NCBI GenBank assembly: GCA_946965045.2
Contig: OX337235.1
Span: 186,001 to 250,000, forward strand
Source of the DNA: Epithemia pelagica
Lineage: Eukaryota > Protista > Bacillariophyta
DNA: 64,000 bases
Reading direction: 5' to 3'
Shown: in pieces, positions 1-64,000 of the stretch
Layout: each line of letters opens with the position of its first letter
Numbering within the stretch: position 1 is the stretch's first letter
Translations under genes and position numbers: made by a program
The notes under the pieces: generated by a model
What the model saw: the letters and a program-made list of their open reading frames with translations, nothing else
What the model was told of the DNA's origin: nothing
The model's database searches: none

Positions 1-24
1 GTTGTTTCCTCTCCTACCAATGCC

Positions 25-663
25 ATGCCATCGGCTTCTACCACTCCCACTCGAAGCATTCCGATTCGAACGGCGGCCACCACAACCAATCACGCGGTCA
101 GCGAGAGTATTGCACTCAAACGGACCTCTTCGGAACTGAGATTGTTGGAAGAAGAACAACAAGCTGATCTTCGCGATTACATTTTCTTTACACGGCTCGT
201 TCAAGGCATTGCCAATCGCGAATCACCCGTCCAAGAGGAACCTCAAGATTCACCACTGGAGCCATCACAAGCTCAAGATCGTTCAAGACTAACGCCTTCG
301 TTGGGACCCTTTTCTCATGATAGGGATGACGAAAGTCTTCAAGAGCGACGCAGAAGGCGTTGTAGTCCATGGCTGCAACGACAGAATGAAATATGTTTGG
401 CACACATTATTCGAACACGAAACGGCTATCAGGATGGAGACCATCGCTCTTCCATGATCACCAATGGGCCTCCATCAACGCCCATGACTCCCATGTACCC
501 TGCTTCTCGGAACAATGGCAGTGTCGGATATCACAACCGGGTTCAGTATAACTACCAGGACCACTATGGCTCCCTGCCACAACAACCATTCTATTCCGCT
601 GAGCCACCAACGGCTTCTTCTCCGTATGCTCCACAAGAAGACATTTTCGACATGGATTGGTAA
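25..663 (+). CDS. Diatom-type hypothetical protein (212 aa)
   Basis: ATG-to-TAA ORF. Motif LKRTSSELRLLEEEQQADLRDYIFFTRLVQGI and acidic end EDIFDMDW resemble, from recall, a recurrent diatom protein family of unknown function. Confidence 0.7.
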   Translation: MPSASTTPTRSIPIRTAATTTNHAVSESIALKRTSSELRLLEEEQQADLRDYIFFTRLVQGIANRESPVQEEPQDSPLEPSQAQDRSRLTPSLGPFSHDRDDESLQERRRRRCSPWLQRQNEICLAHIIRTRNGYQDGDHRSSMITNGPPSTPMTPMYPASRNNGSVGYHNRVQYNYQDHYGSLPQQPFYSAEPPTASSPYAPQEDIFDMDW

Positions 664-1622
664 AGAACACCCTTTCACCTTGATTTGCTGGACTTTCACC
701 TATCTACTACTACTTCTGCTGCTGCTTGACATTTATGGGAGAGAACTCGCGCTTTTAATCCACACTATACTTATCATTATTATTATTAGATAGATCAGAT
801 TTTGATGCGCTGCAACTTGCGACAATCCTTAGAAATGCACGTCTTCTATTCCCTAATCTATTTCAAAGCGCTTTTGAGCAAGGTAGAGTTAACAGGAAAA
901 CTTGTAGATGCTGACTGGCTGTTGCCTTTTCGACTAGAGCTACGATAATCATACTTAGCCTTTTCCACCCTGAGAGCTCTCAAGTTACATGCTTCAGTGA
1001 TTGTCCTGGTACCTGGTGCGAAGGACCAAAGGGCCGCTTCCCACTCTGTCCATTCGACTCGATAGCATGTGCCAATCAACCGCTGTTTGATTTTGATGGG
1101 CCAACCATCAAACACCCAATGAGAAGATTCGGTTTTGGGTTGGACCATCCGAATCCCGACTGTTTTGAAGCGAATCTCTCGAAGGATGTCAAACGTCAAC
1201 AACGACTCGGCTACCCCTATCGTAGAGGGATGCTCTGGTAGCTAGATCATGACTGAGTTGTCGGCAGTCATTTCAACTCTGTCGGTAATAGTCTTGAATC
1301 CATGCCCGTTGATACAGCTTTGGTCGCATTCCAGTCCATCATCTCAAATCTCAGAACTCTTTTTTCAAGCGGAACGATCCAAACCATGTCGAATAAGGAG
1401 CCTTTCCTTTCCTACTCCTGCCAAAATGTAGAGCGCACTGCCGCTATACTACTCCTACAAAAGAAAAGACAGAGGGACCGACTAATTTTGGGCGTTGCCT
1501 GAGACAACACTTCCATACCGGCTCCTCACCGAGTACCACACCCCACCAAGCGGTATCTTTTTGCCCCAACCAAATATTTTGTCTCGATTTCGCCCACATT
1601 GCCACCGATCTCTTGGACCAAA

Positions 1623-1916
1623 ACCTCCCTGCGTGTAAATTCCTGTCGAATGTCGGCAATGATGCATCGCTCCGTCAGCCTCACAAAAAGGAAGTCCCGG
1701 TACCCTATCAACGGTTCAGCTCCACATGTCAACCATAAACCATCGTCTGTTCATGCTACTGGGCAGCTACCCTCCCTGCGTGTAAATTACTTTCAAATGT
1801 CGACAATGATATATCGCTCCGTGAGTCTAACAACAAGTAAATCCTGGCACCCTCTCAACGCCTAAGCTGCATATGTCAACCATGAACCATCGCTCTGTTC
1901 AAGCCTCTGAGCAGCT
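1623..1916. repeat. Two degenerate ~147-bp tandem repeats upstream of PLAT-like gene copy 1
   Basis: cctccctgcgtgtaaatt...caatgat(g/a)(c/t)atcgctccgt...tgtcaacca..aaccatcg..gcagct starts at 1624 and again at 1771. Confidence 0.85.
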
Positions 1917-2984
1917 ATCCACGATGCAATGAGAGAATTACCCCTGAGGAGCGAGCATTTCTCTTTTTGCCCTCAGCACAAGGCTCATAAATTTGCCTCG
2001 ACGAGTTCTGGACACCTCTCTAAGAAATCTCAACGTTCGTTATCACCATTTCCTTCATCAACATGTTGAACAAATTCGCAATCGCCTTGTCCGTGATTCT
2101 GTCTCTCACCATGGTCTGGATGCCTACGGCAGCTGCTCAGCGTGGATACCATGGCAACGCCAACAAGAATCTGTCACCTGCGGAGCACACCAAGCCTCGA
2201 CATTGGCCACTTGGAGCTCTTCTGCGTTCATTTCGGACGGCTGTTTCGGTTCTTTGTCAGAATGTCGAGGCAGCCCCAAAGTCTCTGGACAAAGCTAACA
2301 CTGCAAATACTATTGTTGCGAGCTCTTTCGTGTTCATTTCGAACGGCTGTTTCGGTTCTGTGTTAGAGCTCGTACTTGAAAGACACAACAGTTCGTGTGC
2401 GAAATCTGGGTCGTCCAAGGACGGGTCGGCGAGAATGCCACCGTCGCATTTGCAGAAAGAAGCACGGCAAACAGCAAGCTTCCCAACCGGCAACACCGTT
2501 TGCTTGTCATCTTGTTGAAGAGGGGACACAAACAATTCCATTGATCCGAAACTCTTTTTCAATTTGCACGGCCACTCATGGCAACAGCAACATGGCATCA
2601 ACCAACAACCAACGTAACTCTCACCACATAATGAAGGAGAGTGATCCGTGGGTTTTGGCAACAGTTGGTAATCGCCACGTCATTTTGTTCGCCATCTGGT
2701 TCCGTCACGATTTCTGCGCGACCAAAAATAAATGGAGATAAGCGAGGGTGGTGGTCCGCACGTCGCACGTCGTCCATCCATCGCCAGTCAGATATGCGAC
2801 GCAAAAGCGACCTGATGAGGAGTCCCGACCAAAACATGGCGGGATCAAAATCGACCCAGGCTTCTCACACTTCACACAATACACAATGATTGTGAAATGC
2901 GTTCCGATCTCCTTCCTCCAATCTGCTTCCGAGTAGACATGCAACCGGGTCGAGTGTCGAGTGCGCAAAACTTCGTTCCACTAA

Positions 2985-4363
2985 CCCTCGGTATCAGTGT
3001 CCACTGCTTAGCTGTTTTTTGTCTGTGCCACCTTCATAGGTTCCCAAGTCGACACAGACAGAAAATTTCACTTTTGACGCAAATGGAAATGACTAAAATG
3101 CAAATTGGCACGCATACCCAGCTGGAGTTTTCGCAGTTCATGAATCAGACGCATGCCCAGTAAGCGGCCCTGCGTGGATGACGGTTGGTTGGTCTTTGCA
3201 GAATGCGCCATCCAAATCCCCCATAAAATCATACAGAGGCCATCACCCACAATGGCATGGCATGAATTGTCGCCTTTCACGCAATTGAGGTAAGTTTGAA
3301 CGTACAAAAATGTTTCCATGACAGCAACAGCTCTTGTACTGTCATTCTAGCTTCTCCCTCACACTTGTATTCGTTTTCCTCTTCTGATATTCGGCATTCG
3401 ACAACTGTCTCTCGCTCTGTCCACTTCATTGAGAGTGAATGTTTGTGCCTATGGAATGCCAATTCTCCATTCGAGCCTCGGCATAAAATTGGAGACCACA
3501 TAGAGCTTCTTTTCTTTGTATATTAGGAGTTTCTAGATTTAATCTTTCATAGATTTTGTAAGATCGTGCGTGTTATTGCCGTGCTTTCAACAACCATGAC
3601 ACTCTGGTGCAGGTTTGAGGCCATCTTGAAGCATATCTGATCGACTCTGTGATCTATGACGACTAGTTTGAGTAGGCCTAGTGGCAACAAGCTGCCTCAG
3701 TTTGTCGTCATCTCTAGGTCTAGGTACTTGAGTACCCGACACACAACGAAAGGTTCTTGATCTGTGGTCGACATGGAGATGGGCGAAGCACAATGATGAG
3801 AGTAAAAAAACATGCTACAAAAATAAGAACACAACCAACCAACAATCAAACAGCACTACGATTAAAGCAAGGAGAAGTTGTGGCAAACGGCCTACAATGA
3901 CTTGTCCTCCGTTCATTGCGACAAAATCAAAGGAGCACCAACCATCAACATTAACAGGGACAAAGATTAATGAGATAACGTGTGAGAAAACTATGCAGGA
4001 GATGAAAGAAGCTAAGAGACAAACAACAAGCAACAAGAGAGAAAAACCAAAATACTGCTTCAGGTCGCAAGGATTCGGAAAGAGCTCGTTTCATGGTCAA
4101 AGTCGATGTTTTTGACATCGCGTGAGATTTTTGTGACGAGACGAGAGTCGTGTGAAAGGATTCCAAATTTGAATCGTGGTCACGGTCATAGGAAGATGCT
4201 AACCGCCAACTGTCACTTGCACGCCGGCATTTCCACCAGCACGAGGAACTATATTGGTGAAAAGGACAGACGAAAAGTGAAATTTTCTGTCTGTGTCCAC
4301 CTGGGAACCTATGAAGGTGGCAAAGACAAAAAACAGCTAAGCAGTGGACACTGATACCGAGGG
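2985..4363. mobile_element. Nested MITE with ~91-bp TIRs (CCCT...AGGG ends, tentatively piggyBac-like)
   Basis: 2985-3075 is the near-perfect reverse complement of 4273-4363. Non-coding interior. Flanks ctaa/tttg are not a perfect TTAA TSD. Confidence 0.75.
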
Positions 4364-4533
4364 TTTGGGGGTACAAGTAGAGCATATCGTCGGGGAAAGA
4401 TTCCGATGCCCCTTAAATTAATTTACATGATCAGGATATCTGTCTGATTGGTGGAAATTCTCCCAGTGACGTGGCTGATGGGGCGTACACAATATCGTAT
4501 AGTGAAAGATGCATCAGAGCTCAAAGACATACA

Positions 4534-5851
4534 TCATCCATCTCTCAATGTCCAATCAGACGTAACTACCATCCTTTCGACAACCAATCGAGGTGGTGCG
4601 TACGATGTCCTTTGACCCAAGAGGGCAACTGCCCTTGCACCAACTGCAACAACAACAAGAGCAAGACCATACCAACGGCAAGAGAGAAGGTCATGGAGGA
4701 TGTTGTTTGAATCTCTGTGACATCGACAATCCTTCATGATTTGAACTGGGCAAAGGCGGTTGACAGTTGGTTCTCTTTCCTGTTGGTCGTCGCAAGTTCG
4801 TTTGAAAAGCATTTGGCTGTTACTCTCCTAGGTAGTTTGAAACATGGTGCGATCTTTCTTGTCGATTTGAATGTCGTCTGTAGGTATTGCATGTCGTAGG
4901 ATTCAAACATCTCCCCAAGTAGACGAGATACTCGTACCTACCGAACTAGCTTGACACCATTCGTAGTCGAATGCCGACTGTCATCTCAGCTCTTATGGTA
5001 AGCACCTTCTCGATTGCGGCTGGGACCAATGAAGTCTAGTAAACGAGAGGTGTACGAAGATTGATACGATCAGTATACTAGCCTTCGACCTCTTTCCTCT
5101 CGCACCCACACACATTCGTAGCTTACGGATATATCCTAGTTTCGGTTCTTCACGACGCCACAGTGCTTCGTTCGTCTTGCGGCCGCATCTTTGTCATGTT
5201 TGCGGAACTCCCACCAAAACACTGAACGGTCCTCCTCGTTCCACGTGTGTTGTTGACGTCGTGGCTGTTATTGTTGACTTGGTGTTGCAATTCCTCCACT
5301 TGGTGTCGATATTGTTGGGATTCGTGGAGCAAGTGCGTCAACCGTGTGGACCACACCGCGGAGTGTGTCGTCGTTTCGAGTCCGGTTTGGTCGGGTGTAG
5401 TAGCAGCATCCGTGGGCAATGCTGGTGATTGTATATTAACTACTACAACCTGAGCTAATCGCACCATCACTGTCCGTCGATTCGTCCTAGTCGTCGTTGG
5501 GGCAACTCGGGTCCAACTCATTGTCATGGTCGTCGTCTGATAATGGTAGGGGATGCGTGTGACTCAGTGGGGGACTGGAATCGCTCGTTGTCGACAGTGA
5601 AATCGTCCAAACAAGTATTGAGCTTTCTGTTCGTCGTTCTCGTGATGTAACACATCCTTGTCATCTGGGGAATCGCCCAACAGAGGTGGTCGTGGTTGCC
5701 AGAGGCGGTGATGCCATGAAGTCCAAAACTGAAACAAAGGGAACAGGGCTTGTTGGTGTTGTGCTATTACTTTTGTTGGCGTTGGGCGCGTTCCACGACA
5801 GGCAGGTTCGTCAAAGTGTCCACATTCTAGAACCGCATCTCCATGATGCAA
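4534..5851 (-). pseudogene. Degenerate host-gene-like fragments inside the TIR element
   Basis: Broken ORFs in diatom-gene style, including a coiled-coil-like stretch (LLHESQQYRHQVEELQHQV) and a hydrophobic stretch near 4650-4700. No family recognised. Confidence 0.3.
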
Positions 5852-6245
5852 TATGATACCACCCTACAAAGTGCTGTGCTTCAGTTCTTTGCACTACTCG
5901 TTATATATCTTCTATCGTCCCAAACCCCATTTGTCGTCCCACGTGCTCGACGTAAGACTTTTACGTCAACCAAGGTAAAGAATTTCCCTGTTCGGCCGCC
6001 GTCTGCTTCTTGAGCCAAGCGACAGCCCCGTCATTCAATAAATTACTGCGTTGATTGGTAATAAGCTTCTAGGAGTCACACCTTTCTTTGACTTTGAAAG
6101 ATTTGGTCTTCCACGCGCATAGTATCCATCTTGTTGTTTGCCACATACATTGCATATGTGTGTGGCAAACAGCAAGATGGATAGTATGCGCGTGGAAGAA
6201 AAATTACGATTTCTGCTCTTGTACCTTTACTCATTGCATACAGTT

Positions 6246-6342
6246 CGCAGCAATAGTATTTGCAGTGTCAGCTTTGTCCAGAGACTTTTGGGCTGCCTCA
6301 AAGTCTCTGGACAAAGCTGACACTGCAAATACTATTGTTGCG
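6246..6342. repeat. Near-perfect palindrome (43-bp arms, 11-nt loop) at the junction of two TIR copies
   Basis: 6246-6288 pairs with 6300-6342 with one mismatch; loop tgggctgcctc. Confidence 0.95.
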
Positions 6343-6687
6343 AGCTCTTTCGTGTTCATTTCGAACGGCTGTTTCGGTTCTGTGTTAGAGCTCGTACTTG
6401 AAAGACACAACAGTTCGTGTGAGAAATCTGGGTCGTCCAAGAAGCTTACTGTTTGCCGTCCTTTTTTCTACAAAGGCAACTTTCTGCAGGTCGTCCACCT
6501 CAGAAGTTTTGCTCACAAATGGACTGAATAGAGAGCATCAAGGAAAGAGCTTCCATGTTCGAATGCTTACAACTCACAAAAAATCCACGGTTCGCAAGCT
6601 CACAACTCACAACGTAGCAATAGTATTTGCAGTCGCAGCAATAGTATTTGCAGTGTTAGCTTTGTCCAGAAACTTTGGGGCTGCCTC
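6299..6687. mobile_element. Short (MITE-sized) second copy of the same TIR element, fused to the long copy
   Basis: 6299-6441 repeats 2277-2419 (143 bp, 2 differences seen). 6634-6687 is again the reverse-complement TIR ending ggggctgcctc. Confidence 0.7.
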
Positions 6688-7677
6688 GTCGTGTCAAGAA
6701 AAATGACAGCGGGGACGACGAAGAGGAATCGTTTGATGTCGTCCTTGGTGTACCAGACGCTCAGACCAACGCGGTTAGTCTTGGAGTGGTGTTGCGCAGT
6801 GGAAACCAAGAATACTACGGCGGAATTGATGGTTCTTTTGCGCAGGGCGCTACTGTCTCGGTTACCCTGAGTGATGTTCCGTTTTAGGCCATTGACTCTC
6901 TTCGACTCTATACCCTTGCTAGCAATGGAGTCAATCTTGTGGGCGGCACCCTTGAAGTCGTCGGGGTCTTGGACGCTGTCTCACTCAAATTCTCTGCTTG
7001 GGGCTTCGATGGAGTCGGTATTTGGCTCGACAATCCTGTCCAAGAGATTGCCACTGATGCTGGTCCCGTCTCCACTTGTTGGGAGGTCTGTGTCGACGAA
7101 CCTGCAAAGTTTTGCAATCTCCCGTAGTTTTTCGTGTCATTCCAGCGACAAACCAGTTTCATGTTTCACTCCATACAAACGACGAAAAGTTCCATAATAC
7201 ACAAATAGTGATGTCTCGGTGACTAAAACTACTGCTCCTAGGTTGTCTGATAGAACAGCTTTGCGGTTTTCAATGAGCCATGTCGTAGTCGTCAGGGTTA
7301 TTCAATCTCTCGCTAGATGCCATACGTGAACAATGACTCGGCTACCCTTATCATAGAATGATGCACCTGGCTGTGCTTTCGGTAAACATGTCCTCTAGAG
7401 CCGTCGGTAATAATCTAGATAGACATCTAATTTATCCTGCCATGTCCGCAGAATGTTATTTGGTCGCTTTCCAGTCTAACGGCTAAGGACGACATAGTTA
7501 CCGGCACCAGGAATCCCTTGTCCCAAAATTTGGAGGTCGGCACGGCAGTGACCGGAAAAAGATTAATAGGAGTATTACGGCACCAGAAGCCGGCGAACGA
7601 ACTATCCATGGTCACTGAATCGTATTGTATTCAGCGGCTGCGAATAATAACTTCCTTACCGGGTAGCGGGTCCCTGA

Positions 7678-7846
7678 TGAAAAGGGTATGTATTCGTAAA
7701 ATTATGATAGAAGATTACCTAGTTCGTACGTTCCTAAAAGATATGCAAGTAGTGCGTCATCCAGAGTGTGAGGCTGGTTGGGCAAGGTGACGTCGACCCT
7801 ATACGTCAGCCCTATGGCTAGTCTCCATTAGGTCGCGCCCTTTTCA
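7678..7846 (-). repeat. 3' LTR (169 bp)
   Basis: Identical by eye to 14607-14775. Confidence 0.97.
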
Positions 7847-7856
7847 CTCCCTCTCA
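7847..7856 (-). other. Polypurine tract (TGAGAGGGAG on minus strand)
   Basis: Purine run abutting the 3' LTR. Confidence 0.85.
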
Positions 7857-7913
7857 GCCGAACACGGATGAGATAATGGCTTTGAAATGTGTAAATTGTG
7901 AGAATAGATTTGG

Positions 7914-10900
7914 TCACCACCCACAGAGGAGCTTCCGAATGTGTTCGAATGTGGTTTGTGTGAGACCTTTCGTCAAGATGTCGGCGCGTTGTTGTGTCGT
8001 ATCCACTTTGACGACTCGCAGCCGATCACTGATATGCTGTCGAAACCAATGAATCTTAACAGCGTAGTATTTCGATCGTGGTGTGATCCGCCCGGGTTCT
8101 AGGTTGGCCAAAGTCAAGGCTCCCATGTTATCTTCCCAGATTGTCGTTTTAAATGTTGTTGTGTATTCTTTGCTGAGCCCAACTCCTTCTGCAACGTGGG
8201 TCAGCAACTCTTGTAGTGGTAGGACCGATTTCAACGACTCGCTCAGTGCGTTATATTCGGCCTCCATAGTGCTCAAGGCAATGGATGTTTGTAGTTTACT
8301 TGTCCAAACCATGGGACAATTTGCCAGACAGATCACAAATCCTGTACGACTTTTCACACAGGTCGAGTCCAGCTTTTCTTCATATGGCCACAATCCAGCG
8401 AAGTCGGCATCGACAAAACAATCGATGTCCAGACTTGTGGCGGGCTTAAGGATCAGTCCTTGGTCTTGCGTGTGCTTAAGGTACTGTCCAATCTTTTCAA
8501 CCGCTTGCTCATGGGATCTCTTTGGACTGAAAGCAAAGCGTGCACATTGGCTCACCGCATAGGTAATGTCGGGGCGACTGTGTGCCTGTAAATATTGTAG
8601 CATCCCAATCACACTTGCATAATTGTATCTGCCTTGTGGGGGATCTCCATTCTTGTCCTCTATCAGGGGCTTAGAAAGAGCTGGGGTACAACTCCGGTCC
8701 AAGTCACCAACTTGTAGGGCCTCTAAGATGCGTTTAATCAAGCCCTTCTGTACCAGCTTGATTGTTCCTTGGGTCTCGTCCCTTTCAATATGGACACCCA
8801 GAAAACCAGCAACGCTATCCTCAACATCGAGTTCTGCGTGCTCTTCGGTTTTCAGTCTGTTGAGTACCTCATCAATGTACTCTCTTTTGGGACTGTAAAA
8901 TAGCGTGTCATCCACATAGACTACGGCTATTACCTTGTCCGAAATAAATAGGCATGGATCAACCGAGTCCTGGGCAACAAAGCCGACTCGTTCCAATTGC
9001 CCTTTAAAGTGTTGAAAGAAATTCCGTGGGGCTTGTTTCAGGCCGTACAGTGAACGCTTCAGCTTCAGTACTTTGCCGTCTTGTCCGAATCCTCTGGGCA
9101 TCTCAACGTAGACACCGCTCCTTTCCCGCTCTTGACGTGTCATTGAGTCCCATTTGGGATCACGATCAATTGGGGCGTGAAGGAATGCCGCAGTATAGTC
9201 TACCTGCACCGTTGCAAGGTTAAGGATAATCGACAGGATAAGCATTAGGCGGACTGTAGTCCAGTTTACCACTGGAGCAAAGGTGTCGAAGAAGTCTATC
9301 CCTTCCACCTGGTAATCTCCACGAGCACAGAATCGTGCTTTCAACTTCTTGACCGTTCCATCTGGGAAACGCTTTCTCTTGAACGCCCAAGTTGATGGGA
9401 TGACGTTCATCCAAGGTTCGCGATCGACGACTATCCAGGCTTTCATCAAGCGGAATAGCGTATCGATCTCCTTCTTGCATGCTTCCATGAAGCCAGCAGC
9501 ATCTGGTCCACTCATGGCTTCGTTCCATCGTGGGTTATCTGCTGCGTCGGCCTTGGTAATGAGGAACATCGGATGCATAGCTTCCACAGTTCCCGTCTTA
9601 GGGTTGGTGTTCATAGCTAGGATGCGACTCATCAGCGTTGACTGAGATGACTTGAGGTCACGAATGGTTGAGGTCCAATCAAGTCTTGCCAGGAATGAAT
9701 CGTTAAGGCAGTCACGTTTCACCTTGAGTCGCGCATAATCGTCGTGACCAAATAAGGCGTGTTCTTTCCACCGTTCGCGCGAGTACGCAGCATACTTAGG
9801 ATTGGGCTTGCGTGCGCGCTTGCCACGACCAAAATGCATTTCATCCGGCTGTTCCAGGTGCTGGGCACGTCTCATTTTCTCCTGTGCCCGGACTGGATCT
9901 TCCACATCCTGCTCCTCATTCTCAAAAATCACAACTTCGTCTCCAGAGTCAATGGTGGAGTTGTTTGGGCCGTCCCATACTCCATCCATCACCAAAGGAG
10001 GAATCAAGTCCTGGGGATCGTCGTCAGGAGGAGCTGCTGGTGGATTTGGCTCCACATCCAAATCAAGGGGAGGAAAAAGAGGTTCCCCATCGTTGATCTC
10101 ACCATCACCATTGTCCTCTCCCTCTGGAGCCAAGGGCACCAGAGCTCCCTCTGGAGCGGCCGCTCCCTCTGGAGCAGGGGCGCGTGGAGGAAGGATAGGA
10201 GGCATAGGCAAGGGGTTAATACGCGCCATGTCGTTTTGTTGGTGCCGTAGGGCATCAATCTCGTCAGGAGTGAGCCAATCTTGGTGGAGGGGTGGTGGCT
10301 GGGGCTGCTCGTCCTCAAAGTCACCATCATCAATTCGCTCCAGACCACAGGCCACCAACTGGTCCCAAAAAGACCCAGTAAACATATCTTGTTGTAGGAC
10401 ACCGCCGGTTTCGGCATTAGGAACACTTGAAAAGAGGTCGTCGTAGACGACGTGATATTGCGGGCTAACATAGCCAGTCGCAATATTCAGAATTAAGCCC
10501 ACCGTGCTAGAATGGTCGGGAGAAACGCCAAGATATTGCCCTCGTCGGGCACGTGGCGACCATTTAGGGAGCTTCTTTCCGTCCTGAATCTTGGGGTCCA
10601 GTACATATACTGGGCATCCCCACACATGGCTTCGATGTAGATGGTCCAAGGTAGGGAAGACTGTGCCAGAGAAAAGTTCAAGCGGGGCCATAAACGAGCC
10701 ACGCTTGGGAAGGTTATTCCACATCCATACTGCGTGGTTGAGGGCAAATGGCCAGAGGCTTAAATCGTGAGCATGCTCAGGCCAGTGCAACACAGCGTGT
10801 AGCATCATAGTACGGGCCCAAGAGGTTACCGTACGAACGCCGCGCTCGGCCACACCGTTTTGGTGATGGGCCCCCACACCAGAAAACGACAGGGACTGAC

Positions 10901-12806
10901 CAGCATGTTTCACTGCGTCCACAAACTTGGTATTGCCAAAAGGGGCATTATCCGCCAGATACGACTTGACGGTGACTCCATGGTCCTGTGCAAACCGTTC
11001 GAACTGAAGTTTGGCTTCGATGGTTTCACCAGTGTTTAGGGAGACTTGATGTACACAATGCATCAGTCCCGTAGCATGGTCGATAAAGAGTGTACCGCCA
11101 GTGTACTGGTCCTTCTTTGGTTCTTTGCCGCGTGTATGCGGAAGACGGCCAGTCAACGTCGAGTCATATTGGTCAAGACTGACGCAGTCACCGGGACGAA
11201 GATTATTTGACCGAGTGACCATAAAACGACCATCCTTGGTGTTAGTGTGCTGTGTGTTTGCACCGCGACGCCGCTGTTTTCCCAATTGACAGGCGGCACA
11301 TCGCAAACTGTTGACGGGACAACTTGACACGTGACGGTGTCGTGTCCGAAGGATTCGGCGTCGATCGGTTTTAGGATCTCGACACAAATCTTGGATCCAC
11401 TCAAAATTCGCATGGCCTAGCTTCCAGTGCCATGTCAACAGCTCTCTTTGAGCCTGTGTTACATTTTGATTCACTTCGTCCGCTACCGACATCAAACCAT
11501 GACAATCAAACTCTTTGGACAATGCCATGACATCTTCAAAGGCAAGTCCCATCTTGGTTTGGCGGCCAGACAGCATTAAGGGGAGATTGCTGTTGGGATG
11601 AAAGGGAAACTCTAGTTCGCTTCCATCATGAAGAGTCAACCTGGAACGGAAGGCATTAACCGACAATTCGCCTTTGGCTTGTTCTTGGAAGTAGGTTTGG
11701 GGGCTAAACAGGCGGATTTGCGCCTCTGGAACGTAATAGGCACGTGTTCGGATGGTTCGTACCACTCCAAACACGTCCTTCAGTGTCCAGGCAGCCATCC
11801 CTACTCCAACCACAGTCGTTGTACTCGACAATCCATTGAGCTCGGTTGTCTCGCAATCCTTGATTGGTCCATCGAAATCTTCCAGCCGAGGAGTCAAAGA
11901 CGTTGATGCTCCTGTATCAATCACTACAGGAAGGTCGGCATCATCGGCTGCATTGAGATAGACTGACATGCGTTGCTGCAGCAAAGGTGGCAGTGATCCT
12001 TGTTTGACTTGGGAAGGCACAGCACCAGTCAGCTTGGCAGCAGCAATCATTGCTTTCTGCATGCGTTTCTTTGGTGCATGACTTTTGGAGAAAGGTGACC
12101 CACTCAGTACCCGTATAGCGTGGAACTGGGCTAGAGGATCTGGACCTTTTCTTGGCCAAGGCTTGAAGATGGCATCTTCCAGCTCCTCCATCGTTCCAAA
12201 CCAACGAGAAAGTCGCTCTGATGTTCGATCTGGCGGCTCCTCTTGTTGTATTGTCCACGTTGTAGGGACATAGATTCCTTGGAAGTTAAACTCATAGCTA
12301 TCCGTTGCACTTCTTCGTGGTATGGTAGCTTTCTTGTGTTTCGGTTTCTTGCCTCGCCTTGCGCGTCGTCTTGGAAGGCGCGCTCTGGCTTTAGTAAAGG
12401 GAGTCCGTTGAATATCAATCGTACCAGCCCATGTAACCGTCGAATCCGTTACGACGTTAAAGGCCATACTCTGTGTGGTAAAGCGCCGTCGTACGTGATA
12501 AATCCGAGTCTTGCGACGTCGTCGTATCTGGTTGGGACCAAACATCGCACGCGAAAAAGGGTTGCGTCCACGTGCACCTCCCTCTCGCAAACAGATGGAG
12601 ACGAAAGACGCACAAGCGAACGGACAAAGGGGGCAATACTGTGACTCAAAGGACAAGGCCCAGTGCATCATGGAACGAAAACACAAAACGAGGATCACAG
12701 AAAAAGAAAACAACAACCAAACTGAGGTTACCCAGGTATCCCTCCTGGGAAGAGAGGTTTGAGGGAAAGGGTGGCCTGCATCGACACGAGGTCGACGGCC
12801 ACGCCA
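7914..12806 (-). CDS. pol: Copia Pol (protease, integrase, reverse transcriptase, RNase H)
   Basis: Protease VIDTGAS; pre-integrase/zinc WHWKLGH...CAACQLGK; integrase SLDQ...ADN...NGVAER; RT KRKR...KARFCARG and YVDD; RNaseH FVDADFAG...WEDN...QRADILTK. The frame is open right up to the gag stop, so the translation start is uncertain. Confidence 0.95.
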   Translation of the reverse strand, partial: WRGRRPRVDAGHPFPQTSLPRRDTWVTSVWLLFSFSVILVLCFRSMMHWALSFESQYCPLCPFACASFVSICLREGGARGRNPFSRAMFGPNQIRRRRKTRIYHVRRRFTTQSMAFNVVTDSTVTWAGTIDIQRTPFTKARARLPRRRARRGKKPKHKKATIPRRSATDSYEFNFQGIYVPTTWTIQQEEPPDRTSERLSRWFGTMEELEDAIFKPWPRKGPDPLAQFHAIRVLSGSPFSKSHAPKKRMQKAMIAAAKLTGAVPSQVKQGSLPPLLQQRMSVYLNAADDADLPVVIDTGASTSLTPRLEDFDGPIKDCETTELNGLSSTTTVVGVGMAAWTLKDVFGVVRTIRTRAYYVPEAQIRLFSPQTYFQEQAKGELSVNAFRSRLTLHDGSELEFPFHPNSNLPLMLSGRQTKMGLAFEDVMALSKEFDCHGLMSVADEVNQNVTQAQRELLTWHWKLGHANFEWIQDLCRDPKTDRRRILRTRHRHVSSCPVNSLRCAACQLGKQRRRGANTQHTNTKDGRFMVTRSNNLRPGDCVSLDQYDSTLTGRLPHTRGKEPKKDQYTGGTLFIDHATGLMHCVHQVSLNTGETIEAKLQFERFAQDHGVTVKSYLADNAPFGNTKFVDAVKHAGQSLSFSGVGAHHQNGVAERGVRTVTSWARTMMLHAVLHWPEHAHDLSLWPFALNHAVWMWNNLPKRGSFMAPLELFSGTVFPTLDHLHRSHVWGCPVYVLDPKIQDGKKLPKWSPRARRGQYLGVSPDHSSTVGLILNIATGYVSPQYHVVYDDLFSSVPNAETGGVLQQDMFTGSFWDQLVACGLERIDDGDFEDEQPQPPPLHQDWLTPDEIDALRHQQNDMARINPLPMPPILPPRAPAPEGAAAPEGALVPLAPEGEDNGDGEINDGEPLFPPLDLDVEPNPPAAPPDDDPQDLIPPLVMDGVWDGPNNSTIDSGDEVVIFENEEQDVEDPVRAQEKMRRAQHLEQPDEMHFGRGKRARKPNPKYAAYSRERWKEHALFGHDDYARLKVKRDCLNDSFLARLDWTSTIRDLKSSQSTLMSRILAMNTNPKTGTVEAMHPMFLITKADAADNPRWNEAMSGPDAAGFMEACKKEIDTLFRLMKAWIVVDREPWMNVIPSTWAFKRKRFPDGTVKKLKARFCARGDYQVEGIDFFDTFAPVVNWTTVRLMLILSIILNLATVQVDYTAAFLHAPIDRDPKWDSMTRQERERSGVYVEMPRGFGQDGKVLKLKRSLYGLKQAPRNFFQHFKGQLERVGFVAQDSVDPCLFISDKVIAVVYVDDTLFYSPKREYIDEVLNRLKTEEHAELDVEDSVAGFLGVHIERDETQGTIKLVQKGLIKRILEALQVGDLDRSCTPALSKPLIEDKNGDPPQGRYNYASVIGMLQYLQAHSRPDITYAVSQCARFAFSPKRSHEQAVEKIGQYLKHTQDQGLILKPATSLDIDCFVDADFAGLWPYEEKLDSTCVKSRTGFVICLANCPMVWTSKLQTSIALSTMEAEYNALSESLKSVLPLQELLTHVAEGVGLSKEYTTTFKTTIWEDNMGALTLANLEPGRITPRSKYYAVKIHWFRQHISDRLRVVKVDTTQQRADILTKGLTQTTFEHIRKLLCGW

Positions 12807-14399
12807 TCAAGATAAGTTCTGCACCTGGGTCATTAAAGACTCAAGGGTGCGCTCAAGAACGCGACGAGACTGAGCGTGGGTCGTCGCAGCAGAGCCAGTG
12901 GCAGCAACATTGGCAGTGGCACCAGCAAACCGCACTGGGGAGGTCGAGGTCGAAGAGTCGGTTGCTGGAGCGGCGTGATCGTTGGCAACATTGCCTTGAG
13001 GCTTGTTCCAACGTTTGGTAGTGGCATCCCAGTGCATGGTTTTGCCATCAATGATGCGCTTGCCATTCTCGTCGGACGAAGGAGGGCGCCACTTGTTAGA
13101 GCTACGGTTACGATCGCCATTGCCGTTGCCAGCGCTGGCCTTCTTCTTGGCCTGATATTTTTGACGATTGGCCTCAATGAGGGCTTCGTTCTTTGGTTTG
13201 GGGCAGTCCTTGATGGTATGTTCCCCACCACAGTTCCAACAGACGGGCTTCCATTTCCGAGAACTGCCGGAATCAGCCGTGAGGCCACCAGCCGTGAATG
13301 TAGAGGGGCTTCCCCGTGTCTTGCTCCCCGTCCAATCGTTGGAGCGACAAAGGGAGAGATATTCTTGCTCGGCTAGATCCAACAAGGCTTCAACAGAGGG
13401 GATCTGGAACTGTGCTTGGGTAGATGGCGTAGAGCGAGTCAAGGCGCCAGCAATGCGTGCTTGGCTCTCAATTAGCTCAAACACTTTATTAAACTGATCC
13501 ACGGAACTAGTCTGTAAGACCTTTAGAACCGTTTTAGAGAAATCATCGGGAACATTCGAAATTGCCTCCAATCGTTCGTGAGCACCGAGGATGAGGCTTA
13601 CGATCTTAGAAACATTCTCCCCACGGACTTTAGAAATCTTAAGATTTTCAACTGTGTCTACAAGATTCTTCGTTGCTTGTTCGGTGTGGGTCACGAGAAG
13701 CTTCATCATGATCACAAAAAGTAAAGGACCACCTTGCTGTTCGGTCTTGTAACGTTTGTACCGTTCATAGACCTTGGTCCAAAGGGAATTCTTCATGCTG
13801 GCCTCAAGTTGCTTCGCGGTTAACATTAAGTTTTCACGATACCAAGACTTACTCGGCCATGTGGAATACCACTCGTTACTGGCAGCGACTTCTTCTTCTG
13901 AGAGATCTGCATAGAACAGATATAAATCCTTGGGTGTCGTATTCGTCTTGAGGTTCGGTCCTGTTCCATCAGGTACAACAATAGTAAACACATCATGCAT
14001 GTCGTACGTAATATGTTGGCTCTTCAGACGAGACACCAAAAGATTCAAATTGTAACACTCCTCCAGCTGTTTCACGTCTGTGATGTTAGCTGATAGGAGA
14101 TCAAACTTGGCAGGGGTTGAAGTAGCAGCCTTCGAGAAGAGTTCCTGGCGCTTCTCTGCACCCATCCCTTCTCGGTCTTCTTTCTTGAACAGGGCTGTCT
14201 CCACATCTTCAGACCGTGTGGCACTTGTGTTCACTTCAACCTCTTCTCCGTTAATAATTACTTTATTACTCATTGTTTCGATACTACTTAAACTTGAGTC
14301 TTCAGAGGACGACCAACCTGGTATTCTCGTGGAACCGGAATCCAAGCTTGAGTCTTCAGCAGCTGCTCCTACTCTGAGAAAGTCAGCTATCCTTTCCAT
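12807..14399 (-). CDS. gag: Copia Gag with CCHC zinc knuckle (530 aa)
   Basis: ATG ORF ~200 nt inside the 5' LTR; knuckle CWNCGGEHTIKDC; ends in TGA at 12807-12809. Confidence 0.92.
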   Translation of the reverse strand: MERIADFLRVGAAAEDSSLDSGSTRIPGWSSSEDSSLSSIETMSNKVIINGEEVEVNTSATRSEDVETALFKKEDREGMGAEKRQELFSKAATSTPAKFDLLSANITDVKQLEECYNLNLLVSRLKSQHITYDMHDVFTIVVPDGTGPNLKTNTTPKDLYLFYADLSEEEVAASNEWYSTWPSKSWYRENLMLTAKQLEASMKNSLWTKVYERYKRYKTEQQGGPLLFVIMMKLLVTHTEQATKNLVDTVENLKISKVRGENVSKIVSLILGAHERLEAISNVPDDFSKTVLKVLQTSSVDQFNKVFELIESQARIAGALTRSTPSTQAQFQIPSVEALLDLAEQEYLSLCRSNDWTGSKTRGSPSTFTAGGLTADSGSSRKWKPVCWNCGGEHTIKDCPKPKNEALIEANRQKYQAKKKASAGNGNGDRNRSSNKWRPPSSDENGKRIIDGKTMHWDATTKRWNKPQGNVANDHAAPATDSSTSTSPVRFAGATANVAATGSAATTHAQSRRVLERTLESLMTQVQNLS

Positions 14400-14593
14400 T
14401 CACTGGAAAATCGCAACGAAACCACCTGGTTCTTGCTTCTTCGACGCACCACCGTTCTTTAAACGGGCTATCGAAACTGGTAGGTCTTGGGGAGTTCAAC
14501 GGCCGCTTGTACGGATTTCCTCAACGTCAAACGCTTGAACTGGTCCACCAAATCGTTATGGTCTTTTCGCAACAGGCTTCAATGCGTGATGCT

Positions 14594-14606
14594 TGGGCTC
14601 ATAACC
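14594..14606 (-). other. Primer-binding site GGTTATGAGCCCA (internal, half-tRNAiMet type)
   Basis: Directly abuts the 5' LTR. Complementary to the initiator tRNA-Met anticodon arm (UGGGCUCAUAACC), as in Drosophila copia (GGTTATGGGCCCAG). Confidence 0.85.
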
Positions 14607-14775
14607 TGAAAAGGGTATGTATTCGTAAAATTATGATAGAAGATTACCTAGTTCGTACGTTCCTAAAAGATATGCAAGTAGTGCGTCATCCAGAGTGTGA
14701 GGCTGGTTGGGCAAGGTGACGTCGACCCTATACGTCAGCCCTATGGCTAGTCTCCATTAGGTCGCGCCCTTTTCA
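14607..14775 (-). repeat. 5' LTR (169 bp)
   Basis: Identical by eye to 7678-7846. Confidence 0.97.
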
Positions 14776-14899
14776 CCTGAGTCCCACCAACTGCCGCACC
14801 ACCTAGCGAGAATATCTTTTTCTTGTCTTTTGCCCCACCCCACACGTGCCAAAATCTTTGTCGCAGATTTTGCTCCTTGCATACCGTATCTTGGACGAT

Positions 14900-15147
14900 A
14901 ACCTTCCAGCACGTGAATTCCTGTCGATTGTTGACAATGATGCATCGCTCCGTCAGCCCAAAAAGACCCTCTCAACGGCTACGCTACACAAATCATGGCT
15001 CTGTCCGTGCCAATTAGTAGCGAACCTCCCTGCGTGTAAATTCTTGTCGATTGTCGACAATGATACATCGCTCCGTCAGCCTCTTCCTGGTACCCTCTCA
15101 ACGGTAAAGCTGCGATTGTCAACCATGAACCATCGCTCTGTTTGAGC
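14900..15147. repeat. Two degenerate ~123-bp tandem repeats upstream of PLAT-like gene copy 2 (homologous to 1623-1916)
   Basis: Shared core tgt(t/c)gacaatgat(g/a)catcgctccgtcagcc occurs twice here and in degenerate form twice at 1623-1916. Confidence 0.8.
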
Positions 15148-15292
15148 TTTCCACGATGCAATCATGAGGAAATCAACCCTTTGGAACGAACTTCTCCCCC
15201 CTCCACAAGGCTCATAAATTTGCCTGGACGAGTTCAGCAAACCTCCTCTTTCAAGAGTCACAACGATCGCCATCACCATTTCCCTCATCAAC

Positions 15293-15982
15293 ATGTTGAA
15301 CAATTTCCTTACCGTTTTGTCCGTGATTCTAGCTCTCACCATAATGTGGATGCCTACGACAGCTGCTCAACGTGGATACCGCGGCACGGTCCACAAGAAT
15401 CTGTCGCCTGAACACACCAAGCCTCGTCGTGTCAAGAAGAATGACGACGATGGAGATGATTTTGATGTCGTTCTTACAGTAACAGTTGCCAGTGGTGTAT
15501 CGGGTGCTGAATCCAACGCAGAAAGGCTTGGTGTGATCTTACGCAATCCAGAACAAGAATACTATGGTGCACTTGTCAACGGTGAGGACGGTTCTTTCGC
15601 ACAGGGTGCTAACGCCACGGTTACGCTCAGGGATGTTCCGTTTTCCGACATTAACTCTCTTCAACTCTATACCGTTTCGGACGATGAGATCAATCTTGTG
15701 GGCGGCACTAATGAAATCGTTGGGGTCTTGGGCCCTGTTTCTCTCAAGTTTTCTGCCTTGGGCTACGATGGAGTCGGTCTTTGGCTCGAGAATCCTATCC
15801 AAGAGTTTGTCAATGATGCTGGTCCCTTCTCCAGTTGCTGGAGGTCTGTGTCAGCGACCCCCCAAAAATTTGCAATCTCCCGTGGGAATAAGCTGGTCTG
15901 TATGATTTCGTATCATTCCAGCAACAAACCATTTTCATGTTTCACTCAATACAATGACGATTCCGTAATATACAAAAAGTGA
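15293..15982 (+). CDS. Secreted protein with putative PLAT/LH2-like beta domain (229 aa)
   Basis: Signal peptide MLNNFLTVLSVILALTIMWMPTTAA. Pattern VTVASGVSGAESNAERLGVIL...GSFAQGANATVTL...INSLQLY resembles PLAT domains; the domain call is tentative. Confidence 0.75.
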   Translation: MLNNFLTVLSVILALTIMWMPTTAAQRGYRGTVHKNLSPEHTKPRRVKKNDDDGDDFDVVLTVTVASGVSGAESNAERLGVILRNPEQEYYGALVNGEDGSFAQGANATVTLRDVPFSDINSLQLYTVSDDEINLVGGTNEIVGVLGPVSLKFSALGYDGVGLWLENPIQEFVNDAGPFSSCWRSVSATPQKFAISRGNKLVCMISYHSSNKPFSCFTQYNDDSVIYKK

Positions 15983-17856
15983 TGCTTCAGTGACCAGAAC
16001 TACTAATGATTTTATGATTGATGAGCTGTGTGTTTTCTAGGCTTGTTGTCTTCTCCTGGCCATAGTGAATGCGGAACGTGCTTGTGACAATGCGTGATGA
16101 AGAGAATGGAACCGCCAAGTTGCAAGTCCAGCCCCTCTAGATGACTTAGCAAGGTACACTCCTGTGGAATCCTTCTTCGACGGAGGTGGTCCGTTCTCCA
16201 TTGATTGGGAGGGCTTCCCAAAGCCGTCCTGCAAAATGTTGCTCGAATCCATCGTAAGGCTAGTTAGCTGGAATAGTACTCTTGAAACATCAGCACCGAT
16301 CACAAACGGTAGAAAGTGGAAAGATCTAAACCCAAACGCACCCCAGATTCTTGGCAGTAGTACGATCATGCAACTATCAATCTACAAGTACATGCAAGCA
16401 AAGAGATTCGTCAACCGTCTCAAAAGAGAATGACTGGGACTGGAAAAAGTCTTCTACTAGCCGCCGAGTTTAGAGAGACTATTGGGCAGGCGAGTCCCTT
16501 CCTTGAACAAAATGTCTCTCTGCTAAGTAGAAGAAGTAGGATTCCTGTCTGTATTCGGCATTTGGCATCTTCGTTGGGTAGCAAAAACTATTGGGTGCAG
16601 AGAGTGGACCCTGGCTCGGATCTTCTCGGATCCCGTGAGGAGAATCGGTCGCGCTTCAATCGGTTTCCAGTCCCAGGACCACACTTTGTGCTATCAGGTG
16701 CTATCTACACTCCAAAAATCTTCCCATAGACAAAGAAGTGATGTACTCCCACCTCCCACGCCTATTGAAGTATGGACGAAAGGTGAATGATTGTTGAGAA
16801 AAGAGTATCCTCCTGTGCACCATGATTTTACATTATTTTACGCAACGATCGATTGTCTGGAGTCTAGGTAGTAGTAGGTAGGTAGGTAGGTACTGATAAG
16901 CTGGACCTACTCGTGGCTCATCATACCGAGACTCACTACTTGGACTTGAACCACCTGCCCGTGGCCTTGGCCATGACAAAATGCCATGGCCATTCAACCT
17001 AGAAACCAGTGAGAGATATCGTTTGGTGTGTTGCATGGAAGCGCGAATTAGAGACAGCGGCAGCTCTCCCATTTTTGGCCCGGCCGATGCCTACATGCAT
17101 TATGCATGACCTTTTTTGGAGCCGTTTGAAAGATTTGTCGAGAGAGGAGCACCACATTTTACTTTTTCAAATGGCACATGGCACATGGCACATGGATGGT
17201 GCGAGTCCGTTGCGATTGGCAGTGGTTCCACGACTTCCTCCCCGTGTCCAACCGTTAGCCGATCGCATGCCAAACACATAGAGATCCTTGAAGACAGATC
17301 GTTTGAGTTCACTTCGAGGATCTATAATTCGGTGGGAGTCGTATGCACGAGGATAGGCCGCCGCGGGAGTCTTCCCTCCAAAGACCAAAAACTTTCCACG
17401 TGGAATCTTTTGGTGAGTCCTCGACCGCGATTGGATGTCGCGCCCAAACTTGCGCGCGCCCGTCAATCATGAAGGCATCGGATTTTAAGAGCCATAACGC
17501 TTCTCCAACCGATGCAATAGCCAATCAGGATCGCCAGTCGTCACATCCAACGCCACATAATGAGTGTTCCACAACGCATGGCCAATGGCCACCCGCGACT
17601 ACGTGTACGAGCAAGGAGAAAAGAAGGGAAGGAAGGCATCCGCCCTTATTATTACTTGTGTCTTTGGCAGCTTTCTGTTGATTTGGCGGAGAACCATACT
17701 TAGACATTACTCAAAGAACACATTGACGCAGCCCACCCTCTGCAATCGTTTAAGTTGTCGCATTGTTTCAAAGCGGGGTACATCCATGCTCGTTTCTGGT
17801 GTGGCGTCTCTTGTCTTGGATCGGACAGACACTGCCATTCTCACATTTCCCTCCTT

Positions 17857-18167
17857 TTGATTTGAACGGGGGTGTGTGATACACACGACGACGAGATTGA
17901 GATCCAATTACTCTTTCTCTCCTAAATCATCGTATTCTGGATCGTTCCTGAGTCCTGACGAGGAAGCAACAAGCAACCCCCCAAACGCACAAGGCGACCC
18001 AGAAAACGAGACGATTGCTCTTGATTTGAACGGGTGTGAGTGTGTCATACGCACGACGAGATTGCGATCCAATTACGCTTTGCTCTCCTAAAGCATCTTT
18101 GATTCTGGATTGTTCCTGACGAGGAAGCAACCCCCCAAAACACACAAGGCTACCCAGAAAACGAGAC
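17857..18167. repeat. Tandem duplication (~164 + ~147 bp) just upstream of the 18223 ATG
   Basis: ttgatttgaacggg...cgacgagattg.gatccaattac...cctgacgaggaagcaac...cccagaaaacgagac starts at 17857 and 18021. Confidence 0.85.
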
Positions 18168-18222
18168 TATCTCTAGTAGAGTTTGCTTGCCTGCTTGCTC
18201 CATTCAGTCCAGCAGCAGCATA

Positions 18223-21200
18223 ATGACGTTGCTGGTACGGAATCCGTACCTCAAAAAGAAGAACCACACCAACACGAAACAGTCTCAGGTGGTCAAAGCC
18301 TCCAACAACATCCAGCACAACCCGAGATCCTCCAATTCCAATGATTCTTCCAGAGCGAGGGAACTCCCTCAACAACTGCAACAAGGTGGTGGTGCCGAAC
18401 CTCAACGAATTTCGCCCCTGGAAGCCACAACCAATGCCATCGCCATCACCAAAGCAGGAGAGCCCAGTAGGAAGAATCAGGATGGTCCATCGCAAGACTC
18501 TTGTAGAGAATGGTCCTCCCACAACAACAAGAACAAAAAGAACTCATTGAATCCTCCACCACGTTGTCAATTGTCTCCCAAGGGCAAAATAGTGCAACGA
18601 AGAAAAGAAGAGGAGGCCGAACGCAACAACAAGAACAAGGGGATGGATGCGCAACCCACCAGGACTCTACCCGATTCCCAAAAGCAGCAGCAACAGGAGG
18701 GGGCCAAGAATTCAGGCTCTCCGTCCTTGCTGAAGCACACAAAGAAAAACAAGAAGAAGAAACAGCGAGGTGTCACCTTTTTGGAACCTCACACCAAGCC
18801 TCCCGCCTCCTCGTCCCGAACAACCACCTCCTTGACGTCGGCCTTGATGCTCAAGTTTCCCGCTCCAACGAGCACTGGCAGCAACAGCTCCAACCCGAAA
18901 TTGTCGACTTGTGTGGAGATTAGTCATCGAAGTACAACATCAAGCGTACGATCGCGACCTCCTTCTTCCCTCTTGAAGACCAAGCTCAAATCCAAGTACA
19001 AGCAAGAAATTGCCGCCTTGAAGAAACAACGACAACGACAATTGGAAATGAAGCGATTGGCGCAGATCCGGCAACAGCAACAACAAAAAGAAGCTACTTC
19101 CTTGGCGCTCCTACCCTCCCATGCTGCTGCTACTTCTTCCACTGCGCAAGCCATTTTGCAAATCCTTCCCAGTCCTTTGGAGTCCTCTGCTCGTGTTTCT
19201 TCCAACATGCATACGCAAGTTTCAAATGGTGATGCTTCTCGCAAAGAACCTACCCAATCGAGTAGTAACAGTCGTTGTGAGCAAGAAGAAGAAGAAGAAG
19301 AAGAAGAAGAAGAAGAAGAAGGCAAGACCCGAGACACTGCGGATCGAACCATGATGCCGCGCGACTCGAGCCGTATCTCTGACCAGGAACCCACCAAGGC
19401 ACCATGTAGCCGACCAGGGTTGGAAGCGGTGGTCTCCGCCTCGCCCACTACGACCACGTCCATGGAACGCCTCCAAGAAAGTCGTGAAACGGAGAAGTGC
19501 GACACCAAGAATACTGGTGAATCGAGCCAAGACCAAACACCATTGTCCTCCCCAAGGTCCTCTCCAGGGCCGACCTTGTCACCTGTTTCTGTGGTACAGT
19601 CCAAGTCGGCCCATCATCCAAATCCTCCTTCTCGACGCTTTTCTGGACCCGAAGAACCGCACAGCGGTCCTCCTGTCTCACCCAAGCGAATGCAACAGAG
19701 AGACTCTGCTTCAGCCATGAGGATGCAGCGTTCTCAACCACAACAACATCCCCATGTCTCACCGGTACCGCCGCCACCGCATCTCATGCCTCCCGTGCAC
19801 CCTGCTCCTTCCTCGTCTTCCTTTTGGAGGCCATCCTCGTCGTCTTCATGTCCTCCTCCTTCTGCTTCACCCTTGGGTGCACCCTATGGATACAATGAGG
19901 GAGGAGGAGGTTACTACTACTCTCAACAACAACAGCAACATCAGGCGATGCTCCATCCTCCATTTTTACCTCCTCCAACCTCTACACCGACCTCACCTCG
20001 TGGACACAGCCATCGATCCTACGTGACACCGGGAGGAAGTGGTGGTGGCAATGGTCGCCCCGGATTTCCATCTCATGCGGCAGCATCGCCCTACTATGCT
20101 TCACCGGCACAGCAACAACAACAACAACAACAACAACAACATGGGCACCACCCTCATTCAATGATGGCGATGATGTATCCTGGTGGTCCCTATTCTAGTA
20201 GCAATGCCTATCATCACCCAGACATTGTGACAAGAGGACCCTATCCACCGCTCTTGGGAGGAGGTGGAGAATCCATGGACGAAGACGACTCTCCGGTGGA
20301 TCTATCGTATAATGGACCACCACTGATACCTCCTCATCCTCAGTATCCCCCGTCTCACCATTTGATGCCTCGCATGGACCCGTATTCGGCAACGAATGGT
20401 GGTGGACCATCTGGTGGAGGAATGAGTTCCCGAATGGGGCCAGGACCCCATCCACACCCCTATGGCCCGGCTCCCCCTGGTTTCTACAGTGGGCCGTCTC
20501 ATCCACAGCACTATTGGACATCGGCACCTTCCTGGGCACCCTTTCCCCCGCAATTTCGAAGCAGTTCCAATCATCGTGCCAGTCCAACCTTGTCTCCACG
20601 CTATCGTCAGTACTCGTTCGATGAAAATGAACAATTGTCCATGTATCCTCATCCTTCACAGCAGCAGCAACAGCATCCTCATGCTCGTGGCCATGATGCC
20701 AATGGTCCCCGAATACCACTTCCACTCCCCGTTTTGCAACCCATGCCTTCGCGACCGGTGGATTCCAATCTCAACGACACCCATTCTACGACTAGCACAA
20801 ACAGTTCCAGTCTCAAAAAGACGACAACGACGACTCCCCCTGCTTCGGCCAATGCCATTGTCAAGGTCATGGCTCAAGTTTTGGAACCGCCATGTCCCAT
20901 GGCCACGGACTATGAAAAGTTGGATACCGTCATTGGTTTACTCAAACCGCGCCCCTCCAAAGGAGAGACCTCCTCAAGTACCTTTGGGATCTCCATTCAA
21001 GTCAATGTCACGAGTACCTTGGTCGATCCAATGACCAAACCATGCAATGCACCAGCTCTAGAAGAAGGCAAAAGCGTAGATGTCAAATCTGGCAGTGGAG
21101 ACGTAGAAGAACAGGGCTCCGAGCAAGTTGGAAACGACAACAAGGACAACTCAAGTGATACTACGAAGCAAGCAGTGTCACAAGAAGAATCCTCATTATC

Positions 21201-23460
21201 CAAGAACCAAGTCTCCGGTGACAATGTGGTCAGCAACCCACCGATTCGCCGAAGACGCCGTCGACGTCGAGTGTTCTTTGCGGCACTGACCATTCTGGAC
21301 GCTTCGGTACAAAACGAACGTCTCAAGCAACAGGCTTCCGCCAAGAATAGCAATGACGAAAGCACAGCGAACGAACCACTGGTACTGTTGGAACCTGGAG
21401 ACGTTATTCTTTCCATTGCGGGCCAACCAACAGCCGGATTGAACTTTGCCCAATGCTGCAAACTCTTCCAGCAGAGTTCTGGGCAAATTGAAGAACTAGA
21501 AGACGAAATCAAGAAGGATTCGGATTCCACAACTACCCACACGGAAGAGAAAAAGGAAGACGACGCAAAAGCGAACGACAACATTGTCGTTCCCATTGAA
21601 ATTGCCCGTCGCAAGAAACCCAAGTCTTCTCCACCCTCCAACAAAGCATTGGTGCGAACAAGTGACAGTAAACAAGTGTCATTGTCCAACAGTTTGCAAA
21701 AGGTGGTCATCACCGAAGGGCATCTCAGCAAGCTAGCTCGTGTGATGCTCGAATATTTGTTGGACCTCACCAACGGCAGCCGTCTATTGGGACGAGGTGA
21801 GACGTTGGAAATGCTCTTGCGACCCAAATTAATCTTTACGCTGCCGGACATTAGTGAATCGGACTCTGGATTGACCGACTTGATGACCAACTGGCATAAA
21901 AACTCCAAGTCGTCGATGCGCAAGGCCTATCAACGGGCCACGCAGCATTGGAAAGATCAATGGTCCAAGGACGAACCCAAGGCGATTCTAGAATGGCACC
22001 CCGTCTTTTTATCGGACCGACAACGCAGTATTTTGAGAGGTGCACCCCGTCCGGCTGTAGGATGCAAGTGTTCCTGTAAGGACCACATGTTCGTCAATCA
22101 TCCAGATTGTCCTCTTTATAGCAACCTGGTTCGGTTGGAGCAAAAGATCAAGAGTGAACAGGAATCGAATGATGATGACGATGACAAGGCAATGGAGTTG
22201 GTCAAGAAGAACAGTAACCCAATCCAGAAGGAGTCTTTGAATACGGTGGAGTCAGCAGTCTTGGACCGTTTCAAGCGCCATCGAGATGAGAAGAATGCCG
22301 AAGACGAGGAAGCTCGCTTTGTCATGAGAATGGAACAGCTTCAACTTGAAACGTGCAAGCAAGCAATCGAAGCACCGTCTTTGACTGTCATGGTGCTTTC
22401 GGCAGTCGTAGAGCTTTGCAAAGAAGACGATGAAGAAAAAGAAAAGTCGGGGAGCCACAAGACAAGTGATGAACGTGCAAACCCACAAGAGCAATCACAA
22501 AAACAAGGGGACGAGGGTAATGACGACGACGACGACGAGGATGAAGACGACGATGTGCCCCTGGCCGAACTGGCCAAGAGACAAGACACTGCCGAAAGTC
22601 CAACGAAGAAACAACGACGTGCATCGCATCTTTCCATGCACTACATGGCTCGTTTGGCACGTCACATTAGTTGGACCTGGGGACATGTCGCCCGCGAGCC
22701 CTCTCATTTGGACCATGCCTGGCGCTGGGAAGTCTTTTCGGGACAGCACAGCCAGAATACTGCTGGTAGCAGCAGCAGCAGTTCCACGTCCCCTACTTCC
22801 ATGGCTGCCGCATGGGATAGCAAGCAGGCGCAAAATCCACGTCGTCCAGGCTCGTACAGTTGGGAAAATGTTCGATGGTTACTTGATAAGGACACTGTTC
22901 AAACGCCCCTTCAAGAAATGGAGTCAAGTAGTACCAAGGCGGCAACGAACGACGAGGAGCAACAAGCCCGACGACAAGAGTATGCCGTACAGTGCTTGGC
23001 ACAAGTATTGGATCCCCGTCGGGGAACTGGATTGATGGAGGAAATCATGGCGCTCGTCCATTCCAATGTATTGGAACTTGCGGACCAAAGCAGCCAATCC
23101 TCTCGTCTCCAGCTCGCTTTGGAGTGGTACTTGAATGTCGATGTCTTGGTATTGGAGCAAATGGATGCCAGTTGGGGAAAGGATCCGCTCCGATACCGTA
23201 TTCCGTCCGAGATTGTCACGACCTTGCAACGCGAATGGATCAAAACCACGGGCGGTCGTCCCAAATACGGCGACAACAACAACAACGAGTCGGACAGTGA
23301 AGAAGATGGGGAATTATCCGAAGCGGCCTGGGCCAGTCGGTGGGCTCCCGAAGAACCCATTTACGAACTGGATGAGTTTGTCACCTGGAGACAAGCCTTT
23401 GAACAACGGGAAGAAACACAATCCAATCAACTCCATGGGATTGGACAATTTGGTGTATAA
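18223..23460 (+). CDS. Large low-complexity protein with interrupted PDZ-like domain and a Cys/His motif (~1745 aa)
   Basis: 5.2-kb uninterrupted ORF. PDZ-like elements FGISI and LLEPGDVILSIAGQPTAGLNFAQCCKLF; motif CKCSCKDHMFVNHPDCPLY. Confidence 0.85.
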   Translation: MTLLVRNPYLKKKNHTNTKQSQVVKASNNIQHNPRSSNSNDSSRARELPQQLQQGGGAEPQRISPLEATTNAIAITKAGEPSRKNQDGPSQDSCREWSSHNNKNKKNSLNPPPRCQLSPKGKIVQRRKEEEAERNNKNKGMDAQPTRTLPDSQKQQQQEGAKNSGSPSLLKHTKKNKKKKQRGVTFLEPHTKPPASSSRTTTSLTSALMLKFPAPTSTGSNSSNPKLSTCVEISHRSTTSSVRSRPPSSLLKTKLKSKYKQEIAALKKQRQRQLEMKRLAQIRQQQQQKEATSLALLPSHAAATSSTAQAILQILPSPLESSARVSSNMHTQVSNGDASRKEPTQSSSNSRCEQEEEEEEEEEEEEGKTRDTADRTMMPRDSSRISDQEPTKAPCSRPGLEAVVSASPTTTTSMERLQESRETEKCDTKNTGESSQDQTPLSSPRSSPGPTLSPVSVVQSKSAHHPNPPSRRFSGPEEPHSGPPVSPKRMQQRDSASAMRMQRSQPQQHPHVSPVPPPPHLMPPVHPAPSSSSFWRPSSSSSCPPPSASPLGAPYGYNEGGGGYYYSQQQQQHQAMLHPPFLPPPTSTPTSPRGHSHRSYVTPGGSGGGNGRPGFPSHAAASPYYASPAQQQQQQQQQQHGHHPHSMMAMMYPGGPYSSSNAYHHPDIVTRGPYPPLLGGGGESMDEDDSPVDLSYNGPPLIPPHPQYPPSHHLMPRMDPYSATNGGGPSGGGMSSRMGPGPHPHPYGPAPPGFYSGPSHPQHYWTSAPSWAPFPPQFRSSSNHRASPTLSPRYRQYSFDENEQLSMYPHPSQQQQQHPHARGHDANGPRIPLPLPVLQPMPSRPVDSNLNDTHSTTSTNSSSLKKTTTTTPPASANAIVKVMAQVLEPPCPMATDYEKLDTVIGLLKPRPSKGETSSSTFGISIQVNVTSTLVDPMTKPCNAPALEEGKSVDVKSGSGDVEEQGSEQVGNDNKDNSSDTTKQAVSQEESSLSKNQVSGDNVVSNPPIRRRRRRRRVFFAALTILDASVQNERLKQQASAKNSNDESTANEPLVLLEPGDVILSIAGQPTAGLNFAQCCKLFQQSSGQIEELEDEIKKDSDSTTTHTEEKKEDDAKANDNIVVPIEIARRKKPKSSPPSNKALVRTSDSKQVSLSNSLQKVVITEGHLSKLARVMLEYLLDLTNGSRLLGRGETLEMLLRPKLIFTLPDISESDSGLTDLMTNWHKNSKSSMRKAYQRATQHWKDQWSKDEPKAILEWHPVFLSDRQRSILRGAPRPAVGCKCSCKDHMFVNHPDCPLYSNLVRLEQKIKSEQESNDDDDDKAMELVKKNSNPIQKESLNTVESAVLDRFKRHRDEKNAEDEEARFVMRMEQLQLETCKQAIEAPSLTVMVLSAVVELCKEDDEEKEKSGSHKTSDERANPQEQSQKQGDEGNDDDDDEDEDDDVPLAELAKRQDTAESPTKKQRRASHLSMHYMARLARHISWTWGHVAREPSHLDHAWRWEVFSGQHSQNTAGSSSSSSTSPTSMAAAWDSKQAQNPRRPGSYSWENVRWLLDKDTVQTPLQEMESSSTKAATNDEEQQARRQEYAVQCLAQVLDPRRGTGLMEEIMALVHSNVLELADQSSQSSRLQLALEWYLNVDVLVLEQMDASWGKDPLRYRIPSEIVTTLQREWIKTTGGRPKYGDNNNNESDSEEDGELSEAAWASRWAPEEPIYELDEFVTWRQAFEQREETQSNQLHGIGQFGV

Positions 23461-24411
23461 TAACAAAGCAAGACTGTAATACTACTATTACGTAATCCTA
23501 ATAGCGCAATTGTATCAAAGATTTTAGAGTCGTGTGGTTATATTGGGAATGAAAGCCACACCTGTGTACAGAGGGACAACCAAGCGCGATACGGATAGGT
23601 CTTTCCTTGTGGGCGTGTCCTGGATGAAAGGACCATTGTACTACCGATGATCGATGATGGCTTCCTTTTCTTGTTCTTGGATCCAATTCATTGCCTTCGG
23701 GATTTGAATCACATCTCCATACCATGGAAATAGGTGTGCTTTCTCTAGAGAGAGAGAGGGAGGTCAAAGCTAACTATTACTAGAGGATGAATCCTTTGTG
23801 AGCTATGTCCACTACCCATTTACGCATAGACTGGTCGCTCCACAGAACATTCTCCCACAGAAGATTCGGAGTTCGAAGAAGTGTTCCCCCAAACTGTTCG
23901 GGGGATAGACCCGTGCCGATTCGCAATGGGGATTCGTGTGGGGTGGACGGCGCGAGACGTACGTACGGCGGACGCCCGGTGATTTTGTGTGGCTCTCCAT
24001 GGATCTCTCACTGATGTCACGCTCGCCGCGCGCCGTACAGACTCTCGGCCGCGGCGGATCTTTTGTTGGTGGGGGCTATCGAGATCTAAATTTTTCCTCT
24101 TCTGCACCGCACCGCACCGCACGCGGCGCGAGGCTTTTTTTTGCGTCTCCTGGTTTTTGCCATATGCTGCCATTGGCCTTGGAGCTTCGGTTGGTATTTT
24201 GAGAAGAAGTAGTGCAGAGAAGAGTCAAGTGGCAAGTCCTGCTGTTGCTGCATCATCATCGGATTGGATAACTTGTCTGTCTTGTTCTGTGTCATTCACA
24301 TTGGACGGCCATCACGCAACATTCACACAGTCGTAGCGAGGAGCGAAGAATCAATATTCCAGGATCGTAGTCGATTGATTGGAGAGCAGCAACGGAAGAA
24401 GAAGAAGAAGA

Positions 24412-25437
24412 ATGATGATGATGAGAATGATTGTCGTCCAATGGTTGGCCATGGGCCCTGCGGTCTTGGCTGGATCGTTGACAGTCCGCCGAGGATTGAC
24501 CGTGTCAGAAAAGTGCATTCTCGGTACGAACGAATTGACGGACAATGAGGAATTTCGTCTGGCCTTGGAAAAGGTGGCCGATGACATTCGAACAACCGAA
24601 GAGTATTGCCAAGGCCTGAATGCCGAAAAGGAGGGCAACTCGATGGAAGAAACGAAAAAGAATTTGTTTTGTGTCTTTGACGAATCGAAATTGGCTTCGG
24701 GTGCGGCCTATGTGGAAGCCTGTGAAAAGGCGGGGGGTTCCATTCATCAAAGCGATGTCCTGGTCACTTGCAACATTTGCACCTCCTCTTCGGAAACGAC
24801 GCAAGACGATGCCAATCTGCCGCGTGGGAAAATGGCCGTCTCGGCGGCCATGATGCAGCAGCAGCAGCCAGCAACCTTGCCTCAAGGAACTACGAATGGC
24901 AATCAAGACGGTATGATGCAAATGGAAATGACAGAACAAGAGTTGCATGCCACAGCGGAGGAGGCCACCAAAGAAACCTTTGAGTACGAGTATTTGAACA
25001 TGGACTTTTGCTTCCATCCCTTGGCTTGTAGTCAAGACGATATCACCAAAGCCATTCAAGAAGAAGCCAATTCCTTGCTGGATATGATGAAGGAAAGCAT
25101 TGAAGTCCTCAAGTCTTATAGCGGCACTGGTTCCATGTCCATTTCCTGCAGCGCTACGGTATTGTCCGAAGATGGAGAAATGGGGGAAACCATTGTGGTA
25201 CCCGAAGAAGGCAGTGGTGAAGAAGGAACGACCGAAGAAGAAGAACCCCAAGTGGAGGATCCAATGGACGACCTGCGCATGAATGAGACCGATATTGATG
25301 GCAATTCGACCGAATTGGATTCTAACGAGACTAGTACCGACGACGACCTAGAGTCATTGGCCGTTTCTCGGTTTGGCCTGGTGGGAGCTTCCTCAAGTGT
25401 CATAATGGCGTTGGCCCTTGCCGCCATGATGTGGTAG
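24412..25437 (+). CDS. RxL/8-Cys GPI-type surface protein, paralog 1
   Basis: Signal peptide, RGL before the first Cys, family Cys spacing (EKC, EYC, LFC, EAC..GG, VTC, YLN..C, LAC, ISC), acidic stalk, hydrophobic C-terminal tail. Confidence 0.85.
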   Translation: MMMMRMIVVQWLAMGPAVLAGSLTVRRGLTVSEKCILGTNELTDNEEFRLALEKVADDIRTTEEYCQGLNAEKEGNSMEETKKNLFCVFDESKLASGAAYVEACEKAGGSIHQSDVLVTCNICTSSSETTQDDANLPRGKMAVSAAMMQQQQPATLPQGTTNGNQDGMMQMEMTEQELHATAEEATKETFEYEYLNMDFCFHPLACSQDDITKAIQEEANSLLDMMKESIEVLKSYSGTGSMSISCSATVLSEDGEMGETIVVPEEGSGEEGTTEEEEPQVEDPMDDLRMNETDIDGNSTELDSNETSTDDDLESLAVSRFGLVGASSSVIMALALAAMMW

Positions 25438-25859
25438 ATCGATGGCTCGACCGACAAGGTTTTTCGAAACGGATGGAAGCAAGGATGGAATGATGGATTG
25501 GAACGGAGGACTCGATACTAATTTTCACAAGAAGATGTGCAAGGGACATTTGCTCAAGACACGAAACGATTGGATTCTTTGGATTCGTTCACACACACAC
25601 ACACACACAAGAAACTGCGCACGACACAATGGAACCCTGTAGAAATGAAATTGACAAGACGGCCCCATATGAATATATTTATGAGTTTTAGTTTACAAAA
25701 GAAAAGAAAAGAAAAAACTGTCAAGAAAGAATAACAAAAGAAACAAGAGAGTGCTACTAGCTGGTAAAGTGAAATGAAAAAGACAGGTCGAACAACAAGA
25801 GTCCTCCTTTTGCGGAACACTTGCAGTATTGTAGGCTTTGTAGAGTTGTGGTTTGTCGT

Positions 25860-26150
25860 CCCTTTTGCATGGATGGCAGTCCATCAAGGGCGAGCATTGC
25901 CCTACAGCGTCGCCTCCGACTCGACAGAAAGCAACGGCTACGTTTTAGCTTATATCGACCCAATGGCGTCTTCCCATACTTCGAATAGCGTTAGATCGAT
26001 CAGGCACTTTGTCGACATGTTGATACGAATCAAACTTGGTTCCATCGGAGGCCAAGGTTCCCGAATATAGTGCATGGTCAATTGTTGACCTTTCTTGGGG
26101 AAATTCGTCCCATCTCCTGCTCTCAAGACTTTCGTAACCAGTATCAGATT
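25860..26150 (-). pseudogene. FKBP12-type peptidyl-prolyl isomerase pseudogene
   Basis: VTKVLRAGDGTNFPKKGQQLTMHY in one frame, SGTLASDGTKFDS in another, then WEDAIGSI*; frameshifts and stops. Confidence 0.8.
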
Positions 26151-26222
26151 CAAACGCTTCACCAGAGGCGGTCTTCTCGATAGCAGCACGCGGTTCCGAC
26201 ATCAACCACAAAGTGTGCACTC

Positions 26223-27898
26223 TCAGCTCTGCCACGTGAAACCCGCTGCTGCCGACCTGCGAATCGTATCCGCTGTTGTGACGTCAATACTCACCGTGCT
26301 CGAGGTGCAAGAAATCTCAACCCTCGCAGCGGTTGACCGTCCGGGTGCCGTCCAATATCGTCCAAAGTTCACATTCAATGTACTACTTACACCTTCCAGC
26401 ACCACAACATAAACGTAACCTTGTCAAACGACAGTTTATCACGAACCACACAGACAAAATTTTGCCAGAACGTGTCCACGCAAAAACCATGGCTTGCACT
26501 CTTTGTGTACTGAAAAGCATAGAGTGTGTTTTGTAGGATTACGGCACCATCAATGTTTGCATAATTTGGAATGCTTGGGATCCAGTAGATCCCTTTGTCG
26601 TTTAGCTGCTGTACTCCTTCTGCCCCAGTGCCCGTGGCCTGGTGCACTCCAGTTATACCAGGGGAATTGGACTCTCGAAACCAGGCATGGAGGGCTTCTT
26701 CTAGGAAGATGCCTACGACAGTCCCACTCTTGATCTGCTTGCCAAACCTCAATCCATGAAGGTAAGCATCCAGATTTAGGCGACCACGGAGACCTTGCAA
26801 AACTGTCAATGAGTCCACAATTTGTACTGGCCTAGGAACCCTGTCAGGAACCGAACTATTTCCATTGAACATTGTGCGAAGCCTATCCGGGTTGCCTGAG
26901 TCGTCGTCGTTGTTTCTTGAAGTTGATGTCTTGACTAACCTAACTTTTTGTTCGTCCACTCTTTCGATGAGATCCATCAAGGATTCATAGATCTCCCGAC
27001 AGCCACCACAAACAGAATATCCTGCTCTCACGGCATCCCTGTCGAGGCCGAGCAACGTGAAACCTTGAATTACTTCGTCCTCACTCCAACCGTCCAGGAT
27101 CCACATATACAAATCCTTCTCGGCATTCTTGGGAAGTGGATGTCCTCCTGAGGTACAAAAATAATCGTAGTATGCATTCAAATCCCTCTCTTCGTCGTGT
27201 CGGGGACCATTCAGAAAAAGAATACAGTCATACTCTCCAAGTCTAAAAAGCCCTGCAACTTTCTTTTGGAAGGCTGGAAGGATGACGTAGGCGGACTTCT
27301 CGACTTTCTCGAATCGGCGGTTGTAGAACACCTTCAATTTTGTAGCAACGTTCAATTTTGTAGCAACGTTGCCCATGAAGAAAACGGAAACAAAACGCTC
27401 CTCTCTCGTTTTGCGTACGTACAGGACAGGCTTGTCCGCATGTAGTGCCTTGTGGAGGGCAGCGATGAAGAACAAGACAGACTTTCCCACACCCGGGGAG
27501 CCCAGCAAAACTCGGTTTGAACTTTCTCCGAGAACATCCTTCGAGAAATATCCGAAGATCGTTTTCATGCAATCTCAGACATAGATTTGTTCAGGCAGGA
27601 ACTGGTCCTTTGGCTCTACCAAATCACCGAGAACAGATTTTAGATTGATCACACGATCATCTGCAGTATCAGAGTGCTCATCGTCCCTTTCGGAGAAGAA
27701 ACGAAATAATCCTTGCTCCAGAGAAGTGGGTTCGAACTCATGAACGTGAAGCACTGAACCCAAGATCGATTTCGCGTACGCCAAATCTGGTTCCTTAAAA
27801 GAATGCGGCGGCGGCGGCGGTAGTGGCAGCGGTGGCGAAGGAGGTTGTACAGTGGCATCACGACCATCTTCCAAATCCATTGGACTTACGGTTGACAT
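26223..27898 (-). pseudogene. Crinkler-like P-loop NTPase + REase-fold protein, disrupted
   Basis: Walker A LLGSPGVGKS; C-terminal YWIPSIPNYANIDG...YAFQYTKSASH typical of CR-REase domains. In-frame TGA at 27575-27577; frameshift near 26420 (VYVVVLEG continues in another frame). Confidence 0.75.
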
Positions 27899-28391
27899 CC
27901 TTTGCAGACAGCAGACAGCAAACAGGGCACGGAAGAGATCAATGCGTGATGATCTTGCAACAAAACCCGAGGTTGGATAGTACCGGGCGACGTAAGGACC
28001 TGCCAAAGCTTCTCCTCTACTTAGAGGTGCTCTATACGGTATGCCAATGGGGAATCACACATAGCATAACGGACGACAGAAGGACTATTACATGAGCTGG
28101 CTGGCTGGCTCTCTCTGATCGCCGGGGGACTCTCCCAACGAGGTATGCCAGCTATCGTATTTACACTTTCTCGTCATCGCAAAATCTCTCTACTCCAAAT
28201 AATGAGCGATCCATATAACCCTCCCACAACCCACAACGGATGATATCTTACAATACATAGGAGGAACAACCAACGCGATTGAACAACAACCGCAACCTAC
28301 TCTCCTCTTCTACAAATTAATTACTTTGTCGGAGGCTCTATCGTGAGAATCGAATCCATTGATTTGTTTCTGTTGGTTACTCATCGTTATC

Positions 28392-29141
28392 ATGAACAGC
28401 AAACTCGTGTCTTCTTCCATCCTGGTGGCCCTCAGTGCTTTTACTCATACGGCATCGGCCGATTCTTCTGTGATTCACCAGCAAATCAAGGATGCAGTGG
28501 CCCAATGGTCGACACAATATCATCCTCGTCGACTGGATGTAGAACAATGTTTGACGGATACTGACGCGCTCTTTACGGCCAATCCAGCACTCACCGTGGC
28601 CTATGACGGCGTGGCGGCCGAACTTCAAACCTTGCAAAGCGATATTTGTGGCTCCATTAGCTTTCAATGCGAACTCAATGAAGATGATTTGGCATCGGCC
28701 GCCGGTTTGCGGGACGCCTGTGTCGAGGCAGGGGGCAAAATTCATGAATTTGACATGACAGTCTCGTGTGAGATTGGTGTGAATGGACAATCGGGCGTCA
28801 TTCCGGCCTTTACCTTTGATTACAAGAACCGCGATGAATGCCTCGCGGCCGATTGCGACCCGGACGCTGTGGCCGAGGCTTTGGGTCGTACGGCCGACCA
28901 AGCCCTGCAAGACATTCAAAACATTGACGGCTTTCCTTCAACTCTCGCATTGAACTGCGACACGCAATACTTCCCCAAACAACCAGTGGGTGAGGATGGT
29001 GATGTGGCGGTGGATCCGGATAGAGACAATCCATCACCTGACCTTTCGTCGCCTGACCTTTCGTCGGCTGGCAGTATCACCCAGAGTGTTTCGTTCCTTG
29101 CCGGAGTTGCCATGCTTGCGTCGGTCATCATCACCGTGTAA
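28392..29141 (+). CDS. RxL/8-Cys GPI-type surface protein, paralog 2
   Basis: Signal peptide MNSKLVSSSILVALSAFTHTASA; RRLDVEQC; 8 Cys; tail SSAGSITQSVSFLAGVAMLASVIITV. Confidence 0.9.
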   Translation: MNSKLVSSSILVALSAFTHTASADSSVIHQQIKDAVAQWSTQYHPRRLDVEQCLTDTDALFTANPALTVAYDGVAAELQTLQSDICGSISFQCELNEDDLASAAGLRDACVEAGGKIHEFDMTVSCEIGVNGQSGVIPAFTFDYKNRDECLAADCDPDAVAEALGRTADQALQDIQNIDGFPSTLALNCDTQYFPKQPVGEDGDVAVDPDRDNPSPDLSSPDLSSAGSITQSVSFLAGVAMLASVIITV

Positions 29142-29566
29142 GAATGCGTATACGTCAAACTTGGATATGACGGATGCGATGAAAACGATACAGTATGGAT
29201 GGATGTAGTGGGCATATGAGACTCAAGACTTGCTGCGATGAAAGAGGAGTGAGCAAAGCCTATCCTGACAGCCGCCAGGCAAAGACAAAACTTATACTAA
29301 TACAATGAGAACCACAGGTTGGGATTCTTTTCTATATTTCAAAGCCCGACCATTCCATTAGGGGAATTCTCCACGGTCCTGGGATGCACTGACCAATTTG
29401 AGGCTCTGCGATTCAAGCAACTGAGGACAAAACAGGGTGACTTGTTTACCGTCACGCAATTCGATAGCGAGACGCAACATCACGTTACCGTGGTTTAGGA
29501 TATACCCGACCCTGGACACATCGGTCCCCGATGAATGGCTTGCCTTGTTGCACTTGTCGGCTGCTT

Positions 29567-30271
29567 CTAGCAGCGAAGATGGAAGTCCAACACAACACAG
29601 AGAACAGAACCTATAATAGAGCTACTTGTAGAAGTTGCTCGGCTGTAGGTTCCTCTGAACGTCACACACATGACTGGACAAGAAAACTGCTCAGTCGGAG
29701 GTAACTCTTCTTGCGCCGACAAAATAGAGAGGAGACAATCGCACCTGTCGCATTGGCCATTTTTTGTTGACGTGTTATTGGTGTGGTTGTGTGCTTCCGA
29801 GTAGACCGACGGATAAGGATAGGGAGTTTGAGTTACTATAGCAGGAATAGTACAACATGGCTTCATGAAGCAATACTACCTGACCTACGATTACCTATCT
29901 TGAACTCATACGGCGGGATCACCAACTTTGTCAATGTAGCAACAAGATCCTTCCTATTGAGGTTGCTTGTTGTCCATATCCGAAAAGTGACTTCCCCCCA
30001 ATGCCTTGTCAGAACAGTTTCGATAATGCTCATCGCGGCATCTACCATCTGATTCTTCCCAGCTACGACACTCTAACATTATCCACCAAGAGAGATCCTC
30101 AGCTATGGATCGCAACGTTGGCGGAGCGAAAAGCGAATTGCGATTTCCCCGAAAAATCCTGGTTCCGCCCCAAAAGGTTCGACGATGATCCAATATGATC
30201 CCCTTCCAACCAAAGACTATGAAACTCCAATAGAGATTGTTAGAAGGCCATGCAACTGTAAACTTGTCCAA
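29567..30271 (-). pseudogene. Possible decayed, inverted member of the 8-Cys family
   Basis: Weak: EELPPTEQFSC...ATSTSSSIIGSVLCVVL resembles the family C-terminus (DEMPGETFRC + hydrophobic tail), and CSDKALGGSHFSD resembles CEKAGGSIHQSD; frames are broken. Confidence 0.3.
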
Positions 30272-30487
30272 AACCGAGTTTGAGCATTCGGAAGAGAACT
30301 GACTCTAAAGGTGGCAGAGACGCAAGTCGGTATGGATCTGGCCATACGCACGTAATCTTTTTCTGTGAGCATTCGGAAGTACTGGCTTCTCAGGTAGGTG
30401 GGAGAGCCGAAAGGGGAGAAGATGGAAAATGATCAGGACGTTGTCATAAAATCAAGTTTCCCACGGAGCTCACTACTCTATCCAAAG

Positions 30488-30580
30488 GTACGAAATGACT
30501 TCAAAAGAAACATCCAAGACTCTCCCAGAAATACACCAACCTGATAACATTGTCATGATCCCTTTTTTACATTTTCACAG
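30488..30580 (+). other. Predicted 5'-UTR intron (93 bp) of paralog 3
   Basis: AAG|GTACGA donor; ttttttacattttcacAG acceptor 21 nt before the ATG. Confidence 0.6.
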
Positions 30581-30601
30581 TTTACTCGTTTCAAAATCAC
30601 C

Positions 30602-31414
30602 ATGGTCTTCTTCAGCAAGTTCGTCGTCGTGGTAGCAACCACTGCTTTCATGCCAACCGTCTCTGCAAAGAAGCGATTGCAACAAGTTTTGGCAAACCGG
30701 GACCTCAAGCGTTCTCTTGACCAGTACCCGCTTCGCCTGGGAGTTGGATCCCCCTTTGGCCGTTTTCATCGTGATCTCAACGCAGATCAGTGCGCAGAGG
30801 ACACTGAGGCTTTGTTTCTGGCCAACCCTGCCCTCCAAGACGCGGATGACAAGGTGTTGGATGAGATTCTAGCCTTGGAAGAGGAACTTTGTACCGACGA
30901 TGTCAATGTTTGTACCATTGACGAAGGCAGTGTCACCTCGGTTCCCCTTTTGCATGAGGCCTGTAGTAACGCAAAGGGAGCACTTTGGGAGTTTGACCTC
31001 GAGATTGATTGTGTTGTGAGAACGATTGCCACGGGCGAAACGCAAGACAAAAGCTTCCATTACTTGAATTCTCCCGAATGTTTGGCTCCCGACACCTGCC
31101 GATTTGTATATGTCGCCGTGGAGTATGAGACATTTGGCGAGGAAGAAGCGGACTTGATTGCATCCACACTTGCTTTAAGCGGAATAACGAGTGCAATTTG
31201 TGAGTCCAATGTGGCCCCTTCCATAAATTGGTTAGATTCCAACTATCAGCAGTGTTGGACAGACAGTTATGCAATGAATCGGGCTTATCCGGCACTTAAA
31301 GAAGCAGAAGACAAGTTTATGGAAGAGCTGTATTTTTGTACAAAGAACTGTACCATCGATGAGAGCAGTCTTCAATCTGCGCCTCTTTACCTGGAGAACG
31401 AAACTACTTCATGA
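30602..31414 (+). CDS. RxL/8-Cys family paralog 3: one full domain plus a truncated second domain, no GPI tail
   Basis: Signal peptide; RDLNADQC; 8 Cys; then QQCWTDSYAMNRAYPALKEAEDK...CTKNCTIDES restarts the domain before TGA. Confidence 0.8.
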   Translation: MVFFSKFVVVVATTAFMPTVSAKKRLQQVLANRDLKRSLDQYPLRLGVGSPFGRFHRDLNADQCAEDTEALFLANPALQDADDKVLDEILALEEELCTDDVNVCTIDEGSVTSVPLLHEACSNAKGALWEFDLEIDCVVRTIATGETQDKSFHYLNSPECLAPDTCRFVYVAVEYETFGEEEADLIASTLALSGITSAICESNVAPSINWLDSNYQQCWTDSYAMNRAYPALKEAEDKFMEELYFCTKNCTIDESSLQSAPLYLENETTS

Positions 31415-31907
31415 CATGTCATGAACAGCTTTCGATAGAGAAATCAAAACTTCCGACCACCGACACTGATCTTTGCCGAGCCTTTCAATGTGTACAACAC
31501 AGTGCAGCTGCCATGCCGATGACTCGGAAGTATCTAAATCCATGGCTCTCTAGGTAGCACCCAAAAATTGCTCCCCTTCTCCAAGCAACGAAACATGTCA
31601 TGAAGTTTTCGAGAGAGAGAAAACGCGAAACTTCCGACCTCTGACACTGTAATCTCTGCGTCTAGCATTGGACGAAGACTAGAGAACTGAGACCTCGCAA
31701 AAACAATAAACCACCTCTTTATCCCCACACAAATTCCAACCTTCCCAATTCAAAAAGTTTACAAGGTAAGAGACAGTGAAATCGCAACGTATCATGAGAG
31801 AAGAAGAATGATTCATGATGAGATCTCCGGGACGATTCTCCCTCATACCAATGCAATTCTTTTCTGTTCCTCTGCTGCCAGTTCGACGTTACAAACACAG
31901 ATTCATC

Positions 31908-32615
31908 ATGGGCATTTTCAGCAAGCTTTTTCTTGTGGTAGCGACCACGGCTCTCGTGCCCAACGTCTCTGCCCACATGCGGATGCGTCGCTTCATGAAC
32001 GAAATGGAACAACCCATGGGTATCATTGAACAAGAGCATCGTGGTCTGGATTCCGATACCGGTGTCGGCGTTGACGAGTGCGCCAACGCCACAGACAAAC
32101 TGTTTGAAGACAATCCAGATGTCGCAACAGCCGATGACAAGGTTTTTGATGAAATTACTGCTTTGGAAGAGGAACTCTGTGGAGAAGGTTGGAGTGACAC
32201 CATGACCGAGTGTATTGTGGACGAAGGCAGTGTCAAATCTGTCCCCGAATTGGAGGCGGCCTGTGGCAACACGGGCGACGGAAAAATGTTTAGTTTGGAT
32301 ACCAAAGTTCGATGCGATGCAACCAATGCCACTTCCAACGTCAAACTTGAATTTGTCAAAGAATACTTGAATTCTCCCGAATGTTCACCCTGTTCGAATG
32401 CTGCCTTGACAGAGGATAATGACGCATATGGCGACTTCGAAGCCACCTTTGTCCAGGGAGAGCTGACGTTGGCAGGTTATAAGGATGTGAGTTGCACTCA
32501 TTCTGGTGCCGTCCGTGGTCCAAAGGAAACGAGTTCTGCTGCCGTTCCGACTGGGGCGATCAGCATGGTCTCGGTCGGAAGTCTCTTGGTGTCTTTTGTG
32601 GCTCTGTTGATTTAG
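31908..32615 (+). CDS. RxL/8-Cys GPI-type surface protein, paralog 4
   Basis: Signal peptide MGIFSKLFLVVATTALVPNVSA (close to paralog 3); RGL; 8 Cys; tail TSSAAVPTGAISMVSVGSLLVSFVALLI. Confidence 0.9.
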   Translation: MGIFSKLFLVVATTALVPNVSAHMRMRRFMNEMEQPMGIIEQEHRGLDSDTGVGVDECANATDKLFEDNPDVATADDKVFDEITALEEELCGEGWSDTMTECIVDEGSVKSVPELEAACGNTGDGKMFSLDTKVRCDATNATSNVKLEFVKEYLNSPECSPCSNAALTEDNDAYGDFEATFVQGELTLAGYKDVSCTHSGAVRGPKETSSAAVPTGAISMVSVGSLLVSFVALLI

Positions 32616-32922
32616 ACGAAAAGTATCTTGAGAAAAATGAATCCAGTACAAAGGTCCTGGAGGAAGATTCAATCTTTTAATAGCAACTGAAAAATAATGA
32701 AAGACGAACGAAAACAAAGACCTCTTCATTGTCCACCTCTTACCGGTAATTACACAGTCCAAGCACCATGCGTTGAATCTTTCCGCTCAAATTTGTATAG
32801 GACCAATGTGTAGTGCTCAACGCATATACAGTTAAGTCTTAAAGCCGAAATGCCACATGTTTGAAACTTTAACTTTAGAAGTACTTCGAGTTAGCTAGTC
32901 TTATGATTATCATTTGAATCTA

Positions 32923-33408
32923 CCGTAAATGTTGGGTCTATTGCACCATCCGTTGATTGACCGGATGCTTTTTACTATAGGTCCAAGTAGTAGGCCTCAA
33001 CGGATTGGTGGTTAATTTTTTGAATCTATAATAGAATAATTCCAGAAATTGCTTGAAAGAATAACTCAAGAACACTATTGAATTGACCGATGGTGAGACC
33101 ATCATTTTAAAGAGCTCGTCACGCGCTTTCCGAATCACTGCGTTTCATTAAGATCGGACCTACCCTTCTAATGTTATATAAGGTCGAAATGTATGCAGTC
33201 AGTTCGTGAAAGATAAGGATTTTTTGGCATGGTCTCTCCCCCCACGCTCTCCACTACAACTATGATTTCTTCTTTATATACCTCTTAGAGCAAGTGGGGC
33301 TCTGTTGGAGGGAAGGGCGGGCGAATTTCTGGCAGACAGGCTCCTTTAGCAGTTAAATCATGCGTTTGGTGCAATAAAGCAATGGTGCAATAGACCCAAC
33401 ATTTACGG
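32923..33408. mobile_element. Tc1/mariner-type MITE (486 bp, 27-bp perfect TIRs, TA TSD)
   Basis: ta|ccgtaaatgttgggtctattgcaccat ... atggtgcaatagacccaacatttacgg|ta; AT-rich non-coding interior. Confidence 0.9.
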
Positions 33409-33953
33409 TACTTCAAAAGAGGATTCGATCCCACCCGGGCTCATCAAAATCCGACTTATCGTTCTCATTTTATGGACGGATGAAACTCTTTGGGGGCATG
33501 CTCGTTTTACGGGTAAATCGTCCGTTTTTTGCACCATTCCAATGGTGCTTGGACTGTGTAATTACCGGTAGGAAAGTGAAAGTGCATTTCAATAAGTCTA
33601 TATGCGACTGCAAAACATTGCCGGCATGACATCCACATGTTTCCGCAATCCCATAAACAAGGATTTTAAATTTTTCCGCATGGCCGAAAAGTTCATTCGC
33701 GTTCACTATACTGAGAGCTGAGAGAGCAATTCCCAGTCGCGTTCGTCCACTTCTCCTTGCATTCCATTGATCTCATAATCTAGAACAATTCCAAAGATTG
33801 CATTCGACAACATTCCAAGGTACGATACCAACAGTTTCAAACAAGAACATGAGCCTTTCGTCCTGAATTGCATGCATTCTTACTTCAAACCATGGTTTTT
33901 CGTTCGAACCACTAAACAGAATCGCTCCAAACTAAAATTTCAGAATCACGATC

Positions 33954-34709
33954 ATGAAGCTCGTTCACAACCTTTGTCTCGGTGCTGTCGTCTTGGTGGC
34001 CATTTCCCGTCATACTGCCAATGGTGCTTCTCCCATTGAGACTGTTCGTACCCAAATCCATCAAGCCTTGAGCGAATGGAACCCAAGCAGCAATCGTCGT
34101 CGTCACGACCGCAACCTTGTCGTCGAGACCGCTGCCTCATTCCAGCACCACGACCAGCGACGTGAGCTCAACTTTGCTCAGTGTCTATCCGATACCAGGG
34201 AGATGTTTGACAACAGTCCTGCTCTTCAGCTCGCCGATGACAAGGTCAAGGACGAAGTCGATACCTTGGAGGATGAGAACTGTGAAGATGGTGATACCCT
34301 CTGTATTGTCGATGAAGGCACGGTCGATTCGGTTCCTCTCTTGAAACAGGCTTGCAAAGCCAACCGGGGTACCATTTATGAGTTTGATCGCAAATTGGAA
34401 TGCCGCTTGACGACTATTGCGACCGGCGAATCCGAAACGATTCGATTCCATTACTTGAATTCGCCCGAATGTTTGGACCCCGACACGTGTACCGCGGCCG
34501 ATGTTGCGGCTGCCTTTGAACAATCGGCCGATGAGGCAATGGCCAATCTCGAAGCCCGTTTTGCTGTGGAGGGACTGTTGAATGTGGATTGTGACTCGGA
34601 TGTGACCCTTTCCAGCACTTCATCCTCGGATGCTGGCATGCTGACTGGCAATGCCATGGTCTCCTTGTTCGGTGGCGCCTTGATGGTCGTTGCTGGTATG
34701 TTGGTCTAG
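33954..34709 (+). CDS. RxL/8-Cys GPI-type surface protein, paralog 5
   Basis: Signal peptide; RRELNFAQC; 8 Cys; FHYLNSPECL shared with paralog 3; tail SSDAGMLTGNAMVSLFGGALMVVAGMLV. Confidence 0.9.
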   Translation: MKLVHNLCLGAVVLVAISRHTANGASPIETVRTQIHQALSEWNPSSNRRRHDRNLVVETAASFQHHDQRRELNFAQCLSDTREMFDNSPALQLADDKVKDEVDTLEDENCEDGDTLCIVDEGTVDSVPLLKQACKANRGTIYEFDRKLECRLTTIATGESETIRFHYLNSPECLDPDTCTAADVAAAFEQSADEAMANLEARFAVEGLLNVDCDSDVTLSSTSSSDAGMLTGNAMVSLFGGALMVVAGMLV

Positions 34710-36273
34710 AGAGGACCTTATTGTGGATAGCCGGTTTCCTGCAGAAAGTCCCTTGAAGACCATGGATATTGGATGAATGACCTTGCAACAGGGGATTTGG
34801 TTTCTTCTGCAGTATATTGTGTCTGGTTAGTAATAAAAGTAATAGGTAACGCATATAGCAAAGAATCTGGTGTTCATTCCGAAATACAGACCTTCCCTAT
34901 GATCCATACTGAGATACTTGTCCTAAACAACACAGAAGGTGACATGATCGAATACAGTCATTGGTCAGCAAATTGCTTGTTGATTCGTTGTCATCAATGC
35001 TGCTGACGGCGAATCACTGGGATCTTGATGTCGATTGTACTCGGTTGATTGTTGAAAGCACTTGAGGTAGCGTTTGTGGTAGTTTTGATTCGTCTTGTTT
35101 CCCCAAGGGAATTCGACATATAGAGGGAAGTAATGTATCAATGATCTCTTGCTGAGTCCAGACTCTGTGAATGACGTGATGTACCAATCTGGTCAAGTCG
35201 ACTTGAACGTGGAAACACCACAGCTCCAAACATGTATAGAAACAAAAGAGGACGAGAATGGGTGGACTCTCTGGAGAGTTTTTTGGCAAGGGGGTCGTGA
35301 GGATTGCGAACACTGTCCCAGCCATGGCACCGCCGTTTTCCTCCGCCAACCTAAGGATGCTGGTGTTCCTTCATTCCCCCCAAACAACAGACCGCCATGG
35401 TCTCTCTTCCCGAAACAGAGGACCATCCATCCGTCCTTTGGCTGTGGTACATGTCGACGTTTCGTGGACTTGTTTGTCTCTCCACTCTCTCGAGTACTAT
35501 ACTACTATCCAGTGAGACGGGCACAATCGCCAGCATCCAAAGTGTTTCTCCCCAACAAAAAAAGAACCATTCTTGTAAACCAAGGACATGGGAAACCTTG
35601 TTGCTCTGGCAGATTGTGCGCAGAGGAGTTTCCGGAATCATGCCTCGATTTTGTCCGCCAAATGTGTGTACCATTTGGCAGCAATGGCGCGCCAAGGGCA
35701 ATCCATACGAATCGTCAAACCGAAGCGGCGTACAAAGACGGAATCCATTCTTGCCCGATGCATCATTCCTAGTGGTGGTGGAGTTGTGGTATGATGCCTC
35801 GTCCGTGGATGTTGATTGGCATGGTTGCGTTCGTCCTCTCCAATTCTGTTTTTGGATTGTCCCAGGCATTACTCTGTCCTCTCCACCGGCATTTTCGAGC
35901 TATAGAGTTCTCTGAGTGGCATTGGCATTGGAGGATTGGTGGGAAATGAGCCCGGGAGGTGCACAGAGAGAGAGCGATTAGAGATTATGGAATTCCCGTT
36001 CGCGACTCGCTTCCGACACAACGGGACTGACTTGTACACTTTGCAGTTACAGTCGACTCCAGCTCGCGACTCGTGCGACTGCCTTCGTCGGAATCTTTGG
36101 GTACCGACCGTCTCATTTTTTCTTCGACTCGCGATACGAGAGTCCATTCGAACGAAAAAGGTTTGATTGCACCTACCTAGGATAAAAACACGAAAAAGTC
36201 CCAAGGACCCCACCAGAATTTCAACTCTGTGGTTTCCAAAGAAAGAAAAAAGTAAACGAAACCACAAACACAC

Positions 36274-37029
36274 ATGTTGTCGTCGTCACCAAGAACCATG
36301 AGAGTGCTAGTTCCTCGTCGTCGTCGTTGTCCCTTTTTAATGGGTCATGGCACTCTGTTGTTTGCCATTTGGGCCGTGGTCTCCGTGTGGATCACGGCCG
36401 TTCCAGGAGTCCGAGCCAACCCTCTGGTGGATCCGCCACACAAGGAGAGGGTGGAGGACCATGACAGTGATGGCGACCAAACGGATCCCTGTGAGACGGC
36501 CACCCAAGCCTTGATGGAGCGTCATCCCGCCTTGCAACAAGCCCAAGTGGCCTCGCATCAAGAATTGCAAGAATTGGAACGCGCCCTCTGTCAAGATACC
36601 GCATCGTCCATTTGTTGGTTGGACGGTCACGAGTTGTGGACGTCTCAGCAATTGCACGAGGCCTGTCAAGCAGCCGGAGGTGTCATTTTGGAATTTGAAT
36701 TGCACGTGACGTGTGACGCTCGTTTGCATACCGGTCAAGCCATGCTGGTCCAATACCACTATCAAAATGTGGACCGATGCATGGCCGCCACGGACGCCGT
36801 TTGTCAAGCCCACCAAGTGGCCCAATCCATGGACCAGCATGCCACAACGACATGGTGGGCCATGGCCATGGAACAAACCATGACCTTTCCCAACCTGGAA
36901 TCCGTCTACTGTCATTCCACTGTCGAACCACAATCTACAACGTCGGCTGCCAATACGACTCGAACCACACCCATGTGGATCCTCCTGTCGTCGTTGTTGC
37001 TGGGAACCACCACCATGGGGTGGATCTAA
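36274..37029 (+). CDS. 8-Cys GPI-type surface protein, paralog 6 (no RxL)
   Basis: Hydrophobic leader LLFAIWAVVSVWITAVPGVRA; C..AT..L...HPAL...ALC..SIC..EAC..GG..VTC..YQN..RC..VC..VYC; tail TSAANTTRTTPMWILLSSLLLG. Confidence 0.85.
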   Translation: MLSSSPRTMRVLVPRRRRCPFLMGHGTLLFAIWAVVSVWITAVPGVRANPLVDPPHKERVEDHDSDGDQTDPCETATQALMERHPALQQAQVASHQELQELERALCQDTASSICWLDGHELWTSQQLHEACQAAGGVILEFELHVTCDARLHTGQAMLVQYHYQNVDRCMAATDAVCQAHQVAQSMDQHATTTWWAMAMEQTMTFPNLESVYCHSTVEPQSTTSAANTTRTTPMWILLSSLLLGTTTMGWI

Positions 37030-37913
37030 CGCGCCTCTCCTCGCCCTCTTGTTGTCGCCCTTGTCGTCGTCCAAACACACACACAATGAGGCGGGAGACT
37101 TTTTGTATCGTATTCGAACGGGGTATATATCTATATATAAATGTGTGTGTGTTGTGGTTGTGGTTGGTTCCTTCGTTTGGATGAGTTTATTGTGTGTAGG
37201 AAACCACACAGCTCACAGAGTGAAATGACAAACGACAAAACTCTGTTCCCCAACAGGGACGGGCCAGAGATCCGCACAGAATGTGGCTTTATGAGGCAAT
37301 CGTAGATATGATCGATACTTTATATTATGTTACTCGCCAACAGGCTTCTTTGTATTCACAACATGTGTTCCTATAATATATTGTAAAACTATAGTAGGAT
37401 TCATCACTTCGAGACTCTTCGCTTCTATTCCGACGACGACAAAGTACTCCAAGAGATGTGTGTGTGTGTGTGTGTGACGATCCAACGGACTGTGTGTTTG
37501 ATCCTCTCTCTACTACTCTATAATGTTCCACAACGGGCCATGGGCATTGGTTGCATACCTTTCCGATGCCAAACCAAAGGACGAGGAGGAGGAGAAGCGT
37601 GTGTGAGGTGATTGTGTGGAGTGGCTCTAATGGTGTTGGCAAATCCTACTACTAGTACCGAATGCGTTCTCGTCGCCGTCGTGTGCCGTCTCCTGTGGGA
37701 CTCGCTCTCTTTCTCCAAGAGGATCCAAACCCGGAACCTATCGAGTGGAAGGAAACCACCACGAGTGTTGGGTGTTCCACAGGCACACAACAAAGGTGCC
37801 CGCTGTTTGGATTGTTGCCACGTCATGGTCCAGAGGCATGACGCTCGGGAGAGACGGGGAATGCTGCCCGTGTTGGTCTGGAGCACGAAACAGGGTGGTT
37901 GTTATTGTGATTG

Positions 37914-38546
37914 TTATTTGGTGGGTGGTTTCGGTGAGTCGTCCGCGTGTGGTTGGTGTTGGTCGTGGTGCCGAATTCGGTTCCACAGGTCGACAGGCCA
38001 TGTTTGGGAATCGTACATCGTTTGGACCAGAGTGGTACTTGGATGCTCGTCCAATGCATCGCGGACAACCGCTTCCCAATGCTGGACAATGTCATTGTCG
38101 TCGTCGTCGTCCTGCAGTTTCATTGGTGGTGGCAAGGGCAAACTGGTAATGTAATTGGGTTGCAAATGCTTGGCGGCAAACAAGGCCGGTCCCACCCACC
38201 AATCCCCTGACGGACCAATGTGCAAAAAATACTCATAATCATTCAAGGTAGGATCCGTGTCGTCACTGGTTCCTGTCGTAGAAGGAGGAATCCCATTGGA
38301 CGACGTCGATGAAGAAGAAACGAACCGTTCTTGGTTTTGTTGGATTGTCCCAATCTCTCGCAAACTTCTTGGTCGTGCCTGGAAACCTAGGGTGATGGAT
38401 GATACTCGATCCCTTCTGCTTCTGCTTCTACGGTTCGGCCAATGACTCCACCACCCATGCGAGCCACAGCTGCTGCTGTACCAACGTCGATTGGACAGTA
38501 ATACTATGGTGGTAGCATTCGTTTGGATCCTCCTCGTCCTCATCAT
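37914..38546 (-). CDS. Hypothetical protein, possibly mitochondrion-targeted
   Basis: Arg/Ser-rich leader from ATG 38546; globular core YEYFLHIGPSGDWWVGPALFAAKHLQPNYITSLPLP. Confidence 0.7.
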   Translation of the reverse strand: MMRTRRIQTNATTIVLLSNRRWYSSSCGSHGWWSHWPNRRSRSRRDRVSSITLGFQARPRSLREIGTIQQNQERFVSSSSTSSNGIPPSTTGTSDDTDPTLNDYEYFLHIGPSGDWWVGPALFAAKHLQPNYITSLPLPPPMKLQDDDDDNDIVQHWEAVVRDALDEHPSTTLVQTMYDSQTWPVDLWNRIRHHDQHQPHADDSPKPPTK

Positions 38547-38972
38547 CCTGGCGTATCTGATGGACGCAAGGATGACTTTCAGAGAGATCCCGATATTATA
38601 GGGACCGTAACGAATGGACGATCGACAGCGGAACTCAAGAAGACAAAAGACGGCCGGTTTGCCGGATTCTTGGTGGCCAAACATATGTGATGACGTATAA
38701 GTCCTATAACAGCGACTTACCTGCGACTAAAAATGAGTGAGTCGACGGACAAATAGAGCGACCGAGGAGCGACACGATATCCAAAAGATCTGCATGCCTG
38801 GATTTTCGTTCCTCGCAATGAGAGGAACCACACAGAAGAAAAGAGCGAACAAAAGATAACAACGACAGTCTCTCCTCCCATTATTCTATAGAAAAGAAAA
38901 GGACAGAACACCAAGAACAAGGCAGACGCCCCTATGATTGTTTACTCGTAGTGTCTCGACGAACACATCACA

Positions 38973-40313
38973 ATGAAACGTACCGAACGAAGAAGACGGA
39001 CGAGACTGGCACGAATTCCGTTGGGGGCGGCCGCCGGGGTTGTCGTACTACTTCTAATGGCTGGCAGGACGACACGGTCCACTGCCTGGTCACTTCTCCC
39101 CTCTTGGAGGGTACCACACTCTGGTAGATTGATCTTTTCCAGAACAACGACAAGAACTACAAGTCGATCGTTGTCGTGGTCGCCACACAATTATGAACCA
39201 TCCCAATCCTCCTCCTCCCAACCAAACAACAACAATGAGGAAGCCCCCTCCGACAACACTTCACCACCACAGGCTCCATCATCATCCTCATCATCATCAT
39301 CATCCTCTTTTTATGCCTCCTTTTCCTATTCGTCCTCCTTTTCCTATGCTACCAGTTCGCAACCAGATGCTCCTTCGTTGGCATCTCCCGGTGTTCCACA
39401 ACCATCGCAACGACTTGCAGAAGAAGAAGAAGAAGAAGCCCAAGAATTCGAGACGATTCAAAAAATGAAGACATTTTTACAACACCATGAGCCATGGATC
39501 CCCTTGTTTCGTCAACTCATCTCCGAATCAACAACCAGAACACGACAAAGTAGTCGTGGTGTGCCCGATTCCACCTTTGTGGCGTTGCTCCAACAAGAAC
39601 CATCATCATCATGGTCCACTAGCACTAGCACGAGCACAACTCCTCCCTCGTCCAGTGCTGGTCTCCCCACTCTTCTTGGTAAATCGGCTTCTCCTCCACC
39701 CATTCCTCAAACGGAATCGGATCGGACCGTTTTGAATCAATTCTTGACGGCCAGTCATCAAGCCTTATTGGATATTCCTGTTCAAGAAACGTATGAAAAA
39801 CCACAACAACAATCATCCAAACCACCACCAGCACCTCCCTCGTCCTTGTTTGAGGTGCCCACGGACCGAACTCAACCACTACAAGACAATCACAACAACA
39901 ATAAGGACGAGGACGACGACTTTGACGAATACGACGATTGGTTTGTCCAAGAAGGCAAACGGCTCTTGGCCTTGACGCGCTTTCCCATTGTCTCGTGGTT
40001 TGACACGGCAACAAATGACAATACGAATACGATCGAGCAGCGCATTTTGGAAACGTGTTGGACCGAAGTGTGGGAATTGGTGCACGCCCAACAAGCCCAT
40101 ACCGGATCGGTCATTATACTCACCGAACCGCCCGTGGAAGGACATGTTCCGACAACAAGTACTACTACTACTAACACAGTATCCTCCTTGTCGCAATTGC
40201 AAGAGCAACTGGACATGAACTTGATGCAACCCTTGACCTGGATGGGATTGCATGGCGATGTCGAAGTGTCGGTTGTGGCACGGGGCGGAGGTCACCCCAC
40301 AACCCAACCAGAC

Positions 40314-40345
<32 letters not shown>

Positions 40346-40547
40346 AACGACGACGACGACGACAGCGACCTCGTTGCCACCCACACCACTCATGTGGGCC
40401 ATTCGCATCTTTTATCAATTGACGCTCTCCTTTGGCGCCCCCAGCAACGACGAGAACAACGACAACCAGGACCACCCAGCGAGTAGTAGTAGTAGTTCGC
40501 AGGAGGCTGGCGGTGCAGCATCCTCCGTCGTGTCCATTCTCGAATAA
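38973..40547 (+). CDS. Hypothetical protein with possible bipartite targeting leader (524 aa)
   Basis: Long ORF; hydrophobic stretch then STA-WSLL and a Ser/Thr/Arg-rich segment; globular C-terminal blocks; poly-S/E/T tracts. Confidence 0.75.
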
Positions 40548-41174
40548 AGTACAAGAACAAGGACCAAACTACGTGAGAGAGATTCTTCTCACAAAAAAAA
40601 CACAACACTTGTAAACATTGTGCGAATCACAAGAATAAGAAGAATGCTATATGCTATTTTTGTATGCCCATCTCTCTCTCTATACACCAAAAAGCATCAT
40701 CACCACCACCAACAACAACATCAACTTGCGTTTTTTTTTTCCTTTCCGTACCGAACACGGAAATTCACACGTCCTCAAGAGTGAATGATGGAAAAAGAGA
40801 GAGAGAGAGAGTTACGCTTTGCTTTGCGTGTGGCCCGCTGGAACGAGACACGACCATAACAACAAGAAGATGGCCATTTCAGTGCCACCAATGTCAAGCG
40901 TTCTCACAATGTCCAAATAGAATGTGGGATTGTGCGAATGATTGTCTCGTGTGCCCGCATTGCTCTCGTCTCTCACCTGTGTGTGTGTGTGTGTGTGTAG
41001 TGTTTGTGTTCCAAACCATCCTTTCGCCGCCGTTTCTTGTCTTGGAGGGAGAGAGAGAGAGTAATGCGACTATAAGAAGGACAAGTCACTCACGCAGGTG
41101 TTTTTGGTGTATTCGAGAAAGTGTCGCAACGTCTCCCATGGTTGGAGCAACGGCAGTAAGAGTAGTGGTACAAA

Positions 41175-42280
41175 TCACTCGTTGGGTTCCCCCAAACTCA
41201 GGCCAACCACACCCACCACAATACAAGCCAAACACGCCACTTTGGTCCAATCGCACGCTTCGTCAAAATACAGCATTCCCACCACGGTGACAATGGTTGT
41301 CCCCAAGGCGGACCACACGGCATAGGCAATGCCCAATTCAATGCGTGTCACGGCGACAAACAATCCCACATTGCTATAATATATTGGAATGTGCGATCCA
41401 AAATGGATGGATGGATTGTCGATGTGTAGATAGAGATGCCAAACGGTACGAGTATACCAAGATATACCCAACAAAAAACCATACACAAAGCACCGACACA
41501 GAGGATGGACCAAAAAGTGGGCACGGTCAGATCCAAGCGACAAACCACAAATGTCTTTGCTACGATCTTTCTCGGCATTGGACAATACTAGAGTACGTAC
41601 CCGAGAAAAAACAAGAGCACCGAAGCCGCGAGCAAGAGAGGAATGGTCGTTGTGCTGGTTGTTGTGGTCGCGGCAGTCGTGGTCGTTTGCGAAAGTCGAG
41701 TGGCGGCCGCCTTGAGCAAGGACGTGGCCAAATTTTCCACCAAGACACTGAGCAACAATGCCATCCAATACACCCAGTACGAGGCACGGCCATTCCACAC
41801 TGCATGCCCTGTGATTGTCGTGGAGGAGGATCCGCCACGACATTGCAGCAAAACTTGAGTTGTAGTGGTTGGAGACCCCTCCCAACAAGAACAACAACAA
41901 CAAGAAGACGAAGAAGCGCCAGGGTGGATTACGTCAGGGTTCTTCCACCGTCGTGCCATTCGCTCATTGGTGTCGTCCTGCGAGTATGTTGTTTTGTCGT
42001 CCTGGAAACGACAGAGGTTGTTGTCCTCTCCATCATTGAATAGTGATTGTGTGGTTTGTATCGATTGCCTTTGACCAAGAGCCATTGCGTGAATCCTCCT
42101 CCCATTCGCGCCACGGTGGTGGTGGTCGTTGGACCGTACGTCGAAACTCCTCCAACTGTTGCTCCTCCATTCACGGGACGGCCTCCACCATGGGCGTGTC
42201 GCCCCGCAAAAAGGTGGCACCACCCATTGCAACACAACGAACAATACCAAGAACCGACGGACACCCACCATCCTTGTCAT
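41175..42280 (-). CDS. Small multidrug resistance (SMR/EmrE-like) transporter with N-terminal extension; intron 41374-41600
   Basis: TM1 SVLVENLATSLLK carries the Glu14/Thr18/Lys22 pattern; IELGIAYAVWSALG; GVVGLSL. A GTACGT...TATAG intron joins the exons in the EmrE register. Confidence 0.88.
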
Positions 42281-43101
42281 GATGACCCACAACAAAGGAG
42301 CGAGACTTGCGCAGAACGTGGGAAGTCGCTCTTCGTTTCAAGGAGCGCAACCTTTCTCACGCAAAAGCTATCCAGATGTCGTCGCCCCAACACGTGTCAA
42401 GTGTCAAGTCTTTCCAGAGTTCGATGTGATATCCCGAAGAAAATAATTTGTCATGGTCATTCGGATACAAGGTCGTCCTCCGCACATCAAAAGAACACAT
42501 GCGTACTTCCTTTGTGGATCGGCACCTCTTCTCTCTGAAAAGATCTTGCCGAAAAACTTGCTTCCAATCGCCGGCATGGTGAAGTGCGTGCGTTCGAGCA
42601 GGCAGACCTGCTATCGAGCTCCACAAACTCTCATAGACAATGACGGGGTTTATTGTGTTGTGTCTATCCTCTATCCTCCACTGTCTTTTCAGGGAGCGAG
42701 AACAAAAAAAGCAGCATCATGAATCATGACGACAATTCCGTAGTTCTTCTTTACACAACAACAACAAGAAGATGACGACGAAGAAAAAGAAGTCTGATCC
42801 ATAACTATTGAAACAACTGAAAGGAGTTTGTAGTAGGGCTTGGACAGCCGATTCGTTGCTGTCAGAGCGTCCATGTTGCGATGCATCATTTGCTGCTATA
42901 CCTACTAGTATAGCTTGTAGTATAGTGAAGGGCCATCACCCCCGTTGTCCCATCCACAAAACATTGGAACGGGTCGCCATAAGACACGGCCAATACCTGC
43001 GGAACGATCGCGACTGTTATAGTTCCAGTGCAGGACGCTTTGGAACACAGGAGGTGTAGTTGCGTTGTTTGTTCCAGTATTCGTAGAACAGAGATGAGTC
43101 T

Positions 43102-46038
<2,937 letters not shown>

Positions 46039-46372
46039 TCATGGGTCGCGCGAATCAGCCGCTTGTAGGTCGTTCTAAAGGATCGCGAAAAGATTCCATG
46101 CCAGAGAAACGAAAAGTAGTGCGCTCGCCGACGACGAACGTTTGTGTCATTGTTCGACGGCAAACACCCAAAAGAGGCCGGCCCAACAAACAAAGAACGA
46201 CCCACCCAGCAAACAAAAAGAAGAAAAAGAAGAAGAAGCGTGTTGTGGTGTATCACTCTCTGTGTGTCTGGAATCCATCGCACGGAGAAGGAACGAATTC
46301 GATCACAAGCGAGAGCGAATCCAGGGAATCGCAGACCCGATCGCAGCGGCATCCTAGTACAAGAATAGCACC

Positions 46373-47497
46373 ATGTCCTCATCGTCTTGGTTGGTCCGTC
46401 TCGGCCAACGGTTGGGTTACGATTACGATTGGTTGGCCATTGTGCAAACCATGCAAGAGGTGCATGACGAATCCGTTTGGCCCGGTGTCACGGTACCCAA
46501 CTCGGTCGTGTGGAATACCCTTGTTCCCGTGACCGTGACCAGTACGACCGTCGCCACACTGGTCTTTGTCGCGCTCTGTCATTCCACAGTGTTGGAACAA
46601 GCCGGACTCTTGACGGGTCTGGAAGACGACGAAAAGAACCACCAGCAAACGACTACAAATACAACGACTACTACGACGAAACAAGTCTTGTTGTTGAAAC
46701 GCAAAACCGCCTATGCCGTGGTGAATTTTTTCTTTACCATTCTCTTGACCGTGGCTGGTCTCTGGTTTCAATGGACCACCATGACGGATCGTCGTAGTCT
46801 CTCGAGAACGGAAACGGTGACGGGCTTGGTCCACGATTCTCACATCTTGTACTTGTCGTGTTGGCAAATGGGCTGGCAACTTTGGGCCTTGCCAATTGCT
46901 CTCTGGTATCCTGGCGTGGAAGACTCTTCTGCCATGCTCGTGCATCATGTCGCCGTTCTCTGTGTCACGAGCATGACCAGTTTCTTGCATGTGGGGTTTC
47001 GTTCCTTTACGCCCTACTTTTATGGCACCATTGAAGGCAGTACGGTCTTGTTGATTCTCATGAATGCCTACAAACAACGACCGGCTTGGCGACGACCGGG
47101 CACGGTCGGTGCCGTCCACTATACCCGCATTCGACTCGCCTTTAGTGCCGCCTTTTTATTGCTCCGCGTCCTGTTGTGGATTCCCTACAAGGTGCAATTT
47201 TTACTCTATTTACTGGCTGCCGTCGTGGTCACGACACCGGATCCGAATGATACGAGTCATGGGAGTGGTGGTAGGGTGACCGTGCCCCGTTTGTGCCACT
47301 ATGCCTATGTCGTGAATTCCGTCACGTCCGTCTTGCTCAGTCTCTTGCAATTGTATTGGGCCTTTTTGATTGTCCAAGGATTGGTCCGCTTCTTTGTGGT
47401 GGGCCAACGGAAACAAGAGAAGAAGCAAGATTCCAAGAATACGAATACGACAACAACGACGATGACCGTAGACCACCCAACAAAGAAACACGAGTAA
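46373..47497 (+). CDS. TLC (TRAM/LAG1/CLN8) domain membrane protein
   Basis: Multiple TM segments; MLVHHVAV, GTIEGSTVLL, AFLLLRV, LQLYWAFLIV match the TLC pattern. Confidence 0.85.
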   Translation: MSSSSWLVRLGQRLGYDYDWLAIVQTMQEVHDESVWPGVTVPNSVVWNTLVPVTVTSTTVATLVFVALCHSTVLEQAGLLTGLEDDEKNHQQTTTNTTTTTTKQVLLLKRKTAYAVVNFFFTILLTVAGLWFQWTTMTDRRSLSRTETVTGLVHDSHILYLSCWQMGWQLWALPIALWYPGVEDSSAMLVHHVAVLCVTSMTSFLHVGFRSFTPYFYGTIEGSTVLLILMNAYKQRPAWRRPGTVGAVHYTRIRLAFSAAFLLLRVLLWIPYKVQFLLYLLAAVVVTTPDPNDTSHGSGGRVTVPRLCHYAYVVNSVTSVLLSLLQLYWAFLIVQGLVRFFVVGQRKQEKKQDSKNTNTTTTTMTVDHPTKKHE

Positions 47498-47805
47498 CCA
47501 GTTTCTTGAACGACACAACACCCAAGAGAGGGAGCCATACATAACACACAATCATCACACTAGTGGTCGAGAATTTCATCCCAACACAGTTGTAGACCCA
47601 AAACGACCCCTACACACACACACCACCACAGTGTGCCTCCTTGTTTGTTTGTTTGTTTCGAGTTTGGGGGGACGGTCACTGGAACAACGACACGGGGTGT
47701 GGACCATTCTAGTATTCTATAGACTAATAGTAGAGGAGAGAACGAATTGGGGTCGAGACTGTTTTTCTGTCTGTCTGTCTGTCTCTCTCTCTCTCGCACA
47801 CACAC

Positions 47806-47843
<38 letters not shown>

Positions 47844-48291
47844 CTCGTAGTAGACTGTGTGGGAACCCATCACGGAAACGACTCGCCATGTTCCCCTGGA
47901 TCCCACCAAGCGGTCGGCTCTCGTTCCATTCTGTAGAGCGCTTGTATCTATAGTATCTAGAGTTTTGGTGATGGATGCGGATTCCTCCTCCAAAACAACC
48001 CAAAAAATAGCCACATGAATGATACGGACCATAGAATGGCCATAGAATGGGTCATTGGGAACACGCGCTCCTGGTGATGGGGTGACGACGACAGGATGGA
48101 ACACACGCACCAAGGTGTGTGGCGATTCTCGTCGTGTATCCATAATAGCAGACGACGACGACATGTGTGTCGAATGGGAGTCCAGGAGAAACGGGTCCGT
48201 GTCACAGTTCTAGAATGATGGTTGAGATTTGCACCACACCAACACTCTTGGATTCCTGGTTCGAGGCTTGTCGTTGTTGTCGTCGTCGTTT

Positions 48292-50307
48292 CTAGGGTGG
48301 CTGGGTTCGTCCTTCTTGTTGTCCTTGTCGTCCTTCTTGTCCTTCTCGTCGCCGTTGTTGTTTTCGATTCTTGTTGTTCTTGTGCGGGGACACGTACGTT
48401 TCGGGCCGACTGATTTGCAGGCCAAAATGATGCAAGGTATGTGGCAATTGCGCTTGATGGGGGGCAAACAAGGTGTGCAGTCGTTGTCGAAACTCGTGGG
48501 ACAGAATGTCGTCGGCCGATACCAAGGAATTGCTGGATTTGGTCCCCGCTTTGCGCGGTGGCGTGTACAACGGGAGAGTCGTCAATTGCGTGGCAATGCG
48601 CTTCCACACGTCGTCCCGCGTAGTGTTGTTGTTGTTGTGGTTGTTGGGTTTGAAACGGAGGGGTGCCGTGGCATTGACGCCAATAAAGTCCAAGACCATT
48701 TCCACATAGGCTTGGGGATTGGTGGCCATGTCTTGGGCATTCAGCACCAAAAGTGTCGTGCGAGGACTCCGCCCCATGCCGACAATGGCTTGCAACCACT
48801 GACGCAATTGAATGTCATACAAACTGCGTCCCAAGACGGCTTCCAAACTGGTCGAGGTATAGTCGTACCAAGCCACATCTTGTTCGGGCGATCCCACGTA
48901 GGCGGCACTGGTATTGTCCAATCCCAATTTGGACAGTAATTTCCAATCCTTTTCCACCCACTCTTGCAAGGACAATGGCAATCCTCGTTGTTGCGCGGCA
49001 TGATAATGTCGCAAAATCCGGACAATGGGATCTTGCAAGACCACAACCAGTTGGACCCAGGGTGCAATGCACAACAATCGACGGGGTGTAACCGAACTGT
49101 ACAAGAGGTAGCCGGGCGTGGCATCGAGAGAAATGACATTGGGATCCTGTTGCAATCGACCGGGATCGTAAAAGGCGGGAGAATGGTACAAGCGTTGTCG
49201 AGCGGCATGGACATTGGTGACTTGGGTTGTGGACGATACGTATTTGCGGACATGACCATCCAAAAAGAATTGGGTTTCCAAAGGACCGGGAGGGACAATT
49301 TGCACATGCTTGGTGAGCAATCGGGCCAAGAGCGTTGTACCGCCACTGTATTTGACACCGGCCACCACGACAGCCGGAGCACGACGATGCCAGGAGGTGG
49401 CATCTTCGTACCAATCCACCGTTCGGCCGAAGGGAGCGTGGAAATTACACCATTTTTGTTCAAAACTCCGACTGGTATTGGTCGGTGTCAAGGGAAGAGG
49501 AGGAGGACGATATTGATAGGGAACCAAGGGAGGGAGACGAGAAGAATTGGACGAGTGTCGACCACTGGAAGAAGATGCATGGCTCTGTTTCTTGCTTGGT
49601 GGTGGTGGTGATGATGATGTTTTTGTGGGCAGTACGGTTGGTGATGGTGATGGTGGTACCGTGGTAGGGCGCAAGGATGGTGGTGAAGATGAAGATGAAA
49701 ACTGTTTGGCTGGTGGTTTGGTTTCAGTGTTGTTGTGGTGGTGGGTGGTGGTGGAAGGAGAAGAAGGGTGGGTGGAAGAATCCGTGTCAGCTGAAAAGGT
49801 GGATTGAAATTCCTGCCAAAACGCAAAAGAGTGACTCGCAGTATGAGACGATGATGATGAGGATTCCACCGGTACGATCCCCGAATGATCTACCCCCACC
49901 ACCCCACCACCACCAGGATCATCCTTCTTGGACTTGATCGGTACTTCCAAGGAGGCATCTTTCCCATTGTTAGATTCGTTTGGAACCGTTGTCATTGTCG
50001 TCGTGGGAGTCCCCGCAAGACTCGATGGAGTCGTTGTTGGATTGGTAATAATAGGGTGATGGTAGGAGGGATGGTTGTTGTTATTGTTGGATGGTTGCTG
50101 TCGACTACGTGGTCGTGGATGCATATAGATGTAGCTTACCGTAAAATTGAGGGCCACACAGACCACCGCCACGACACAAACCCACGAGACCAGTTGGCGC
50201 ACTCGTCGCGATCCATAGGAAGAACGACTGTTGTTGTTGTTGGTATGGTTGTGGTGATCCATGCTGCTGCTAATCATCATGGGAGATAGTGAAGACGAGG
50301 AGCTCAT
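48292..50307 (-). CDS. Type II membrane sulfotransferase-like protein (heparan-sulfate sulfotransferase fold)
   Basis: N-terminal TM (LVSWVCVVAVVCVALNFTV), S/T/P-rich stem; PAVVVAGVKYSGGTT, DATPGYL and VVVLQDPIVRILRHY. Confidence 0.85.
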   Translation of the reverse strand: MSSSSSLSPMMISSSMDHHNHTNNNNSRSSYGSRRVRQLVSWVCVVAVVCVALNFTVSYIYMHPRPRSRQQPSNNNNNHPSYHHPIITNPTTTPSSLAGTPTTTMTTVPNESNNGKDASLEVPIKSKKDDPGGGGVVGVDHSGIVPVESSSSSSHTASHSFAFWQEFQSTFSADTDSSTHPSSPSTTTHHHNNTETKPPAKQFSSSSSPPSLRPTTVPPSPSPTVLPTKTSSSPPPPSKKQSHASSSSGRHSSNSSRLPPLVPYQYRPPPLPLTPTNTSRSFEQKWCNFHAPFGRTVDWYEDATSWHRRAPAVVVAGVKYSGGTTLLARLLTKHVQIVPPGPLETQFFLDGHVRKYVSSTTQVTNVHAARQRLYHSPAFYDPGRLQQDPNVISLDATPGYLLYSSVTPRRLLCIAPWVQLVVVLQDPIVRILRHYHAAQQRGLPLSLQEWVEKDWKLLSKLGLDNTSAAYVGSPEQDVAWYDYTSTSLEAVLGRSLYDIQLRQWLQAIVGMGRSPRTTLLVLNAQDMATNPQAYVEMVLDFIGVNATAPLRFKPNNHNNNNTTRDDVWKRIATQLTTLPLYTPPRKAGTKSSNSLVSADDILSHEFRQRLHTLFAPHQAQLPHTLHHFGLQISRPETYVSPHKNNKNRKQQRRREGQEGRQGQQEGRTQPP

Positions 50308-50895
50308 GATGGCATCCAATTCTTTTGTTGCGTCCGTCTCCAAATCACAACCGAAAGAGAGAGAGCCACACTGGCACACCAAGAAAAAGAGTCACACACG
50401 GAAGAAGAGGAACACGTGGGAAAGTGTTGGTAGATCGAACGAGAGAGTGCCGGATGGTCTCTACTAGTGCTGTCGATTGTTGTTATCGTCGTCGTCTCTT
50501 GTGCTACTCGCAGTAGTGATGAGGGGTCGTCGTCTTGTGTGTGTCTGCAAAGTGTCGGTGGTGGTCTTTTTTCTCTTCATCTCATGGTGGTGTGGTCGTG
50601 TGTGTGTGGTCATTCTCGTCGTCAATCGTCAATGGCTTTGTGGACTGCCTGACACGACTGCCAAAAAGATCGCATCTAAGTCGCGTAACATGAAACGCCT
50701 ATGAGTCGCTCTAATAAATTCGGAGTCGGCTGAACAAGGCTGCCTTGAAAACCAACCCGGATCGATGGATCCAAAGAACAACGATCACCAGGTGCCCGAG
50801 TCTCTCAAACTATGCTCTCGCCAATAATACTCCATTACGGCCCTAAAACCGACCTACGCCAATCACTTCTTGTGGTTGTTGTTGTTGCTGCTATC

Positions 50896-52203
50896 ATGGT
50901 TGTCACTTCTGCCACAACAACCACCACCCTGGCCAGTGGTAGCACGGAAACTCTCAAGCTAAGCACGGTCGTTGTCGTCGTGGAACCACCATCCACCAAT
51001 AACCGTACGTTTGTTGTTGTTATTGTTGTTGGCATATCACCACCAGCATGGGTGAATGTGACTGCGGTCTGGAGCGCCTCTGTCTCTATCTCTCTCTCTG
51101 TCTCTCTCTCTCTCTCTCTCATCCAAACTGTCCATTGTGTGTGTTTCTTTTGTTGTTGTCTTGTGACAGAACCCAAGGTTGCTCCTATGGCTGATTCGAC
51201 GACGTCCAGCACCGCCATCGTGGTGGAGCGGTACTCGCAGGACATTCGGTGGTGGCACTGGTGTCCCTCCCACAACAAGAAGCAGGACGAGGAGACTGAC
51301 TCGTCGTCCTACCGCCCGTTGCATCCACCATTCCTACTGAATAGGACTGGCGGTCACTGGGTCTTTACCAATATTGGATTGCAAGCCTGGGAGCAATCCC
51401 GAGCCGCGTGGAGACAACCCAACAACAAGAACAACAAGAGCAAGATCCAGAAGAAGAACCACAAGACACTCCTGTTGGACACGAGTGGCAAGCAAGCCAT
51501 CACCCCTCTCCCAAAGGAACTGGACGACGAACGACACGACGATCCCTTGGATACCACCACCACAACGACAGCCTCTCAAGGCACCAACAACACTCTGTTA
51601 TCCTCCTCTTCGTCGCATGACGATGAGGAGGAGGATAATCATCCTGGTCCAGCCAACCACAACCAAAAAGCAGTATCGTCGTCGTCGTCTCCACCATCCC
51701 AAATAGCTAACCAGCACCACCACCAGCGATGGTGGGTCCGTCTTTCGTCGTCCTCCTCACGAACCCCCTCCAACTCGTCGTCTCTCGTGTCGTCCGATGC
51801 ACCACCCAACTCGATTCGTCCCAGTAGTCGTCGATTATTGTGGGGACGACCATCCTCCTCGCGTCGTCAACGTCGTCGATGGACGCGACAATTGCAATCG
51901 GAACGACACTGTGACTTGGACCAGCCCGTGTCCCTGTCCACCATTGTCCAAATTTATCAAGCCTCGATTTGGCATTCCAAAGAGCATGCCAAGGAAGACG
52001 ACAAGGATGTGGCAGCATTCGAGCAATTGAAGCAACAAAAAGAACAACAACAACCACGAAACAAGGACGCACCATTCCACTCCAAGCATGTGACACCCAA
52101 AAAAGCACCAGCACTCCAAGCAGCAACCGCAAGGCCCGAATCGTGCACACGACGATTTCCTCAAAGACTCCATCCACCACCACTCCAGAAACGAACCAAC
52201 TAA
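50896..52203 (+). CDS. DUF4050/Gag1-like clamp-domain protein, copy A; probable intron 51005-51169
   Basis: VFTNIGLQAWEQSRAAW ... DQPVSLSTIVQIYQASIW bipartite motif; GTACGT...ACAG phase-1 intron. The start may be 50812. Confidence 0.7.
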   Translation: MVVTSATTTTTLASGSTETLKLSTVVVVVEPPSTNNRTFVVVIVVGISPPAWVNVTAVWSASVSISLSVSLSLSLIQTVHCVCFFCCCLVTEPKVAPMADSTTSSTAIVVERYSQDIRWWHWCPSHNKKQDEETDSSSYRPLHPPFLLNRTGGHWVFTNIGLQAWEQSRAAWRQPNNKNNKSKIQKKNHKTLLLDTSGKQAITPLPKELDDERHDDPLDTTTTTTASQGTNNTLLSSSSSHDDEEEDNHPGPANHNQKAVSSSSSPPSQIANQHHHQRWWVRLSSSSSRTPSNSSSLVSSDAPPNSIRPSSRRLLWGRPSSSRRQRRRWTRQLQSERHCDLDQPVSLSTIVQIYQASIWHSKEHAKEDDKDVAAFEQLKQQKEQQQPRNKDAPFHSKHVTPKKAPALQAATARPESCTRRFPQRLHPPPLQKRTN

Positions 52204-53267
52204 GGACCACGACGACGACGACGACACGTGTGTGCACATTACTATATACTCTAGTAAAATCATTACCTTTTACTGTTTCTGGAACCTCGATCGATAGTAC
52301 TAGCAGACAGCAGTATATACGGGGGTACCATGTCGAGAGAAATGGGTATTCGTGTGTGTCGTGGCTCGTTTAGTAGGTTGCCTTTCGTCCACACGACGAC
52401 GACGACGACGACGCATGTGAGAATGATACCCCCCGGCCTCTCTTGTGTAGCTCTATACTACAATAGTTGGGAGTATTCGTGGTAGAGAGTCTTCTCCCGT
52501 GCGCTCCCATTCTCTCGATTCTTGTGTGTGTGTGTGTCGAATCGAAAAGAGGCTTTATATTAGAGGTGCCATAGAGATGGATTCGTTCCTTTTGGATGTG
52601 TGGAATAGGAATGCTGTACTCCTCTCTACCTAGATTTTTTTCTTTTTTAGAATAGCCAGGATAGTTGCGGGATCTGCTTTACGGGACTCTATTCCCGTTC
52701 GTTCGCGAATCAATGGATGTCGTGTCGCAGCGACACATGCCCACGCCCATCTGCTTCCGGGTCATGCACACACGTCCTCGGGACGACACACGTTGGCACA
52801 CATCCGCGATCCGTACTGTGGACCAAAGAGTATGTCATCGGATGGCTCTTGCACCAACGAACGTCGTTCGTCTTGTGGTTGGTTGTGTGGAATGTGGTAC
52901 GTGCAATAGAAAAACGGTGCCACCGACCATAGATAGACACTCTGTGAAAAGCTTCATTCATTTTACCACAGCGTATTGGAGATTCATTCCATTCTCTCAA
53001 CAGAATTGAGCCAAGACAACACAAAAAGAACAAAAGAACAACGTGTGTGTGTGTGTTGCACCATCCAGAAAGAATTGTCACATCCCATTGACCGTTCCCA
53101 AGAACAAGAGGGCTTTGCGGCTGGATTCACCGTAACCACATCTAAAGCTTCCATCTCTCTATTATAGTAAAGAGATAGAGAGAGAGATTGGCTCTATTCT
53201 TTGGAAGGCGCTTCCCCCACACAAAAATCCATCATCACTCTATACTCTCATTGAGTTTTTCAGAACC

Positions 53268-54155
53268 ATGGAACCATCCTCCAAACAACTCAAACTTCCT
53301 AACGAACCTTTACCAGAATCTTTGTATGCTCATGACAACAACAACACCAAGAACGACATGCAGCAGGACCGCACGAGTTCACTCGCGAGCAGGACCGACG
53401 ACAACGACGACAACAACGAGGAGCCCTCAGTGGTGTCTCCTCCCGTAACTCGTCTACGGAACACCAGTGACGACCAGAAGGGTCCACACGGGCAATCCTC
53501 GTCCTCGAGTGGTGGTGCTGGTTGGTGGAAGTGGTGGTGCCTGTTTCGTGCTCCCGCGGCTTGGGTATTGGCATCCTTCTTGTGGAGTACCTGTGTCTTG
53601 TCGTCATCTCACCAAGGACCTCGAAAAAAGATGAAGCGTCATCTAAAAAAGAAAAGGAAGAAGCAAACGCAAAAGAAGATTCACTCCCCTTACTACTACC
53701 AGAAACAATCATCACACCAAGAGCATGCGCACCGTTGGAATGCAGCACAAGGCACACGGTCCACAGCAGCATCACCACACGTGCTTGGATCCTCTGGTCG
53801 TCGTACGGCTCCCAATCACATGTTTCGATTGTCGCAAACCACACAACATGCCAAAGCAGTCCTTCGAATGGGCGATATTCGTACTAGTAGTACTACTACT
53901 ACTACTGCATGGCCAACAAGCCCCAAAGAAGCAGAAGAAGAACGACATGATGATGATCCACCGCAAGGACTGAGTGGGAGCAACCGCTGTCCTTTAGAAG
54001 CCTGGCGTGCCGGTACGAACCACCATTTCTCGTTTTGCGTGTTTGTGTGGTTTGCGGTTTGTTCTATGTGGTCCTTTGTTTGGTATAGTGTCCTTGTTTC
54101 TCACACTCGTGTGTGTGTGTTTTGGTTTCTCATCGCCTCCTTTTGTTCTTGTATT

Positions 54156-54188
<33 letters not shown>

Positions 54189-55631
54189 CATTGTTCTCTC
54201 TGGTTGTCATACTCTACAATAGAAAACTTTTGGGTCCATGGTCGTCCCGCCCAAGCCGAAGACGATTGGTGGGGCCATTGTGCCTTGTCGTCGTCGTCGT
54301 GGGATGATGGTGTGGTGAGCGCATGGGATCCGACACGGACCATGGCAGCAGCAGCAAACAAGACCTCCAGCAGTCGGGAGGAGAAGGACCCACAGCAGCC
54401 GCTGCCGCAGTTGGACACTGTCTCAACCAAAGTAGTGCCACAGGACAACAAGGGGGAACCTCCCAAACAAGAGCAATGCAGGTCCACCCAAGACTTGTGT
54501 TCTCCTTACGTAGCAGCAGTAGATGCTGGTGATGCTGATTTTGATCGTTTCTACTGTTACACAGACCATGACGACGACAACCCCCAGAATGCTGGCACTG
54601 GTCGTACTACTTGGTTGTTTCGAAATTTGGGATTGCATGTCTGGGAACAAGCTCGTGTCGCGTGGAGACGGCCGGCCGCATCCCCGTATTACTCCTCCCA
54701 TACGACTCATGGTCTCCTCATGAAACCATCCTCCTCCTGTCTGGTCGAAACGGTCGATACCACCAGTCGGACCGTCAATTCTTGTTCCAGTCATTACGGG
54801 TCCTCCGTCGTTGTTCCACCACCAGCCTATCATGGTAGTGGTATGGACCGGGGAGACGATGACACGACCGTGGCCACCACCACAACCACCAATACGACCA
54901 ATGGACGATGTTGGAATACAACCCTCGTGTTGGTACGATTGCATCAATGGATGACCCGTCCTCGATCGGCCAGTCTTCCGTCCACCCATACTACGACGAC
55001 TCTATTTCGCAAACAACGGCGACAAAGACCTTGGCATGCTGTCAACAACAACAACAACAAGTCTCTTTGGAAACCACCACCCACTACCAAACGTACAAAA
55101 CTCTTGACTCGTTTTCGTTCCAAACCATCTTCGTCTTCGTTCGGAGGAGAAGATGGTGGTACCGTTTCGGCCAACACCACAACCACTTCAATGGGTCGAC
55201 ACTTGACACGAACCTTTTCGTCGTCGTCTCTTGTTCCAGCCGCATCCAAGAGTTCCCGTGTGTGGTGGTCGTCGTGGTCCGTTTCCCGTCCTCCTTGGCG
55301 TCGGAGACGTCCAAAGACCACTTGGTATACCCGTTGGGTCTTGAAACGACGATTGATGCAAGCCGATCAAGAACAACGCCGTCATGTGGAATTTCTTCAC
55401 CCCATTCCCTTGTCCCAATTGGTACAATTGTATTCCACCGACATTTGGGACCATGATGGCTCCAATACAAATACTACTTCCAATCACCATAGCACCACCA
55501 CTCTCATCACCAACATCCATAACTACGCCCCCAAAAGAGAAAAGGGTCCAAGAATAAACGGAGGGAGGCAACCTCGTTGGGTTCCAAAACCAAGAACGAC
55601 GACAGGTGCCTCCCGAATACACCAACCATGA
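53268..55631 (+). CDS. DUF4050/Gag1-like clamp-domain protein, copy B; intron 54013-54222
   Basis: LFRNLGLHVWEQARVAW ... FLHPIPLSQLVQLYSTDIW; a GTACGA...AATAG phase-1 intron joins ORFs 53268 and 54204. Confidence 0.72.
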
Positions 55632-56673
55632 CGACAGCTACTGCTCCAATGTTGCAATAGTATCATCTACACCACCACCACCACCACCACCACGATGGTC
55701 ACCCCCAAGACTGCCCGACCGTGGTGGTCCTGCCTTCCACGACCGAATCCTGTGCCTGTGCTTGCAACGGGTGACTCGGTGCCTCTCTCATAGAGACTGT
55801 GCACCCCCAACGGGTCCAGGAATCCACAACAGCAGTGAAAAAAAGAGAAACAACTGGAGGGTACTTTTGTCCATGACCCCTCTTGTCCATGACCCCAACC
55901 CCACACATTTGAACGGTCGCGTCCATCTTGTTTGGATGTATATATCACGGGTGGATGGTTTCGTTTCTCCTTTGAACGGGTTTGTTCCTCCGTGGTCCAT
56001 CCTTTCGAGCCGTTCCGGAGCAGGCGAATGTCCATTTCAAGTTGGGGTCCTATTGCTATAGGTAGAGAAGTATTTTATTGATACTTACCAGATGGCAGTT
56101 TTTGGGACTCCTCTCTATTACCAAGGTCTTTAGTATGCCTTATTCTTATTCTCGCACACGTGGTAGACGCTGACCCCAAAACCAACTGGCAATTCCCAAA
56201 GGACCTTTGAGGAGCACCCGTCCGGCCATCCATCAAACATTGACATTGTACTTTCATACACACACACACAGGCATGTCTCTGCATTGTCCGGTGGGTCAT
56301 CTTCCTCCATACCCCTTTGTTCCCGTGCAATATAGCGTCCGTCTATAGGTATTAGTTCATATGCATAGCTGGTGGATTGTTGTCTCTCATACGATTGGGT
56401 CCATCGCCAGTCATGCCTGCTCTTTCCATACGGATGCTGCTACTCTGGTGTAATTAATAGACAAGTAAACACTGGCAGAGGCTGTACAAGAAGACCGTTC
56501 AGAACAACAGAGAATGTATCCGGGACGCAGCATAATGATTATGAAAATGAGAAGTCAAGTCCTGGAAAATGATACTGTATTTTGTGTCATGTGATTGCGG
56601 AGCCTTCTTCCATCCGGATTCCATACATTACAAACATTGCTGCTCAAACAACAACAAACAAAACAAAAGATCG

Positions 56674-57597
56674 ATGACAATGATGATTGTCCATCACAGT
56701 CTTGCTTCGGTTAGCATAATGCTCATGACGTGGATCATGATGAGTCCAACTGGGTTTGCAGGAAGGGCAACGAAGAAGCTCCCACCCTATTATCGTTTGA
56801 TGGACGAGCTTATCCTCCATAATAAACAAGTAAAACATACGGTCAAGAGCGGCAACGCGTTACCATCAAACCAAAAACAAGGAAACGTAAACACCACTCC
56901 TTCTCGGTCAGCGACTTTGTGCGGTGCACAGGAGAGAAGCAAGCAGCGCAATGGCTTGAAGAACATGAATCACACGTGCTTGACGGGCACCGAGGAACTC
57001 TTTACAAACAATCCAGAACTAGCACGTGCCCGTAGCATGTTCTACGACCAACTCCTGAACAGCAGCAATTCGTCCTCCTTGTGGACCGAGGTTGAGACAA
57101 ACTCGTGGCAGTGTGTGGTCGATGGAGCAACAAACGTTCGTTCCTCAAAGGTGTTTGCGGAGACATGCAATGCAGTTGGTGGGAAAACCGTAATCTCGAG
57201 CATGGTGATCCAGTGTCGTGTGAGATCCAAAGTGACAGCGGACAAAGCCACCGAATTTGAGGCAAGCCTCAACCATTTCATCAATTGCTTGGACATTGTT
57301 ACATGTGACAACCGCAATGTGCTCATCCTTCAGAAAAAGCTTGGAAACGACCTTGTCCGTCGATTCCAACAAGTTCCTACCGAGAAGTTCCCCGGCTTTT
57401 TCACTTCCTGCACGGGAAGGCGTGAGGTTCAAATTGGCTCCAATCACCACGTGCACATCTCTAATCGTCGTCATAAAGAACCTGCGACACTGTTGGTTCG
57501 ATTGGTGTTGTTCTTCTTTGCATTACTCATGGGAATTGAAACGGGCGTAGCACTTGCAGTGGTCCTGGCTTGCAAAACAGCGAGCCATCCAAAATAG
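56674..57597 (+). CDS. 8-Cys family paralog 7 (basic, 7 family Cys, TM-like tail)
   Basis: HTCLTGTEELFTNNPEL, WQCVVDG, TCNAVGG, IQC, LNHFINC, VTC, TSC; N-terminal hydrophobic leader; C-terminal hydrophobic segment plus short tail. Confidence 0.8.
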   Translation: MTMMIVHHSLASVSIMLMTWIMMSPTGFAGRATKKLPPYYRLMDELILHNKQVKHTVKSGNALPSNQKQGNVNTTPSRSATLCGAQERSKQRNGLKNMNHTCLTGTEELFTNNPELARARSMFYDQLLNSSNSSSLWTEVETNSWQCVVDGATNVRSSKVFAETCNAVGGKTVISSMVIQCRVRSKVTADKATEFEASLNHFINCLDIVTCDNRNVLILQKKLGNDLVRRFQQVPTEKFPGFFTSCTGRREVQIGSNHHVHISNRRHKEPATLLVRLVLFFFALLMGIETGVALAVVLACKTASHPK

Positions 57598-58131
57598 TGA
57601 GAGTCCCCTTAAAGACGCTTTTGAAAAAGAAACATCCGATGCTGAAACCAAAATACAGATCATGACGCATTGTACAGGTAGTAGTAAGTAGGACATAGCG
57701 TGAGAAGAATGTTCGGGCACTGTTGACCATAGGCACTTGATGTATGGAATGGAAATCCTGAGACGACTCTGGCATCAAAGTATATCGTGGGGTTGGTGAT
57801 TGCTCTTGGGTCAATTGGACTTCAACCATGACTTTTTCCATCATTCATCGATGTCCGAATCGAATATGAACGTCTTTGACTTGAATGTGTATGTCCGAGT
57901 CAGACCGGTGTGTTCAATGTTCAAGAGCATGCAATTGCCCATAGTGTCTTCAAGTCCATCACGAAGCGAACCAAATCAAATCACGGAAACGGTCAAGTCA
58001 TGGATGATGATTTTGGTGATAGGACAAAACCTCCAAATTCTTCGTTATCACAAATACTGAAACGGTAGATTCAAAATCAACCTTTCCTCTTGTTAGATAC
58101 TAAAACGAATACAGCAGCATTGACAGAGAGC

Positions 58132-58899
58132 ATGATTCTCGTGAGGAACTTTGGCCTGTCCCATTTCTTGCTTGCAACCATTGCGATGTTGCCTACAAGC
58201 TTCTCCTCTCCTTATTTCCCCCATGCCAAGGATCTCTTTGAAAAACACCACGTGTTTTCTTCAGAGGTCCTCTCTGACCAGAAGAACAGTACCAGAAGCC
58301 TTCTTCGTCGTTCTCAGATGACTGGTTTCTATCCTCAGTCTCATCGTCTTCTTCCTCGTGAACTATCTACGGACGACGAGGAATGTCAGGACTCGTACGA
58401 TCAGCTCTACCAAGACAATCCCGAACTAGACGCCATCTTCGACGACCTGATGGAAAACGAAGAACCGTTCGAAGACGCTACCTGTACCAGGAAACGCATT
58501 GATTGGATGGTTTGCTCGATGGATGGTAACCGTCTGCCGGAGACGGGCGAATTTGTCGAAAAAGGCGACGAGGTGGGAGGTGATGTATTGTGGGTTAACC
58601 TGTTCGTCAAGTGCACAAAGAACGGACAGCCTCCCATAACTGCAGAGGTTCGTATGACCAATTTGGCCGACTGTTTCCCCGACGTACAAGAGTGTCAAAA
58701 TTTGGATCTGGGTGAGATGGAAGATGAATTCAAAGCTGTCTTTTTGGAAGAGTTGGAACAGGAATTGAAAGATGAGATGCCGGGTGAGACTTTCCGTTGC
58801 ACAGCGGAGGTGAAGATCAGGGAAGATTCTGCTTCCACGAAGACTCTCCCCATTCTGTTGGTTGTTACTTCAGTTGTCGGCTGGTTCTGGATTACGTAG
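58132..58899 (+). CDS. RxL/8-Cys GPI-type surface protein, paralog 8 (fourth Cys replaced)
   Basis: Signal peptide; RELSTDDEEC..LYQDNPEL; tail EDSASTKTLPILLVVTSVVGWFWIT. Confidence 0.88.
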   Translation: MILVRNFGLSHFLLATIAMLPTSFSSPYFPHAKDLFEKHHVFSSEVLSDQKNSTRSLLRRSQMTGFYPQSHRLLPRELSTDDEECQDSYDQLYQDNPELDAIFDDLMENEEPFEDATCTRKRIDWMVCSMDGNRLPETGEFVEKGDEVGGDVLWVNLFVKCTKNGQPPITAEVRMTNLADCFPDVQECQNLDLGEMEDEFKAVFLEELEQELKDEMPGETFRCTAEVKIREDSASTKTLPILLVVTSVVGWFWIT

Positions 58900-59346
58900 G
58901 GCCCAGGAAGGCCGCTTGTATTGTGCATAGGACAGAAGGCTTCATCATCTGCTCAATATAATGTATGTTCTTTCAGTTTATTGGCCATCCTTCATGGCGG
59001 TACCGAGTTTCTCTGAACGTTCCATTGTTGTCGAGTCGTTCTGCACGAACCACCAGCGACAAACCTTGTCGTGCGAGGAAATGGCTGGTGAGATCCTTGA
59101 CACATGAACGAGTTTATCTGTACGTGCGCTTTTTTACGAGCTCGTAGAGATATCCTTTTTATAAGTTTGTACCTGCCATCAAACTTCAACAACAGGCTCG
59201 CATTTCGAAGTTTTCGTACGGATCATCCAGAATGAGAAGCGAACAGGTCGATTGGTTATTGCACCAGGTATCTACTCTGCTCATAAAATCAACACCATTC
59301 TTGATTGATAAGAACCAGTCCCACAACACTCTACCCACACACCACC

Positions 59347-60192
59347 ATGAGGTTTTTGGGGTGTCCCTCCATCTTTGTCAGCGGAGTACTCGTTGTTGCT
59401 CCTCTACTTCCCACAACAGTTTTTGCCCGTTCCTCCCATTTCTTCTCCATCATTGACAGTGCCTTTGGGCGCACTGTTCCCACGACTGTCTTTGACCCAG
59501 ACGGAGTCCTCACCACCACAACGACTGATCCAGAGTCAATAGAAGACGCCGAGAGCAGCAGCAACAACAACCCAAATGGCAACACCCGAGCTTTGGGCAA
59601 ATCCTTTCTTTTCCCGTCGTTGTTGGTGAATCGCGACCTTGCTGGCCCAAGTACGGAATGCATGGAGGCATCCGACGCCATTTTTGCCGACGATCCCAAA
59701 CTTGAAGAATTGACGACGCAAATGCAAGACGAAGTGGCCTTTGATGAATCCAGCTGCAAGGCCCATCGTCCCGACTATTAAGTCTGTGTCGTAGATGGTT
59801 CTCATTTGACGGGCCATGACGAGTTTCGTCGCATTTGTCAGGAGGTTGGTGGAGATGGTCTGTCTGTCACCTTTTTTGTGGTCTGTGTCATGGACCATGA
59901 TCTTTTGGACGGCCCGGTGACGGGTGAATTTTATCTCCGCAATGTTCCCCATTGTTTCAATGGAACCGCTTGCGACAATGACGACATGCAAGCCTTGGAA
60001 GAAGAAGGGGGAGATGACATTGTCCAGCAAGCTGAAAGTAGTTTGGAAGACGAATTTGGGGGTGCCACCTTTGACTGTACGGCCAAGGTTACGGTGAAAC
60101 GAGATGCCGCAGCGGTGCCGAATTCCAGCAGTTTCGCCATGTGGTTGCTGCTGACAACGACTGTTGTGAGTTCTCTGGTCGACCTTGTTTAG
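59347..60192 (+). pseudogene. RxL/8-Cys GPI-type surface protein, paralog 9, with one in-frame TAA (59779-59781)
   Basis: RDLAGPSTEC..IFADDPKL...SSCKAHRPDY*VCVVDG continues in frame to the GPI-type tail. Confidence 0.85.
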
Positions 60193-62242
60193 AGTCAAAC
60201 AAACCACGGAGTAATGATCCATGATTGTGATCCATTCTCCAGTGTGCTTTCTTGTTTTTTCTTTGATCCAACCTCATAACATTCTAGAGTATCGTATGAT
60301 CTTCCTCTAAAAAGAACCTAACCATTCCTTGTCTTGTCTGGTTCTTAATCTCTTTGAAGAAAATCGTTTGCTGCAACCTGTAGAACAGTTGTGGCAGAAG
60401 GACTCGAAGAACAGAAGGACAGAGGAATCAATGCCTCCAGGTCTGTCGTTTACATTCCTTCCGAGGTTTACCTTAATGGGTTGTGGCACCTGATTTCGGC
60501 TCTGCTGGAAACATCCAAACCACCATACTGGATTGGCAACCGCCATTCAACCCGCCACAACACTACTACCCACACACATACCATGGAAAGCTTGGGAGTG
60601 CCCGTCACTCGTTGCCTGCCGAATTATGGTCGTTTTGCTCCTCTACCTAGTACTAATACTGTCTAAAACCCATTTTTTCCATGACGGACCGCGCAGAAGA
60701 TCGAGCAGAGCGTTCCACTGGAGATCATGTCCATTCCCAGTTTCACGCTCTTCTCGACCTTCTGTACGGTCCCTCACTCCAGTTTCACGCGTGTCGTCCA
60801 ACATGGGGAGTGTCTCTCATCACTCGTTGCCTGCAAAGTGTTTGTTCTTTTGTTGCTCCTCTACATACAAGTAGTGCAGGAACACCACCACCAGCCACAA
60901 TACCTTCCATGGCAACACCTGGATATTGGTCGAATCTTGGTTTCTCCATACCTTGTTGGCGAATCGCACACTGGCTGGCATTCTAGCTAGCAGTAACAGT
61001 ACGGAATGCAGGGAGGCATTCGAGGCCATGTGTGTGTTTGCCAACTCTCTCCCTTTTTCTCATCTCTCCCAAGCTTTTCCAAGAATAAAACGACACGGCC
61101 AAAAGTGCGTGGCCTCGAGGAACTTTCCATGTTGCGCGTGCACACCACAAGAGAGAGAATACCAGACCAGAAGAATTGTGGCACAGATCCGGAAAAAACA
61201 GAAAAAAGGTTGAGGTCTCTTTCGTTCCATACACACAGACAATGCGAATCTGCTGTAGCCTCCTCTTACGCGACGACAGAATGGTGTTGTTGTCGGCGAT
61301 TGTGGTTGGAGTGGTTGGTTGGTTCGGTCACCAGCACACAGAGTTTCATCATCCTCTAGAATAGCACCCGCCGAAAGAATCGACCAAAGACCCACAAACA
61401 CTCTCATGCCTTTCCTTTCTCCGAATGTGGCAGATTCCATTCCTTCACCGCCGTCGCTACCATGATTTGGTCGGTGTAACTCCAGGAGGATGAGGAAAAG
61501 ATCGTTCATTCGTGGATGGATCGCGGATATAACGCCGCCGGTCGGTCATCTGGCTCACGCGAGCCACTCGAAAGGCGTGGCTGGCGCGCAAACGATCTTC
61601 TTGTTTGACGACGGAGGGTGACACAACAATCATGACAATGACAAAGGACACCACAGAAAGCGACGCGGTGTTGTGAGAATCATGTCTACTCTCTCACAAA
61701 GGGAGGAGAGCCACCAGAGACCAGAGGCTCTCATCTGCAAAAACGTCTCTCCTTGTGGGGAACAAGAGTTTGGCCGTGCGTGGTCTTCGGGTTGACCTAT
61801 TGTTCAAGAAAAACCCGAACCATGGGTGTCATGAGTCATGAGATGTGAGCGAATGACAGAGGCATCCGATATTATAATTATGGAAGAGAGTCGAAGAGAA
61901 CCAAAGAATCTGACAAAACAAGAAAATGGTTAGGATGCTTCTCATGTTCGACAAGCCACCGCGTCGTCGAACCATTGATCATCCTCAACTCGAACTTCTC
62001 GAATTTGAACGTCCATACCACTCTCTCTACATTTCAAAGAGAGAACACGGTGTCACGCACAGAATGGTTGGGATTCGACCAACCTGCTTCGGATTGGTTT
62101 GCTTGGGGTTCGGAAACAAGCACAACATGGTAGGGAATGGCCTTTGTGGATCGGAGAAATATGATACCACCCACACTAACTGTTGTACGATGCAAGGATG
62201 CCGTCAGCTTCGTCGCTTTTGTCGTAGATGTAAAACGTAATT

Positions 62243-64000
62243 TTACTTTACTATCTTGACTATCTCCAAAGAATGAGCTCTCGTCTTTTTCGCCTTGCTC
62301 GTCTTTGGTTTTCCGTATTTCACCACGTCAGCGAACGTAACGCGCTTACCTTCTCGCTTGCGTGATTGTTCGTGACTCCTTCGATAAGTAGTTCTTGTCA
62401 TTGTCCCAGCTTGGTCGCCGGGTGGCTCTGAGGACTCGTGGATCATTTTTTTCGTCTTCGTCATTATTTCCAACACGCTCCTCATGAGTCGAGGAGTCGC
62501 ACGGGGAGCCTTGCAGGGAATCGATGGGCTTGTGTCCGAGTAATACGTCTCTGAACTTGATGAAAAGACTCCCTTGTAGTGGTTTTGTGTAAAAATCCGC
62601 TAACATTTCCTCCGTTGGGCAGTAATGGATGTCGATATTTTCTTGTTCGATTCGGTCTTTTGTAAAGAAATATCTGATTTCCACATGGCGCGACTGCTTC
62701 CCCGCTGAAGCTCTTCCGTTTTTCTCTAGTTTGATTGCACTCTGGTTGTCCTGGGCGAATTTTGTGCTTGCTATCTTGTATCCTTGGGCCTCGAGGAATC
62801 GTTTGGCCCATATCGTGTTTGGGAGGTAGTCACTTGCACCCACAACCTCGGCCTCAGTCGAGCTCTTAGTATTGAGCTTCTGCTTTCTTGATTTTGCGAT
62901 GATAGCACCTCGCCCAAGGGACATTACACCGCCTGTGTGGCTGCGCATGTTGTCATGTACGGCGAATGATGCGTCGACCCATGTCTTGAGATGGGGTACA
63001 TTGTCTGCTCCGACAATGTATTCCAATTCTTTGGTAGCATACAGATATTGGAGCACTCGTTTCAATTTGGCCCAATCGTCGACGGTACATTTGGCAACTC
63101 GGGTGCACAAGAACGCGATGGCCGTTTGGATGTCTATACGGGCACGTTGTGACAGGTAGAGTAATTTTGCCACGATACTGTGAAATTTGTCCTTCTTTTC
63201 TTTGCTGAGCATCGGTGAATTCTTCTTGATTGTGAAAAGTCCTTTCCTCGCAGGTGTTGATGCTCCTTGTGTGACATCCTCGCCAAACATGTCGATTGCT
63301 TCGTCGATGTATTGTGGCATGATGATGCTGACCGTGCCGTTGTCGTTGATTGTAATCTTCATTCCCAAATAGGTGTGTTCTTTTCCTCTACACACCAACA
63401 TCTTCCCGAATTTTGCTTCGATTGCTGCCACGACATCTTCGATTACCTTCTCTTCCACGTGCGATGCTTTCAGATCATCCACGTACCAGGTTACATTGCA
63501 TTGACGTCCGTTGATCATTTTGTTGGCCACGCATGGGTCGTACGGGTTTAGTTCGAAACCCATCTCTTTCAGCGTTGTGGAGAACAACTCGTACCACAGT
63601 AGTGCAGATTGAACGCATCCATACAGTGCTTTGTTGAGTCGTACGTGGAGTACCTTGGTTTTTCCTTCCATGACGACGAACTTTTTGTATTTCTCGTTGA
63701 TCTGGCAGAAGATGTCCACTACATCACCGGTGAGCTTCATTAATACGTAATCGCGCATAAAAGCATTAAGGTATGCCCCAGCGATGTCAGCGGTGATGAC
63801 TTTCCGTCGTTCAATTGCGTCAATGATCAGTGACATGATCAGGGTGTCTGCTGACAGGGCTGGTGAAGCAGTCTCACTTTTATTGTAGTGTGGTTGCTGG
63901 GACCGTCCGTCCGCGCACGATCGTCCCTTGATCTTGCCACAGCGTTTCTCTTTGATCACGTTGACTGATCTGAGGGCTGCCTTCTTCTGTTGTGCCGTAA
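62243..64000 (-). mobile_element. pol: Partial second Ty1/copia element (RT-RNaseH end), continuing beyond the window
   Basis: KEKRCGKIKGRSCADG, ADIAGAYL, LNKALYG, WYVDD, WVDASFA, FAQDNQS, MLADFYTKP. Distinct lineage from the 7678 element; LTR not identifiable here. Confidence 0.93.

Follow-up and report, generated by a model that had tools for sequence, protein, structure and literature searches.

An undescribed family of acidic eight-cysteine proteins with R-x-L sites and GPI-type tails encoded by a nine-gene array of the diatom Epithemia pelagica

A stretch of 64,000 nucleotides of the Epithemia pelagica genome (contig OX337235.1, positions 186,001 to 250,000; here termed the window) carries nine genes in the same orientation whose products resemble each other at low identity. 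The locus raises the question whether these genes form one family, whether that family has a name, and what its proteins might do. A first-pass annotation had described the array as a diversifying, proteolytically matured repertoire of surface proteins; its observation was confirmed, while its interpretation was supported only in part. The nine neighbouring genes are a real and so far undescribed family, and its members appear, as judged from their sequences, to be small, very acidic and disulfide-bonded proteins that are trimmed at an R-x-L site and held at the surface by a lipid anchor.

The nine genes and their products

The genes are listed below with their positions in the window; signal peptides and GPI-type tails were assigned by simple hydrophobicity and end-pattern rules.

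24412..25437, + strand: gene 1, 341 aa; signal peptide, short propeptide with terminal RGL, domain with a Q/M/T-rich insert of about 75 residues, long acidic stalk, GPI-type tail
28392..29141, + strand: gene 2, 249 aa; signal peptide, propeptide to RRL, 8-Cys domain (28542-28961), GPI-type tail
30602..31414, + strand: gene 3, 270 aa; signal peptide, RDL, full domain (30785-31204), truncated second domain at the end (31247-31390); hydrophobic tail absent and the protein therefore predicted to be soluble
31908..32615, + strand: gene 4, 235 aa; signal peptide, RGL, 8-Cys domain, GPI-type tail
33954..34709, + strand: gene 5, 251 aa; signal peptide, 47-residue propeptide to REL, 8-Cys domain, GPI-type tail
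36274..37029, + strand: gene 6, 251 aa; long hydrophobic N-terminal leader, no R-x-L, 8-Cys domain, GPI-type tail
56674..57597, + strand: gene 7, 307 aa; no R-x-L, Cys2 replaced, near-neutral domain (pI 6.9), C-terminal transmembrane helix with a 7-residue tail instead of a GPI-type end; frameshifted in the alternate haplotig
58132..58899, + strand: gene 8, 255 aa; signal peptide, REL, domain without Cys4, GPI-type tail
59347..60192, + strand: gene 9; RDL, 8 Cys and GPI-type tail all present, broken by an in-frame TAA (59779-59781)

All nine ATG starts lie on the + strand and open frames with a common scaffold, as had been noted from the sequence, except that gene 9, previously counted as one of nine intronless ORFs, is interrupted by its in-frame TAA and is not a single ORF. 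An intron at this position was ruled out, because the stop falls into a residue column of the alignment and the alternate haplotig has CAA in its place, which gives an intact gene of 283 aa. One domain of about 140 residues with eight cysteines is common to all nine loci, and the nine copies could be aligned in a single profile, so that the paralogues do belong together. In an all-against-all BLASTP comparison of the nine proteins most pairs were matched with E-values from 1e-44 to about 1e-4, and the protein identity among the tandem copies amounted to 15-46%. When all six frames of the window were scanned with the HMM, the result was exactly nine loci, all on the + strand, in addition to the partial second domain inside gene 3, and no further copy of the family.

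Sequence of a run designated X4, which is RNA-like and not on record as RNA, was compared with the array. Its unspliced contigs cover gene 5 (33938-34849) about 100 times more deeply than gene 4, for which the depth is low, and gene 6 is not covered in this run; the depth of contigs is a poor guide to how strongly a gene is expressed. Apparent joints in the read table of the same run were rejected as cross-matches of gene 3 sequence onto its paralogues 4 and 5.

Domain, R-x-L site and C-terminal end

The cysteines of the domain are strongly conserved, with Cys1 to Cys7 each kept in at least 97% of 119 domains. The median domain pI is 4.05 and the net charge is typically about -14 to -28. A confident AlphaFold model was obtained (pLDDT 94, pTM 0.84), in which the predicted order of secondary-structure elements is H-H-E-H-E-E-H-E and an alpha/beta arrangement with a four-stranded sheet is formed. 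Searches with Foldseek gave nothing convincing in the PDB (best E = 0.3) or in BFVD (best E = 0.026), the best Z of 5.0 in a VIA-align comparison with 48,161 chains was inside the noise range, and the ESM Atlas yielded a TM of at most 0.42 by shape and no usable match by features with two members as queries. As modelled, the fold thus matches no solved structure.

The seven R-x-L sites that had been listed for the window (RGL, RRL, RDL, RGL, REL, REL and RDL) were all borne out, the L being located 5-11 residues before Cys1. Across species their position is similarly restricted: of 122 homologues, 62 have the L at a distance of 5-6 residues ahead of Cys1 and 88 have it no more than 13 residues ahead, compared with a background of R.L of 0.15% per position in these proteins. 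The R of the motif is at least 90% conserved in an alignment of 54 full-length sequences, and in the full-length model the motif is found in a coil directly ahead of helix 1. In multi-domain proteins R-x-L is found ahead of 14 of 23 first domains and of none of 36 inner domains (Fisher p = 6e-8), which argues that it marks the boundary of a propeptide. The motif is missing from window genes 6 and 7 and from about a quarter of the homologues. Removal of the RXL domain has been documented for diatom silaffins and suggested for Silicanin-1 (PMC5525289); in the present family R-x-L, by its placement, behaves as a propeptide boundary, as the first-pass annotation had assumed from known wall proteins.

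The C-terminal ends described earlier were likewise confirmed in seven window proteins, which close with small residues and an uncharged tail of 18-28 residues reaching to the C-terminus; the exceptions are gene 3 with no tail and gene 7 with its transmembrane helix. By the same simple rules, the layout of a GPI protein (N-terminal signal, then a small-residue site, a spacer and a terminal hydrophobic stretch) was found in 7 of the 9 genes. GPI-type hydrophobic ends are the rule in the family as a whole, since they were found in 109 of 143 homologues; a signal-like N-terminus is present in about 100, and the genome encodes the GPI transamidase subunits Gpi16 and Gaa1 as well as a C13 peptidase. 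GPI attachment would not be universal, because a true transmembrane helix with a cytosolic tail is present in gene 7, in the member at C8:524716 and in the homologues P0020 and P0060, and an N-terminal anchor in the homologues P0030 and P0043.

Range of the family and comparison with known proteins

The E. pelagica genome contains 12 members, all on a single contig (C8), and at least 236 clusters of the family (50% identity; E<=1e-3) were found in public data. The only named homologues are "hypothetical proteins" of Epithemia clementina, most of the others carrying no taxonomic name, and the family has so far been named only from diatoms. Two sequences that could have been taken for another species (P0021 and P0006) were rejected as such, both being alternate haplotigs of the same assembly. 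In a word-indexed homologue search gene 5 returned only itself, and the domain profile returned 6 proteins.

The earlier statement that the proteins could not be assigned to a named family holds. No Pfam model was matched by the nine proteins or by 143 homologues, and a sequence-profile search of the PDB gave a single chance match (E = 0.015), in agreement with the negative fold searches. Literature searches with diatom GPI, RXL and cysteine-rich terms, including full-text searches for diatom and GPI terms, gave no description of the family.

Two groups of diatom proteins come closest in general design. Silicanin-1 (Sin1/SiMat7) also has a signal peptide followed by a propeptide to R-x-L, a folded domain with cysteines on the lumenal or extracellular side and an anchor in the membrane at the C-terminus; it is 426 aa long and has an NQ-rich domain in which 18 cysteines are conserved, a type 1 transmembrane helix, a cytosolic tail of 20 residues and an invariant GGQKFAL (PMC5525289). 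In contrast, the domain of the array family has about 140 residues and 8 cysteines, the ends are mostly GPI-type tails, and runs of N or Q occur in only 16 of 198 family sequences. The signal peptide and the R-x-L stretch are thus shared, whereas the NQ-rich 18-Cys domain and the type of cytosolic tail are not, and GGQKFAL is present in 0 of the 198 sequences. Membership among the silicanins was rejected on the number of cysteines, on this motif and on the terminal hydrophobic stretch of most homologues. Frustulins are, like the present proteins, acidic, cysteine-rich and secreted with a presequence, and are defined by ACR domains with the hexapeptides CQGDCD/CEGDCD and VPGCSG, by polyglycine or proline-rich linkers and by a tryptophan-rich C-terminal domain (PMC4712521). 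These hexapeptides are absent from all 198 family sequences and from the six frames of the window, Gly runs of five or more occur in only 4 of 198, neither proline-rich linkers nor a tryptophan-rich domain were found in these sequences, and the C-termini are short hydrophobic tails; membership in this group was therefore rejected as well.

Proposed maturation and possible roles

We consider it probable that the array represents an undescribed pre-pro-protein family with an R-x-L propeptide, an acidic 8-Cys domain and a GPI-type anchor, for which cleavage, anchor, location and ligand are what we infer here. A typical member would consist of a signal peptide, a variable propeptide ending in (H/N/R)-R-x-L, the alpha/beta domain of about 140 residues starting 5 or 6 residues later, a short disordered stalk rich in Ser/Thr and a C-terminal GPI attachment signal. 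The protein would enter the ER, where the signal peptide would be cut, four disulfides would form and GPI transamidase would exchange the hydrophobic tail for a lipid anchor; the propeptide would be taken off in the secretory pathway by the diatom RXL protease. The acidic domain would end up on the outer (or lumenal) leaflet of the membrane and, judged by its charge, would most likely serve as a polyanionic module, binding or structural in nature, for cations or cationic components of the wall.

A role in the biosilica machinery is conceivable and, on balance, unlikely. The GPI-tethered acidic domain could be displayed on the lumenal face of the membrane of the silica deposition vesicle (SDV) or on the plasma membrane under the wall and bind long-chain polyamines or Lys-rich silaffins or cingulins, in which case it would act like Silicanin-1 while being unrelated to it in descent. 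RXL domains that follow the signal peptide have been described as typical of biosilica-associated proteins of diatoms, and Sin1 is anchored in the membrane and works together with polyamines (PMC5525289); the strongly negative domain charge and the diatom origin of the sole named homologues fit this role too. However, neither sequence nor motifs connect the family to silicanins or frustulins, and the literature search found no silica-proteome or silicon-response data for it.

It is very unlikely that the genes form a diversifying repertoire in the sense of the first-pass annotation, serving recognition or adhesion (in mating, cell-cell contact or the interface with bacteria or pathogens) and maintained in its variability by positive selection. 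The many divergent tandem copies invite this reading, and the nonsense and frameshift alleles suggest birth-and-death turnover. In the tree, however, the paralogues stand on long branches as old subfamilies, with Epithemia sequences beside the clade of genes 3-5, and the homologues examined elsewhere are single-copy amid housekeeping genes. At protein identities of 15-46% synonymous sites are saturated for dN/dS between paralogues. The two haplotypes, which differ by 3-7% in DNA, have an identical gene 5 and a gene 6 with one nonsynonymous change; between them dN/dS was 0.23 for gene 8 and 0.74 for gene 9, and gene 7 had 5 nonsynonymous changes against 1 synonymous change, all of these values being built on few changes, and the control ORFs being possibly mis-delimited. 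The raised ratios are thus confined to those genes of which an allele is broken, a pattern in keeping with relaxed selection rather than with positive selection, and the term diversifying was not upheld. The two clusters of the array appear from these sequences to be old subfamilies kept adjacent and not the outcome of a recent burst, and cluster 2 shows decay.

Plant LTPG proteins (8-Cys), fungal CFEM proteins and apicomplexan SRS and 6-Cys proteins combine a signal peptide, one or more disulfide-locked domains, a short stalk and a GPI signal, and some of the GPI-anchored, cysteine-rich surface families of other eukaryotes are arranged in tandem arrays. The array family has the same overall architecture, but differs in its negative Pfam result, in the predicted order of its secondary structure, in the absence of such folds from the fold-search lists and in its R-x-L propeptide, which is a diatom feature. 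That the proteins are surface carriers of small ligands or metals, analogous in function to the LTPG lipid-transfer proteins of plants, the haem-binding CFEM proteins of fungi and the sterol-binding elicitin-like proteins of oomycetes, is most improbable: the general layout agrees (signal peptide, a small domain locked by disulfides, Ser/Thr stalk, GPI signal), but no LTP, CFEM or elicitin Pfam model was matched by the nine proteins (E<=1) or the 143 homologues (E<=0.001), these folds are missing from the VIA and Foldseek lists, and the model has an alpha/beta structure with a four-stranded sheet instead of an all-helical basket.

An extension of the preferred pre-pro-protein reading, which we regard as quite unlikely, would be that the domain has a new fold and is the first GPI-anchored part of the wall-forming or surface machinery of diatoms. 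The RXL protease would expose a defined N-terminus five residues before Cys1, and the polyanionic module activated in this way would organise polyamines, silaffins or Ca2+ on that face of the membrane at which the silica or organic casing is deposited.

The family is of interest since GPI-anchored proteins of diatoms are almost unstudied, full-text searches with diatom and GPI terms having turned up no family described as such. The RXL propeptide has so far counted as a hallmark of biosilica proteins (PMC5525289); with its unusually position-specific R-x-L, the family would provide a clean substrate set for finding the protease that cuts this propeptide and for working out its rules. The family also offers itself readily as a candidate scaffold for surface display in diatoms, and binding of polyamines or Ca2+ by the domain, should it occur, would connect anchoring in the membrane with the assembly of the wall.

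Nine loci in the window and their relatives

The loci of the family in the window are listed by start position, with genes 1-6 forming cluster 1 and genes 7-9 cluster 2; Cys1 to Cys8 denote the eight conserved cysteines of the shared domain of about 140 residues.

24412, + strand, gene 1
28392, + strand, gene 2
30602, + strand, gene 3; no tail, a truncated second domain forms its end
31908, + strand, gene 4
33954, + strand, gene 5
36274, + strand, gene 6
56674, + strand, gene 7; lacks R-x-L and Cys2, ends in a transmembrane helix plus seven residues, no GPI-type end
58132, + strand, gene 8; lacks Cys4
59347, + strand, gene 9; frame interrupted by TAA at 59779-59781

The first-pass annotation had described nine intronless plus-strand ORFs; an ATG opens a plus-strand frame at each start, and the description fails only for gene 9, which is split by the TAA. 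Because this stop aligns with a residue position in the paralogues, it is a nonsense codon, and an intron at this site was ruled out. The scaffold proposed as common to the nine proteins was recovered as written, since a single profile accommodates all products and the majority of gene pairs were significant in an all-against-all BLASTP comparison (E-values between 1e-44, for genes 3 and 5, and roughly 1e-4); for the short piece of gene 9 ahead of the TAA, gene 8 was the main link. Scanning all six frames of the entire window with the family HMM returned the nine loci, all on the plus strand, and beyond them only a partial second domain within gene 3 (31247-31390). The seven R-x-L sites listed earlier are all present, with the Leu 5-11 residues upstream of Cys1, and seven products have the tail described for them, in which an uncharged stretch 18-28 residues long comes after the small residues and runs to the C-terminus. 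Two other regions of the window were noted:

18187-23460, just upstream of gene 1: Ser/Pro/Gln-rich open frame of 1757 codons without Pfam match, which looks like a low-complexity nuclear-type protein unrelated to the family
43102-50382, between the clusters: genes for a GH28 (polygalacturonase-like) and a TLC-domain protein, plus an ORF with a weak resemblance to sulfotransferases, which could be related to extracellular polysaccharide chemistry

A search of the 60.5-Mb assembly (23 contigs) with the domain profile identified 12 family members, every one on the contig of the window (which spans 186001-250000 of it), including three additional loci:

about 114.7 kb, - strand, 286 aa, GPI-type tail
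about 261.3 kb, 372 aa, GPI-type tail
about 524.7 kb, 387 aa, transmembrane helix and cytosolic tail of roughly 70 residues

At E≤1e-3 the profile matched 236 clusters among 1.84 billion representative proteins, of which 64 also passed E≤1e-10. The 30 clusters looked up carried either no name or 'hypothetical protein', and the sole organism named was Epithemia clementina, a raphid pennate diatom. The nearest named relative of the neighbouring TLC-domain gene is also from Epithemia at only 35% identity, so the sequence collection contains no close named relative of the window's organism. The 143 best homologues, with one family domain in 106 and two to five in 37, contain no Pfam domain, which, together with the unnamed clusters, bears out the earlier view that the proteins are not assignable to a named family. 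The family is undescribed and the finding is real.

The R-x-L site, the domain and its anchor

The spacing of R-x-L was scored in those 122 homologues whose first domain is complete, using the last R-x-L before Cys1. The motif ended 5 or 6 residues ahead of Cys1 in 62 and within 13 residues in 88 of these, while R.L elsewhere in the same proteins occupied 0.15% of positions. Sequences around the site follow the consensus (H/N/R)-R-x-L-(E/Q)-(V/L)-S-(D/E/Q)-(Q/E)-C, with the Arg conserved to at least 90% among the 54 sequences of a full-length alignment. When gene 5 was modelled at full length with AlphaFold, REL fell within a coil (residues 63-73) immediately ahead of helix 1, with low confidence upstream. 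From the fixed spacing alone R-x-L might have been part of the fold; this was ruled out by the multi-domain relatives, where it precedes 14 of 23 first domains but none of 36 inner domains (Fisher p = 6e-8), the latter being preceded by Pro/Thr/Ser-rich linkers instead. The motif is therefore a feature of the mature protein's N-terminal end rather than of the domain, and this placement argues for R-x-L as the propeptide boundary of the family, as the first-pass annotation had suggested. According to the Silicanin-1 paper (PMC5525289), diatom biosilica-associated proteins typically carry, behind the signal peptide, a stretch that ends in R-x-L, and in silaffins such domains are removed by an unidentified protease; we infer that the present proteins are cleaved at R-x-L. 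Within one subfamily (gene 2, 28464-28529; gene 5, 34035-34090; the Epithemia homologue P0011 and the homologue P0016) the propeptides have in common an amphipathic helix in which a Trp is conserved (pattern I..Q...A...W). It is modelled as helical with modest confidence (pLDDT about 67-76) and may serve as a sorting signal or as an intramolecular chaperone.

The domain model, built from a 62-sequence alignment (pLDDT 94, pTM 0.84), begins with two helices, a strand and a third helix, continues with two long strands, and closes with a helix and a strand. Searches for structural counterparts of this model yielded nothing convincing: the top match had E = 0.3 for Foldseek against the PDB and E = 0.026 for BFVD, VIA-align reached no more than Z = 5.0 over 48,161 chains, TM did not exceed 0.42 in the ESM Atlas, and the PDB searched by sequence profile gave one chance match only; such absence of a match is not proof of a new fold. 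Of 119 domains compared, at least 97% keep Cys1 to Cys7. Acidity is pronounced, with a median pI of 4.05 over these domains (98% below pI 5) and a net charge of -14 to -28 in 10 of the 12 genome members.

By heuristic rules for signal peptides and GPI sites, a hydrophobic C-terminal tail is present in 109 and a signal-like N-terminus (simple hydropathy rule) in about 100 of the 143 homologues. The stalk from the last Cys to the tail is predicted to be disordered (pLDDT below 50), and the genome encodes Gpi16/PIG-T, Gaa1 and a C13 peptidase. A minority has other anchors, either a transmembrane helix with cytosolic tail or an N-terminal anchor ahead of the domain, which fits membrane tethering as a putative conserved need.

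Transcription, haplotypes and subfamilies

None of the listed read runs is on record as RNA, and run X4 (about 39 Mb of contigs, patchy cover) was taken as RNA-like from its behaviour; DNA run X1 has an even depth of about 120-200. Unspliced X4 contigs cover gene 5 and its flanks (33938-34849) at a word depth of about 2000-2600, gene 4 and the last part of gene 3 (31150-32666) are covered at about 20, and gene 6 and most intergenic DNA have no X4 contig cover, contig depth being a weak measure of expression. Gene 5 is thus likely transcribed without introns. Between genes 4 and 5 (32742-33736) the X1 depth rises to about 600-1600, 5-10 times that of the surroundings, which indicates a multi-copy repeat, probably a transposon fragment. 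A third variant of gene 5 (34328, 34358 and 34379; D125E, K135N and one synonymous change) is seen in X1 and X4 alike at roughly a third of the depth, whereas the two assembled haplotypes are identical across the gene, so a further allele or copy may exist.

One public assembly holds the haplotype of the window (99.995% identical) and alternate haplotigs of 93-97% DNA identity, which leave out genes 1-4. These alternate pieces (L014, L016) are unusually divergent, the neighbouring TLC protein being just 88% identical. At the end of L016 (3-1927), the DNA that lies downstream of gene 5 (window 34594-36522) recurs as a second copy at 91% identity, which is either a structural variant or a contig-end misassembly. 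The alternate haplotig has an intact gene 9, reading CAA in place of the TAA, and a frameshifted gene 7. With a broken allele on each haplotype, lost Cys residues and one lost R-x-L, cluster 2 shows decay.

A tree of 119 domains unites genes 3, 4 and 5 in one clade, adjoined by two outside sequences, one from Epithemia (SH-aLRT 90); genes 7, 8 and 9 group separately with the 261-kb member (support 95), and deep positions, with branching not settled, are taken by genes 1, 2 and 6 as well as the 114-kb member. This grouping indicates that the two clusters are old subfamilies kept adjacent. Gene 6 differs between haplotypes by one nonsynonymous change, haplotype dN/dS is 0.23 for gene 8 and 0.74 for gene 9, and three homologues examined in other organisms are each single-copy within 10 kb on either side. 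The repertoire had been called diversifying, for which the old subfamilies, the identity of gene 5 between haplotypes and the low gene 8 ratio offer no support; neither haplotype dN/dS, nor the tree, nor the three homologue neighbourhoods supported diversifying selection.

Relation to known surface proteins

Silicanins share with the present family a signal peptide, an R-x-L stretch and a membrane anchor, but their defining 18 Cys in an NQ-rich domain and GGQKFAL (PMC5525289) are both absent here, by which membership was ruled out. Frustulins are likewise acidic and Cys-rich, but were ruled out by the absence of their defining hexapeptides, linkers and Trp-rich end. The GPI-anchored 8-Cys families of plants and fungi, to which no Pfam match ties the present family, and apicomplexan surface arrays resemble it in build only. 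The best reading of the sequences is that the family comprises putative secreted, RXL-processed, mostly GPI-anchored, polyanionic surface domains, whose most interesting possible connection is with the assembly of wall or silica.
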